In this document: piece by piece, positions 1 through 36,169 of the stretch
How positions within the stretch are numbered: position 1 is the stretch's first letter
Layout of the letters: every line of letters starts with the position of its first letter
Assembly: GCF_002113885.1 (NCBI RefSeq)
Contig: NW_018407955.1
Location: forward strand, 800,480 to 836,648
Direction of reading: 5' to 3'
Length of the DNA: 36,169 nt
Origin: Mizuhopecten yessoensis
Taxonomy: Eukaryota
The notes under the pieces: generated by a model
The model's database searches: none
The model's input: the letters and a program-made list of their open reading frames with translations, nothing else
What the model was told of the DNA's origin: nothing
Program-made: the position numbers and the translations under genes

Positions 1-172
1 ACTATTTTTGTTGACCTTTGTCCATGGAAGGTCCCTGCAAAATTTCATTGAAATTGGTTCAGGGGTTTTGGAGAAGAAGTCGAAAATGTAAATTGTTTAC
101 GGACGCACGACGGACGACGGACAAAAGGCGATCGCAATAGGTCACTTGAGACTTTGTCTCAGGTGACCTAAA
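1..172 (+). repeat. Second (diverged) copy of the tandem-repeat element terminus (last unit + ACGG-rich tract + hairpin), cut by the window start
   Basis: 84-172 (aaatgtaaattgtttacggacgcacgacggacgacggacaaaaggcgatcgcaataggtcacttgagactttgtctcaggtgacctaaaaa) aligns with 14264-14368. Confidence 0.65.
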
Positions 173-1189
173 AATTGTTTCACATTGGGGCATCTTCAAA
201 ATCCAAGGGCTCAACCCTCGATACATATACCTTCTCTACACACTTGAAATTATGTCCTTACAAAACCGAAGACTCACGGTAAGCTTTTTGATTCGTTAAA
301 AGTATAAAAGCATAACCAATCACTAGGCTGATACCTGTCCTTTGAAGATTACCAGGGAGCTTCAAAGAATGTCGATTTAACGATTTTGCTGCCAAATGTT
401 TTCTTTGATCTCCATCAATGAAAGTCTACTTTTATAATCCTCAATGTGTTGCGTAAAAAAACTTTGATTTTGTTACGACATATATTCCAGGAGTGTAGAA
501 AAGATATCTATATTGAGAATGGCACTCTTGGATATCAAAGAGAGTGTCAGGGTGAATTGTAACGTTACATAGGATGACACAATAAAGAGTTACATCCCAG
601 TCATCTGTCGATGTGAAAGTTAGATGCATAAAACAAAATATCATAAAAAAATTGTTGTAACTACGTGTTTAAAAATGTTCTTTAGATATCTTTCTCTGAT
701 AAGTAGCAAATAATAACTACTTTCTACAAAGACATTGTTTAAACGATATTTTCTTTGTGCATCATTACAGTCATGGTACGAATATACAGTGAAACCAAGA
801 AACCAATCTCATGCATATGGCCCATGGCTGTGAGTATTTCCTACATTAAATTTTATGTATTGATGTAATCCCTTTTTTTGAAGAAAACTTCCAAAGAACA
901 CCAGGTTGTACCGATATTCTGTCTAATCAGGACAATAAAGTATATCCCATAGTATATATGTGTGTCCGATTAAATGGTTTTTGCCTACCCTATATTGAAA
1001 TATAGATTTATTTTTTCGATTCCAATTTTTATCATATTTATTTGCACTTTCTTCTGATGACTCTGTGAGAGTACCTGTGTTCATCATGCATATCGATATT
1101 TGTACCAGTCACAGAGACCACATACATTACATCAACATAAAACCTGCTGCAAGTGAATTTGTGTTAATTAATTAACACATGGAAAATAC

Positions 1190-1249
1190 CTCAAAGTGGT
1201 TGTTGAAGGCGAGCTGGATCCTTAACCGTGCATGGTCAGATGTCTCTAC
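1190..1249 (-). CDS. MVP: MVP exon 17 (VETSDHARLRIQLAFNNHFE); last MVP exon found in the window
   Basis: Acceptor gaacag, donor GAG|GTATTT. Matches [20 protein letters not shown]. 60 nt, phase 0. The next expected exon ([19 protein letters not shown]) was not found in 1-1189. Confidence 0.88.
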
Positions 1250-1721
1250 CTGTTCAAAAATTCAAATAAGTTGCATGACATTTTTTTCATTTTCAAAAGA
1301 AAATTTAATTCAACAATGAAATAAAAATCTAAACTAGAATGAAATTGATTTTGAATAACAATAACGAATTAATGCTACTTAAAATTACATTTTTTTTTCC
1401 AAATCTGATATTTTGGTCCCATTTGTCAAAAACATGATTTAGCCTAACAACAACTTCATGCAAAACTTAAATCTAATGTAATTTCAAGAAAAATGAAATT
1501 CAAAAATGATTTTTTTATGAATAGGGATTCAAAATATTCATCATAAAGCCAGAAACACAAATAATTGTACGCTTCAAGGTATTTCTCAAAAATGATTTTT
1601 TGGAAAATTTGTATTTTGTAAATTTTTAAGTGAATCAGTGTTTGAAAAACAGGCCCCTGGCCTTCATTTTATCTGATAAACCGATAATTACTTAACAATC
1701 CAAATAATAACAAGAATGAAA

Positions 1722-1962
1722 ACATTGTTTTGGTTTGTTTGTTTGTTAGTGCTTCACGTCCGACTAACAGCAATGGTCATTTAACCCTTACACCTAAGTT
1801 GACCACAATGGACTCACCATGATAAATGTATGGTAGAGTCTACTAAAGTTACCTAGGGGTGAAAGGGTTAAGGACGTGCCCTTGACCCCGTGGTGGAGGG
1901 TTAGTGATCCTAGATGTCGGACATCTTCATCACTCGGCCACCACGGCCCCTCAAAGCTTTGT
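1722..1962 (-). mobile_element. tRNA-derived SINE copy X1 (minus strand; head GGGGCCGTGGTGGCCGAGTG, (AAAC)n tail)
   Basis: Shares head and body with the copies at 7510-7803 and 9443-9690. A- and B-box-like motifs are on the minus strand. (GTTT)n on the plus strand at 1725-1745. Confidence 0.7.
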
Positions 1963-2043
1963 CACACCACCAAAGGTTCACTTTTACACTTGAGATCCAA
2001 CGGCCAAAAGTAATTCAAAATTTCAGAAGTACGGTATACATAC

Positions 2044-2123
2044 TTCTAGAATGTCTGTGATAAAGTCTGGTCCCAGCATCAGACACAGAGATTTCATTGC
2101 ACCCTCCTTCTTAGGTTTACCAG
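2044..2123 (-). CDS. MVP: MVP exon 16 ((A)GKPKKEGAMKSLCLMLGPDFITDILE)
   Basis: Acceptor attctag, donor GAA|GTATGT. Matches [29 protein letters not shown]. 80 nt. Confidence 0.9.
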
Positions 2124-2965
2124 CTAGAATATAAAAAAAACTCGAATAAAAACTTAAATTGTACAGAAACATACAAACAAATTAATAATAATAATAATTC
2201 AAGGTTCTTAGATACATGTACCGCTTTATCACAACCTAGTTTGTAGGTCATCTCAAAGTGGTTCACAAATTATTTTCCCTGGTTATAGGGCCTTTGCAAC
2301 CAGCCAATATGTTTCTCAACTCCCTGGGGAGCATACAGCCAGTGCTGCCATTTCTAGGTCGCATTTGATTGTGACTATGTAATTACAGATTATATATTTA
2401 TCGCCAAAAACAAGCCTAATTGGGGGGAAAATGCTGGCCGTCAAAATAAGTTCTTAATTCCTTGCAGTCAAACATACCTCAAAAATAAGCTGTTCCTGAA
2501 AAAAGGCCTAATATTCCAAGGAAAACATCATGTCATGAATTGATGTCCTGTGGTCAAACACCAGGTATTTCCAATTGTTACAATTTAAATTTGTTTATTG
2601 ACATTTCCTGGTTTCCATCAGTATTTATCTCTATCCTTGCTAGTTAGTCTGACAATCATAGTGATCTCATTTCTTGCAATGAAAATAAGCAATTCTTGTC
2701 TTACTGTCTAAAAGGCTACGGAAATAAGACTACAAAAATGTATATGATAATAAGCCAGCTTTGAAAATAAGCCCGAGATCCCTTACTATATACAGAAAAT
2801 AAACCTTAGATTCCTTACTTAAAATAGAAAATAAGCCCGAGATTCCTTCCTAAAAATAAAAAATAAGCCACAGCTTATTATCAAGATTTTAGGGTATATA
2901 TAACATGCTTAAAGTTCAAAGTACCATACCAGCAGATCAGAAAGTTTGTATCCTTTTGACCTTAC

Positions 2966-3062
2966 CACTTAGGCTGAGGACATTGAAATTTTCGTGAGGT
3001 CCGAGGATGACCAGGTCTGGTCCGAACACGACACGTGCTGTCTTCTCCAGGTAATTATACAC
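2966..3062 (-). CDS. MVP: MVP exon 15 ([32 protein letters not shown]-)
   Basis: Acceptor atcaacag, donor G|GTAAGG. Matches [32 protein letters not shown]. 97 nt. Overlaps ORF 2937..3128(-). Confidence 0.9.
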
Positions 3063-3414
3063 CTGTTGATGCAGGTAAAAATATTTGATAAATACACCTG
3101 TCTCAACTAAAAACAGAAAAACACTCATCTCAAAAATAAAGTTGGATATTATTTTATGGTTACAGTTCAGTTATAAATAAAGTTTTGACCATGTCAACAA
3201 ATGTCTTTTCTTCTTAATGAATTTTTAAAACTATTCCCAGGATCTCCTTTTTAACCCTGATCATCTGAAGAGTGACAGTTAAGTCATTTTACATGAGATA
3301 CATAATTATTCATTACAACAAGAAATGGCAATTGTACATTAAAATCATGTATAACTCATTATGATATACCGGTACATACAAATTGTTGAAGTTGTCTCCC
3401 TTAAACATCTTTAA

Positions 3415-3497
3415 CTCATTCACCCCTGAAATTTCATAATAAACTATACCAACCTTTGAATTGGAAGAGTTCAAATGTGTCTTCAGGGGTGAATGAG
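3415..3497. mobile_element. TTAA-flanked hairpin mini-element (20-bp TIR ctcattcacccctgaa.. / ..ttcaggggtgaatgag), copy Z1
   Basis: TTAA at 3411-3414 and 3498-3501. The same element appears at 35021-35102. Related copies lie at 11704-11769, 26712-26808 and 18660-18735. Confidence 0.65.
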
Positions 3498-3536
3498 TTA
3501 ATCAATGAGATGTCCCTCTTCACTCTTTCTGTACCG

Positions 3537-3655
3537 TTGTCGTGTACACACGACAACGTGTACACACAACAATAAAATGTCATCCTGGTCTCCGTTGTTG
3601 TGTACAGACGACAAAATAATGGGCCGTCTAATGCGTTGTCGTGTACACACGACAA
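3537..3655. repeat. Tandem array of 20-bp near-palindromic units (ttgtcgtgtacacacgacaa x3-4), next to mini-element Z1
   Basis: Units at 3537-3556, 3557-3572 (partial), 3595-3614 and 3636-3655. Each can form a hairpin. Confidence 0.7.
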
Positions 3656-4194
3656 GAGACGTTGGTGTAACCTGTCTTGTGTTTAGCTGGTTATCGCACA
3701 CGACTGTCGCATAATACAATTAATTGTCGCTAAAATCAGCACTAATCAGTTGGAAAGAAATATTTTTATAGGTGCAGAGTACAGAATTTTCCTTAAGTGA
3801 CCTATTGTTTTCAAATTTGCCACAAGATGTTTGCGTTTGGTGTCTCAAATAGAATCAAGATGGTGGCAACTTTATTCAATATGAACACTGGTAAATTCAT
3901 CACAAAATATTTATGGACACTTATGGAAGTAAATATGAATATTTTAATATAAGTCTTGAAAACAGGGAATTGTATTGTTTGTTACCGGACAAATGTCGAT
4001 TTCTCAGTCATAATCAGCTGCCAGTTAGTCATAATTCTGCGAAAATGAAGAAGTGTGTGTCTATGAACAACAACATGAAACAATAACAACATTTGTTCAC
4101 GTTTACCTGTTTATTTCTTGCAACAGTTACACCTCGTCTAAAAAGTACATTATTAATTTGCCATTTTGATATATGAGCGGGGGCAAGTCTAGTA

Positions 4195-4282
4195 AGGGCA
4201 TCCGGTATGGAATCTGGACCAGATTTGCGTTACGGAATCCGGACCGGAATGGCGGTACGGAATCCGGACCAGATTTGTGATA
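4195..4282. repeat. Short tandem repeat (acggaatccggacc[a/g]gat.. x3)
   Basis: ggaatctggaccagatttgcgtt / acggaatccggaccggaatggcggt / acggaatccggaccagatttgtgat. Confidence 0.6.
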
Positions 4283-5342
4283 CAGAAAGAGTTAAACATC
4301 CTAAATTAATGAGTTGTCTCCTTAAACACTCTTAATTAAGGGGTTGTCTCCCTTATATAACATTTTTATATATTTACATAATCATATGTTATTACCAGTT
4401 ATGTTGATATTCATATGTGTACTTTTAACTTAATAACCTTGTCCAAAATAATCCATTGAAAACTATTTTAAAGCTGTTTAACTGTCAAAGTATTTTGAAA
4501 AGAAAATATATGCCACATTGAGTAATCAGCATACATCCTTAAGTCAAGTTGTGTTATCTTTAATTTGATCATTTCTAAACATTACACAATGTGTAAAGTG
4601 TTTTTATCTAAAATGACAATATGAAGACATCTGTTGTGAGAAAGCAAACTTAATCTTGTTGACACAATCGTGAAGTTCGGCCTTACCTGTACAGCTGTGT
4701 TGCCAGGACAACGAAATGTTACTACATGGCCTTTCCTACGTCCCTATAATCAGGATAAAAAAATCAAATTATTGTTTTTAAACAAAATACCTGTTTAATG
4801 ACGATGCAGTTGTGTGTTTCTCATTCATGCTAAAATGTCCAAAAATAGTCTCAAATGATTGATTCATAAGAGCCAAAAATAAATATGACATTTCTTTCCA
4901 CTGTAGGAAATAACCAGCACATTAAGAGACATTTGTTTTACCTGCAGACACATAAACGAATCAGATTCCCAAATGCATGCAGTACAAAAATACATAAATT
5001 CATTTTCAATAGTTTGTTTAACTTTGTGCAAGTTTAGGATAAAGAAAAGGCCTGCTTGTTCCACTTTATATCGGCAACCAATATAATGTGGGAGACAAAA
5101 TATTGCATAATTTGTGTTTAGGTTGGTGTCCTATGCTTTAATTTCAGAACATAGAAAAAGTAGATCTGCAAAACTCATTGCAACAATGTACTTCAATGAC
5201 TCTCTGGGTAAATATCATTACCATTCACTTTACCCACAAACTTTGTTTCGCTGTGTGATCAGTTTTTGTTGGCGGTCTGTGCGTCTAGCAGAACATCTTT
5301 AAGATCAGTCTCTATATCTGGTTAACTCTGTGATCATCTTAC

Positions 5343-5421
5343 CTCGAGTATCTGTGGGTCTATTGATTGTTCAAAGTAGGCCATCTTCCTGATGTCTCCT
5401 GACCCAGAACCTCCTCCTTGT
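5343..5421 (-). CDS. MVP: MVP exon 14 ((K)QGGGSGSGDIRKMAYFEQSIDPQILE)
   Basis: Acceptor ttactacag, donor GAG|GTAAGA. Aligns with KGQDPLADRG...TRVVSYRVPHNAAVQV. 79 nt. Confidence 0.8.
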
Positions 5422-6839
5422 CTGTAGTAACACAAGGGTAGAGTCAGAGACACAAAACATAGCAGAAATCATAAATATTAAGACAAACAAAAGGTCCAAA
5501 GTGCCTGTATGATTCACCTGTCAAGAAAGATTTTTTTTACCTTGATTTGATTACAGTAAAACTGTTATAATGCCACCCATCAAACCGCCAAACCTGCATA
5601 CCGCCATTAATTTACTCATAACGGATTTCCCCAACAATAATGCACCCGTTGTAATGCCAAACCCACATACCGCCATCATATTTCCAAAACAATTGGTTAA
5701 AATCACACATTTTTGACTTCGTTATATGTCGCCAATTGGAGTTGAGTACAGGTATATCCCGATGACAGGGATGTTACGTACGTGTGTACATTGTATTGTT
5801 ACACGTGACTGCCGACTGACCAGGTAATCAGCTGTATGTTTTGCACTCTCAATAATTTGATATATTAAATTCCATTTTAGAAAAAAAAAAGGTATCCTGA
5901 AGTAAATTTCTTAAATTTTTTAAAGTATAAGTTCAGTTGGTGTGTGAACACTTGGGTTTAAAACTGTAAAACCGATATACCGCCAAACTCATTATACAGT
6001 GGAACCCACTTATTATGATATCGGTTATTATGATATTTTCTCCGTGTACCGATTTTTCCTTCTTTAACTAAGCAAAACAAAATTGTTTAATATGATATGG
6101 TCAAAGGTGGGACCCCGCTTATTATGATATTTTTTCCGCCGTGAATGGATTTTATAAGGTAAAAACTCAGATAAGTTGTCCGTGTGAAAAAACCTTTACA
6201 AATAAACAATAGGTCCGGCTAACTGTACATCTCCCCAGGTGATCGCCTGTCCACTCCAGGTAAATTTTTCACACCTCGCGTCCACAGGGACCTGGGAATT
6301 TTTTACAGCTATATTTGGACCTAAACTAAGATGTTATAAGAGTATTTTACATGTTAATGAGGTTTAGATTGACTTTCGGTAAAAATGGCATCCCCAATGA
6401 TTATAATATACGGAGAAGGGAGGAAAGCTCTTGATGTCGAAATGTCGACCTCACCGAACTTTCTTGCATCAAAAACAACATTTCTAGTTGATCTACAGGA
6501 AAATGCTTAGTACCGTTTGGAAAGTTGGATAAGTTTTCTTTTAAACACTGTTAAAATCTCCCTGTGCCTGATGTTCTTATAGGTCAAATCCAAGCTTTTC
6601 TATTCTAAATCTGTTCAGTCATTTTTAGAAAGTAAACTTTGAACCCTTTCTTGATCTATTGTTCGTTTAAGCTGAATTTTCAAGAATTATCAAAATAAAC
6701 TTTTATATTGACATCATATGACGCCCTGAAGACAAGACAGCATTAAGTCATCAGTGGTTAGGAAACAGTTGACACACTTCACAATTCATCCCTAAGTCAT
6801 CTCTAAAATCAATAAACAGTATCAGACTCGTCTTCTTAC

Positions 6840-6934
6840 TTGAGGAGAGTTTCTGTATCTTCAGGCAGGACCTTTGTCCAAAGTTCTTCGTTCTCCGTCA
6901 ACATGTACGACTGGGGTCCCATCTCTGCCCTCAC
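6840..6934 (-). CDS. MVP: MVP exon 13 (VRAEMGPQSYMLTENEELWTKVLPEDTETLL-)
   Basis: Acceptor ttctacag, donor AA|GTAAGA. Matches [31 protein letters not shown]. 95 nt. Confidence 0.9.
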
Positions 6935-7380
6935 CTGTAGAATACACCACATATAAGCAGATGAGAGTAAAAAAACAAAAGATTACCGCAAAACTTTTTT
7001 TATATCTTAAATCAATAAATAATACAGGTACATATGTATATGCAAAATCCCATATTATTTCATATAATAAATACCAATGTAACAGCCTGTCTGATTGGAT
7101 TATTTTGGTGTGATAAAGAAATAATTGCCCTTTTGGGTAGTAAAACACGAATCTTTGTTTTCCTATTATTATAATCGTGTTTTGCAAGGTTGCAAATATG
7201 AGAAATAACACCTGAGAGAGATACAAACTACAGTGTTTAAAAAGATACAATAGTAAATTTTGACAATGGTTATTGAATTTGTATATATTCCACTGCTAGA
7301 AGCATAAACTCCAAAGTTTATAACCAATCAGAAGGCTAATACTTAAGGGAATCCTCAAATATTTTTGTTGTATATTTTAC

Positions 7381-7441
7381 CTTGCCGGTCTTCCTATCCT
7401 GAACATAGATGCCTTCATTTTTACTTAAAGGGATCTGTGTC
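7381..7441 (-). CDS. MVP: MVP exon 12 ((R)[20 protein letters not shown])
   Basis: Acceptor atttttcag, donor AAG|GTAAAA. Matches [21 protein letters not shown]. 61 nt. Confidence 0.9.
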
Positions 7442-7509
7442 CTGAAAAATAGATTTCATGATCATTAGTATAATTCACCAAAAAGACTGCTGAAGAAGTT
7501 AGTCCAACA

Positions 7510-7803
7510 TTTAGTTTGTTTGTGTTTTAATTCCTATTAACAACTTTAGTCATTTAAGGACTTGCCAGATTTTTGTGGTGGAGGAAAACCGGAGTTCCCA
7601 GAGGAAACCACCAACCTAGTGTGGTAGCCAAAACCGGAAACTGCCCACCTTGGCCTTGAAACCTTAACCCATTGGTAGAGGGCTAGTGGTCACAGATGGT
7701 CAGATGCCTTAACCACTTGGCTGATATGGTCCCATGGTCAAACATATCAGCCTTAACCACTTGGCTGATATGGTCCCATGGTCAAACATATCAGTCTTCG
7801 GAA
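7510..7803 (-). mobile_element. tRNA-derived SINE copy X2 with a 44-bp tandem duplication of the head (7716-7759 / 7760-7803)
   Basis: The body at 7556-7715 aligns with 9497-9690. The unit ccttaaccacttggctgatatggtcccatggtcaaacatatcag is duplicated. Degenerate (GTTT)n tail at 7512-7528. Confidence 0.7.
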
Positions 7804-8498
7804 CAACAAATGTTTTTTCTTAAGATACAAAGTTTTTCTTTTGCTTCAATCTGTATTAGGAGGAGGGCCTAAATGTACATATCTCTTACTTTAATATTTT
7901 TTACCTTTGTTAACACTGTATTTACACTTGCACTGCATATCCACTCTATTAAACTACCAAATAAAGTAAGTGTCTGTAGCACAATGAATGCAAAAGAATT
8001 GCGGTTCATTCATTAAGCTCTTGGTCATTGTGACTCTTGACTCTTAACAAAGTTGAGTAGCTTCAAATCAAACACTCAAGTGCTGTTCTGTCAATATCTC
8101 CCTTGAAGGCATCAAAGTTATCAGAGAAAGCCTTCAAACAAATGACTAATTTTTTGGAGTGTTAATAAAAAAGATTAAACATAATATTTTGTTATTGTCA
8201 TACAAACACACTTGTATGTATTGTTGTGGCTTCCTCTTGTATCTGTTGCCTAACAGTTAATTATTTACCCTGTCACCCTATGTAACTTGAGTAGACCATT
8301 TATGCATTGACATGGATGAGTCCATTATTGTCTACAGGGGCAAAAGGGTTAAAGTATAATATCTATATATAAGTTCAAACATTTGACAAAGGTAATTTCA
8401 TATACATATATATATTCAATGAAAAACATACAACTTTTTAAATGTAAAGATTGACATCTTTTCCATAAAAACTTGAAAACAGACAACTCTCTGAATAC

Positions 8499-8592
8499 CT
8501 TTTGTCAACAACATTGACATGTAATGGCGGAGTGTAGTCTATTGGGCCGCGTATCATCCAACGGTCACCTGGACTTCTCTTCACGGCCTTAC
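8499..8592 (-). CDS. MVP: MVP exon 11 ((G)[30 protein letters not shown]-)
   Basis: Acceptor ttacccag, donor AG|GTATTC. Matches [29 protein letters not shown]. 94 nt. Overlaps ORF 8438..8707(-). Confidence 0.88.
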
Positions 8593-9079
8593 CTGGGTAA
8601 CGAAATACAAGTCTCATAAACAAAATGTTTACAAACACAGTAATACATTGTTGCTTGATGAGCATATTTTTCATGCAGGTCATATTCATATTGTTATTAT
8701 TATACATATCTACATAAAGTTAGGAAAACAAATATTTGATTGCTTTCCTTGGCAAAATCTAAAGAAATTGTAGAGGGATGGCTAGAAATATATATTCGGC
8801 AAAATATTCTCACAAATTATTCATGGATACACTGTAAATGAATGTTCCCAAAGAATCTGCAGATTTGTGAAACAGTTCACCTGATTAATTCTACATTTCA
8901 GTAAACATGTGAGGTTTCTTACTCCCAAAGAAAACTCACTCTTGCTGAATTTTGTATTTCTAGCAGGTGAAAGTGTTTTTTGTCGAATTTTCTCTCATCC
9001 ATTCAAATACTATGAACTTTACTTGAGATTTAATATTTCCTTCAGTATCAATGTGTGAGGTTTATTTTATATACAGTAC

Positions 9080-9184
9080 CTTTGCCTAAAACTTCCATTA
9101 TATATTCGTCAGCCTGAAGTACCAGAGCCTCATTATCAGACAAGATGTATGCACTTTGAACTTTGCCGTTCTCAAGGGTTTCGC
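9080..9184 (-). CDS. MVP: MVP exon 10 ((G)ETLENGKVQSAYILSDNEALVLQADEYIMEVLGK-)
   Basis: Acceptor atgttgcag, donor G|GTACTG. Matches [31 protein letters not shown]. 105 nt. Confidence 0.85.
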
Positions 9185-9442
9185 CTGCAACATAAATACC
9201 AGAATGTAACAATAATTAGGAACTTTCCTCTCCTCGTTGAGAAAACCTTATATCAAAACTTCTGTTCATCAATGTCGAGACAAAACTAATTTCCAAATGT
9301 TTTTCCAGAAAAAATATGACTTTAATGAATTGGTTTTTACAAGGATAAATCTTCAAAGATTTTTCAAATCAAATAACAATATTTCAAAGGTATTACTAAC
9401 TGAAATTACAAAAATGTTTTTAACATGACATCATTATCTTTC

Positions 9443-9690
9443 TTTTAGAGTATTTGTTTATTTATTTGTGTTTTGTGTCCTATAACCAGCTATGGTCAAT
9501 TAAGGACATGCCAGGTTTTGGTGGTGGAGGAAAGCAGGAGTACTCAGAGCAAAACAAATGACCTGGCGGCCAGTACATGGCAATTGCCCTGTGTAGGGCT
9601 TGAGCCCATGACCCAATGGTCAAGGTCTGGTGATCATAGACGGTCAGACACTGTAACCACTTGGCCACCGCGGCCCCTTTTTGGAGTCTA
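9443..9690 (-). mobile_element. tRNA-derived SINE copy X3; its head ends 22 bp from the MVP exon 9 donor site
   Basis: Minus-strand head GGGGCCGCGGTGGCCAAGTGGTTACAGTG...GGGCTCAAGCCC. Body shared with X1 and X2. Degenerate (GTTT)n at 9443-9470. Confidence 0.7.
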
Positions 9691-9711
9691 ATATGAATTA
9701 ATATTACAAAC

Positions 9712-9853
9712 CTGGATGGAGGAAAAAGCTGCAACATCCGGTACGGAGCTCCCTCTTCCCCAGCTGTGGTTTACAGTTTTTGTCCACTACATCCAATACG
9801 ATACAATACTCTCCCTTCTTCACCACAATTCTTTTTTCCTCAGACAATATTGT
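9712..9853 (-). CDS. MVP: MVP exon 9 (TILSEEKRIVVKKGEYCIVLDVVDKNCKPQLGKRELRTGCCSFFLHP-)
   Basis: Acceptor ttttgcag, donor G|GTTTGT. Matches [34 protein letters not shown]. 142 nt, ends phase 1. Confidence 0.85.
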
Positions 9854-10817
9854 CTGCAAAACAAAATACAGAATTCTATTTTGAGTATTGTTTTTTTTTG
9901 GAGTGGTACACTGGATAACACACTCATCCTTTATTAAGACAAAAGGTTTTCAAATTCCTAATCAGACATGAGAAGGCATTTGATCATCTGCCCAGACTTT
10001 TATCTGGGTAACCTTGTTTCTTCCCTTATTAAGACCCTCTATGTGCTTTCATCCATTAACGTAGATAGGAAGTCCTTTTTCCTTATTGTTGTAAAATAAA
10101 TAAAGTTTATACAGGTTTACGAAATAAAAAAATTATCAGGAATTCAGCCCAAATGAGATCTAGACTGTTTCATAGCACCTGGACACTGGGGTACTGGTAG
10201 GAGTGGGTCGACCCCCGGTGTCGAAGGCAACCTGTGTTGACCTCTAAATAGGGTCTTTAAATGATTCGATAGACAAAGGTTTATTTCAGAACAGCCCTTT
10301 ATCTAATTATCCAGTTGTGAAGTTCAAATATATGTGATATTATTCCAGGCAAATCCTTAGAAAAAATAAGTTGTCAGTCTCAAATTCAATGTTATATGTT
10401 TGCCTTTGAAATTTTATAACAATTACACTCTAAGAGAAGTGGAATGGATACATTATCTTCAGGATTTCAACACAGTTTATTGAATAGATTTTTTATTTAT
10501 TTTATTTTATGGAATTTGATTATTATTTATTCAATCTTGTTGAATATAGCACCACCCTTTTTAAACAAATTCATCATACTCTAAGTTTCTGTAGTATACC
10601 TAGGGTTATTAAGGCGCACTCATCGTTATTTACCAGTACAGGGCAGTGGCGGATCCATAGACCTATCTGGGGGGAGGGGGGCATGTGGGGAAAACTTCAG
10701 GAAAATAGTGAAAATACATGATTTTTAAAGAAATTCTCAGGGTGGGGGGTTCCTGAAGCCCAAAAAAACCCTCTGGATCTGCCACTGCAGGGTAGAATCA
10801 AGTTTTACAACTCATGT

Positions 10818-11290
10818 GTGTTTCCACATTTTATCTACTGTAGTACTATAAGGTCTGGCTGCTCTGCAAATTTGATGGATAAATTGTTTAAAGCTCAAAA
10901 GCAGGCAGCACGTGTTATGCTTGATGTACCATATGACACACCTTCGTGTGTTATGTTTTCAGATCTAAAATGGTTACCTATTGAGGAAGTTTTTAGATTT
11001 AAGAAGCTGTGTATGTTTTACATATGTATTCATGGCAAGGTACCAAATTATTTGTGTGATAATATAACACTTGTTAAAGATGAGCACACAAGAAATACCA
11101 GACATTCAAATGCAAACAATGTTGTTGTCCCTAAGCAAAGAACTTCTTTTTATTCAAAACAATTTTAACATCTGGTGCTCAAGCTTGGAATAGTCTACCA
11201 ACTGATTTAAAAGACATTCAACATTTAAATTATTTCAGGGGCAGACTCATAAATTATTTTTTGAATTCTTAAACTATCATTTTTTTTATA
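10818..11290 (+). mobile_element. LINE ORF2 C-terminal fragment (CR1/L2-like tail) in an MVP intron
   Basis: ORF 10818..11168 reads YCSTIRSGCSANLMDKLFKAQKQAARVML...LKWLPIEEVFRFKKLCMFYICIHGKVPNYL...HTRNTRHSNANNVVVPKQRTSFYSKQF. It continues frameshifted as AWNSLPTDLKDIQHLNYFRGRL, the typical C-terminal region of CR1/L2-type ORF2. Short direct repeats (ggtggtctcttaa x3) follow at 11600-11690 and may mark the 3' terminus. Confidence 0.6.
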
Positions 11291-11703
11291 TAAATCTACA
11301 TATGTATTTCAACTCCTGCTATATTAGCGTAAAACCCTGGAAAATTTTACTGTTTGCTATATTAGCATATATGTATATTAGGCATTATGTCATTTCGTGG
11401 ATTAACCAAACTTGTGCACATTTTAAATTGATATGAATCTGTGATATTAATATACAAAACCTCTTATATATTGATGTATCTTACTCACCATTAGTATGTT
11501 CTACTAATTTTGAGGATGTGGTAGATTAGCCTTTGGCTGTACATGTATTATCCTCGTTAAATGAAGTTTATTATTATTTATTATTATTAATGCAGGTGGT
11601 CTCTTTACACAGGTGGTCTCTTAATACAAGTTAATTTCCAAATGAAATATATAACTGCAATGGGGAAATTAAAAGTGGTCTCTTAACACAAGTGGACTTT
11701 TAA

Positions 11704-11769
11704 CCCCAAAGTCACATTTGAACCTTACCAAATCAAAGACTGGGCAAGTCCATCTTAAAAATGTAGGGG
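11704..11769. mobile_element. TTAA-flanked mini-element, related family Y (CCCCaaagtcacatttgaacc...aatgtaGGGG)
   Basis: TTAA at 11700-11703 and 11770-11773. The core aagtcacatttgaaccttaccaaatcaaagactgggcaagtcca is shared with 26735-26800 and with the rc of 18680-18735. Confidence 0.55.
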
Positions 11770-11846
11770 TTAAACGATCAGTTATATATTCTAGAGCTGT
11801 GTACTTTGTAATTTGCACTTTTGACCAAGACTTCTATAATACTGAC

Positions 11847-11913
11847 CACTCCTATCTCAGGCAGGTACTGTTCCAAGTCCTCACCGGTCACCAGCCATTC
11901 CTCACCTACCAAT
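11847..11913 (-). CDS. MVP: MVP exon 8 ((R)LVGEEWLVTGEDLEQYLPEIGV)
   Basis: Acceptor ttgtag, donor GTG|GTCAGT. Donor chosen because it keeps the vault-repeat length and phase. Matches [22 protein letters not shown]. 67 nt. Confidence 0.75.
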
Positions 11914-12282
11914 CTACAAAACAGAATCAGGAAATAAGAGGCACATTGGACCTGTATCTGTCACTTTTTTTGACTAAATCAGAATCTCATTGATAGTTTG
12001 ATTGATTCCGCTGTCACATTTATCTCTGAACCAATTTCGAGATGAAAAGACAATTGCTCGAGTATTTCATAGCAGAATAATATATGTGATATTTGTGAAA
12101 TAAATGTCACTCGGAAAATGAAATATAAAGTCACTGCATGATGACTTACTTGTACTGGCCAATAAACAAAATTCATCAAAATACTGACAATTTTTTTACA
12201 AATCATTCCTGAAAAGAAACTGATACCTTGTAGAACTTTTATGAAAATCAAGATAAAATGATAGAATGTAACAGGGCCACAC

Positions 12283-12365
12283 CAGGTTTTGAACCTTGCA
12301 CCTTATGTCTAAATACAGTCACTTAAACAAACTGAGCTGCCTGACCAGTGGATCTGTCCCACTGC
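12283..12365 (-). repeat. tRNA-like SINE head fragment (minus strand)
   Basis: rc reads ggtcaggcagctcagtttgtttaagtgactg...ggttcaaaacctggtgtggccc. Homologous to the head at 33470-33560. Confidence 0.45.
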
Positions 12366-12475
12366 ACTTTATAATCAAACCAAAATTAAGGGGAGACTTC
12401 TATATGTTTTAAAAACTGTAATGGAATTCCCTAGTGTTTAGCATGCAGTGGATCCTAAATCAGAACTGAAGTTAC

Positions 12476-12570
12476 CTTTTGATGCCCTGCCTGTCAGTAA
12501 TGGAGTGTGTCGCTTGTAATCTCAGGCCTTGATCGGGTGTCAGTGTGACCTGTTTCTCCACACCCAAAAC
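12476..12570 (-). CDS. MVP: MVP exon 7 (VLGVEKQVTLTPDQGLRLQATHSITDRQGIK-)
   Basis: Acceptor gttacag, donor AG|GTAACT. Matches [32 protein letters not shown]. 95 nt. Confidence 0.85.
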
Positions 12571-13227
12571 CTGTAACAATGGCAATCAGCATAATTGCTG
12601 TATTTATCTTGCAATAACCCCACGCCTGGCATTAAGCTCACACATATATATTGCAGTTTAGCAGCAATGCTACAAAATACTATTTCATTGTCATGTTATA
12701 AGACAATCCCTTTGTATTGACTTATTGCATGAGTAAATGTGATAACTTAGTTACAGTATATATCATATGGTAATGGTATTTTTATTTTCATTTTCCTCAC
12801 TTATGATTTTCAAACAATAATGTATTGATTTCTAAAAAGATATATCTCTAAATTTTCTTTAGAATTTTGATTCACATACATACTTATGTATTGCAAATGA
12901 AAATCAGATACAGCAAAGATTTTTTTTTACAAAGGGGCTACTAAGATAAACACTCCAGGCTGCAAATGCCTCTTCATGACTGTATTGTTTTAAAACAACA
13001 GTGCATATCATAGACACACGTTTTGACTGAATGAGTAACAGCAGATAGCTCGTCCAATTTGAAACTTTTAAACCGCCATCATGTTTTGATGAAACTAGAT
13101 GCATACCTATCAGCTTCTAGTTTAAACATGTTTCTAGGGCCATTTTCCTTTAAACGGTTGAACCGGTCGGACCACAGCTGTTCGTTTATTAAATAAGGTT
13201 GGACCTAGTAATCTGATGCTGCTTTCA

Positions 13228-13275
13228 GGCAAGCCTTGTCAAAGCCTTGACAAAGCCTTTACAAAGCCTTGCAAG
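13228..13275. repeat. 10-bp tandem repeat (acaaagcctt)x4-5
   Basis: caagccttgtcaaagccttgacaaagcctttacaaagccttgcaaggcc. Confidence 0.8.
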
Positions 13276-13407
13276 GCCTGCATAAACATTTGCGATCCGC
13301 CAGGATTATATACCCGAAATTGATACATTTAAAAATGAACAAACCGGTTGTTCTGCATAAACAAACGGTTCCTGGGTTATGTCGAGTCGATGTTTGTTAA
13401 TTTTTAC

Positions 13408-13477
13408 CTTTTCATATACGTCCGGGAGGTAGTCTCCTGTCGTGTAATGGATCCACTCCTCACCGGTCACACGCTCC
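13408..13477 (-). CDS. MVP: MVP exon 6 ((V)[23 protein letters not shown])
   Basis: Acceptor ctttaaag, donor AAG|GTAAAA. Matches [24 protein letters not shown]. 70 nt. Confidence 0.85.
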
Positions 13478-13911
13478 CTTTAAAGAAAAATCTATCAAGT
13501 TGACATGATTAAAAGAATTTAATAAGTAGACCTTTTTATGACACCAAATAGTACTTAAGGTTTTGTGACGGGAGAACGTATTCAAAAAGAGAGCCACCAT
13601 TATATTCCCCAGCGGAAATCTTGCAAAATTCTATTTTTAGTGTTAGTGACCTTGACCTTGAGCCAGTCATGCCCAGAATTAACACGGTTTTTGACATTAC
13701 AAAGGGCAACAATCAAGCTATCATTCAGACTACTCCAACAGTGTTAGAGGTTTCCACGGCGAGATACTTTATACAGGAGCGTAGTCGGCAAATTCATATC
13801 CGATAGAAACAAGAGGCCCATGGGCCTTAACGGTCACCTGAGTCCTACAATATTTATTTTTGTTGTTGAAATATGTACCAATTTGAGTAAAAAATAGTAT
13901 AATGTTAACTT

Positions 13912-14372
13912 AACTTTGTCAGGACCATGAGCTGATCATTCCTAGACCAATTTTAAGTGAGATCGGCCTATTAGAACTTAGTAGCAAAATAGCGGCCATG
14001 GCAGCCAAATTGTATTTCTGATTGACCCGAAAAATAACAACACTTTGTCAGGACCATGAGGCGATCATTCCTACCAACTTTCAGTTCAATCGGTCCAGCA
14101 GAACTTGACTTTAAGTTTGAAATAGGTTTTCAAAATGGCGGCCGTGGCGGCCATATTGGATTTCTGATCGACCCGAAAAATAACAACACTTTGTCAGGAC
14201 CATGAGGCGATCATTCCTACCAACTTTCAGTTCAATCGGCCCAGCAGAACTTGACTTTAAGTTTGAAATGTAAAATGTTAACGGACGACGGATGACAGAC
14301 GACGGACGACGACGGACGAAAACGGATAGCAATAGGTCACTTGAGCTAAAGCTCAGGTGACCTAAAAAGGCA
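13912..14372 (+). repeat. Tandem-repeat element: ~146-bp unit x ~2.6 followed by an ACGG-rich tract and a terminal hairpin (aggtcacttgag..ctcaggtgacct)
   Basis: Units start at 13912, 14042 and 14188 (actttgtcaggaccatgaggcgatcattcctaccaa...). Tail 14271-14372 is acggacgacggatgacagacgacggacgacgacggacgaaaacgg + hairpin + ctaaaaa. Confidence 0.75.
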
Positions 14373-14689
14373 TACCAGCGGCCACTTATGTTATAGGAGT
14401 ATCATTCAGACAAGAAAAACCATGTCAAATTCACTTTTTAGCAACTGTTAGAATTCCCATGATTCTGTGTGCCTATTCTGTAGTGCACTTCTGGCGATGT
14501 TATTGTGATATGAGTACTACGCCAGAACATCACCAGAATATCAACGCTAGGGCGGCAATATTCTGGGCATTTCTGGCAACACGTTCTGGTGAACTGATTT
14601 ATGTGCAGCGGTATTGCTGCAATATAGCCGTAATATCACTGCAGACTTTCTCATTTTTGTAAGGGCTTGCTTGGCCATGTTCTACATAC

Positions 14690-14781
14690 ACGCCATTGCA
14701 GTCCGTGAAGTACACAGTTGCGCTGAGTCTCAGTCCCTCTCCATTCTGCAACACTATCGGTTCAACCATCTTCTCTATTTC
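14690..14781 (-). CDS. MVP: MVP exon 5 (EIEKMVEPIVLQNGEGLRLSATVYFTDCNG-)
   Basis: Acceptor atttgtag, donor GT|GTATGT chosen by phase. Matches [32 protein letters not shown]. 92 nt, ends phase 2. Confidence 0.75.
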
Positions 14782-15199
14782 CTACAAATTAAACAAACAA
14801 AATTAAGAAAGTTAATTTCTTAAGAATTCAGCTTAAAACAGAAAACATTGATCCAACATCCAAACTATACATCCTATGGGCTACCACAGAATGATACATT
14901 TGGGACAAACTGGCTGCGATGAAACTTTGCAGTTTTAAATGAACAACACTGGAACCAATTTACCTTGCTACCATTACATAACTTTCTATTACCGGTAGTG
15001 GGGTTGTATGTAACTATACTCATATTTCAAGGGTGAAGATGACCATTTCCTTGTCCCAACCTGAGTGAGACATTCTGAAAAATTTCTTGATGTCGCAATG
15101 AAGCTAAATGAGTCAAGTCACTTTTTATGCATGAACATTATCTCTTTCCAACAATAGACAAAACACTACGAATTTCCAATGCTGATTTGTGTACATACA

Positions 15200-15335
15200 G
15201 TAACCTCCCTGTAATTTCAGTTTGGTAATAACTGCAGTATTACTGGGTCAGGTCAACTTCTGTCCACCAGGTAGCTCTGGCTGTTATAGTGACAGTATAA
15301 AGATCCAAAGTCCGGGTTCGAATCCTGATCAGTTT
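15200..15335 (+). repeat. tRNA-related SINE-like repeat, family V copy (acagtaacctccc... + tRNA-like GGTAGCTC..GGGTTCGAATCC)
   Basis: Shares a leader and tRNA-like A/B boxes with 17950-18090 and 27418-27730. Does not fold as an intact tRNA. Confidence 0.5.
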
Positions 15336-15828
15336 TATTTTACTTTTATACTGTATAACATGAAATGTTCATTGTGTATAAACATTTATTTTCGTGGATT
15401 TTATTGAACCACGAAAATAAATACAAGGAATTTGAATGATATGCGTGTCTTTTGTGTGTTAATATGGAATATGCATGAAAGTTTGTACCACGAAACAATC
15501 TAAATGACTTCAAACCACGAAGGAAAGTCCCCACGAACATCTCGTGTTATACAGTACTCAGAACACTGCTGTGGATTCTTTTATGGTTTATTTATCACAG
15601 GGGTGTTTTTTTCATAAAAGTTCTGCAATGTATCTTATTCTTTTCAGAAATTATTTATCAAAAGGAGCTACACTCAATTTCAAAGCTTTTCGATTTTACC
15701 ATTACACTGCTGCAGGATTCCTTTGATCTTCATCAGACATTAGACTTGTCTACATGTATTATCCGCAAGGTGCTGTGTAAAGAGCCTTTAATTTTATCTT
15801 TAATAAGATTCATCAGTTTGGAAATATG

Positions 15829-16170
15829 CTATATCAAAGTTTTGCTTTCTACACAAACAATGTACATACGCGACGTTTTAAGACCGACTGGTCCCTTTGT
15901 CAAGCTATGACTGAGTGAGCGATTTGTATTTTTTACCTGTACAATGATGTAATGCTGTAATTAAACTATCTGATGCAGTGTGTATACGATAGGCGAAACG
16001 TCCCGGGTCGAGTGACTTCAAAAATATACAATTTCGTCAGATTGTTGTACTGGTAAAAAATACAAATCGCTCACTCAGTCATAGCTTGACAAAGGGACCA
16101 GTCAGTCTTGATACCTTGTGACACGCTTAAAATCTACATTTTTTGTGCAGAAAGCAAAACTTTGATATAG
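15829..16170. mobile_element. Foldback/MITE-like element with ~110-bp terminal inverted repeats
   Basis: Left arm 15829-15938 (ctatatcaaagttttgctttctacacaaacaatgtacat...gaccgactggtccctttgtcaagctatgactgagtgagcgatttgtattttttacc) is near-identical to the rc of the right arm 16040-16170. Confidence 0.7.
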
Positions 16171-16409
16171 TCTTTAATTTTGTCAAAGCATCTTACAGGC
16201 CCCGGGATCATGACACAATTTAAGACTGAAGTGTTTGCTTAGCCAATCACATATAACGTTACATTTCATGAAATTATTGTGATTGGTTGACTTCAGACAA
16301 TTTTTGACTGAAGATCGATTCATGATCTCGTGAATCAAAATCAGAACCATTGGATTCCAAGGTAGGCTATACAGTTGAAACTGGAGGGATGAGAGATGAA
16401 ATGACTTAC

Positions 16410-16634
16410 CGCTTCAGGAGAAGGGAAATAGGTGAGGGGGCCTTTCAGCTGCCACTGGTCCCCAGCCTGATATTTCCCCATCTCATTTTCAAAGTCCACC
16501 AGTGCTCTCAGTCTGATTGCATGGTTAGCCTTTACCGTAGGGAGGGGCTTCAAGGCTGGCGCATAGCTTGACCTACCTGTTTGGTACTCAGGGGCCCCAC
16601 TAAGGACCTCGCCAGGCAACAGGGGAAAGGGCTC
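16410..16634 (-). CDS. MVP: MVP exon 4 (EPFPLLPGEVL...ANHAIRLRALVDFENEMGKYQAGDQWQLKGPLTYFPSPEA)
   Basis: Acceptor attgtag, donor GCG|GTAAGT. Matches DPFPLYPGEVL...[35 protein letters not shown]. 225 nt, phase 0 to 0. Overlaps six-frame ORF 16341..16619(-). Confidence 0.9.
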
Positions 16635-17439
16635 CTACAATACCAACAATATCTCATTGTAGTAGAAAACACCATTTTTCCTATAGTCCCGTCCCATTGG
16701 TTGGATCATAATCACATGGAGGTCAGTAATTTAGGATATTGATTAGGTGTTACTTTTATTTTGGAACAGCAGGTTAATAATCTATTTATGACCTTGTTTC
16801 AACTGTAATGTAAAAATGCTCTCTGCCAAATGCAGTAGATTTCTCCTGACAATTTTTATACATTCCATCTTGTTAATAATAGAAATGAGATTCATTATTC
16901 GGTATTAATTAGAGACTCTTATTCAGGTGAAAATGTGGTTAAATGGACGTGAAAAATAGATAATGACCCGGACTTTGTATATGTCTATATCACATTCTCA
17001 GATCCATAAAACCACATATATTTACCTTTACAAAAGTCCATCACTGATAAATAGTCTCACAGCAAATATAGCTGTTCTTGAATATTTGTTGGCAGGTGTA
17101 GTTTCCCTACTTTGTCCCTTACCATTCCCACTCCAACACCTCCCACCTTGATAGGTAGGTAGAGACTATTTTTTTCATTTTCGGACATGTCTGGTTTCTT
17201 AGTTTGAAACATTAATTTTGAGGATTCTTTCAGCCAAATGTTGTTTGTTTATTAAAAGTTAATTGGAAAAAAAAAGTAGTTATCAACTATGGGGAACTGC
17301 AAACAATTTTTACTGATAGCCTAGTGACTCATTTCAAAATGTCTTTGAATATTCATGATCAACGTCCAAATAATTCCTTCATTCCAAATATCTTGTCATT
17401 CTGAAACAGTAGTCACTGATTCTTTATACATTTCCAAAA

Positions 17440-17530
17440 ACTATTGACTTTTAACCCCTGACCACTGTAGACCTTAATAGATTCACCCAAGTCAATGCAT
17501 GGTAGAGTCTAGTAAAGTTACATAGGGGTG
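17440..17530 (-). repeat. Partial copy of the SINE-X 3' region
   Basis: ggtagagtctagtaaagttacataggggtgaaatgg and upstream bases match 1790-1870. Confidence 0.5.
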
Positions 17531-17644
17531 AAATGGTAAATATTCTATTATTCCATAACCGTATGTGCTATTTGTTTAAGTTCACCAATTTCATTGTTAA
17601 TAAAACATCTACCCCCCGTAGGTGAACTAGAGGTGACTACTTAC

Positions 17645-17708
17645 CTGGTAAAATTTGTACTGTTTTTGGCCCAGAAGGTTCTGACTAACTTGACCAGGTA
17701 CATAATTC
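17645..17708 (-). CDS. MVP: MVP exon 3 ((M)NYVPGQVSQNLLGQKQYKFYQ)
   Basis: Acceptor ttttttttcttcag, donor CAG|GTAAGT. The single leading base completes the ATG codon from exon 2. Aligns with GQVRLRHADLEIRLAQ (GQV conserved); a few residues shorter than the vertebrate protein here. Confidence 0.65.
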
Positions 17709-17949
17709 CTGAAGAAAAAAAATCACAGGGATCAGACATTATCTATCTTTTGTAGAATTGTTAAATATTTGAAAAAAAAAATTAATGTACATGTATATAT
17801 ATTCATTACCAATTATGTGAAAACATTGTTACAGTGCAAACCTCAGTCCAATGAAAGTTTTATGTCAAAGAAAGAGTCAAGAATTCATCTGTCACCCCTA
17901 CATATCAATCCCCAGTATGTTAACCTCAGTACCGTATTTCCTCTGTAGA

Positions 17950-18090
17950 ATTTCATATATACAGTAACCTCCCCTTAATTTCATTTTGTGATGTAATTGT
18001 ATTGGGCAGAAGCACTACCGTTGACCAGGTAGCTCAGTTGGTTAGAACAACCGTTTACTGATCAGAGGTGTAGGGTTTAAATCTTGGAGA
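17950..18090 (+). repeat. tRNA-related SINE-like repeat, family V copy
   Basis: acagtaacctccccttaatttc...ccaggtagctcagttggttagaacaaccg...gggtttaaatc. Confidence 0.5.
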
Positions 18091-18225
18091 AGCCCCATTG
18101 CATTTTCACAATAAGAATACTGTTGTTGCTTCATTTTTGTTAATTACATCATTGTCAGCTTTTCACAAAAGTTTTGCAAGTATGGTTTTCTTTTTCGATA
18201 GGAGTTGTCAAAGCTATAGTAATGC

Positions 18226-18611
18226 CATCCTCGATATCCAGGGGTTACGCTCACTTTCCCTCTCTGCACCCCTGGAATATGTCATAGCAAAATTGAAGGC
18301 ATGAACATAGCTGTTTGATTGGTCTCAGGTAAACAAAACTGAACAATAGCTAGGCTGATACCTGTCCTTTGAAGATTACAAAGGCGAGCCACCTGACTTC
18401 AAAGCGGATTTAGCCTGTCAATTTTTACTGTTATGTGACCATGATATTCTTTTGATGTACATCAAACTAGTCTTCTTGTTTCAGCAACAAGGTGGGAGCT
18501 TTGTTGCAGAAACAAGAAGACTAGTTTGATGTACATCAAAAGAATATCACGGTCATTTGCTTCCAGGGGTGTAGAGAGGAAAGTGAGCATAACCCCTGGA
18601 TATTGAGGATG
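18226..18611. mobile_element. MITE copy 1 (~70-bp TIRs, internal 105-bp palindrome), in the MVP intron between exons 2 and 3
   Basis: Left TIR catcctcgatatccaggggttacgctcactttccctctctgcacccctggaa. Right TIR is its reverse complement, ending ...ccaggggtgtagagaggaaagtgagcataacccctggatattgaggatg. Degenerate 9-bp flanks tagtaatgc / cagtattgc. Perfect 40-bp inverted repeat at 18445-18549. Confidence 0.75.
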
Positions 18612-18659
18612 CAGTATTGCTAGAAAATACAAGAATCTTTAAGAAATTTCATACCTAGA

Positions 18660-18735
18660 TACTTTTGTAAACTCATTCACCCCTACATTTATAAACTGGA
18701 CTTGCCCAGTCTTTGATTTGGTAGGGTTGAAATGT
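18660..18735. repeat. Family Y mini-element copy (inverted orientation)
   Basis: rc reads cctgaaagccacatttcaaccctaccaaatcaaagactgggcaagtccagtttataaatgtaggggtgaatgag. Confidence 0.5.
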
Positions 18736-18792
18736 GGCTTTCAGGGTACATGTACGGTATATGGTTAATAAATGTTTAACAAATATACATAC

Positions 18793-18926
18793 ATGCAAGG
18801 GTTCTCTATGACACAGTAATGCCCTGGAGGGACTTTGATCATAGGCAGGGGCCCTCGATGTAGCTTCTCATTGTTCTTCAGAACAACTGTCTTTGGACCG
18901 ATATCAATACTGGTGATATTCCTGTT
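18793..18926 (-). CDS. MVP: MVP exon 2 (NRNITSIDIGPKTVVLKNNEKLHRGPLPMIKVPPGHYCVIENPC-)
   Basis: Acceptor tttttttaacag, donor CAT|GTATGT. Matches human [44 protein letters not shown]. 134 nt, ends phase 2. Confidence 0.85.
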
Positions 18927-20326
18927 CTGTTAAAAAAAATCAAAAAAATCTGATGATTAATTAATTAATTCAAACTACTCTCAAACTACATCAGACTTAT
19001 GACCAGTGCAAATATTAGTACTTGCCTAAAACATTGTCTACATATCCTATCTTACAGTTTGTTACCAAGTGTACTGTCGGTGTAGTATACCTTGACTATC
19101 TCTCCCATGAACATCTCTTGATTGTTCAGAAGATGTTGTACAAAACACTGTGTTAAAGCCGGACTACAGACAAACAACTGATATCACACCATGGTATAAC
19201 AACTTAACATGCTGTTTGGGCAGGTGAGCTAAAAATGAGAAAAAAAGTGATTGATTCAAACCAAAATTTCGCTTTAATCTATTAGAAGTCAGCAGAGTTA
19301 ATTAGCACTAATTCAGTATAATTGAGCAAGAATCCTGCTCATGAGGCAAAGGAAAAAGAAATACTTTTACCCATTTTGCTAGCCAGGTTTCTAGCCTTAC
19401 CTATAGTGTTTGTACCAGGAAAAGTCAGGATTGCATAATTCAATGAAACATCCTATTTTGTTATGGATCAGATGTACATATGCACAAAACCTTTACCTTT
19501 TAAATGTCCGACTTTGAAGTCCATTGTAAAACATGATATACTATGGGTTGCAAACTTTATATCATAAGTCGTTAAGAAAACATTTATCATTGTCTTGGAT
19601 TGAACATATATATATATATATTTCTGTATCTTGGTATCGACCTAATAAACTTATTTCATGATAAATAACATTAATTTATATTATGTGTTATTATTTACAA
19701 TTTGCTGGCTTAATGCGTTGTATATATTCTCAGAACACAGTTTACTAAATTAGTAATTGGTTATGGTCGATCACAGAAAATATTGCTCTGCCATTTTTAG
19801 TCCTTGCTTACTTTTATGTGTGCATTCTCTATTTTTAGTTTGCTTGCATGATTTTGTTTTTATGTTGTTGTAAAGATATGCTTGTATGTATTCGGTTAAA
19901 AGCTCATTAGAGCTTATGTTTGTAGTTTGTAACTATACCGAATTAAAATAAAACTTTCATATATATATAATCATATATACATGATTAACCGATTGGGAAC
20001 TCTTTTTTATGACCACCTTCTGTAATGAACTTAGTGTTAGCACATTCTCCGGGCCTCTAATTACGTGCAAAAAAACATGGAAAGCATAAAATAAGATATA
20101 AACAAAGTGCACGCAGAGATTTTATGGTAAAAAAAAACAAAAAACTATCGATAGTATACTTTCACGACGGCAACTTTCATAGCCTATGGACATCGTGCTG
20201 AGTCGACAACTTCGACATTGTCACAACCAGGGCAGTTGCATTGACAACTGTCAAAAACTGTCAGAAATTCCCCATAAATATTGCTTTATATTAATTGACA
20301 ATTGTACAAATTTGTATTTTACTTAC

Positions 20327-20386
20327 TAGATCAGTCACATGCACATAAAAATGTGGCTTCAGACCGATAATGCTGCCGGTAGCCAT
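20327..20386 (-). CDS. MVP: MVP exon 1 (start codon; MATGSIIGLKPHFYVHVTDL)
   Basis: ATG = rc of 20384-20386, ~45 bp downstream of TATA. Matches the [20 protein letters not shown] N-terminus of MVP. Donor GTAAGT (rc of 20321-20326), phase 0. Confidence 0.75.
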
Positions 20387-20428
20387 AGTTGTCGTTTTCT
20401 ATGTCTATTCTTGTCAATGACGCGTTTG

Positions 20429-20436
20429 TTTATAAA
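20429..20436 (-). promoter_or_regulatory. TATA box (TTTATAAA) of the MVP promoter with adjacent GC box (GGGCGG, rc of 20438-20443)
   Basis: TTTATAAA lies 43-50 bp upstream of the exon 1 ATG on the minus strand. GC box immediately upstream. Implies a TSS near 20400 and a very short 5'UTR. Confidence 0.55.
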
Positions 20437-20447
20437 TCCGCCCGTCT

Positions 20448-20459
20448 AGTTTCACTTCC
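20448..20459 (-). promoter_or_regulatory. ISRE/IRF-like element GGAAGTGAAACT on the minus strand, ~12 bp upstream of the TATA box
   Basis: One mismatch to the ISRE consensus GAAANNGAAACT. A second GAAACT half-site lies on the + strand at 20534-20541. Confidence 0.35.
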
Positions 20460-21639
20460 GCATATGTACATACCGGTATTTTTGGCGAAGGGTGGAAAGC
20501 GGATTATGTTCCGGCAAAAATGAAGTACCTGTCGTGAAACTAATACCATGGTAACAAATTACGGAATCTCTCTAACATTCTGTCAGTTATATATTATTTT
20601 AGAATACACATTTTTTTCTTTCCATATACAATTCAATTGTATATAATAACAGTAGAAAATAACGATGTAGGTAAAAAATATTCTTTCTGAAAAATATCAT
20701 CAGAGTTATCTCCCTTCTTCCATGTCTCTTTAGTTTAGAGGAGTTGAACACGGTTCTTGTAAACAAGTGTCTGTTGCCTGCGAACACAAAGCCCTCTAAC
20801 TCTTCGCTATAGACACTCCATTTTAAATAAATTCTGTATCTTAAATCAGTAAAATTCCCGTTTTTGGTCGAAACAGGTTCAAAAGCGCCATACCTCTTTC
20901 TTTTCTCAAATTCAGTATGGCTTCATGCCCGGAGATTCTGCCATTTATCAATAATTGGACACATACCTTACGATATCAGGAAGGTTAAGATATTGATAAG
21001 AAAAATATTTCTGACAGTGGAGGAGGGGTGTGGGTTGAAGGTGTTGGGGGGGGGGATATATATTTGATTAAGTCTGACATAAGAATCATTTTTATAAATT
21101 TAATTAAAATCAGTTTAATGGGTAACTCAGGACACCTTTTACGCTGTTTCGAAAATTCCTAGTTGTAAGAATGGGTAAGTCAACCGAGCCTCAGAGTAAC
21201 AAATAGAAACTTTAGAACCAGGGTAATACATTTTCTGAGATACCCCTGACTTCAATTAAATTAATAAATAGGAGTCTTATTTCAGACTCGGTCAAATATT
21301 TTCAAGCCCTCCTCCCCTTTCCACATCCCGACCTAATCCATTCTTTCCTACCGGAAAGACCGACTTTAGCTCAATATCTAGATAGTCTCTAGATATAAAA
21401 CTCGGTGTTCTACAGGGCTCCGTTCTAGGTCCTACACTATTTCCCTTTTACATATTAATCACGGTGTATGTGTATTAATATTTCTTTAGTAATATGTTAT
21501 GTGTGTTTGTTCAGTATTCGAGTCTTCGCAGTAGAAAGTCCATATCAAGTGGTCAGCGTCCACAGATGATGGTGTTATCCAGAGACATATAAAGCCAGTA
21601 GTATATACATCTCTGTGCTACCAGACTGCTAACACGATT

Positions 21640-22040
21640 ATCTCACCTGCTAGTTACGTATGTGGAATATACCGGCAAAAGTCAGTAGGTCATAGATATA
21701 GGTCAACGTCTCTTCACTGACTTACACACACTTAGGAGGTTAACATTCCTTGCCAGGTGTTGCAGTTAAAAGTATGTCACTTGTTCAAAACATTTTTTTG
21801 TGACGACATCATCAATGATTGATGTTTTTACGTGACCATCTGCATTTATAATTATGATGTCATAATAAATAATTCCTCCTGGTGGTCAAGTGACGCAGTT
21901 GTTAGCACATCCGCCTTTCACCAAGAAAGCCAGGATTTGACTCCCATTTGGACTTGAAAATGGCTGGGGTCTCCTGCCTGGCCTTTTAGGTTTTCTTCTG
22001 TTACTCTGCTTGCCTCTAATATTAGACTCCCTGCATGTTA
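21640..22040 (+). repeat. Composite ~400-bp repeat with an embedded tRNA-derived SINE head (GGTGACGCAGTTGTTAGCAC...GGATTTGACTCCCA), copy 1
   Basis: Aligns with 29150-29590 along its length (aaaagtcagtaggtcatagatataggtcaa...gacatcatcaatgattga...cctttcaccaag...catttggacttgaaaa..ggggtctcctgcctggc). Confidence 0.7.
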
Positions 22041-22143
22041 CTATCGAGGCCAAGAGGAATGACGTCACACGCGACGTCCCGCCGAACGAACTTGGGGAGG
22101 GGTCCCTGGTGTTACCCAGAGACATATAAAGCCAGTGGTATAT

Positions 22144-22891
22144 ACGCCTGACAAAAGAATCAAAGTACTGTACCTAACGGAAGCAGAGACTTTTCTCTAC
22201 TGTCGGGCACAACCGGAAGTTAGAGACCCGAGGTACATAACAAGTATAATATATATACTTCCCTATAAGAACAAGAATATATACAATAAATACACATTCC
22301 AAATATACAATTATTTTTTCTTCTTATATATATACATTATTACAAGCCTTCTTGGCCAATTTTTAACCTCCCCCAACGATACAAAAACACTAGTTTCGGA
22401 CAAAGGAGTCGCCTCCAAATTTCACCAAAATATAAGGATAGGAGATAGCATAGGCGACTCCAACCCACCGCCTGAGGGAAGGCAACTACCATCGCGCCGA
22501 CAGAACATCGACTACCGTCGGTGAGATGAAACCCGCAAGGGCGGATTCATGTAGGCGCTAAACCCTTCAACCAACCAACCGTCTCCGTGTCATAGGAGGA
22601 TAGCGAGGACTACACTAAGGACGTCGTTCCGTGGACCGCAGTAGCTGTGAGTGACAGCCTGTCCACATCTGAGGAGCTGTCCGACCTCAGGGCGTGACCT
22701 GGATGGGCAGGACTTTAGAATCTCCGAGGGCCTGGTAAGCGGCAACTTACCCCCTCACGTCGACCAAACAGTGAAGTGTAGACGTAAAACCCATCAACCA
22801 ACCTACCAACCGTCTCTGTGTTTCGTCTGCTGGACAATCGAACTACTCGGTAATGAAGCGGACGTAAATCCAATTAATCAATTAATCAATT

Positions 22892-22927
<36 letters not shown>
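22144..22927 (+). mobile_element. Putative retroelement insertion with an (AATC)n 3' tail, interrupting a duplicated ~65-bp segment
   Basis: A GC-rich body with an internal repeat (aacccttcaaccaaccaaccgtctccgtgt / aacccatcaaccaacctaccaaccgtctctgtgt) ends in (CAAT/AATC)n at 22871-22927. The flanks 22104-22143 and 22932-22955 match the continuous sequence 21573-21640. Confidence 0.4.
22871..22927. repeat. (AATC)n / (CAATTAAT)n microsatellite
   Basis: caattaatcaattaatcaattaatcaatcaatcaatcaatcaatcaatc. Confidence 0.95.
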
Positions 22928-23353
22928 TTACCCGTGTTACCAGACTGCTGGAAACGTCTCCATTAAGGCAGGAATAGTATTCCGATGCACACTAAAGCGC
23001 CAAGCAACAACGCTTGGGGCAACAACAGCCTGAATATTCCCAAACTCGTTGCTGAATTTTCACTGAGTCAAGGCATAGCTTATCAAACATACTCACCAAA
23101 TTTCTTTTCCTGATTAATTTGGATGTAAAGGTTTACACAACAGTAACAAAGTCCGTTAAGATTGTAAAAACTTACTTGCGAGTAGCGAAAATGCACAATT
23201 TGGCACGTGCATACACAGATACACAGATTTATTCTGACTGTAGGAAATTGTACAATTACCTCTGCTGTCAGCTCAATTATAAAAGTTACAATAGTACATA
23301 TAGTTGGTTAAACATATTTATAACATGATTTCTGAGTATTTTTTGCGAGTCCA

Positions 23354-24540
23354 TTACAGATAGCTGCACAGTTTCATAGAGAACAGATGTGCAATGATAA
23401 GACAGGCCGTTCCATATATCCACGGTTCGGTGAAGGAATGAGTGTTTCCGGATAATTTGAGTTCGTGTCCTCTGGTGGTGGTGGTGGTGGTGGTGTTCTT
23501 GTTAGGTTTGATGAAAGTCGACACCTCGGGATCATACTTCTCGGTCATGATTTTATATAGTTCTATCATGTCTCCTCTGGCTCTTCGATATGCCAATGTT
23601 GGTAATTTCAGGCGTTGAAGTCTCTCGGGGTAGGATAGATTAGCCATTCCGGGTATTAGCTTGGTAGCTCTCCTTTGTACATTTTCTATCGATTCTATCT
23701 GTTTAATGAGATGGGGGCTCCAGACTTGGTTGACATACTCTAGATGTGGTCTCACAAGTCCTTTGTATACAGCTGTGAATGTTGTCAGATCCATGTATTC
23801 CATAGTACGCCTTATTACACCCATTATAGAGTTGGCTTTGTTGATTTTTTCAGATATATGTACATTAAATGCTAATTTGTTGTCAATGGTGACTCCAATA
23901 TCTTTCTCATGTTCTGTATAGGGAAGTTCTTTCCCATCATCTAGGTTGTAGGTGAAGTTGTCAATATCACTGTTGCCAATTCGCATTGCTTTGCATTTGT
24001 CTTGGTGGAAAAATAGAAGCCACTTTTTGTTCCATGATTGAGCTTTCAGCAGGTCTTCCTGTAGGCCCTCGCAATCTTGGGTGTTACATATAGCACGGTA
24101 GAATTTTGTGTCATCTGCGAAAAGGTATGTGTTGGTTTCCGTACTTGTTATATTCGGGAGGTCATTTACAAATAGGACTGGGCCTAGGACGGATCCTTGT
24201 GGAATACCACTGCTCACCTCCTTCCAACATGACGTGTCTCCATTTATTGTTACGCGTTGTTTGCGATTTAGAAGAAAGGCTTTAATCCAGCTCGTGATTT
24301 TACCCGTAAATCCGTACATGCTCATTTTATGGACGAGTCGGTGGTGAGGGACCTTGTCAAATGCTTTCATAAAGTCACAGTACAGCACATCAATGCATCC
24401 TCCTGCATTACATCAAGAATTTATTTTCATCCAGTGGTTAATTACTTGAATTAACTGTAATACAGTTGATCTTTCTTGGATAAACCCAAATTGTTTCTTG
24501 CTGAATAATTGCTGCATAGGGACAGTGAAATAATGAACGC
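23354..24540 (-). mobile_element. CR1/L2-like non-LTR retrotransposon (LINE) fragment. Reverse transcriptase domain, 5'-truncated, one in-frame stop.
   Basis: ORF 23354..24388(-) has RT motifs LYCDFMKAFDKVPH, GIPQGSVLGPVLF and FADD, and the CR1-type C-terminal motif RLQRLKLPTLAYRRARGDMIELYKI. The frame continues upstream (QQLFSKKQFGFIQERSTVLQL) across a TGA near 24410. No endonuclease domain upstream. (GGT)7 encodes poly-Thr near the C-terminus (23471-23492). Confidence 0.85.
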
Positions 24541-25919
24541 ACTCAAAACGCATTCTTCGGTTCGTGGAATCGGAACGGTCGCTTTTGAAACAAGAAGTGA
24601 ATGAAATGAAATATGAACGAGTAAATTACAACGTTCTGGTTCACATATCTAAACATACCGGTAACATGATCAATGGTTCAGATCCGGGGAGTCCCGGGTG
24701 ACGGCTCGGGTGGCGGGGGCATAAGCTCTTAACTCAGCCTCACCATTACCTAATCATAAATGCTCCGACCCGACCCCATCTAGATCAGTCTGCGTGCAAA
24801 TTATTTCAGGACAGGACACAGATGTCGGTTACTCACATATGGTGAACCATTTGGCCCAGTCGGCTACCGGAGGGCCGGGTACACGCCATATCCTATTCAT
24901 GAAATTTCTTTTGGTGGGCGTGTTTTTAGCGGTCGTCTGGCAAACTATCGCGGTCCAAAGTTGTAACCGCGGAAAACCCGCGATTTAGAAAAAAAATGAC
25001 ACAGCGTTGTCCAGTACCGTATAAAGTGATGTCCGACCTGGTATTGATTTAGAATATGCAAATGTGTCTCGAGTTATTATTGTATCGTTATATTTCAGAA
25101 ATAGAGAGGGTCCGGATGATCAATCTCCCCGAGATCTGTCCCTGTTATATCAAATTATATGGTAATATACCAAGAAATATAAAACAGTGGGAATATGAGA
25201 AACGAAAATATTTAAAAATATAAACAACTGTACTTGGTACGTGGTATAAGTTACATATAATATACCACAGGGACATGAAAATTAATTACAGGGTGTATAT
25301 TTGGACATATCCTGATATGTAGGAAGTATTATGAAACGTTATAGATGTCATTGACACTCAGGTTCCTGTGTAATGTGTTATTAAATATATACGTTTCACA
25401 ATTATTTCCTGAAAGCCTTACTATACATCAGCAAAATAATATCTTCCCTGTGTATCAGTAGACGTTTTGTGTATTGTATTCCCTGTCTGATTCCTGGATT
25501 GACAGAGCTAAGTTATGGATGAGCTGACTGGTCGGGGACATGCAAACAGGGAATCAATGTTCATCTGATAAAATACCAACATGCGTGCAGAATATTAGTG
25601 GCCAGTAACGCTAGCGTCCTGCCTCCCCTCTGCCCGACATTGGTATAGTCTAAGCAGCATCTGTCTCCGCATGATGTGCAGCGGGTAGCTACACACATGG
25701 ACTGGTCTGGGGAGGGAATTCCCCAAAACATTGTGTACGGGCGATTCCGTTCGGTGCATCTGTGACCAAGTACAGTCGTCTGTTAGGCCTAACGGCTGTA
25801 GCGTGCAATAAGCATGGTGAACGGGACGTGACAATTGATGGTAACAGCTACTGGATATATAAATCAAGTATCACAAAGGTCTTCAAGAATAGGTAAGTTA
25901 CGGTGGCTCGGATGAAACG

Positions 25920-26340
25920 GACACATTGCATGCTTATATAGACACGCATGCACATATTTAGACACGTGTACCCATCACATAAAAAACGCGCATGCATTTG
26001 ACAAATGTCAGTCCAATGTTAGAACAATACCACATTCTTGTACACGTGTGTCAGTAAAGTAACAAGTATGTTAGTTCTTATTATGCATAATACGGCCCTT
26101 AACACATATGTCAGATATTACATGTGTCATTTTACACGTAATATAAATGTGCACTAATAATTAATTCACAAATGTTACAGAAAAAACACACATGTTTCTT
26201 GGTAACCTATGCATACGACCATATACCACACACATGTGTCCCATCCAGCTACACATTGACACAAAACACATATATGTATACACAGATGTCACATTCTATC
26301 ATACACATCACACAAATAAACATCACAAAGCTTAAGATTA
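25920..26340. repeat. Low-complexity region rich in CACRTGT(G/C) palindromic motifs
   Basis: acacgtgt, acacatgt, acatgtgt and cacatgtg recur about every 30-40 bp. Confidence 0.5.
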
Positions 26341-26711
26341 TTTGTGTTGCACTTGGCCCCCGTATACACAATACATTTTATTTCTTCAAATATATTTATT
26401 GAAATAAGTATTGCCTAAATATGAGGGCCATCATAAGGTTTATCAACTGGTTAGCTACCTAAAGAAATTATTAACCTAAGTGAAGCTGAGGTCAATAGGC
26501 TCTTTTTTAAGGCAATGCAGTTATTGCGTTATTATGTTTTATGTCGTGACTGGGCCATGTACATACTAGGTAAAAACTCAGTAGGTTAGAGCACCCGTCA
26601 AGCGTGGAGTTTTGTGGTTCTTGGTTCAAATCATGGTCTTACCTGTCTCATTTTCCTGCACCTTTACATTTGTGTCTTAATTACCTGACTGCTTATTTCA
26701 TGTACTGTAAA

Positions 26712-26808
26712 AAGGGGATACTTAACCCACTCATCCGTAAAGTCACATTTGAACCTTACCCAATCATAGACTGGGCAAGTCCACTTTTAAACATGTAGGG
26801 GTGAATAA
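26712..26808. repeat. Family Y mini-element copy
   Basis: cttaacccactcatccgtaaagtcacatttgaaccttacccaatcatagactgggcaagtccacttttaaacatgtaggggtgaataag. Confidence 0.5.
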
Positions 26809-27417
26809 GATAAAAATGTGCTGTCCATAATGCAGTCTTGCGGAGACCTAGAAAAAGGAAGGATCAGAAATGGGCCAGAGTCAAATTACTACAAGTGATG
26901 TTAAATATTTTTCTGTTTAATTTGAAATATATTTGTTCTTCATGCTGGGGTTACTGGTATTTAGACTGCAAGATAAATAGATCTGATGTCTATATGTCTT
27001 TTTTTTCTTTATTTCATGTTTCCAAATTTAACATTTAAACATGGATTTTCAGTAAATTCACAATGTGCTACTCCTTAAAAAAGACACCATTTATACAAAT
27101 ATTTCAATGCCCTGAGGCTGATGTGTGTGATACTAATAGCGAAGCTCTGCTTCAGAGCTCTAAAAATGATAGTTCATTTAAAATAAATTGATTATTTTCA
27201 TGTGTTTTTTTTAACTGGACATTTTTTACATTTAGAAAAGAATCTTTAAAGACTGTGTCAATTTTGTTTTAACACACCAACTAACACCATGACTGAAACT
27301 CATGGACTCTCATAGACACCCTATGTGAGCACTGGAATTCTTTTGTCTTTGGTATAATTTGCAAACAGAAAATTATCTTAAGGATCCTTGTCCCACTGCA
27401 CTGCGGTTTTTCCTACA

Positions 27418-27730
27418 TGCAGTAACCTCCCCTTCACTTCCGTTTGGATATCGTAAGAGGCCGTCGTTGTGCCATATCAACGACTTGACTGTTCATCATA
27501 TTTTTTGTTGATGTTGACTTAGATTGTTTAAACTACTTTTTATTTTAGCGGCAATGATTTCATGTAATTAAAACAGGACTGACAATATTTGTTTAATTTT
27601 GTACGATATTACTGGAGGTTTACTGCTACTGTAGACCAATTACGGTAGGCACTTTCTTCCACTAGATAGCTCAGCTGGTTACAGTAATAGTTTTCCAGCC
27701 GGAAGTTCAGGGTTCGAATCAGGGTCTAAC
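27418..27730 (+). repeat. tRNA-related SINE-like repeat, family V copy (interrupted)
   Basis: cagtaacctccccttcacttccgtttgg at 27418. tagctcagctggttacag...gttcagggttcgaatcagggtctaacctccc at 27668-27720. Confidence 0.4.
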
Positions 27731-27883
27731 CTCCCATTGTTGATTCTTTTACCAGAACAACAGAAAAAGTGTAGTACCAAAAGTATGAGTCTGGTTAATT
27801 ATCAAGTCAATTGGCATCTACTAATTACCGCTAAGCAAAAATTACAATAGAAGTTCAAGATAAGTAAGTGCACAGGTTTACTT

Positions 27884-28066
27884 CACGAGCAATTTCACAA
27901 ATGAATTCCTGTTTTTGCCAGGGAAAAGATTAAAAGAATCTTCACAAATGAATTCCTGTTTTTGCCAGGGAAATGATTAAAAGAATCTTCACAAATGAAT
28001 TCCTGTTTTTGCCAGGGAATGATTTAAAGAATCTTCACAAATGAATTCTTGTTTTTGACGGAGAAA
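27884..28066. repeat. Minisatellite, ~46-bp unit x4 (tcacaaatgaattcctgtttttgccagggaaaagattaaaagaatct)
   Basis: Four consecutive units; the last is diverged. Confidence 0.85.
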
Positions 28067-28695
28067 AAGATAAATAGATATTTTAAAGGTAAAGTTGTGT
28101 ATAAACATTTAAGGTACCACAACATCATTTATAATTACATGAGAAGTGTTCAACTCGGATGGTTTTTGACATTTGACCTTTTTTGATTATTCTCCCCTTA
28201 AGATAAAAGGATGGAGGTTGACCAAAAGGACTTTTTCTGGCTAAGAGAAACTTCTAACTCGCCAACCTTTTGAAATTTCAGTGGGGAAGATTTTGCATGC
28301 TAAAAGTAAAATCATAAATAAAATGTATGTATATACCTCTTAGAGACAAAAAATCTTTTATATTGACATATTTTGAGTTGTTCCTTCAGATAAAATCATT
28401 AGATCTTAGACTATAGAAATAGATTAGCAAATTCTGTGGTTGGAAATACTAAATTGAAGGGTAAAAAATTGTGAGTCTCTGTCCTAAATAGGGAGAGTTG
28501 GCAAGTATGAACTTCCACTGTAAAATTTCGGATTATTCTGCCTTTTATATAGAAGATGAAGCAATTAAAAGGATTTAACAATGTATATAGTATATGAGTA
28601 TTGAGTCGGAATGAAACTGCAAATTGTGTTGATACATATATAGCTTGTAGGTTTAACCTGATAATAAAGGTTTTATTGCCTTACCGGTCACATCA

Positions 28696-29042
28696 CATCC
28701 TGATATCCAGGGGTTACGCTCACTTTCGCTCTCTACACCCCTGGAATATGTCATAGTAAAATTGAAGGATCAGTGTGCGCCCCCTCGCCCCCTCGTTGAT
28801 GAGACAAGAAGACTAGTTCGATCCTTTGATATACATCAAAAGAATCTCGCGGTCAGGTAATGGTAAAAAATGACAGGACAGATATCAGCCTAACGATTGG
28901 TCAGTTTTTTTTTACCTTAGACCATTCAAACAGCTATCTTCGTGCCTTCAATTTTGCTATAACATATTCCAGGGGTGTAGAGAGCGAAAGTGAGCGTAAC
29001 CCCTGGATATCGAGGAAGCGTAACCCCTGGATAGCGAGGATG
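28696..29042. mobile_element. MITE copy 2 with a perfect 9-bp target-site duplication GTCACATCA (28687-28695 and 29043-29051)
   Basis: Same TIRs as copy 1 (catcctgatatccaggggttacgctcactttcgctctctacacccctggaa ... ccaggggtgtagagagcgaaagtgagcgtaacccctggatagcgaggatg). Internal 24-bp tandem duplication in the right TIR. Identical 9-bp direct flanks. Confidence 0.8.
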
Positions 29043-29149
29043 GTCACATCAATGTTGATTAGATTAGATTTTCATCTAAAAAATACAAATAAAACATCAA
29101 AAGAATTCTGGTTGCTTCGGAACAGGAAATGACAATCAATTTTTCACCT

Positions 29150-29191
29150 GCCAGGTACGTTTGTGGCATGTGTGTGCATGAGGTTCACACT

Positions 29192-29223
<32 letters not shown>

Positions 29224-29590
29224 ATACCTGTGGGAAAAGGTCAGTAGGTCATAGATATAGGTCAAACATCTCTATCGATTAGCACACACTCAGGGTGTTA
29301 ACACACCTTGGCAGGTATTGCAATTCAAAGAGATGTCACTAGTTAAAAAAATTGGTGTTATGACATCATCAATGGTTGAGGTTTAATAGTAACCATGTGC
29401 ATTGATGATATTCATAATAAATCTTTTCTCCTGGAAGTCAGGTGGCGCAGTGGTTAACACTTCCTCCTTTCACCAAGACACCTAAGATTTGAATCCCATT
29501 TGGACTTGAAAATTCCTGGGGTCTCCTGCCTGGCTATTCAGGTTTTCTTCAGGTACTCTAGTGACCAGAGCTTCTTTCATGATTGTTGTA
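29150..29590 (+). repeat. Composite SINE-containing repeat, copy 2, carrying a 30-nt poly-C tract at 29193-29222
   Basis: Same family as 21640-22040. A partial third copy lies at 29920-30060. Confidence 0.7.
29193..29222. repeat. poly-C homopolymer (30 nt)
   Basis: Uninterrupted C run. A second (C)14 run lies at 30361-30374, next to a gggggcatg motif. Confidence 0.95.
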
Positions 29591-32083
29591 AAATAAATGT
29601 AATAGAGGTAATTTATTTTACGATGCTTCTGCTAGGAGTTGAACCCAGGACCTCTGGTTTACTAGTCTTACACTCAACCGAATGAGCTGAAAAGAAATTC
29701 TCCCTAGCCAAGTTGATAGGATCAGCAAAATAATTAAAAGCTTACAACAAATAGTACACTATAAGTAGGGTATTAAGATCTTCCAATGAAGGCCTATTAT
29801 GTGTTGTGTAATGATATTTATGTAGAACTCGAATATGTGAAAAAAATGCCATATGAGCAATACGGCCCATTAGGCCTCTTGCTAATAATCTGCCATTAAG
29901 GTTTGTGGAAATAGTATTTTTCACACTACTTTTAACAAGTGAAATTCAGTAGGTTTTAAATATAGGTCAAATATCTCCTTCTTGGTTATCACACCTTAGG
30001 GGGTAGCACACCTCTCCAGGTATTGTACATAAAAGGATGTCATTAGTGAAAACGAGCAAACTGTTGACTTTTCTTCAGTGGTGCTCAGAGAGAAGCACAG
30101 TGATTGCGGACAGAAGGTGAATTATTCTTGAGATAGCTCATAACAACAGTACCAGGGTAGGATCATTTTAAAGATTGGCATTTTATCAATCTTTTGATGA
30201 ACAGGGAAAGAGCCGAAACCCAAAGTGTTAAGCTGTCACAGGTATACATTCGCAGGTAGGTGTACAGGCGTGTAGCTGAGCTGTTTTGGATGTGCATGCA
30301 GAAAGTCGCACCAAAGGTGCAAATGCCAGCGCTGCCATTCTAGGGGGATAAGGGGGCATGCCCCCCCCCCCCCCGCCCAATTTTTTTTAGATCTAGAAGC
30401 TCTGTCGTGCCATCTGGTGGCTTTTTAAATACATATTTGAGTGTTTTAATTTATTTTACAGACAACATTTTTTGGTTGATTCTTCACTTTAATATTGGAA
30501 AGCATTGCAAAAATTCAAATGTATTTCAAATGCGAAAGACAGCTCTCCTTTTTTTCTCCGACAAAAATGTGTCGATTGTTGGAATTACCCGAATATATCC
30601 GTTGCGTCATATCTCTTTCTTGATGAATCTAAATTAACTAGATATTTAAAATGTCGGAGCCAATATAAACAGATTAATTTCAGATTTTTTGCCCTTGTGT
30701 CCCCCAAACCCTTTTTATTTCATCAACATTTCTCAGAACATAAGATGACGGTAGCTCCTATATCGATGTTTAGATATATGTATACATATATATCCAGTAG
30801 CTTTTCTGAAGATAGGCCTAGGACTACTCTGAAAAACATACTTTATCAGTTCATGACAGGGACAAATGAAGGCCTATATAATGTCACAGATTAGCAAAAG
30901 CTACATGTACGTGGCTTTTTTCTGACTTTTGAGGCTTTGCCTTTTTCATATTACATTTGCAGGCAAAGTGAATGTAAAACTCAGATGGATCCTATACGCT
31001 CATATAACCGCCCTAAAACCTATAACAATAATGCTAGTAACAAATCAATCTACAATTGTCATTCGGAAGACCTTTAATTGGTGAAAAAAAATACACAAAA
31101 ATACATCCATTCCGGAAAAATAACCCGCCTCCGTTGACTTAGTTGTATTTCATTACAATCGCTTGTTAAAATGTTGACGTGTATGGAACTTGAACACGTG
31201 AGTTTTTTTCCATCTTTTTGACAGGATATCGATATCCACCTTCACTTTAGTAAGACGAATATCGGCCACGCTTGTATTCCGATATCACGGGTAACAACAG
31301 TCAAACTCAGGGGGGGACCCAGGAATTAATTTTGGGTGTTGCCCAAAATTTTTAACTCAGAAGACTCAAAAAACTAATAAATTATAATTGTCATGTTGGT
31401 TGTACATGTATACTACTTTCTGGCACCAAACAATATATAGGGTAGAAGTTCTTTATTTCTGAGATTGTGACAATTATAATTTCCCTGCTGAGCAGAGCGA
31501 GGCGAAGTCTTTTTTCTGAAGATGTACAGTAATACTAAACTTGTTCAAGCACTAGCTGTCAAGCGTAGAAAGCTAGAATTTATCAGACATTATTTCCATT
31601 GTCAAACAGATCGGATAAGGCATAGAATAGTTTTCTGAGTTTGCGGTATTATTCCAGGTTATATTTCATAACATAGATTATTATTTTAATTGATTTTGAG
31701 CTGACTCTGATTGGCTGAAACAACATCATGTGACCACCTGTAAAAGTGGTTATAAACCTGAGTGGTTTGCAGGTGTTCAAAAAAGTTGGTAGAAAAAGAG
31801 TTATTAACCTGTTATAAATAGATTCTGGAATTTTTGTGAAGTCATTTAGATGATTAACACCTCATGGGAGATGAACACAGTAATGATCAAGATTAACACT
31901 GCAAGTCACTTATTGCAGATATTTAAATGATTATTGCAGATTATTGCAGATATTTAATTAAAAAATGTTATTTTTCTGATATTTTTGTTTAGTTAATTTT
32001 AAAATTTGTGACTAAAAAAAATGGAAATTACATTTTTTTCTGATATTTTGAAAAAATCAATTAAAATAATAAAACTATTGTAG

Positions 32084-32208
32084 CATGGTGATTTCGGTCG
32101 ATACATGGTTTTATCGACCTAGGTTAGCAATATTGACCTCGGACTGCGTCCTTGGTCAATATTGCTAACTTAGGTCGATAAAACCATGTATCGACCTCAT
32201 CACCATGC
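32084..32208. repeat. Near-perfect 125-bp palindrome (~55-bp arms, 16-bp loop)
   Basis: gcatggtgatttcggtcgatacatggttttatcgacctaggttagcaatattgacc [tcggactgcgtccttg] ggtcaatattgctaacttaggtcgataaaaccatgtatcgacctcatcaccatgc. Confidence 0.9.
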
Positions 32209-32689
32209 TATAATTGTATAGTATTTATATTTTATGATGGCCAAGCGGAGCGAGTGTTAACAAATTCTCTGAAACAATGGTAAAAATGTAGTTTTTTTGT
32301 TAAAATGTTGATGTTTGTGTCATGCCTTTCATGTGCATGTAGTTTAGGCGAGGATTTTGGCAATTAAATATTGATTTAGTTTGTCATAAAAATGAATTAT
32401 GATTTGACTGTTTGTCTTTTATTGTGAATTTGTATGCATGCATATGTACAAGGGCAACACCTGTTAAAAAGGATATATATATACACGCCAGGCTTTTATG
32501 CTAACATTGGTTATTATTCACCTGATATTACAATGCTAAGGTGGATGCTTTACTGTCTTTGAAATTTTGAAATTTACATTTTTTAACAGGTATAATAAAA
32601 CACTCCTGATGATCATGTGTACATGAAACCACAGGTGAAAATACAGGTTTATCTATCATGAAATGGACTATACCTTTGAAATAACAAGT

Positions 32690-32692
<3 letters not shown>

Positions 32693-32721
<29 letters not shown>
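32693..32721. repeat. (AT)n microsatellite
   Basis: Uninterrupted AT dinucleotide run. Confidence 0.95.
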
Positions 32722-32724
<3 letters not shown>

Positions 32725-33049
32725 AATTCCAACAGATGATTTTATCCTCTCTCCACGAACAGGGTGATCACCACACCGTGACATTAGAACAATACAATTA
32801 GGTAGACAGTCCGTTGAGCCTTCACCACTGACCTGACTGGAGACCCTACTAATATATAAACAAAAGAGGATTAATCCCCTATTGTTTAGAGTATAATTAG
32901 TGGACTCCTTGTTTGGGCAACTGCACCCTTAGGCATATATATATATAGATATTCAAACTGCTGCTTGCCATAGAAAATCATAGTTCACAGGATGGTTGAT
33001 ATTAGAAGAAAATCCCATATGAAAAAGAGGAGAATCTTCAAAAACCTAT

Positions 33050-33560
33050 AAGTCCAGAATATTTTTGGACACAAAAAAAGGGGTATTGCCCGGGCAACTA
33101 GGGCAACACCCCTGGGTCCACCACTGAGACTGATCAGAACAGTGTTCGGTCCGGCATTACTAGGCCCTAATGCTAATAGCCGTTTTAGACTCGTCGATGC
33201 CTAAGTGAATGTCGCAAGAGGATGTTGTTTCATGTGAACCTACAGCTGCTTGGAAGATGTCATTTCTTTTTGTGAGTGAGGGTACGCTGATCTGCATATG
33301 CAGGCAAGCGTTAAGGATCCCTGTACCACTCCCAAAATCTAACTTCACATTGGAAACCGTTTAATCATTTCTGAAAAGAAAACCATTTTGCAACTTTTAT
33401 GAAAAAAAATGAATGCAGATGAAATATACGAAATGTTATCAACAACAGCGTTCCAATCGAGTGTAAAAAGTTCAGCGGCCCTAGAGAGGGAATCGAACCC
33501 TGAACTTGTCATACTGTCACTCTGACCGACTGAGCTGCCTGGCCAATGAGGGTGTCCTTG
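33050..33560 (-). mobile_element. SINE-like element, minus strand, with a tRNA-like head (33470-33560) and an A-rich 3' end near 33060
   Basis: rc head reads ggccaggcagctcagtcggtcagagtgacagtatgacaagttcagggttcgattccctctctagggcc. The 3' region contains ggacccaggggtgttgccctagttgcccgggcaatacccc followed by poly-T. Confidence 0.45.
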
Positions 33561-35020
33561 ACCAGCTGTTCTACAGTAACATCTAGGATGAAAGTAAGGG
33601 GATATTACTGTGTATACGAAAAACCATGGTGCAGAGGGATAGTCTTAGTTGTCTTTGTTGATCAGTTTTAATCCTTTCATATCTAGTTTCAATTTTAAAT
33701 TTCAATATGTTTTGAAAATATGAAGATTTTCCTAAATTCGCTGTTAACCAAATTAACATTTCATCATTTGAGTCCTGGAAATTCATATCCTTACTAAGGA
33801 GGCACTGGGAAAGGTTGGTGTTTACTAAATCCATTGATATATGGAATGTTTACGCAGGATGGGTGAGTCTCCAAAATTCTTTTGTAAAATCTCTCTAAGC
33901 TGACCAATGATAGGGAGATTATGTTCTAATGGTCTCTAATTTAAAAGAGTGAAGCCTTGAAATTTGAAAAAATGTTTTAATTTGAGGAAAGCCTTGAGAG
34001 TTATAAAAGCCTTGAAATTTCTGTTTATACATATATACTTGTTGTACATCCTGGGATACATACATGTACAGAAGCCATTTAGGTAGCATGTGTGTAATTA
34101 AGATAATTAAAAACACCCCAATTAGTTGAGTTTCCTAAATAAAGCTTACGCAATTAATTGGTTTTACCAGTAATTTTTTTTCCTTACTTTTCTTCTACCG
34201 TGAACTTATCTGAGACTTCTAATAATAATAATAATATACAACATTTATATAGCGCTTTATATAATTTGTAAAATTACTCTAAGGCGTTTTACAACATACG
34301 GATAATAGTAATGGTTAAAATTGTGAAAACAAACAACAAAGCCTTGCAATCACTTTCATACATTTAACAAGCAATGTGCACATAATTGAACAAATAAAAG
34401 GGTGGTATTTACATGACGTCTTTGCAAAGATTCTAAAATTAATCAGAACCCTGTTTGACTCGAAAATGTTTGAAATATGTCTACTTTCTGCTGATATTGA
34501 TCGGTTATCACCAAATATTAGCCAAAATACCGAAGTGTCCCTTTCAGGGTACAGCTAGCACACCGATTCAAAGGCCTACGTAACGCTGATGGTATTTCGG
34601 GTTCTATTTATAGAACCACACACCTGAAATATCAACTTGTAATAGAAATGAAAAGTTGATATTATATATTTATGAAAAATGAACAAACATTTTTGAACTG
34701 ATAGTATGGTATAAAGAACATTGATATTTATCTAAAAAGTGTCCTGATTTGGGAACAGTGACGTTAAGTTAAAAAGTCTAATTGATTTTTGATGTGCATA
34801 GTTTTCCGGTCTTACATCCAAGATGGCCCCAATGGCATCTGATTGTCACATTTACCCTTGTAAAGCTTTTTTGGAAAACCCTTTTATACTTTCTGGGAGT
34901 AATACATCCTATAAATAAAATGACAGCATTTCAAATTTCTGGATTTAAGATGGCTTCCTTGGCCGCTTACTTTCAGAGAGATATTTACTGCCCTAGTTTA
35001 GTCCTATTGGGCCAATTTAT

Positions 35021-35102
35021 CTCATTCATCCCTGAAGACACATTTGAATGCTTCCAATTCAATGGTTGGAATAGTTCATTATGAAATTTCAGGGTGAATG
35101 GG
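35021..35102. mobile_element. TTAA-flanked hairpin mini-element, copy Z2
   Basis: ctcattcatccctgaagacacatttgaatgcttccaattcaatggttggaatagttcattatgaaatttcagggtgaatggg, flanked by TTAT / TTAA. Aligns with the rc of 3415-3497. Confidence 0.6.
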
Positions 35103-36169
35103 TTAAGCATTATTTTGTGAAAGAGCAGTTGCCATAAGCCTTTGTCGTTAAGAAGAAAATGTCATGAAAATTGGAACCCAATTTTTTTTAGTCTTAATTG
35201 AAAGCTTTTTTTGCTTGAACTGTCAGCTTTTATTACATAATTTAGAATACTATCACTGATAGCACAAGAGGGATTTACGGTATTTCATGATATCTACCTC
35301 ATATTTTAGAAACATGATATAGGCTTGAATTTATGGCTGCCACAAGGTAAATCCGCTTGGCACAGCTAGCCCTCACCATTCCATGTAGGAAATGGTTTGG
35401 TTAATAACTTATTATTATACCGGTAATTCATCCAGGTATAAAGATTTTCCAATGCCTTGGGTCATATGTGTATGGTAAAAAAGTCGTGCGAATCAATAAT
35501 GGTCCAATTAATGGGATTTTTTGATGTCACATGAACCAAACTTGTCATATTTGAGAACAAATATGATATCCATTTCTTTAAGGAAATATGTCGCCTCTGA
35601 TGGATGAGATTGGGAAGATAGGATATACTGGGTTTCACCGACCTACCCTATAGTTCGATCTATGCATGGTTTGTCTGACGATCAGAATTGAACCACTCAT
35701 AAAAGAGTTATGATGACATTCAGGAAAAAATAGAGAGTTCCACCACTTATTTACTATATACAGATGTTAAATTAAATTAGTAATTTCTCTGTTTAATTTA
35801 CATTAAAAGCTCACCTGGTCTGAAGGAACAAGGTGAGCTTATGTCATATTGGGCGCCGGTTGTCTATCCATCCATTTGTACGTTTAGAATCCCCACCTCC
35901 TAAAAAGCTTTCAACTGAATATGTTCAAGTCAAGAGTCGAGAAGCTTTATTTAACATCGCATATACATGTAACATAATAACATTAGCACTGTAGTGCTAT
36001 TCTTGCGACAAAACATATATAAAATTTAACAAGGATCACAGTACTTATGAATATATATAAACATAAAAACAGGACAACAATTCAAATTAGATATATGCTA
36101 AAATTATACAGTAGAGCATATCATATCACACTTGAATGTCACACAAGTGTTACAAAAGACAAGTTAAGA

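Follow-up and report, generated by a model that had tools for sequence, protein, structure and literature searches.

After analyzing the window, that is, the whole 36,169-nucleotide stretch of Mizuhopecten yessoensis DNA presented here, we are highly confident that it holds the 5′ two thirds of an intron-rich, functional protein-coding gene from the MVP (major vault protein) family, and that this gene belongs to a divergent branch of the family, clade A. When the 18 coding exons found on the minus strand, from 20386 down to 1190, were joined, they gave 1677 nt, or 559 codons, with zero stops, and the translation was 100% identical to residues 1-559 of RefSeq XP_021364577.1 (P0001), an 856-aa M. 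yessoensis protein that NCBI names "major vault protein-like isoform X2". The same protein is also filed as OWF45014.1 and as UniProt A0A210Q8G1, and isoform X1 differs from X2 solely in two C-terminal residues, which lie beyond the window. Since the gene is already present in RefSeq and UniProt, its identification adds nothing new; the practical value lies in a corrected map of 18 exons, one of which is easily skipped without breaking the reading frame.

An earlier note on this DNA had described a minus-strand, multi-exon, phase-consistent MVP coding sequence that stays open when its exons are joined. Our 18-exon model, which begins with the ATG at 20386 and stops at the donor that follows 1190 (...LAFNNHFE), agrees with this description, with consistent phases and all introns of the GT..AG type. 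The counts did not hold, as 17 exons and 540 residues had been claimed. Likewise, the upper bound of the proposed exon sizes (60-225 nt) was right but the smallest exon measures 57 nt, and the proposed span of 1190-20436 is coding from 1190 to 20386, with 20387-20436 lying upstream of the start codon. The splice junctions listed below are predicted from consensus sites and from identity to the RefSeq model, itself a prediction; exons 5 to 13 and 15 were placed by tblastn and joined-CDS identity.

Exon 1: 20327..20386 (-), 60 nt, ATG at 20386, residues 1-20; joined-CDS identity
Exon 2: 18793..18926 (-), 134 nt, remainder of R1 and start of R2; tblastn 100% to P0001 21-65
Exon 3: 17645..17708 (-), 64 nt, R2 loop (NYVPGQVSQNLLGQKQYKFYQ), 7 residues shorter than in vertebrate MVP
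Exon 4: 16410..16634 (-), 225 nt, 13-residue insertion and repeat R3; tblastn 100% to P0001 87-161
Exon 5: 14690..14781 (-), 92 nt
Exon 6: 13408..13477 (-), 70 nt
Exon 7: 12476..12570 (-), 95 nt
Exon 8: 11847..11913 (-), 67 nt
Exon 9: 9712..9853 (-), 142 nt
Exon 10: 9080..9184 (-), 105 nt
Exon 11: 8499..8592 (-), 94 nt
Exon 12: 7381..7441 (-), 61 nt
Exon 13: 6840..6934 (-), 95 nt
Exon 14: 5343..5421 (-), 79 nt, QGGGSGSGDIRKMAYFEQSIDPQILE; recognised only on comparison with P0001
Exon 15: 4687..4743 (-), 57 nt
Exon 16: 2966..3062 (-), 97 nt, repeat R9 (Pfam Vault_3)
Exon 17: 2044..2123 (-), 80 nt, AGKPKKEGAMKSL loop, which corresponds to the "keyhole loop" in human MVP
Exon 18: 1190..1249 (-), 60 nt, beginning of the SPFH-like shoulder domain; last residues ...LAFNNHFE, donor gtattt

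Upstream of the start codon of exon 1, an in-frame TAG lies at a distance of 15 nt and a TATAAA at 20434-20429, 48 nt away from the ATG; the start codon has A at -3 as well as G at +4, and the exon ends at the donor gtaagt. Exon 2 lies between the acceptor ttaacag and the donor gtatgt. Exon 14 (acceptor ttactacag, donor gtaaga) has a counterpart block in the Argopecten and Ylistrum loci and is likely the exon that the earlier note left out. A reading that leaves it out and takes an inner AG at 4737-4736 stays open and phase-consistent for 530 residues, so the omission would look right by eye. This 17-exon model, resuming at 4735, was nonetheless contradicted by the comparison with P0001. Two other candidates were rejected. 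At 6492-6450, an exon of 43 nt with the acceptor cctgtag and the weak donor gtcgac is open and in phase, but 12 gaps against P0001 fall exactly there. A 21-nt "intron" within exon 4 (gtaggt...ccag) has too little length for one, and what it would remove is coding sequence that other scallops and other phyla conserve.

The assignment to the MVP family, also made by the earlier note, is sustained by domain order, colinearity with solved MVPs, the predicted fold and the complete identity to the NCBI "major vault protein-like" entry; orthology to human MVP is not, as the gene is the scallop's divergent second MVP paralogue. In a Pfam scan, for which the query was our first, 547-aa model with a wrong exon 14, Vault (four matches, E 7e-52), Vault_2, Vault_4, Vault_3 and the start of MVP_shoulder (its first 30 profile positions fall within the window) all exceeded the curated cut-offs, and the vault repeat families followed the canonical order from residue 49 to 517 of that model. 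The colinearity and the recurring G[DE]xW motifs noticed earlier were both recovered, with residues 5-548 of solved chains aligning to residues 4-559 of the query in one stretch (E 2.7e-143) and the motifs standing at residues 144, 197, 250 and 360. The AlphaFold model of P0001 (mean pLDDT 82.7) predicts beta repeats to about residue 510 and then an alpha/beta shoulder, seen in full as the segment 532-645 and as a precomputed PF11978 match; in the cap region, outside the window, it places long helices at 648-715 and 723-802. When this model was searched with Foldseek, the top 17 matches were all MVP, the best being rabbit, human and rat vault structures (813-855 columns, E about 1e-75 to 1e-57), and SPFH proteins came next. 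The TMt against R1-R7 crystal structures was 0.59, whereas the global TM-score to solved MVP chains was low (0.33-0.38) because the isolated monomer model bends between domains, unlike the chain in an assembled shell.

The 3′ end of the gene lies outside the window, as had been proposed, since tblastn with the annotated residues 560-856 matched nothing there; in particular, the exon following exon 18 is absent from 1-1189 by this search. The remaining 297 residues occupy eight exons in the orthologous loci, and eight more exons, coding for what is left of the shoulder together with the cap-helix and cap-ring, would accordingly be expected beyond window position 1. Because the window gene is the divergent paralogue, the downstream motif that the earlier note had anticipated belongs to the other scallop MVP gene; the window gene continues with FERGNRESELSIFSVPDFIGNACRQIGSRIRG.

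The most visible departure from human MVP is in repeat R2. A shortened first repeat had been noticed, and the 7-residue loss is real, although it follows the PP at residues 53-54 and thus falls in R2 rather than R1. It is followed by a 13-residue insertion (the SGAPEYQTGRSSYAPA region), so R2 is net longer than its human counterpart. The resulting R2 segment lengths are 25/20, compared with 32/7 in all vertebrate-type sequences. Clade A conserves this insert, for which the AlphaFold model gives a short helix at 101-105 with a pLDDT of about 87-92. Identity to human MVP, judged earlier by eye as roughly 45%, came to 249/535 aligned columns (46.5%), or 44-45% over the full length, and is this low because the gene belongs to a divergent paralogue clade.

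M. yessoensis carries a second MVP gene on another scaffold, encoding the 859-aa XP_021364753.1 (P0235). P0001 is 47.7% identical to P0235 and 44% to human MVP, while P0235 is 63% identical to human MVP, 70% to that of Xenopus and 94% to its Argopecten counterpart. Judged by sequence, P0235 is the human-type orthologue and the window gene the divergent paralogue. A distance-based NJ tree of animal sequences, with no outgroup from outside animals, recovered the bipartition into clades A and B in 200/200 bootstraps and placed the window gene in clade A, apart from vertebrate MVP. One gene from each clade was found in 23 species; therefore, P0235 is unlikely to be a contaminant or an assembly artefact. 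It might still be argued that the window gene is the single canonical scallop orthologue and that phylogenetic distance alone lowers its identity to human MVP. NCBI gives both scallop genes one name, most species are said to have one MVP (PMC11219742), and the sea urchin is said to have a single homologue (PMC550661). However, the second scallop gene and the tree placement speak against this, as do the residues R9, D39, R437 and W545, which are invariant in 29/29 clade-B sequences and are G, N, G and N in the window gene. We regard this explanation as barely tenable.

The window gene thus bears the marks of clade A in its tree placement, its 25/20 indel pattern and its N at the W545 column, a residue shared by 23/23 clade-A sequences; the R437 column in this clade holds G, A, E or D. 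Sponges, cnidarians, annelids, brachiopods, molluscs, echinoderms and hemichordates have clade-A members, and chordates apparently have none. With a mean distance of 0.61 vs 0.25, clade A evolves about 2.4x faster than its canonical counterpart, and the scallop protein is 52-60% identical to its sponge, coral or brachiopod counterparts, compared with 76-81% in clade B. Clade A may represent an ancient second MVP lineage that predates the sponge-bilaterian split, is apparently missing in chordates, evolves about 2.4 times faster and has its waist and NAD+-binding residues replaced; we put this forward tentatively, rating it at slightly less than an even chance. No description of such an old two-clade paralogy was found in the vault literature searched.

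The fast rate, together with the loss of several conserved interface residues, might instead indicate a decaying duplicate, a pseudogene whose frame is open in the window by chance. Selection argues otherwise. Against the orthologous loci of both Ylistrum and Argopecten, dN/dS was 0.11 at a dS of about 1.1-1.25, and the window gene is under purifying selection. Additionally, the frame is open throughout the 18 exons and along the entire 856-aa annotated protein, orthologues have been kept from sponges to hemichordates, and the predicted fold is confident. Non-functionality is therefore highly improbable. The orthologous loci comprise 26 exon blocks in Argopecten and 25 in Ylistrum (two being merged into one HSP), 18 of which match the window exons, and the gene is about 18 kb long in Ylistrum and 51 kb in Argopecten; in the window, its first 18 exons take up >19 kb.

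By homology, the protein of this functional gene would polymerise laterally into half shells of 39 copies, with contacts running between the repeats, shoulder and cap-helix, and two halves joined at their R1 ends would make up a hollow cage like that of a vault. Such cages may form from this protein alone or mixed with the canonical copy; no demonstration of cage assembly by any clade-A protein was found in the literature searched. Several residues of the human-vault waist, the roles of which have been described (PMC12280208, PMC13347060), are changed in the window gene (R9 to G, Q21 to L, Q38 to K, D39 to N and R42 to K), and these changes, like those in the NAD+ pocket, may alter function. 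It is conceivable that the product no longer closes a vault and instead forms half shells or an open assembly or has a non-cage role. The partly replaced waist contacts and the replacement throughout clade A of the clade-B-invariant NAD+-pocket residues R437 and W545 would be in keeping with this, and an extracellular, secreted structural role has been reported for the MVP of the salmon louse, a copepod (PMC11219742). On the other hand, the predicted protein keeps all twelve domains in order, including the long cap-helix that drives assembly in mammals, positions 7 and 36 are still hydrophobic, N22 and N40 are kept, and the N-terminus, read directly, does not resemble a signal peptide. We consider the loss of vault closure unlikely, although considerably less so than the single-orthologue or pseudogene explanations.

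Elsewhere in the window, Rfam at gathering thresholds and a tRNA scan returned nothing, and the region 20.4-36.2 kb yielded no second cellular gene; in Argopecten and Ylistrum, too, no gene is called in the 10 kb upstream of MVP. Of the longer open frames that lie outside the exons, six were compared with Pfam and had zero matches; four of these are upstream of the gene and two intronic (10818-11168, plus strand, and 6864-7295, minus strand). A reverse-transcriptase fragment lies at 23357-24412. The idea that the frame at 10818-11168 is a retrotransposon tail was unsupported, as it does not match this fragment. Near the start codon, a scan for sigma-70 promoters and terminators gave chance-level results, and its model is not applicable to an animal gene.

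Should the clade-A lineage prove both real and undescribed, vaults of two kinds, or mixed ones, may be built by marine invertebrates, and these might differ in opening or ligand behaviour. As a caution, an invertebrate entry described as "MVP-like" and ~45% identical to human marks the paralogue rather than the orthologue, and bivalve expression or proteomic studies reporting "MVP" may mix two genes. A pan-metazoan gene pair of which chordates have lost one member would also supply natural variants of the waist interface and the NAD+ pocket, which could serve to test the proposed vault-opening and ligand-binding mechanisms.

Compared with vertebrate MVP (human Q14764-type; PDB 4V60, 4HL8, 9BW5, 9Z4W), the window gene has the common order of R1-R9, shoulder, cap-helix and cap-ring, and it is colinear over its entire window-encoded part, with GxxW motifs at matching columns. 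However, it shows only 44-47% identity, differs by the R2 deletion and insertion (7 and 13 residues) and by the replaced residues R9, D39, R437 and W545, belongs to the other paralogue clade, and has far more introns (the orthologous Argopecten locus shows 26 coding exon blocks). It resembles the clade-B MVPs of scallop (P0235) and other invertebrates in family, length (856 vs 859 aa) and architecture, and the two types occur in the same genomes. Its closest relatives are the clade-A orthologues of Ylistrum balloti (P0002), Argopecten irradians (P0003) and others, including further molluscs, the Lingula "major vault protein alpha-like" protein, echinoderms, hemichordates, cnidarians and sponges, with which it shares the 25/20 indels and the N in place of W545. 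Identity to the scallop orthologues is 78-80% with the 547-residue query and 84% to Argopecten over the full length; exon blocks match within Pectinidae, and the differences amount to species-level divergence and gene span. MVP paralogues are also found in two independent lineages, Dictyostelium and trypanosomes. Dictyostelium has several MVP genes in one organism, and their products, MVP-alpha and MVP-beta, enter the same particle. The trypanosome MVP paralogues offer a further precedent for several MVP genes with products in one particle, according to PMC12547018 and PMC11219742.

The window is AT-rich over most of its length (34-38% G+C), and an ORF scan of the region turned up no long frames of bacterial type. 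Its minus strand carries a string of short stop-free stretches whose translations resemble the major vault protein (MVP). For the exon model, splice sites were inspected directly, candidate exons were joined, and the product was compared with the annotated protein of the window gene, P0001 (XP_021364577.1). The initial joined product was open, comprised 547 residues and matched 2397 database proteins; the top match, 'major vault protein-like isoform X2 [Mizuhopecten yessoensis]' of 856 aa, was P0001 itself, at 96% identity and 100% coverage. Pairwise alignment showed 100% identity outside one block. The sole mismatching block, a 43-nt exon at 6492-6450 (minus strand), was rejected, and a tblastn search with P0001 located the residues absent from the product at 5423-5337 of the window. 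The final model has 18 exons, all introns being GT..AG and 446-1993 nt long, and its stop-free CDS of 1677 nt (559 codons) translates into positions 1-559 of P0001 with every residue identical. The following features accompany the model.

Start and splice features of the window gene (all minus strand)
20386: ATG start codon, with an in-frame TAG 15 nt upstream and a context of A at -3 and G at +4
20429-20434: TATAAA hexamer that may be a core promoter element, 48 nt before the start codon
6450-6492: 43-nt splice decoy with AG/GT ends, frame-compatible between exons 13 and 15, giving an open but wrong protein
5421-5343: exon 14
4735-4743: splice decoy, an inner AG of exon 15 that permits an in-frame skip of exon 14 and gives an open but wrong protein

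The gene is genuine and already annotated, and the earlier note, made from the sequence alone, recognised it correctly. A minus-strand MVP-family gene is confirmed by residue identity to P0001, by Pfam and by alignment to solved chains, and the coding stretch does begin with the N-terminus and extend to LAFNNHFE at 1190. As had been proposed, the 3′ remainder lies beyond positions 1-1189, since residues 560-856 of P0001 have no credible tblastn match anywhere in the window. The GxxW motifs recur at residues 144, 197, 250 and 360, and the roughly 45% identity to human MVP estimated by eye agrees with 249 of 535 aligned columns (46.5%), or 44-45% over the full length. Correction is needed for the numbers of exons and residues and for the repeat to which an indel was assigned: 17 exons and 540 residues become 18 and 559, and the smallest exon is 57 nt rather than 60 nt. 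The omitted exon is likely exon 14; such a skip would escape the eye, since exon 13 joined to the inner AG of exon 15 still gives an open frame.

Family membership was equally clear at the level of domains and fold. Pfam returned Vault four times (E 7e-52), Vault_3, Vault_2 and Vault_4, all above curated cut-offs, as well as the first 30 positions of MVP_shoulder, also above its cut-off, and the solved rabbit, human and rat MVP chains gave one continuous alignment (E 2.7e-143 to 2.7e-136). In a structure model of P0001, built from a 67-sequence alignment (mean pLDDT 82.7), the beta repeats lead into an alpha/beta shoulder, and two very long helices follow (648-715 and 723-802). The top 17 Foldseek matches of this model were all vault structures, aligned over 813-855 columns with E down to 2e-75; flotillin, prohibitin, HflK/C, erlin and stomatin came next, consistent with the SPFH nature of the shoulder. 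Global TM-scores against solved chains were low (0.33-0.38), since an elongated chain on its own does not take the bend that it has in the shell; against the compact crystal structures of R1-R7, TMt was 0.59.

With the vertebrate-type MVP of a bivalve (P0112, from Mactra) as query, MVPs of this type proved to be widespread, occurring in scallops, mussels, gastropods, annelids, brachiopods, echinoderms, hemichordates, amphioxus, corals and sponges, and strongly conserved, with 72-92% identity to P0112. A cluster look-up placed both MVP types in M. yessoensis, on separate scaffolds.

Records and identities of the two M. yessoensis MVPs
Window gene: XP_021364577.1 / XP_021364576.1 / OWF45014.1 / A0A210Q8G1
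Other copy (P0235): XP_021364753.1 / OWF44899.1 / A0A210Q890
Window gene to the other copy, P0235: 47.7%
Window gene to human MVP: 44%; to Xenopus MVP: 47%
P0235 to human MVP: 63%; to Xenopus MVP: 70%

The low identity of the window gene to human MVP is thus due to paralogy. We built an unrooted, distance-based NJ tree of 52 sequences, including 23 species with one gene in each clade, and all 200 of 200 bootstraps separated clade A (divergent paralogues, including the window gene) from clade B (canonical, vertebrate-type MVPs). The mean distance was 0.61 within clade A, 0.25 within clade B and 0.79 from one clade to the other. Sponges, cnidarians and bilaterians are represented in each clade; therefore, the duplication would be older than their common ancestor, unless the unrooted distance tree misleads. 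No chordate clade-A sequence was present among the matches scoring above clade-B level, an absence from a list and not proof of loss. These comparisons suggest that animals from sponges to hemichordates have two MVP genes, a highly conserved vertebrate type and a faster-evolving type that includes the window gene. Most species have been described as having one MVP (PMC11219742, 2024), a single homologue was reported in sea urchin (PMC550661, 2005), and a broad evolutionary survey noted duplications in kinetoplastids and ciliates (PMC3762200). An animal-wide pair is absent from that survey and from the other literature searched, and may be described elsewhere. The window gene as a finding is of low interest, and this pair is the only element possibly worth following up.

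The orthologous loci of two other scallops contain the same exon blocks as the window gene, 26 in Argopecten irradians and 25 in Ylistrum balloti (two being fused in one HSP); 18 match window exons and 8 lie downstream. The gene spans 51 kb in the former (L001 10001-61124) and 18 kb in the latter (L002 10001-28056), so intron size differs nearly three-fold among scallops. The window CDS compared with both loci gave a dN of 0.12-0.13, a dS of 1.09-1.25 and a dN/dS of 0.11 (540-549 codons); judged by these codon comparisons, the gene is under strong purifying selection.

No second cellular gene was found upstream (20.4-36.2 kb), and scans of the window for tRNAs and Rfam families were negative. 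Both the introns and the upstream region contain repeats of the interspersed and inverted kinds, along with several tandem arrays. The G+C rise at 22-26 kb is due to the open frame at 23357-24412, a retrotransposon fragment, and the short inverted-repeat elements look like miniature transposons.

Repeats and other open frames in the window
23357-24412, minus strand: open frame of 352 codons that includes part of a reverse-transcriptase domain (Pfam RVT_1, E 1.4e-16)
10818-11168, plus strand: 116-codon open frame opposite to MVP, within its intron 8; it matches no Pfam family and does not resemble the upstream reverse-transcriptase fragment
13985-14269, intron 5: 146-bp unit in tandem, 2.0 copies, 94-95% identical
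15875-15944 / 16045-16114 (intron 4), 28702-28768 / 28945-29011, and 18228-18338 versus 28906-29016: inverted-repeat elements, arms 67-111 nt and 93-97% complementary, with related copies in intron 2 and the upstream region
27894-28057: 47-bp unit x3.5
29193-29222: 30-C run
22871-22927: (CAAT)14
7706-7798, intron 11: 44-bp unit x2.1

The two clades also differ at positions implicated in human vaults. There, residues R9 and D39 lie at the contact between vault halves, and their equivalents lie in window exons 1-2; the columns of R437 and W545, in the NAD+ pocket, fall in exons 17-18 (2044-2123 and 1190-1249, minus strand).

Waist and NAD+-pocket residues (human numbering)
R9: R in 29/29 of clade B, mostly G in clade A, G in the window gene
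D39: D in 29/29 of clade B, T/N/D/S in clade A, N in the window gene
N22 and N40: largely kept in both clades, kept in the window gene
Positions 7 and 36: I (some L/V) in clade B, hydrophobic in clade A, I and V in the window gene
R437: R in 29/29 of clade B, G/A/E/D in clade A, G in the window gene
W545: W in 29/29 of clade B, N in 23/23 of clade A, N in the window gene

The basic equivalents of K504 and K506, together with D521, are retained in both clades. From these substitutions we infer that clade-A shells would have a different waist chemistry, lacking the Asp39-centred pH-sensitive contact, and that clade A probably would not bind NAD+ in the manner of human MVP. Clade-A proteins may build cages of their own or assemble together with clade B. 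Multiple MVP paralogues occur in one particle in Dictyostelium. The same is described for trypanosomes (PMC12547018).

The first repeat had also been described as shorter. A 7-residue gap relative to vertebrate MVP does exist, but it follows the PP at residues 53-54 and falls within the Pfam Vault_2 match (residues 49-99); in the AlphaFold model its place is in the second strand cluster, which is the second repeat, R2. Tanaka et al. (2009) reportedly set the R1/R2 boundary at Pro55/Arg56. The gap is directly followed by a 13-residue insertion, in which the model predicts a short helix (101-105, pLDDT about 87-92). An N-terminal alignment of 28 named homologues resolved the R2 segments into two discrete patterns, and among the best 120 matches the pattern was either about 25+20 residues or exactly 32+7, the latter being found in all vertebrates and in some sequences of invertebrates, the species concerned having 25+20 as well. 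The NJ tree of the matches divides along these patterns. In the mouse R1-R7 crystal structure, the long beta2-beta3 loop of R2 overlies R1 (PMC2752026), and it is this loop that is shortened in the window gene.

Follow-up and report, generated by a model that had tools for sequence, protein, structure and literature searches.

The 36,169-nucleotide stretch of Mizuhopecten yessoensis DNA analyzed here (hereafter the window) is AT-rich (34-42% GC) and carries a major vault protein (MVP) gene of at least 15 exons on its minus strand, extending from about 18929 down to 1190. These exons were mapped with tblastn, using as queries database MVPs and a human MVP sequence, and the closest relatives of the gene are a Logan transcript (L001, 67%) and the MVP of Mytilus galloprovincialis (58%). 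Our subject is the region 3408-3720 and its surroundings, which an initial inspection of the letters alone (the sequence-only reading) had correctly placed in an MVP intron; the neighboring minus-strand exons are at ~4749-4684 and ~3065-2960. All of the elements described below (Table 1) are separated from the nearest MVP exon by some 350 nt or more, nothing suggests an effect on MVP, and the insertions are likely neutral for this gene.

Two stretches of the window resemble retroelement coding sequence. Upstream of MVP, a GC-rich block (42%) holds a 352-codon stop-to-stop frame at 23357-24412 (minus strand, together with 24416-24625, also minus) that matches Pfam RVT_1 (E 1e-16). This reverse transcriptase frame, whose nearest database relatives are 61-68% identical, is probably a LINE. 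Additionally, a 148-aa ORF at 10722-11165 (plus strand) resembles the C-terminal part of a retroelement ORF2 and is without a Pfam match.

Table 1. Elements and associated repeats, in window coordinates.
Feature	Position	Strand	Description
MITE A1	3415-3497	+	83 bp; perfect 16-nt TIRs CTCATTCACCCCTGAA; TTAA at 3411-3414 and 3498-3501
MITE A2	35021-35102	-	82 bp; flanks TTAA / ATAA (element orientation)
MITE B1	18672-~18752	+	left flank TAAA; right terminus degenerate
MITE B2	26726-26809	-	84 bp; flanks TTAT / TTAA
MITE B3	11704-11769	-	66 bp; without the outer 8 nt at either end; TTAA-CCCC...GGGG-TTAA
MITE C1	17455-17536	-	82 bp; flanks TTTA / TTAA
MITE C2	1785-1867	-	83 bp; TTAA-CCCTTTCACCCC...TAAGGG-TTAA
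MITE C3	8268-8348	+	81 bp; flanks TTTA / TTAA
Larger TIR element	3523-4291	+	769 bp; flanks TTCA (3519-3522) and TTAA (4292-4295)
22-mer cluster	3535-3655		imperfectly palindromic CGTTGTCGTGTACACACGACAA; starts at 3535, 3551 (partial), 3593 and 3634
Three tandem 25-mers	4203-4277		CGGTACGGAATCCGGACCAGATTTG; end 3 nt short of the right TIR (4281-4291)
Minisatellite part 1	3390-3414	+	end of u0 and 14 nt from the start of u1, as far as the TTAA of A1
Minisatellite part 2	3502-3522	+	remainder of u1 and first 4 nt of u2 (TTCA); between the two insertions
Minisatellite part 3	4296-4351	+	remainder of u2 and intact u3 (4322-4351)

A family of short inverted-repeat elements

An inverted-repeat element of ~82 bp is present in the window as eight discrete copies that fall into three subfamilies (two copies of A, three of B and three of C). 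The sequence-only reading had arrived at five. The two hairpin copies of about 82 bp that it reported, at 3415-3497 and 35021-35102, are real, and A1 and the inverted copy at 35021-35106 (A2) are 91% identical over 87 nt. Real, too, are the three elements that it had called related, and these prove to be co-linear with subfamily A over their whole length, although the coordinates of two of them have shifted: 18660-18735 becomes 18672-~18752, with a right boundary that is approximate because the right terminus of this copy is degenerate, and 26712-26808 becomes 26726-26809, while 11704-11769 stands. The three copies of subfamily C had been missed; C1 and C2 were recovered with a profile made from the five other copies and C3 with a terminal-motif scan, and all three share the size and terminus type of A and B (TTAA-CCCTTTCACCCC...GGG-TTAA). 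The eight copies are co-linear, with nhmmer E-values of 1e-16 to 5e-21, and identity inside subfamilies is 72-91% (81-89% among the B copies, 72-76% among the C copies). Copy length is 81-84 nt, with the exception of the 66-nt B3.

The copies start with C[C/T]N and have a common terminus, CYCWTTCACCCC, that adjoins the TTAA directly (TTAA-CYCWTTCACCCC); the 16-nt terminus is matched five times in the window at up to three mismatches, vs 0.29 matches expected. TIRs of 16-20 bp had been described, and in A1 they are indeed perfect over 16 nt and extend to 20 perfectly complementary nucleotides (TTAACTCATTCACCCCTGAA / TTCAGGGGTGAATGAGTTAA) if the TTAA is counted in; the TIRs of the remaining copies are imperfect. 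In each copy, homology to the others stops at the flanking TTAA or related tetranucleotide, and flanks of 300 nt, compared for seven copies (all but C3), have no similarity to one another. The copies lie in both orientations relative to MVP. In other words, these are short sequences with TIRs, dispersed as copies with unrelated flanks (eight in 36 kb), i.e. an ordinary MITE family.

Several smaller observations belong here. Full-length copies read TTCA-CCCC where the ends of B3 would fall, one substitution from TTAA-CCCC, and B3, a single example, may have been mobilized from such inner pseudo-ends. To the left of A1, the stretch 3343-3367 (AATCATGTATAACTCATTATGATAT) matches the A1 left junction at 83% over 18 nt and is also 79% complementary to the A1 interior at 3431-3449; it may be an older end that has decayed, or the resemblance may be due to chance. 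Two sites containing TCACCCCT, at 17892 and 6786, resembled extra copies and turned out to be no elements.

The TTAA target site and its duplication

How strong is the preference for TTAA, and does the TTAA belong to the element or to the target? Seventeen flanks can be scored, nine left and eight right, from the eight MITEs and the 769-bp element discussed below, with the right end of B1 left out. Eleven of the 17 are exactly TTAA, against a background of 0.0089 in the window (binomial P ~3e-19), and all 17 are at most one mismatch from TTAA, against 0.092 of window tetramers (binomial P ~3e-18); like the copy number, this preference describes nine elements in one 36-kb window. The flanks that the sequence-only reading gave are correct, namely TTAA on both sides of A1 and of B3 and TTAT...TTAA on the plus strand for A2. 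Its proposal of a TTAA target is borne out both by these flank statistics and by a 30-bp minisatellite whose units provide two paralogous empty sites; these sites also answer the second question.

Because TTAA is palindromic, complementarity of the TIRs does not by itself tell whether the tetranucleotide belongs to the duplication or to the element. The sequence directly left of A1, GTTGTCTCCCTTAAACATCT, resembles the tandem repeat of 30 bp found by TRF at 4292-4351, and the minisatellite to which both belong (unit about TTAAACAYCYTWAATTAATGAGTTGTCTCC) has been broken into three pieces by two TTAA insertions, A1 and the 769-bp element. When A1 and one TTAA (3415-3501) and the larger element and one TTAA (3523-4295) are deleted in silico, a contiguous array of 3.3 copies of the 30-mer emerges with a TRF score of 110, vs 2.0 copies and a score of 85 in the native sequence, and its three reconstructed units have a mean column identity of 85%. 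A1 occupies unit positions 11-14, at which u3 has a single TTAA (4332-4335) and u2 has TAAA; the 769-bp element occupies unit positions 1-4, at which a single TTAA is found in u1 (3401-3404) and in u3 (4322-4325). The intact sister units serve as paralogous empty sites for both insertions, and since they carry a single TTAA in register, the TTAA is a target-site duplication lying outside the element, and one was generated at each of the two insertions. BLAST with the 300-nt flanks of the same seven copies as above yielded no empty-site paralogues besides the minisatellite. Reconstruction from nested insertions can thus establish that a palindromic tetranucleotide is a target-site duplication even where only one genome is at hand.

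A probable larger element with repeats inside both ends

We take 3523-4291 to be another, larger element of the non-autonomous, TTAA-targeting kind because repeats abut both of its TIRs, because its ORFs are short only (the longest is 73 aa, and non-coding is judged here on ORF length), and because its terminal heptamer, CTCTTTC, agrees with the MITE consensus CYCWTTC. Its TIRs are perfect over 11 nt (CTCTTTCTGTA at 3523-3533 and TACAGAAAGAG at 4281-4291). Counted with the flanking tetramers, they form a 15-nt inverted repeat, TTCACTCTTTCTGTA at 3519-3533 and TACAGAAAGAGTTAA at 4281-4295, that is complementary at 14 of 15 positions and is confined, within the window, to these two junctions. 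No second copy of the 769-bp element occurs in the window.

The sequence-only reading had reported a tandem array of palindromic 20-mers immediately beside A1. Non-random repeats are certainly present (five matches vs 0.00 expected), but they are not arranged head-to-tail. Each is an imperfectly palindromic 22-mer, CGTTGTCGTGT-AC-ACACGACAACG, with 11-nt arms; those at 3535-3556 and 3634-3655 are identical, that at 3593-3614 agrees with them at 91%, and 3551-3572 is an overlapping partial copy. Their starts are spaced by 16, 42 and 41 nt and, because the spacers are unrelated, the 22-mers are not a tandem array; TRF finds in the cluster just a 2-copy 16-mer at 3541-3572. The window holds no 22-mer beyond this cluster, and the 120 bp that the cluster spans contain seven of the 14 half-site matches of the whole window. 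Nor is the cluster part of the MITE, because A2 and the other MITE copies are without adjoining 22-mers. We place it instead within the 769-bp element, where the first 22-mer begins 1 nt inside the left TIR. The 22-mers are probably the left subterminal repeats of this element, and as such they may be binding sites for its transposase; the tandem 25-mers we read as its right subterminal repeats.

Folding of the elements

The sequence-only reading had also anticipated extensive secondary structure, and folding agrees: the whole of 3400-3720 reaches -121 kcal/mol (z -8.1) and the 22-mer cluster has a z of -5.0. On the transcribed minus strand, A1 forms a hairpin with a 20-bp stem (-43.9 kcal/mol, z -8.6). 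Good folds are likewise obtained for C2 and A2 (z about -4.8) but not for B1 (z -1.8) or C1 (z -1.1). Strong folding follows from the TIRs and palindromes and is therefore no evidence of RNA function.

Which transposase superfamily?

The criteria for piggyBac are a TTAA target-site duplication, TIRs of 12-19 bp and a first triplet of the form C[C/A/T][C/A/T], classically CCC...GGG (PMC5381638). Kolobok elements and T2-MITEs likewise target TTAA and have RR termini (an AGGRR motif), with all full-length XKol starting with AG (PMC6004289). Here, the first triplets of the scoreable termini are CTC, CCC, CCA and CTT, always a C followed by a pyrimidine, and the right ends are GAG or GGG. These triplets, the TTAA duplication and the 16-nt TIR of A1 all fit piggyBac; the 11-nt TIR of the 769-bp element falls slightly short of the 12-19 range and is borderline, and the left flank of this element is TTCA, not TTAA. 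For Kolobok, the TTAA duplication is present, but the terminal RR (AG or AGGRR) is not, because the scoreable termini begin with C-pyrimidine. The sequence-only reading had named both superfamilies as models; the terminus speaks for the former and against the latter. The enzyme that mobilizes these elements is most likely a piggyBac-superfamily transposase.

We searched for this enzyme and for further copies of the elements. A Pfam scan of the 10 longest ORFs of the window returned no transposase gene, only the LINE reverse transcriptase. Exact-pattern scans of IMG/VR, JGI metagenomes and GTDB genomes gave no real match, and the five JGI metagenome loci that did fit a pattern are unrelated bacterial palindromes and satellites. 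An unrelated 22-kb ENA locus (L002) contains no MITE copies, and a full-text literature search with terminal sequences including CYCWTTCACCCC found unrelated primers only.

Comparison with known systems brings out both likenesses and differences. Like the MITEs of the piggyBac superfamily, of which human MER85 and MER75 are examples, the window elements are small and non-coding, duplicate TTAA, have short TIRs of the form C[C/T]N...NGG/GAG, form hairpins and come as several subfamilies in one genome; unlike them, the ~82-bp family stands at the small end of MITE sizes, and B3 uses inner CCCC/GGGG ends. A coral CMITE family has been linked to piggyBac-like transposons as well (PMC2872659). The ends of piggyBac itself (IFP2) consist of a 13-bp TIR and 19-bp subterminal repeats at 3 and 31 bp (PMC5381638). 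The 769-bp element is similar in that its ends are asymmetric and a short TIR is followed on the left, 1 nt on, by a repeat of ~22 bp. It differs in that its left repeats are palindromic and present in 3-4 copies and in that its two ends carry different subterminal repeats, the right end having another, tandem 25-mer rather than the left repeat inverted, whereas piggyBac has the same 19-bp repeat at both. Xenopus Kolobok T2-MITEs share the TTAA target, the MITE size class and the many subfamilies (PMC6004289), but their termini are AGGRR or RR where those of the window elements are CYC. Finally, the tandem-repeat-containing MITEs of bivalves (Donax trunculus, cited in PMC10294476), which we liken by description, are non-autonomous and hold internal short repeats, as does the 769-bp element.

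Taken together, we consider it quite probable that the window contains eight TTAA MITEs, most likely of piggyBac type, and a 769-bp relative holding the 22-mers, with independent insertions into the minisatellite. The MITEs would be non-coding deletion derivatives in three related subfamilies, and their excision and pasting into TTAA, with duplication of that tetranucleotide, would be the work of a transposase whose gene lies elsewhere in the genome. The 769-bp element would be a non-autonomous element of the same TTAA-targeting type, its CTCTTTC terminus resembling that of the MITEs, and the 22-mers directly inside its left terminal repeat would be probable subterminal repeats and candidate sites for transposase binding. 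A1 and the 769-bp element would each have entered a TTAA site of the 30-bp minisatellite in the MVP intron independently. No new biology is needed in this reading to account for the palindrome cluster and for the split in the minisatellite, and the reading provides three MITE subfamilies and a 769-bp relative, all with exact boundaries, as seeds for a repeat library of the host genome.

Alternative explanations

Might another enzyme class be responsible? As far as the TTAA flanks go, Kolobok-superfamily MITEs like the Xenopus T2-MITEs would fit as well as piggyBac, and in molluscs Kolobok is almost exclusively bivalve, the bivalves having 43 curated autonomous consensus elements vs 27 for piggyBac (PMC10294476). 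We nonetheless judge a Kolobok origin very unlikely, given that 17 of 17 scoreable termini start with C, vs RR/AG in Kolobok (PMC6004289). Among the DNA transposon groups curated in bivalves, Tc1/mariner is the most abundant (PMC10294476), and a TA is central in every flank, so that one could picture MITEs of the Tc1/mariner type (Stowaway-like) that duplicate TA and have an A-initial terminus (ACTCATTC...). That idea is ruled out because a TA duplication would leave positions -4 and +4 outside, yet -4 is T and +4 is A throughout the 17 scoreable flanks (chance about 0.32^17), and the minisatellite empty sites show 4 nt duplicated, not 2; we regard it as extremely improbable. The sequence-only reading had itself raised the possibility that the copies come from inside a longer SINE, to which can be added some other repeat or a conserved functional RNA hairpin such as a miRNA precursor. 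The very stable folds and weak Rfam matches to miRNA precursor models would suit a functional hairpin. Yet Rfam gives no match at the gathering threshold in the whole window, the sub-threshold matches (to miRNA precursors and generic hairpins) score 19-22 bits against thresholds of 101-211 (best 21.6 vs 101), and the elements stand in both orientations relative to MVP. As for a SINE, a tRNA scan found no tRNA-like head, the homology ends at TTAA, and the flanks of the seven tested copies share nothing. Readings of this kind are highly improbable.

A different question is whether the 22-mers and the 769-bp unit belong together at all. The cluster could be independent, consisting of dimeric host-factor sites or a local duplication, and the 769-bp "element" could be a chance short inverted repeat: neither the 22-mer nor the unit recurs elsewhere in the window, the TIR is short at 11 nt, and two 22-mers are 100% identical with their CpGs intact, which could reflect constraint. 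Against this, the ends of the inverted repeat, bounded by TTCA and TTAA, coincide exactly with the two points at which the minisatellite is broken, removal of the segment restores the array in register, the repeats abut the TIRs at 1 nt and 3 nt, and the terminal heptamer matches the MITE consensus. We think independence unlikely and keep to the 769-bp element as the home of the 22-mers. At the other extreme, the 769-bp element and the MITEs would both come from an undescribed piggyBac-like lineage in which the transposase would read clustered palindromic 22-mers (CGTTGTCGTGTACACACGACAACG) by the TIR, the termini would be nested (outer CYCWTTCA, inner TT(C/A)A-CCCC), and B3 would have been mobilized from the inner ends, and near-perfect hairpins in the intron could incidentally feed small-RNA pathways from the MVP pre-mRNA; this more elaborate picture we find quite unlikely.

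Other repeats in the window

A separate foldback, or long-TIR, repeat family is represented at 18226-18611 and 28702-29011, with flanks that are not obviously TTAA. The former has terminal arms of ~52 nt (91-94% complementary) and an inner palindrome at 18436-18555 with 55-nt arms (96%), and the latter has 67-nt arms (97%). MITE B1 lies 60 nt from the copy at 18226-18611. TRF additionally reports a 146-bp unit in two copies at 13985-14269 (94% matches), a 47-bp unit in 3.5 copies at 27894-28057 (96%), a 44-bp unit in 2.1 copies at 7706-7798 (97%), a run of 30 C at 29193-29222 and (CAAT)14 at 22871-22927.

Follow-up and report, generated by a model that had tools for sequence, protein, structure and literature searches.

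A short array of 146-bp tandem repeats, accompanied by an (ACGG)-rich tract and a hairpin, lies in the window studied here (the whole stretch of DNA that was analysed, 36,169 nt), and it raises the question of what kind of element carries the array, on which strand that element reads and where it ends. The preliminary description of this DNA had likened the feature to satellite-carrying non-autonomous Helentron/Helitron or "pearl"-type elements. That class assignment was borne out: the termini were conserved over many copies, and the array was bounded by defined ends. The extent and polarity proposed at the time were not. We are confident that the main feature is a complete, non-coding, non-autonomous Helentron (HINE) on the minus strand, spanning ~13807-14368 (~556-562 bp) and located within an intron of the major vault protein (MVP) gene, itself on the minus strand. 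Older names for this kind of element are DINE-1-like, or tandem-repeat-containing "MITE" of the "pearl"/DTC84 type.

Read on the minus strand, the element begins with TTTTT, AGGTCACCTGAGCT, TT, AGCTCAAGTGACCT, ATTGCTATCCGTTTT and (GTCC/GTCG)n. It continues with 2.5 copies of the 146-bp monomer and a 63-nt unique segment, and ends with CTCAGGTGACC, GTTA, AGGCCCATGGGCCT, CTTGT and TT. The central tandem repeats (13906-14269, minus strand) comprised ~2.5 units of the monomer, of which the unit farthest from the microsatellite was truncated and diverged. Such short satDNA-like arrays are frequent in HINEs, though not obligatory. TRF detected a period of 146 with 2.0 copies and 94% match at 13985-14269, and self-BLAST added a diverged partial unit from 13906 (82% and 80% identity). 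The period given in the preliminary description was thus correct, and its count and start (~2.6 units from 13912) were revised to ~2.5 units from 13906. A Pfam search of the ORF within the main element gave no match.

The 5' boundary is a T-run (TTTTT on the minus strand, 14364-14368), inside which the element begins. When 13 copies were aligned (alignment A2), similarity started at an invariant TT directly before AGGTCACC, and the sequences upstream of it were unrelated. T was found at positions -4 to -1 in 71-85% of copies (110 5' modules, among the matches listed). The 5' subTIR, AGGTCACCTGAGCT, occupies 14350-14363 on the minus strand; its core GGTCACCTGAG (14352-14362) is complementary at 11 of 11 positions to 13832-13842. 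The 5' subTIR AGGTCACCTGAG begins 2 nt past the first invariant column (TT) of alignment A2; in HINEs, a 5' subTIR of ~11-15 bp lies within a few nucleotides of the 5' terminus. With up to one mismatch allowed, the 11-mer GGTCACCTGAG occurred five times in the window (expected, 0.34), always within the main element or a second copy at the window start, and this number was reached by 0 of 100 shuffles.

An IR, AGCTCAAGTGACCT (14334-14347, minus strand), pairs with the 5' subTIR at 13 of 14 positions (93% complementary) across a gap of 2 nt; in HINEs this distance is 1-22 bp. On the plus strand, the resulting hairpin (14334-14363) reads AGGTCACTTGAGCT-AA-AGCTCAGGTGACCT and is followed by AAAAA at 14364-14368. 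Its folding energy as single-stranded DNA was -10.9 kcal/mol (z = -5.0 vs shuffles). The hairpin was therefore upheld, but the stem is not perfect as had been claimed: it is 14 bp long and contains one T.G mismatch. Among the matches listed, 71 of 110 related 5' modules had a perfect stem of 13 bp, and the hairpin stem was perfect in the commonest metagenome subfamily among the matches listed. The same hairpin position was mismatched in several subfamilies, including both window copies (14341/14356 and 146/162) and the metagenome loci L083, L030 and L002. On the element strand this shared mismatch is C.A, the IR having CTCAAG rather than CTCAGG. The spacer ATTGCTATCCGTTTT (14319-14333, minus strand) lies between the hairpin and the microsatellite, and an ATTGCTATGG-like spacer was kept across copies. 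The microsatellite itself (14281-14318, 38 nt) is (GTCC/GTCG)n on the minus strand and (ACGG/ACGA)n on the plus strand. It corresponds to the (ACGG)-rich tract reported earlier, for which TRF gave short-period rows over 14281-14326.

On the other side of the repeats, the unique part of the right (3') module (13843-13905, minus strand) separates the last repeat from the 3' subTIR. An inverted-repeat scan showed that the outer hairpin arm CTCAGGTGACC (14352-14362) has an 11/11 complement at 13832-13842, left of the repeats. This is the 3' subTIR, CTCAGGTGACC on the minus strand, a perfect 11-nt complement of the 5' subTIR core; it was kept in 12 other right modules (alignment A1). Four nucleotides past it lies a perfect 14-nt palindrome, AGGCCCATGGGCCT (13814-13827, minus strand). 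The string AGGCCCWTGGGCCTCTTGT had one occurrence without mismatch in the window (expected, 0.01). The palindrome was kept in 13 right modules, including that of L002 with its different subTIR (alignment A1). By itself it was thermodynamically ordinary (z = -0.2), and its conservation is what supports it. The 3' terminus (13807-13813, minus strand) consists of CTTGT and then TT. In alignment A1, CTCTTGT was invariant, and beyond it the flanks were unrelated and T-biased.

The arrangement of these modules determines the polarity of the element. In Cg_HINE of C. gigas, the left flank combines a 5' subTIR (11-12 bp long) and its complementary IR, at a distance of 1-12 bp, with a GTCY/GTCC/GTCK microsatellite; satDNA-like repeats occupy the centre, and the right flank carries a 3' subTIR and then a palindrome. 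Insertion is at T-rich/TT sites without target-site duplication (TSD) (PMC7492417). Since an (ACGG)n tract reads (GTCC)n on the other strand, the published HINE layout places the main element on the minus strand. The hairpin and the ACGG tract are the reverse complement of a 5' module (subTIR, IR and (GTCC)n), and they are therefore not a Helitron-like 3' hairpin terminus. The preliminary description had taken the hairpin for the 3' terminus and had looked for a 5' Helitron-like terminus at the opposite end. Comparison with the HINE layout in the literature (PMC7492417, PMC4067079) assigns the hairpin to the 5' module on the minus strand; the true 3' end is what lies opposite, and it carries the 3' subTIR (13832-13842) and the palindrome (13814-13827). 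Nor does the element start at 13912: it reaches left to ~13807, and its true 3' end (13807-13842) had been missed by those coordinates.

The opposite polarity would make the element a canonical non-autonomous Helitron on the plus strand, with the 30-bp hairpin as its 3' hairpin, a CTRR-like CTAA end and a 5' end lying leftward. On that strand the hairpin is indeed followed directly by CTAAAAA, which contains CTAA and so matches CTRR, and Helitrons have no target-site duplications. However, a canonical Helitron starts with 5' TC, ends with 3' CTRR ~11 bp after a palindrome of 16-20 nt and inserts between A and T (PMC4067079). In the window element, the CTAA end adjoins the hairpin without a spacer. 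The left end is ACAAGAGGCC..., the plus-strand left end is ACAAGAGG, and a TC start is present on neither strand. The minus strand ends with CTTGT(T), and the flanks on that strand are T/T. Moreover, the subTIR pair, the IR and the second palindrome found here are lacking in canonical Helitrons and present in Helentrons/HINEs. A canonical Helitron is accordingly very unlikely, and the minus-strand HINE is the reading that we retain.

Self-BLAST and motif scans for further family copies within the 36-kb window found only the two copies. The additional copies belong to a related animal host whose DNA is present in metagenome assemblies, and do not derive from the genome of the window itself. ORFs on the contigs carrying the family encode the animal domains Mab-21, COR, cadherin-like and Macro, indicating that these contigs are host DNA of an animal. 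The copies were reached by two routes. When the open frame of the element (14114-14401, minus strand) was used as a protein query, the matches were two spurious marine-metagenome ORFs, whose contigs carry the related elements L001 and L002. The second route used a pattern keyed on the 5' hairpin alone, TAGGTCACCTGAGN{6,14}GTGACCT, which was present on at least 120 metagenome contigs. Among the matches listed, 110 oriented 5' modules in 96 loci ran into an ATTGCTATGG-like spacer and a GTCC-type microsatellite. Blastn-short recovered 25 instances of the 3' module, which the pattern did not include, among the matches listed.

Ten complete elements of 267-1246 bp (nine metagenome elements and the window element, among the matches listed) had both ends in common and differed in central content. 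Among the nine metagenome elements, TRF assigned periods of 154-173 bp to four and no period to five, against 146 bp in the window element. Two of 12 automatic LF-RF pairings had been dropped, L082 (11 kb, a mis-oriented palindromic match) and L043 (cut at the contig end), and the pairing in L049 (4.7 kb) is uncertain. Both element boundaries were sharp, with unrelated, T-biased flanks. The flanks were T-rich at both ends, and no duplication was visible in ~10 complete copies. The elements form an interspersed multi-copy family with constant termini and unrelated flanks, as expected of HINEs. Constancy of the termini, one of the checks suggested in the preliminary description, was therefore confirmed at both ends among independent copies, with variable internal repeat content. 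A whole-window BLAST against 411 kb of fetched loci, performed in search of an empty site, gave no match to the flanks of the element. Past mobility of the main copy is probable from the behaviour of its family.

A homologue of the 146-bp monomer is present in both L001 and L002, and in L002 the subTIR-type motifs vary together. L001 contains TTTTTAGGTCACCTGAGAC-TTTG-TCTCATGGTGACCT, the microsatellite and at least three units of a 147-bp monomer. L002, which is complete, has AGCTCACCTGAGC-ATA-GCTCAAGTGAGCT, the microsatellite, 11 units of a 146-bp monomer and the right end CTCAGGTGAG-N6-AGGCCCTTTGGGCCT-CTTGT. The window monomer was homologous to the monomers of both L001 (z = 40 vs shuffles) and L002 (z = 21.6 vs shuffles). 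The subTIR of L002 is AGCTCACCTGAG, with a G-to-C change, and its IR (GTGAGCT) and 3' subTIR (CTCAGGTGAG) are altered to match. Despite the altered subTIR, the 3' palindrome box AGGCCCTTTGGGCCTCTTGT and CTCTTGT are unchanged in L002. Families that differ in their subTIRs and come from different hosts still had the 3' box AGGCCCWTGGGCCTCTTGT in common. That the 5' subTIR, the IR and the 3' subTIR co-vary from family to family offers a modest but useful clue to what the transposase reads. The features that mark L002 as a sister family are located at 89-114 and 1881-1916; right modules of the GAGC type were also present in L018, L033, L042 and L082.

We compared the element with systems described previously. 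Module order is identical to that of Cg_HINE of C. gigas (Vojvoda Zeljko et al. 2020, PMC7492417; Repbase Helitron-N*_CGi), as judged from the described layout. [quoted passage not shown] The distance from the microsatellite to the first repeat, which varies from 10 to 500 bp in Cg_HINE, is ~11 nt here. The host species also differs: the best named MVP match is to C. gigas, at 72% amino acid identity over one exon stretch. One C. gigas CL1 (Cg170-type) array segment from the supplement of PMC7492417 served as the sole reference monomer. Against it, the 146-bp monomer gave z = 1.2, which is not significant, and the commonest central repeat of the listed metagenome copies gave z = 5.1, indicating a resemblance to this lone segment.

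DINE-1/HINE elements of Drosophila, mites and mosquitoes follow the same scheme as Cg_HINE (Thomas et al. 2014, PMC4067079), and for these hosts the link to autonomous Helentrons is established. The window element resembles them in its subTIRs, an IR nested with the 5' subTIR, the microsatellite, the central repeats and a 3' stem-loop, as well as in boundary T strings and, probably, a TT target and the lack of TSD; the resemblance is one of anatomy, and likeness in sequence would not be expected. Its 3' end is more compact than that of mite Helentrons, with ~5-7 nt from the palindrome to the 3' end (8-35 bp in mite Helentrons) and ~34-36 nt from the start of the 3' subTIR to the 3' end (38-60 in mite Helentrons). 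Viewed in plus-strand orientation, the element is also similar to pearl (CvA/CvE/CvG, Gaffney et al. 2003) and to DTC84 of Donax trunculus (Satovic & Plohl 2013, PMC3879986). In these, as here, L is followed by core repeats (1-5 units of ~160 bp), an (ACGG/ACGA) microsatellite and R. They also share an inverted motif of 11 bp, placed subterminally in L and at the terminus of R, and have A/AA at the ends. The ACGG motif is common to CvG, DTC84 and the window element (ACGG/ACGA). The monomer here is 146 bp long, the likeness to pearl/DTC84 concerns the layout, and the conserved intra-monomer palindrome of DTC84, TTGTCCGGACAA, is absent from the window monomer.

Pearl and DTC84 were originally classified as MITEs, and the same assignment here would imply a cut-and-paste element with terminal inverted repeats, moved by a DDE transposase and flanked by a dinucleotide AA/TT TSD. 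Such an origin would account for the short inverted repeats close to either end, the small size and high copy number, and the lack of coding capacity, and the earlier literature did name such elements MITEs with a putative AA TSD (PMC3879986). The repeats are asymmetric, however: one lies 2 nt from its end, whereas the other starts ~34-36 nt from its end, with a palindrome after it. Terminal T-runs of varying length do not amount to a demonstrable duplication of fixed length, and elements of the same architecture have been linked to autonomous Helentrons and re-classified (PMC4067079, PMC7492417). We regard a MITE as highly improbable. A fragment of a conventional satellite, or a SINE-like retroposon, placed beside a microsatellite and a hairpin by chance is scarcely credible and largely refuted: the 146-bp monomer is satellite-like in length and forms an 11-unit array in L002, but the window has only a 2.5-unit insert with defined ends and no satellite block, its termini recur on many contigs with unrelated flanks, termini of this kind also bound the L002 array, no tRNA-like or other RNA-family signal, as expected of the Pol III promoter-bearing head of a SINE (tRNA-, 5S- or 7SL-derived), was detected (ARAGORN, 0 genes; Rfam, 0 matches at E ≤ 1 in 13300-14900), and the A-run is the complement of the 5' T-run rather than a poly(A)/simple-repeat 3' tail.

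The HINE assignment extends to the second copy, which is cut by the window edge (1-174, minus strand). It consists of a T-run (170-174), a 5' subTIR (156-169), an IR (139-152), a microsatellite (~99-122) and a post-microsatellite segment (1-98); the repeats and the 3' end of this copy fall outside the window. Positions 34-174 showed 69% identity over 154 nt to 14216-14368 by self-BLAST. The hairpin of this copy (139-169; -12.1 kcal/mol, z = -6.2) is stronger than that of the main copy, and its apical stem shows compensatory changes, from GAGCT/AGCTC to GAGAC/GTCTC. The second terminus at 1-172 reported in the preliminary description is therefore genuine (34-174). What precedes it had been described as a diverged last unit; it is the conserved post-microsatellite segment and not clearly a 146-bp unit. 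Positions 1-175 matched L083 at 86.5% identity, and L083 carries 2.8 units of a 324-bp repeat (441-1359, 94% match) in place of the 146-bp units. The match to L083, together with its 324-bp repeat, indicates that the window-start copy represents a sister subfamily, which shares the 5' module, the microsatellite and the conserved post-microsatellite segment. L083, the closest relative of the window-start copy among the matches listed, thus has the same 5' module and a different cargo.

The gene around the two copies was examined using Pfam. Minus-strand ORFs matched Vault at 16344-16634 and 8441-8719 and Vault_3 at 2940-3170, and homologues included C. gigas "major vault protein alpha" (72% identity). 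The flanking Vault exons place the main element between MVP exons in sense orientation, and from these exons we infer that the main copy is intronic. The earlier statement that both copies are in MVP introns thus holds for the main copy, which lies between Vault-repeat exons; the window-start copy, for which just an upstream exon-like match (~1188-1251) was seen, may be intronic or may lie past the last exon mapped. Both copies do have the same orientation, as had been proposed, sense relative to the minus-strand MVP gene. The closest matches to the MVP exons had 76-86% nucleotide identity and therefore come from different species. Three 20-kb MVP loci (L127-L129) contained no element of the HINE family.

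What is known of the Helitron/Helentron superfamily suggests how the element would move. It would be mobilised in trans by the Rep-helicase(-endonuclease) transposase of an autonomous Helentron, which would recognise the 5' end by its subTIR and hairpin and the 3' end by its subTIR and palindrome. Rolling-circle ("peel-and-paste") single-strand transposition would start at the 5' subTIR/hairpin and stop at the 3' subTIR/palindrome, and integration would take place at T-rich (TT) sites without target-site duplication. The internal satellite-like array would be passive cargo, the number of units shifting by slippage or unequal exchange, and such elements could seed dispersed satDNA-like arrays in bivalve genomes. 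When the long ORFs of the fetched loci were scanned for an autonomous Helentron with these termini, none was found; the ORFs encoded ordinary animal domains and, in L085, one Helitron_like_N/DUF6570 fragment that is not tied to the termini. The L085 ORF at 2046-3155 (minus strand) contains DUF6570 and Helitron_like_N (Rep) and is followed by a zf-C2HC ORF at 1147-2124 (minus strand). A HINE 5' module stands at the contig end; both ORFs are upstream of it and share its strand. They are possibly the remnant of an autonomous Helitron/Helentron.

A broader reading, which we consider doubtful, is that one long-lived lineage of bivalve Helentron transposase with a tiny recognition signal is still active and shuttles a constrained 146-bp monomer between species-specific elements. 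The signal would consist of xxTCACCTGAG subTIRs, whose 5', IR and 3' copies co-vary, and the 3' box AGGCCCWTGGGCCTCTTGT. The monomer, with its box AAGTGTTGTTAYTTTT...GAAATCCAATATGGCCGCC, would then be under constraint of its own and not inert cargo. On this reading the two sense-oriented copies, taken as intronic, might in addition put strong hairpins into the MVP pre-mRNA.

HINEs of this kind are already well documented in bivalves, as Cg_HINE in oyster and as pearl, DTC84 and MgE (oysters, clams, mussels). The main element is a clean, complete example of the Helentron-derived elements that scatter short satellite-like arrays through bivalve genes. Its importance beyond annotation is small; both copies are transposable element sequence to be masked when the MVP locus is annotated. 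A full-text literature search for the subTIR and 3' box strings returned unrelated primer matches only. The termini, TTAGGTCACCTGAG...CTCAGGTGACC-N4-AGGCCCWTGGGCCTCTTGT, are a ready probe for counting the family and for searching for its autonomous partner.

Several other features were observed in the window. A 352-aa open frame at 23357-24412 (minus strand) matched RVT_1 (E = 1.4e-16) and represents a retrotransposon fragment, probably non-LTR, in the same gene region. A 148-aa open frame at 10722-11165 (plus strand; ...FSDLKWLPIEEVFRFKKLCMFYICIHGKVPNYLCD...) resembles the C-terminal tail of a retroelement ORF and had no Pfam match. Apart from the HINE sequence, the window matched the fetched loci solely at a (CAAT)14 microsatellite (22871-22927; L025 and L023). 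Short tandem arrays were present at 27894-28057 (47 bp x 3.5, 96%), 7706-7798 (44 bp x 2.1, 97%) and 2763-2869 (32 bp x 3.3, 81%), and a C30 homopolymer at 29193-29222; these may form part of further transposable elements. An inverted repeat of 18 nt (89% complementary; 13662-13679 and 14560-14577) brackets the HINE, ~130-200 nt away to either side. Insertion of the HINE in another inverted-repeat element may explain this, or the bracketing repeat may be a chance match.

What the first reader, a model, noticed from the sequence alone, without database searches (positions are those of the whole stretch)
20400..20560. Compact MVP promoter: GC box, TATA and an ISRE-like GGAAGTGAAACT within 75 bp of the ATG
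On the minus strand, GGGCGG then TTTATAAA lie 43-57 bp upstream of the ATG. Just upstream (20448-20459) is GGAAGTGAAACT, one mismatch from the ISRE consensus GAAANNGAAACT. A second GAAACT sits at 20534-20541. Vertebrate MVP is interferon-inducible through STAT/IRF elements. An IRF-type site at the same position in an invertebrate MVP would suggest conserved innate-immune regulation of vaults.
Basis: partly seen in the sequence, partly recalled or inferred. Interest (0 to 1): 0.5.

Follow-up and report, generated by a model that had tools for sequence, protein, structure and literature searches.

The report
Ordinary promoter of MVP-like gene

Summary
Every sequence statement in the finding is correct. 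On the minus strand, GGAAGTGAAACT lies at 20459-20448, GGGCGG at 20443-20438 and TTTATAAA at 20436-20429, that is 73 to 43 nt upstream of the ATG at 20386. A second GTGAAACT lies on the plus strand at 20534-20541.

The ATG opens a gene with all the Pfam vault domains. An in-frame stop, the lack of a splice acceptor, a GC-box/TATA pair unique in the window and a local CpG-rich patch suggest the proximal promoter is here. No transcript data could be obtained.

The interferon reading is not supported:
- The motif has only one canonical IRF half-site.
- It matches an ETS site (GCGGAAGT) and an ETS-IRF composite (GGAANNGAAA) without mismatch.
- ISRE-like matches are not enriched in the window (8 found, 4.7 expected).
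- The human MVP promoter is TATA-less and interferon-gamma-responsive through a GAS/STAT1 site, not an ISRE.
- The gene belongs to a divergent "MVP-like" clade, so it is not the orthologue of vertebrate MVP.
- No orthologous promoter could be retrieved, and two distant family members lack the motif.

Verdict: an ordinary promoter plus an untested motif match. Interest is low.

The parts
20327..20386 (-). Coding part of exon 1 of the MVP-like gene. It encodes MATGSIIGLKPHFYVHVTDL, with the ATG at 20386-20384. The donor GTAAGT follows at 20326-20321.
   Evidence: It aligns with human [20 protein letters not shown]|QN, and exon 2 (18929-18792) continues QNRNITSIDIGPKT. The Logan transcript L001 of a related species spans the same junction.
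20399..20401 (-). In-frame TAG five codons upstream of the ATG. It rules out an N-terminal extension within this exon.
   Evidence: Read directly.
20402..20402 (-). Inferred transcription start, the A of a CA dinucleotide 32 nt downstream of the first T of TATAAA. This is an inference only, and it would give a very short 16-nt leader.
   Evidence: Spacing read. The match to an initiator consensus is weak. There is no transcript evidence.
20429..20436 (-). TTTATAAA, the candidate TATA box (-50 to -43 from the ATG).
20438..20443 (-). GGGCGG, a GC box (Sp/KLF type) one base upstream of the TATA element.
   Evidence: there are 5 GGGCGG in the window. A GC box followed within 15 bp by TATAAA is unique in the window and occurs in 2% of shuffles.
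20448..20459 (-). GGAAGTGAAACT, the ISRE-like 12-mer. It has one mismatch to the consensus, in the 5' half-site. It is a perfect GGAANNGAAA (ETS-IRF composite) and holds one IRF half-site, AAGTGAAA.
20454..20461 (-). GCGGAAGT, an ETS-family core site (SCGGAAGY) that overlaps the ISRE-like element.
   Evidence: The name of the consensus comes from my own knowledge.
20490..20495 (-). CCACCC, a CACCC/GT box (KLF/Sp type). This is a consensus match only.
   Evidence: Read.
20508..20515 (-). GCCGGAAC, a second and weaker GGAA-core (ETS-like) match.
   Evidence: Read.
20534..20541 (+). GTGAAACT, the second copy of the 8-mer, inverted relative to the gene (-155 to -148).
   Evidence: these are the only two copies in the window. 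Such inverted 8-mer repeats occur in 34% of random 161-bp segments.
20351..20600 (.). CpG-rich patch over exon 1 and the 200 bp upstream. CpG observed/expected is 1.38-1.52, about the 99th percentile of 200-bp windows, in a window with an overall value of 0.57.
1187..18929 (-). Remaining exons of the MVP-like gene, reaching about residue 549 of human MVP. The gene runs off the low end of the window.
   Evidence: Pfam Vault, Vault_2, Vault_3, Vault_4 and MVP_shoulder all hit.

Best explanation
Positions 20400-20560 are the proximal promoter and short 5' leader of a major-vault-protein-like gene on the minus strand. The genome is CpG-depleted and about 36% G+C, and is probably that of a bivalve mollusc.

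The likely working parts are a TATA box (TTTATAAA), an adjacent GC box for Sp/KLF factors, and further upstream a GGAA-core site (GCGGAAGT) of the kind bound by ETS-family factors near many promoters. They sit in a small patch that is presumably unmethylated and CpG-rich. If the TATA box is used, transcription would start around 20402, or more diffusely within the patch.

The resemblance of GGAAGTGAAACT to an interferon-stimulated response element is most likely incidental. It may be a by-product of an ETS site followed by GAAACT, or plain chance. The sequence holds one IRF half-site, not the two that define an ISRE.

Shown: the motifs and their positions, the start codon and gene identity, the lack of an upstream acceptor, the CpG patch, and the motif statistics. 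Inferred: that this is the promoter, the position of the start site, and which factors bind.
For: - Start codon and exon 1 agree with the human MVP N-terminus and with a related transcript.
- An in-frame TAG lies 13-15 nt upstream of the ATG.
- The 60 nt before the ATG are A-rich and lack the T-rich tract seen before the other exons of this gene.
- The GC-box/TATAAA pair is unique in 36 kb and arises in 2% of shuffles.
- CpG observed/expected is 1.38-1.52 at 20351-20600 against 0.57 for the window.
- No repeat copy of the region exists elsewhere in the window. There is no Rfam or tRNA hit and no divergent ORF upstream.
- ISRE-like matches are not enriched.
- The element matches SCGGAAGY and GGAANNGAAA perfectly but the ISRE only with a core mismatch.
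Against: - There is no transcript, CAGE or RACE evidence. The only related transcript, L001, is truncated inside exon 1.
- A start at 20402 gives a 16-nt leader, which is unusually short. Initiation may therefore lie further upstream, which would put the motifs inside the 5' UTR.
- Locally, the ISRE-like match is nominally rare (1.7% of shuffles of the 200-bp region).
- Oyster IRFs do activate mammalian ISRE reporters (PMC5557890), so a functional IRF site cannot be excluded.
Confidence: 0.6

Rival explanations
1. GGAAGTGAAACT is a functional IRF-responsive element. It could work as a degenerate ISRE or as an ETS-IRF composite element. Either way it would make this vault-protein paralogue inducible by antiviral signalling through bivalve IRFs, with or without an ETS partner.
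For: - The 3' half, AAGTGAAACT, is a canonical IRF half-site with the usual CT extension (one search gives the half-site definition).
- GGAANNGAAA is matched perfectly.
- The match is nominally rare in local shuffles, at 1.2-1.7%.
- Oyster IRF2 and IRF8 activate human ISRE and IFN-beta reporters (PMC5557890).
- Vertebrate MVP is interferon-gamma inducible (PMC3216873).
Against: - The 5' half-site is GGAA, not GAAA.
- The window as a whole shows no enrichment.
- The motif was chosen after the fact among many possible ones.
- The vertebrate precedent is a GAS/STAT1 site, not an ISRE, and no GAS consensus lies within 1 kb upstream here.
- The gene is not the orthologue of vertebrate MVP.
- The crinoid MVP-like and snail MVP 5' regions have no proximal ISRE or EICE.
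- No expression data link bivalve MVP-like genes to poly(I:C) or virus in the papers found.
Confidence: 0.12
2. The real transcription start lies further upstream. It could be dispersed within or above the CpG patch, or in an unrecognised non-coding exon. In that case the TATA-like and ISRE-like strings would lie in the 5' UTR or an intron and would not be promoter elements.
For: - A TATA-directed start leaves only a 16-nt leader.
- TATAAA is common in this AT-rich sequence, with 67 copies in the window. It appears in 23% of shuffles of the 200-bp region.
- The canonical snail MVP (L004) has a clear acceptor 25 nt before its ATG, and so a non-coding first exon as in vertebrates.
Against: - No T-rich acceptor lies upstream of this ATG, unlike the real acceptors of the gene.
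- The CpG patch ends at about 20600.
- A start above 20470 would add an upstream ATG and a 13-codon upstream ORF (read).
- The next 1 kb upstream is unique AT-rich DNA, followed by transposon remains.
Confidence: 0.2
3. None of the short motifs is functional. They are chance matches in the region that happens to precede the start codon.
For: Each motif carries only 12-16 bits. TATAAA, AANNGAAA and GGAAGT occur at shuffle-expected rates in the window.
Against: The joint GC-box/TATA arrangement at the expected distance from a genuine start codon, inside a CpG-rich patch, is unlikely to be pure coincidence.
Confidence: 0.08

Closest known systems
Human MVP/LRP promoter (Lange et al. 2000 and Steiner et al. 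2006, as summarised in PMC3216873)
   Same: It drives a vault shell protein gene, contains a GC box, and the gene is linked to immune signalling.
   Different: The human promoter is TATA-less. It has an inverted CCAAT box and a p53 site, and its interferon-gamma response runs through a GAS/STAT1 site. The window has a TATA element, no proximal CCAAT, no GAS consensus within 1 kb, and an ETS/IRF-like string instead. The genes are paralogous, not orthologous.
Interferon-stimulated response element (ISRE, GAAANNGAAA(CT))
   Same: The 3' half-site plus extension, GTGAAACT, is identical. The spacing to an upstream purine-rich tetramer is correct.
   Different: The 5' half-site is GGAA, so only one canonical GAAA is present. 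Binding and inducibility are untested.
ETS-IRF composite element (EICE, GGAAnnGAAA) of vertebrate PU.1/Spi-B with IRF4/IRF8
   Same: It is a perfect match to the 10-mer consensus.
   Different: EICE function is defined by cooperative binding of Spi-subfamily ETS factors with IRF4/8 in vertebrate immune cells. Nothing is known of such pairs in molluscs. The consensus occurs 3 times in the window against 2.0 expected.
Promoter-proximal ETS site (SCGGAAGY / CCGGAAGT type, GABP/ELK class)
   Same: GCGGAAGT matches the consensus exactly and lies about 50 nt upstream of the inferred start, a typical location.
   Different: It is a sequence match only. The other CGGAAGT copies in the window are not at promoters. 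One lies in a stretch that looks tRNA-derived and SINE-like, and another lies in transposon-rich DNA.

Membership tests
ISRE (ISGF3 / IRF-dimer element) | Two GAAA half-sites separated by 2 nt (GAAANNGAAA) | tested here: not met
   The sequence is GGAAGTGAAA, so the 5' half-site is GGAA. The definition is from PMC6954429.
ISRE (ISGF3 / IRF-dimer element) | 3' extension CT after the second half-site (GAAACT) | tested here: met
   GAAACT at 20453-20448.
ISRE (ISGF3 / IRF-dimer element) | Occurrence above background | tested here: not met
   8 matches with up to one mismatch against 4.7 expected. 16 of 100 shuffles reach 8.
ISRE (ISGF3 / IRF-dimer element) | Conservation in orthologous promoters | tested here: inconclusive
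   No close orthologous promoter could be fetched. The distant crinoid MVP-like and snail MVP 5' regions lack it.
ISRE (ISGF3 / IRF-dimer element) | IRF/ISGF3 binding and interferon-type or poly(I:C) inducibility of the gene | not testable with these tools
   This needs EMSA or ChIP and expression data. The literature searches found no such data for bivalve MVP-like genes.
ETS-IRF composite element (EICE) | Sequence GGAANNGAAA | tested here: met
   GGAAGTGAAA at 20459-20450. The consensus is from PMC4334403.
ETS-IRF composite element (EICE) | Cooperative binding of a Spi-type ETS factor with an IRF4/8-type factor | not testable with these tools
   There are no binding data, and the organism is unidentified.
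TATA-box core promoter | TATAAA about 25-35 nt upstream of a mapped transcription start | not testable with these tools
   TATAAA is present at 20434-20429, but no transcription start is mapped. The related transcript L001 is 5'-truncated.
TATA-box core promoter | Lies directly upstream of the first exon, with no intron between it and the ATG | tested here: met
   No T-rich acceptor lies upstream of the ATG. The real acceptors of the gene are T-rich.
Major vault protein family | Vault repeat domains plus the shoulder domain | tested here: met
   Pfam Vault (2e-47), Vault_3 (8e-38), Vault_2, Vault_4 and the start of MVP_shoulder all hit.
Orthologue of vertebrate (canonical) MVP | Groups with the canonical metazoan MVPs | tested here: not met
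   The gene is 45-54% identical to canonical MVPs, whereas those share 62-81% with each other. The canonical clade excludes the window group in 99 of 100 NJ bootstraps.

The most novel reading that the evidence does not exclude
GGAAGTGAAACT is a working ETS-IRF composite element in a lophotrochozoan. It would place a vault-protein paralogue under antiviral (IRF) control. That would show that ETS-IRF cooperativity, known from vertebrate PU.1/Spi-B with IRF4/8, predates vertebrates.
Probability: 0.05. Interest if true: 0.55.

Novelty: new member of a known kind. Interest (0 to 1): 0.15.

Why it matters
As it stands it matters little. It is a plausible TATA/GC-box promoter for one more gene, plus a factor-site match of the kind found by chance in most promoters.

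It would matter only if experiments showed IRF-dependent induction. That would tie vault-type particles to invertebrate antiviral responses.

A more useful by-product is that the gene belongs to a second, divergent MVP-like lineage. That lineage is shared by sponges, cnidarians, molluscs, echinoderms and hemichordates. Conclusions drawn from vertebrate MVP regulation therefore cannot simply be transferred to it.

Tried and rejected
1. Phylogenetic footprinting did not succeed.
- The closest relative found, Logan transcript L001 (78-87% nucleotide identity in exons), starts inside exon 1.
- The Mactra antiquata locus L002 begins in intron 1, so exon 1 lies outside it.
- The Bulinus locus L006 holds only the 3' half of the gene.
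- The Mytilus, Mya and Nematostella proteins are not on record.
- A third protein search with the N-terminus returned nothing.
- Two metagenome scans gave nothing or an unrelated bacterial-type hit whose peptide looks like a sugar epimerase, L005.
- An exact-ORF look-up next to the promoter found nothing.

2. Naming the organism did not succeed. The hits to the reverse-transcriptase ORF carry no names, and the SRA run number appears in no paper. 'Bivalve' is inferred only from the best protein matches.

3. The inverted GTGAAACT pair was rejected as a meaningful repeat.

4. A non-coding RNA or tRNA in the region was rejected.

5. A divergent gene sharing the promoter was considered. No ORF or coding signal lies upstream, only unique AT-rich DNA and then transposon remains.

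6. ORF fragments from 24.4-36.2 kb were listed and inspected by eye. They did not look coding and were not scanned further.

Full report
**Observation**

The minus strand of 20100-20900 was read directly. It reads 5'-...ATATGCGGAAGTGAAACTAGACGGGCGGATTTATAAACAAACGCGTCATTGACAAGAATAGACATAGAAAACGACAACTATGGCT...-3'. Motif scans place the elements as follows.

| Element | Window coordinates | Position from the ATG |
|---|---|---|
| GGAAGTGAAACT | 20459-20448 | -73 to -62 |
| GGGCGG | 20443-20438 | -57 to -52 |
| TTTATAAA | 20436-20429 | -50 to -43 |
| ATG | 20386-20384 | start |
| GTGAAACT (plus strand, inverted) | 20534-20541 | -155 to -148 |

**The gene**

The chain runs from 20386 down to about 1187 and then off the window.

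Exon 1 encodes MATGSIIGLKPHFYVHVTDL and ends at a GTAAGT donor (20326-20321). Exon 2 (18929-18792) continues QNRNITSIDIGPKT. The junction falls exactly where human [34 protein letters not shown] would place it.

The assembled 546 residues hit Pfam Vault, Vault_2, Vault_3 and Vault_4 and the start of MVP_shoulder.

The best matches are bivalve proteins (Mytilus P0010, Mactra P0014). The closest of all is an unnamed Logan transcript contig, L001 from run SRR26445938, at 78-87% nucleotide identity in exons. The organism itself could not be named. 'Bivalve mollusc' is an inference.

**Not the canonical MVP**

Canonical MVPs of human, snail, coral, sea urchin, flatworm, horseshoe crab and the bivalves Potamilus and Pinctada are 62-81% identical to each other. 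The window's orthologue L001 is only 45-54% identical to them.

L001 is 56-66% identical to Mytilus P0010, Mactra P0014 and the crinoid Anneissia 'MVP-like' P0031. The same second class includes Saccoglossus P0099, Nematostella P0035, Bulinus P0061 and sponge proteins.

In a neighbour-joining tree, the canonical clade excludes the window group in 99 of 100 bootstraps. Molluscs and cnidarians have members of both classes, so this looks like an old paralogue. This rests on partial sequences and a simple tree. One paper reports four MVP genes in Aplysia (PMC9334734).

**Is this the promoter?**

The evidence is indirect, but it points one way.

- An in-frame TAG lies at 20401-20399, so the ATG is the first possible start.
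- The 60 nt before the ATG are A-rich and lack the T-rich tract that precedes the other exons of this gene. No intron ends just upstream. By contrast, the canonical snail MVP (L004) has a clear ...ttttctttcttcctag acceptor 25 nt before its ATG, and so has a non-coding exon 1 as in vertebrates.
- A GC box followed within 15 bp by TATAAA occurs only here in 36 kb. It arises anywhere in only 2% of dinucleotide shuffles.
- The window is CpG-depleted overall (observed/expected 0.57), but 20351-20600 reaches 1.38-1.52, about the 99th percentile of 200-bp windows. That is what an unmethylated promoter patch looks like in a methylated genome.
- The segment has no copy elsewhere in the window, no Rfam or tRNA hit, and no sign of a divergent gene.
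- Upstream lie 1 kb of unique AT-rich DNA and then transposon remains. These include a dispersed repeat at 21674-22007 and a non-LTR reverse-transcriptase ORF at 23354-24388.

A TATA-directed start would fall near the CA at 20403-20402 and leave a 16-nt leader. That is short, so the exact start is uncertain. A start above 20470 would add an upstream ATG and a 13-codon upstream ORF. No transcript evidence could be obtained, because L001 begins inside exon 1.

**The ISRE-like element**

The canonical ISRE is two GAAA half-sites two bases apart (PMC6954429). Here the 5' tetramer is GGAA, so only one canonical half-site is present.

The same 14 nt are a perfect GCGGAAGT, the promoter-proximal ETS consensus SCGGAAGY (the name is from my own knowledge). 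They are also a perfect GGAANNGAAA, the ETS-IRF composite element (PMC4334403).

The statistics do not single the motif out.

- ISRE matches with up to one mismatch occur 8 times in the window against 4.7 +/- 2.4 expected.
- GGAANNGAAA occurs 3 times against 2.0 expected. CGGAAGT occurs 4 times against 1.7.
- In shuffles of the 200 bp upstream of the ATG, each reading arises in 1.2-1.7% of trials. That is nominally rare. But the three readings are one sequence, chosen after the fact among hundreds of possible factor consensuses of similar information content.
- GTGAAACT occurs only twice in the window, both times here. However, 34% of random 161-bp segments hold an inverted 8-mer repeat.

**Comparison with what is known**

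- The human MVP promoter is TATA-less. It has a GC box, an inverted CCAAT box and a p53 site. Its interferon-gamma response goes through a GAS/STAT1 site (PMC3216873). There is therefore no IRF or ISRE element 'at the same position' to be conserved. No TTCNNNGAA lies within 1 kb upstream here.
- The idea is biologically possible. Oyster IRF2 and IRF8 activate human ISRE and IFN-beta reporters (PMC5557890).
- I found no report linking bivalve MVP-like genes to poly(I:C) or viral induction.

**Conservation**

- Mactra exon 1 lies outside the retrievable locus.
- The Bulinus locus lacks the 5' exons.
- Several proteins are not on record.
- The protein and metagenome searches came back empty.
- Two distant 5' regions were available: the crinoid MVP-like gene (L003, ATG at 7193) and the snail canonical MVP (L004). 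They show no ISRE-like, EICE, ETS, TATA or GC-box match within several hundred bp of the ATG. This is weak negative evidence only.

**Verdict**

The segment is most likely an ordinary compact promoter (TATA box, GC box and a GGAA-core site) of a divergent MVP-like gene. The interferon/IRF interpretation is an untested motif match that is no better than its ETS reading.

| Reading | Probability |
|---|---|
| Ordinary promoter, ISRE resemblance incidental | about 0.6 |
| Transcription start elsewhere | about 0.2 |
| Functional IRF-responsive element | about 0.12 |
| All motifs are chance matches | about 0.08 |

Interest is low (0.15).

Noticed in passing
window 1187-20386 (minus strand); loci L001, L002, L003, L006: The gene belongs to a second, divergent 'MVP-like' class. 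Members share 55-66% identity with each other and 45-53% with canonical MVP. The class is found in sponges, cnidarians, molluscs, a crinoid and a hemichordate, alongside canonical MVP in the same phyla. This looks like an old metazoan paralogue.
   Followed up: partly
window 15522-15532 (minus strand): A perfect Ig-kappa-type NF-kB site, GGGGACTTTCC, lies inside an intron of the MVP-like gene. The exact 10-mer arises in 3% of shuffles. As an 'immune' motif it is at least as good as the ISRE-like one, and it was equally chosen after the fact.
   Followed up: partly
window 25714-25725: A palindromic kB-like GGGGAATTCCCC lies in the repeat-rich stretch upstream of the reverse-transcriptase ORF.
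   Followed up: no
window 27655-28078 (plus strand): A tRNA-like head with A and B boxes (TAGCTCAGCTGGTTA ... GGTTCGAATC) is followed by three to four tandem repeats of about 47 bp (27894-28078). It looks like a tRNA-derived SINE. ARAGORN calls no tRNA. It contains one of the window's two CCGGAAGT strings.
   Followed up: partly
window 21570-25900: A nest of transposon remains lies 1.2 kb upstream of the promoter. It holds a 39-bp direct repeat (21570-21608 and 22107-22145), a 335-bp dispersed repeat (21674-22007, about 79% identical to 29233-29559), a (CAAT)14 microsatellite (22871-22927), and a non-LTR reverse-transcriptase ORF (23354-24388, minus strand, Pfam RVT_1).
   Followed up: partly
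L004 5975-6003 (Candidula unifasciata canonical MVP): The canonical snail MVP has a polypyrimidine-AG acceptor 25 nt upstream of its ATG. It also has CCAAT/ATTGG boxes about 265-285 nt upstream. That implies a non-coding first exon and a CCAAT-type promoter like the human one, unlike the window gene.
   Followed up: partly
L002 1-31156 (Mactra antiquata) and L003 7137-17910 (Anneissia japonica): In both public annotations the MVP-like gene is split into two gene models, an N-terminal fragment of 159-215 aa and the rest. In Mactra a 615-aa gene without Pfam hits lies on the opposite strand between the two parts.
   Followed up: no
L001 about 770-900: The Logan transcript contig of the closest relative carries a frameshift that splits the MVP-like reading frame into two called genes. 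This is probably an assembly error.
   Followed up: no

Follow-up and report, generated by a model that had tools for sequence, protein, structure and literature searches.

A probable family of MITEs with 9-bp target-site duplications in and around the MVP gene of a bivalve mollusc

Among the MITEs of bivalves, the pearl-type elements are characterized by a tandem-repeat core. The MITE DTC84 of Donax trunculus (PMC3879986) is, like the element described here, short, non-coding, bounded by terminal inverted repeats (TIRs) and often intronic. Families of the DTC84 type have a tandem-repeat core and a link to satellite DNA, whereas the present element has no internal array, its one tandem duplication being the 24 bp at a single terminus of copy 2. 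MITEs are abundant in bivalves, in which the Mutator superfamily (MULE) is among the richer DDE superfamilies (PMC10294476). MULEs have target-site duplications (TSDs) of 8-11 bp, and many animal groups, some of them specific for molluscs, combine a TSD of 9 bp with TIRs of 18-613 bp (PMC6446971). Animal MULE families with TSDs of 8-9 bp include non-autonomous derivatives, terminal or subterminal motifs influence their transposition, and animal MULEs excise via hairpins on the flanking DNA (PMC5225508, PMC5499845).

The MULE-derived MITEs, such as the Muta derivatives of Aedes aegypti and the Tm1 elements of Meloidogyne, resemble the present element in several aspects. Their TSDs measure 8-10 bp, most often 9 (PMC5225508, PMC3169594, PMC6446971), and the MITE-like Tm1 elements, which belong to the Phantom group of MULEs, have TSDs of 9 bp (PMC3169594). 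As in the element studied here, short repeats or palindromic motifs give structure to the interior of their long TIRs; they also fold back, lack an open reading frame and lie in or near genes. Their TIRs, however, exceed 100 bp and have arrays of 9-15-bp tandem subterminal repeats, while the TIRs of this element are about 73 bp long with a single inverted pair, TCCAGGGGT / ACCCCTGGA. Merlin-derived MITEs are likewise small (mean of about 383 bp in insects, PMC5199201) and resemble it in having a TSD of 8-9 bp and TIRs of tens to hundreds of bp, but Merlin TIRs end in a conserved 5'-GG that is not present here.

The window, that is, the whole stretch of 36,169 nucleotides that was analysed, contains three copies of the element, and one more was found on a metagenome contig, L004. 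On the basis of their TIRs, a TSD of fixed length, small size, the lack of coding capacity and dispersed copies, we consider these copies to constitute a family of non-autonomous cut-and-paste DNA transposons (MITEs) of about 350-390 bp in a bivalve mollusc genome, with a probability of about 0.85. The sequence-only reading, which was confined to two copies in the window, had already proposed a MITE; the TIRs, a 9-bp TSD in three copies, the unrelated flanks, the non-coding character and the existence of further copies all speak in favour of that proposal.

Copy 2 extends over 347 bp (28696-29042). Its TIRs pair over 67 nt (28702-28768 with 28945-29011) at 97% complementarity, and reach about 73 nt once the terminal CATCCT/AGGATG is counted, so that the element ends in CATCC...GGATG. 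The 73-nt left TIR (28696-28768, plus strand; CATCCTGATATCCAGGGGTTACGC...AAATTGAAGG), delimited by an inverted-repeat search and by the TIR core, contains a nested inverted motif, TCCAGGGGT at 28706-28714 and ACCCCTGGA at 28737-28745, which forms a 9-nt inverted repeat with a gap of 22 nt. It is followed by a non-coding internal region (28769-28944, plus strand), the stop-free translations of which are without a Pfam match. Within this interior, at 28800-28855, lies the motif ACAAGAAGACTAGTT..GATATACATCAAAAGAAT that is common to copies 1 and 2; it had been noticed from the sequence alone, and was recovered in the comparison of both copies. The right TIR (28945-29042, plus strand) consists of a core (28945-29016) and a 24-bp tandem duplication: the terminal unit is doubled at the right end, at 28993-29016 and 29017-29040 (period 24, 2 copies, 95% matches). 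The TSD adjoins the outer unit.

This TSD is the perfect 9-bp direct repeat GTCACATCA, which lies immediately outside the element at 28687-28695 on the left and, identically, at 29043-29051 on the right. A 10-nt flank match, GGTCACATCA, takes in the final G of the TIR. Among 200,000 pairs of 9-mers drawn at random from the window, with a spacing like that of the MITEs, there was no 9/9 match, which puts the chance frequency below 5e-6. Thus copy 2 indeed combines TIRs of around 70 bp (67-73 nt at 97%) with a flawless 9-bp duplication, as had been claimed. The expected empty site, in which 28680-28695 is joined to 29052 onward, would read TTACCGGTCACATCAATGTTGATT. The search for paralogous empty sites that had been suggested as a check turned up none within the window, nor any flank repeats, and exact look-ups of the window's open reading frames for other assemblies of the locus gave no match on record.

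No coding sequence was detected around copy 2. About 640 bp to its left there is a tandem repeat (27894-28057) with 3.5 copies of a 47-bp unit and 96% matches. On the right, at a distance of about 150 bp, lies a run of 30 C (29193-29222), directly followed by a repeat of about 320 bp (29233-29559) that is 79-84% identical to 21674-22007; the two stretches probably represent another interspersed repeat with a homopolymer tail. A likeness of 13-19 nt between the right flank (29094-29106) and the internal motif of the MITE was dismissed as being at chance level, as 4 of 200 shuffles scored equally high.

Copy 1 (18226-18611, minus strand) measures 386 bp and has its interior inverted with respect to copy 2. 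Its left TIR lies at 18226-18299 and its right TIR at 18561-18611; they pair over 34 nt at 94% and 22 nt at 91%, or about 52 nt at 92% with one indel. The right TIR is without its inner 20 nt or so. The TIR length of about 70 bp that had been assigned to the whole family therefore holds for copy 2 but not for copy 1, with its shortened right arm. The stretch 18228-18338 is the reverse complement of 28906-29016 in copy 2 (93% over 111 nt). Copy 1 furthermore contains an imperfect internal palindrome (18436-18555) with 55-nt arms (18436-18490 and 18501-18555) that are 96% complementary (2 mismatches) and separated by a 10-nt spacer; the perfect palindrome of 105 bp that had been reported for this copy was thus an overstatement. 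The palindrome is an inverted duplication of a segment that copy 2 possesses only once (28795-28855). As a derived variant, copy 1 has a second, inverted 'AAGAAGACTAGTTTGATGTACATCAAAAGAAT' segment of 55 nt in place of the GC-rich segment of copy 2 and of the inner part of one TIR.

The flanks of copy 1, previously described as degenerate over 9 bp, are a decayed TSD: TAGTAATGC on the left (18217-18225) and CAGTATTGC on the right (18612-18620) agree at 7 of 9 positions, and in the set of 200,000 random pairs an agreement of 7/9 or better was reached with a frequency of 0.0019. When the TIRs are taken to define the boundaries, 9 bp is the best duplication length for copies 1 and 2, while an 8-bp reading leaves one end base unpaired.

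A sensitive BLASTN of copies 1 and 2 against the window disclosed copy 3 (191-543, minus strand; 353 bp), which is old and diverged. Alignments of 110-127 nt with copies 1 and 2 show an identity of 72-78%, and the 58-nt TIRs of copy 3 itself are 71% complementary. The copy begins with CATCT, and in a four-way alignment its ends line up with the CATCC...GGATG of the other copies. Its 9-bp flanks, ACATTGGGG (182-190) and GTGTCAGGG (544-552), are identical at only 4 of 9 positions, with all five mismatches being transitions; the chance of no transversion with at least 4 identities is 0.0018, a value to be read in the light of the pattern having been recognised post hoc. The three full copies hence show a 9-bp TSD at identical boundaries in different stages of preservation (9/9, 7/9, and 4/9 with transitions only).

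Copies outside the window were sought by means of six-frame translations of the TIR, used as a chimeric query against 5.8 billion proteins, since gene callers sometimes call spurious open reading frames across repeats. A single true match was obtained. This protein (P0121) is the product of a spurious reading frame through a TIR and ends in SSISRGYAHFRSLHPSNMS, corresponding to one TIR frame. On its contig, Ga0072491_1002638 (L004), a fourth copy occupies 1068-1272; it starts at the common terminus CATCCTCGATATC and shares 92% identity with copy 2 (143 nt) and 85% with copy 1 (214 nt), until another repeat cuts it short near 1272. The contig contains in 1-600 and 1300-1700 a tandem or interspersed repeat of about 180 bp (...TCTGGAGCATCCTTGGGTTAAGGGGA.TCAATTTTGTATAAAC...), which also interrupts the MITE copy, and in 2030-3469 a long open reading frame, the tail of which is repetitive (...HTEQLS...). 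Ga0072491 is a metagenome from the gills of Acesta excavata, a file clam living in deep water (PMC8755941), so that the contig is almost certainly host DNA. Judged by this sequence, the family is also present in A. excavata.

Other searches were negative or misleading. A scan of JGI metagenome contigs and GTDB genomes with the pattern TCCAGGGGTTAN{15,25}CACCCCTGGA gave no eukaryotic copy; the Acesta copy was missed because it has CCCTCGAA instead of CCCTGGAA. The scan did yield bacterial matches on two soil contigs (L001 and L002) and in a Gemmata MAG (L003). These are GC-rich hairpin repeats and were rejected as relatives; we judge them to be chance matches because the pattern itself forces 21 shared bases. 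The hairpins (L001 560-800; L002 960-1100 and 5000-5140; L003 4020-4070) contain ATCCAGGGGTTACGC...CACCCCTGGAA, resembling the TIR core of the clam element. In the soil metagenome Ga0126376, from which L001 and L002 originate, the hairpin is found within a larger palindromic repeat (GTTCTGTCGCCC.TTACAGGGC...), and on L002 this palindromic repeat flanks a block of about 4 kb with small cassette-like open reading frames. Viral contigs were scanned twice, with TIR and subterminal patterns, and yielded 0 matches, and Rfam at the gathering threshold gave no match in the window.

Copies beyond the original pair have come to light, the third at 191-543 and the fourth on L004, contrary to the absence of further copies by which the sequence-only reading would have been refuted. 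A rival view is that the loci are of a non-mobile nature, arising from local segmental duplication of a hairpin-forming sequence or from chance palindromes. In its favour, there is only a handful of copies, and three of them lie within one 36-kb window. However, the flanks of all four copies are mutually unrelated while their termini align exactly from CATCC, and the similarity ends precisely at CATCC...GGATG in every copy. Moreover, the length of the TSD is fixed at three loci, and the extra copy on L004, which comes from a separate data set, is surrounded by other DNA. The 25-nt TIR core ATATCCAGGGGTTACGCTCACTTTC, allowing up to 3 mismatches, occurs exactly four times in the window, once in each arm of copies 1 and 2; none is expected in shuffled sequence and none is found there, which makes chance palindromes a poor explanation. 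With these boundaries, the TSDs and the L004 copy, a non-mobile origin is effectively refuted, and the copies are best regarded as transposed MITEs.

In the cut-and-paste pathway, the length of the TSD reflects the staggered cut of the target. By analogy with this known pathway, a transposase encoded elsewhere in the genome would recognise the ends of the element and excise it in trans. The 3' ends of the element would then be joined to target DNA cut with a stagger of 9 bp, the repair of which would yield the 9-bp TSD. The activity of the family has spanned a long time, with copy 3 as an old insertion, copy 1 as one of intermediate age and copy 2 as the latest. That copy 1 is older than copy 2, as initially supposed, is supported by its 7/9 TSD and TIR complementarity of about 92%, as compared to the perfect TSD and 97% of copy 2. 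The changes between arms and between copies are often of the CpG-to-TpG/CpA type, for instance TACGC to TATGC and CTCGAT to CTCAAT (18586-18603 in the right arm of copy 1; 1078-1092 on L004). This pattern is consistent with methylation-driven decay of an element residing within a gene body.

The consensus plan, a 73-nt TIR, an interior of about 200 bp without coding capacity and a second 73-nt TIR, is displayed by copies 2 and 3 and by the preserved part of the L004 copy. The sizes of the window copies (347, 386 and 353 bp) are all below 800 bp. The TIR terminus reads 5'-CATCCTCGATATCCAGGGGTTACGCTCAC...-3'. The termini are 5'-CATCC...GGATG-3' in copies 1 and 2 and on L004, and the initial 5'-CA is common to copies 1-3 and L004. 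Each TIR contains the nested inverted pair (G)ATATCCAGGGGT ... ACCCCTGGAATAT, spaced by 22 nt, resulting in four such motifs per element and five in copy 2. These motifs are plausible candidates for transposase-binding sites. The potential to fold back is very strong: folding of whole elements as single strands with DNA parameters gave -97 kcal/mol (z = -16.6) and, for copy 1, -126 kcal/mol (z = -20.9).

The element itself is devoid of coding capacity. Stop-free translations of the copies gave no Pfam match, and a HMMER search with a 71-aa stop-free translation of the right half of copy 2 against 1.84 billion representative proteins retrieved four low-complexity or repetitive proteins, none of them related. 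As had been stated before, there is no transposase in the window either: among all stop-free segments of 45 aa or more, on either strand, a Pfam scan detected only MVP (Vault) domains and one RVT_1. The latter stems from a LINE fragment on the minus strand (23357-24412; 352-aa stop-free segment, RVT_1 E = 2e-16), located between the MVP gene and copy 2. Neither in the window nor in the pattern scans of metagenome, genome and viral collections was an autonomous partner or a transposase with these TIRs found, and the assignment to a superfamily consequently depends on TSD length, TIR length and prevalence in the host.

These three criteria point to a DDE transposase of the Mutator superfamily as the most likely mobilising enzyme, with odds somewhat better than even. 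The 9-bp TSD falls in the MULE range of 8-11 bp. A TIR of 73 nt with a nested inverted 9-nt motif is inside the reported MULE range, though below the 'typical' length, often quoted as '>100 bp' (PMC5225508). The sequence-only reading had left the choice between MULE and Merlin. This was the right shortlist for a TSD of 9 bp, of which the MULE half is now favoured. Mobilisation by a Merlin (IS1595-like) transposase would also accommodate the TSD, as Merlin elements have TSDs of 8 or 9 bp and TIRs of 24-462 bp, but these TIRs carry a conserved terminal 5'-GG-3' (PMC8101967), while the present element starts with 5'-CA in each of copies 1-3 and on L004. In addition, Merlin belongs to the superfamilies with the poorest representation in bivalves, with 63 elements, 3 of them curated, against 39 curated MULEs (PMC10294476). 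Because of the absence of the 5'-GG terminus and this rarity, we regard Merlin as improbable.

A stronger competitor, albeit clearly less likely than a MULE, is another or undescribed cut-and-paste lineage, whether a group related to hAT, P or Transib that has 5'-CA termini and happens to cut with a stagger of 9 bp, or Rehavkus. Termini of the type 5'-CA...TG-3', as observed here, are encountered more typically in hAT, P, Transib and CACTA elements than at the classical Mu ends, and the nested-palindrome architecture of the TIR is not diagnostic for any superfamily. On the other hand, the consistent 9 bp in three copies does not fit the TSD lengths of hAT, P or Transib. According to the TSD rules of the Repbase/Wicker classification, hAT elements have 8 bp and Transib elements 5 bp; hAT was rejected on this ground, given that the best duplication is 9 bp in copies 1 and 2. 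For the P element, the TSD is 7-8 bp (PMC5199201). Rehavkus, which is treated as an outgroup to the MULEs, does have a 9-bp TSD and TIRs of 26-400 bp, but is reported from arthropods and annelids and not from molluscs (PMC6446971). A MULE transposase thus remains the preferred candidate.

The window is of eukaryotic origin. Minus-strand exons carry the Pfam domains Vault, Vault_3 and Vault_4, and are collinear with bivalve MVP proteins from about 16628 down to 1190, with upstream exons at about 18795-18929. The sequence MATGSIIGLKPHFYVHVTDL, near 20330-20386 on the minus strand, is likely to be the first MVP coding exon. In total, the window covers roughly the N-terminal half to two-thirds of MVP. 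When the concatenated exons were used as a query, the best named relative was that of Mytilus galloprovincialis (53% identity), while a short single exon as protein query gave no candidates; a Logan transcript is 65-92% identical on most MVP exons. Taken together with the A. excavata copy, these identities would suggest a pteriomorph bivalve as the host, probably a limid.

Copy 1 is situated in an MVP intron, between the minus-strand exons at about 18795-18929 and 16383-16628, in agreement with the earlier assignment of one copy to such an intron. Copy 3 lies downstream of the exon at 1190-1252, and no MVP exon match was found below 1190; it is presumably located in the next intron, because about 300 MVP residues are still missing beyond this exon. 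Copy 2, finally, is positioned about 8.3 kb upstream of the MVP start. Other repeats share this environment. An MVP intron contains a tandem repeat (13985-14269) with 2 copies of a 146-bp unit and 94% matches. A second MITE-like family of about 80-85 bp is represented by five copies (3413-3495, 11696-11773, 18670-18753, 26739-26816 and 35017-35094), one of which is separated from the right end of copy 1 by no more than some 60 bp. Its best-kept copy, TTAA|CTCATTCACCCCTGAA...TTCAGGGGTGAATGAG|TTAA, has TIRs of about 16 nt and an apparent TTAA duplication, and is of the piggyBac or Kolobok type.

It could be imagined that the intronic copies, which are predicted to form stable hairpins (-97 to -126 kcal/mol), may give rise to double-stranded RNA or small RNAs from the MVP pre-mRNA, although this is a side possibility. 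A quite unlikely scenario would be that the family is mobilised by a transposase lineage that is undescribed in molluscs. Such a lineage could be a distinct clade of the MULE/Rehavkus type, or a new group in which 5'-CA termini and a nested-palindrome TIR go together with staggered cuts of 9 bp. The family might even be active to this day in the Limidae, the file clams, as could be hinted at by the perfect TSD of copy 2 and by the A. excavata copy with its identity of about 92%.

DNA transposons and MITEs are known to abound in the genomes of bivalves (PMC10294476), and to these the present work adds one family that is probably without an existing name, and that is distinguished by a clean 9-bp TSD. 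Its presence is unsurprising for a bivalve genome and its importance lies mainly in annotation. The family can be masked and annotated in limid genomes; copy 2, being young and having a perfect TSD, is a candidate presence/absence marker; and the 73-bp TIR may be used as a probe for the autonomous element.
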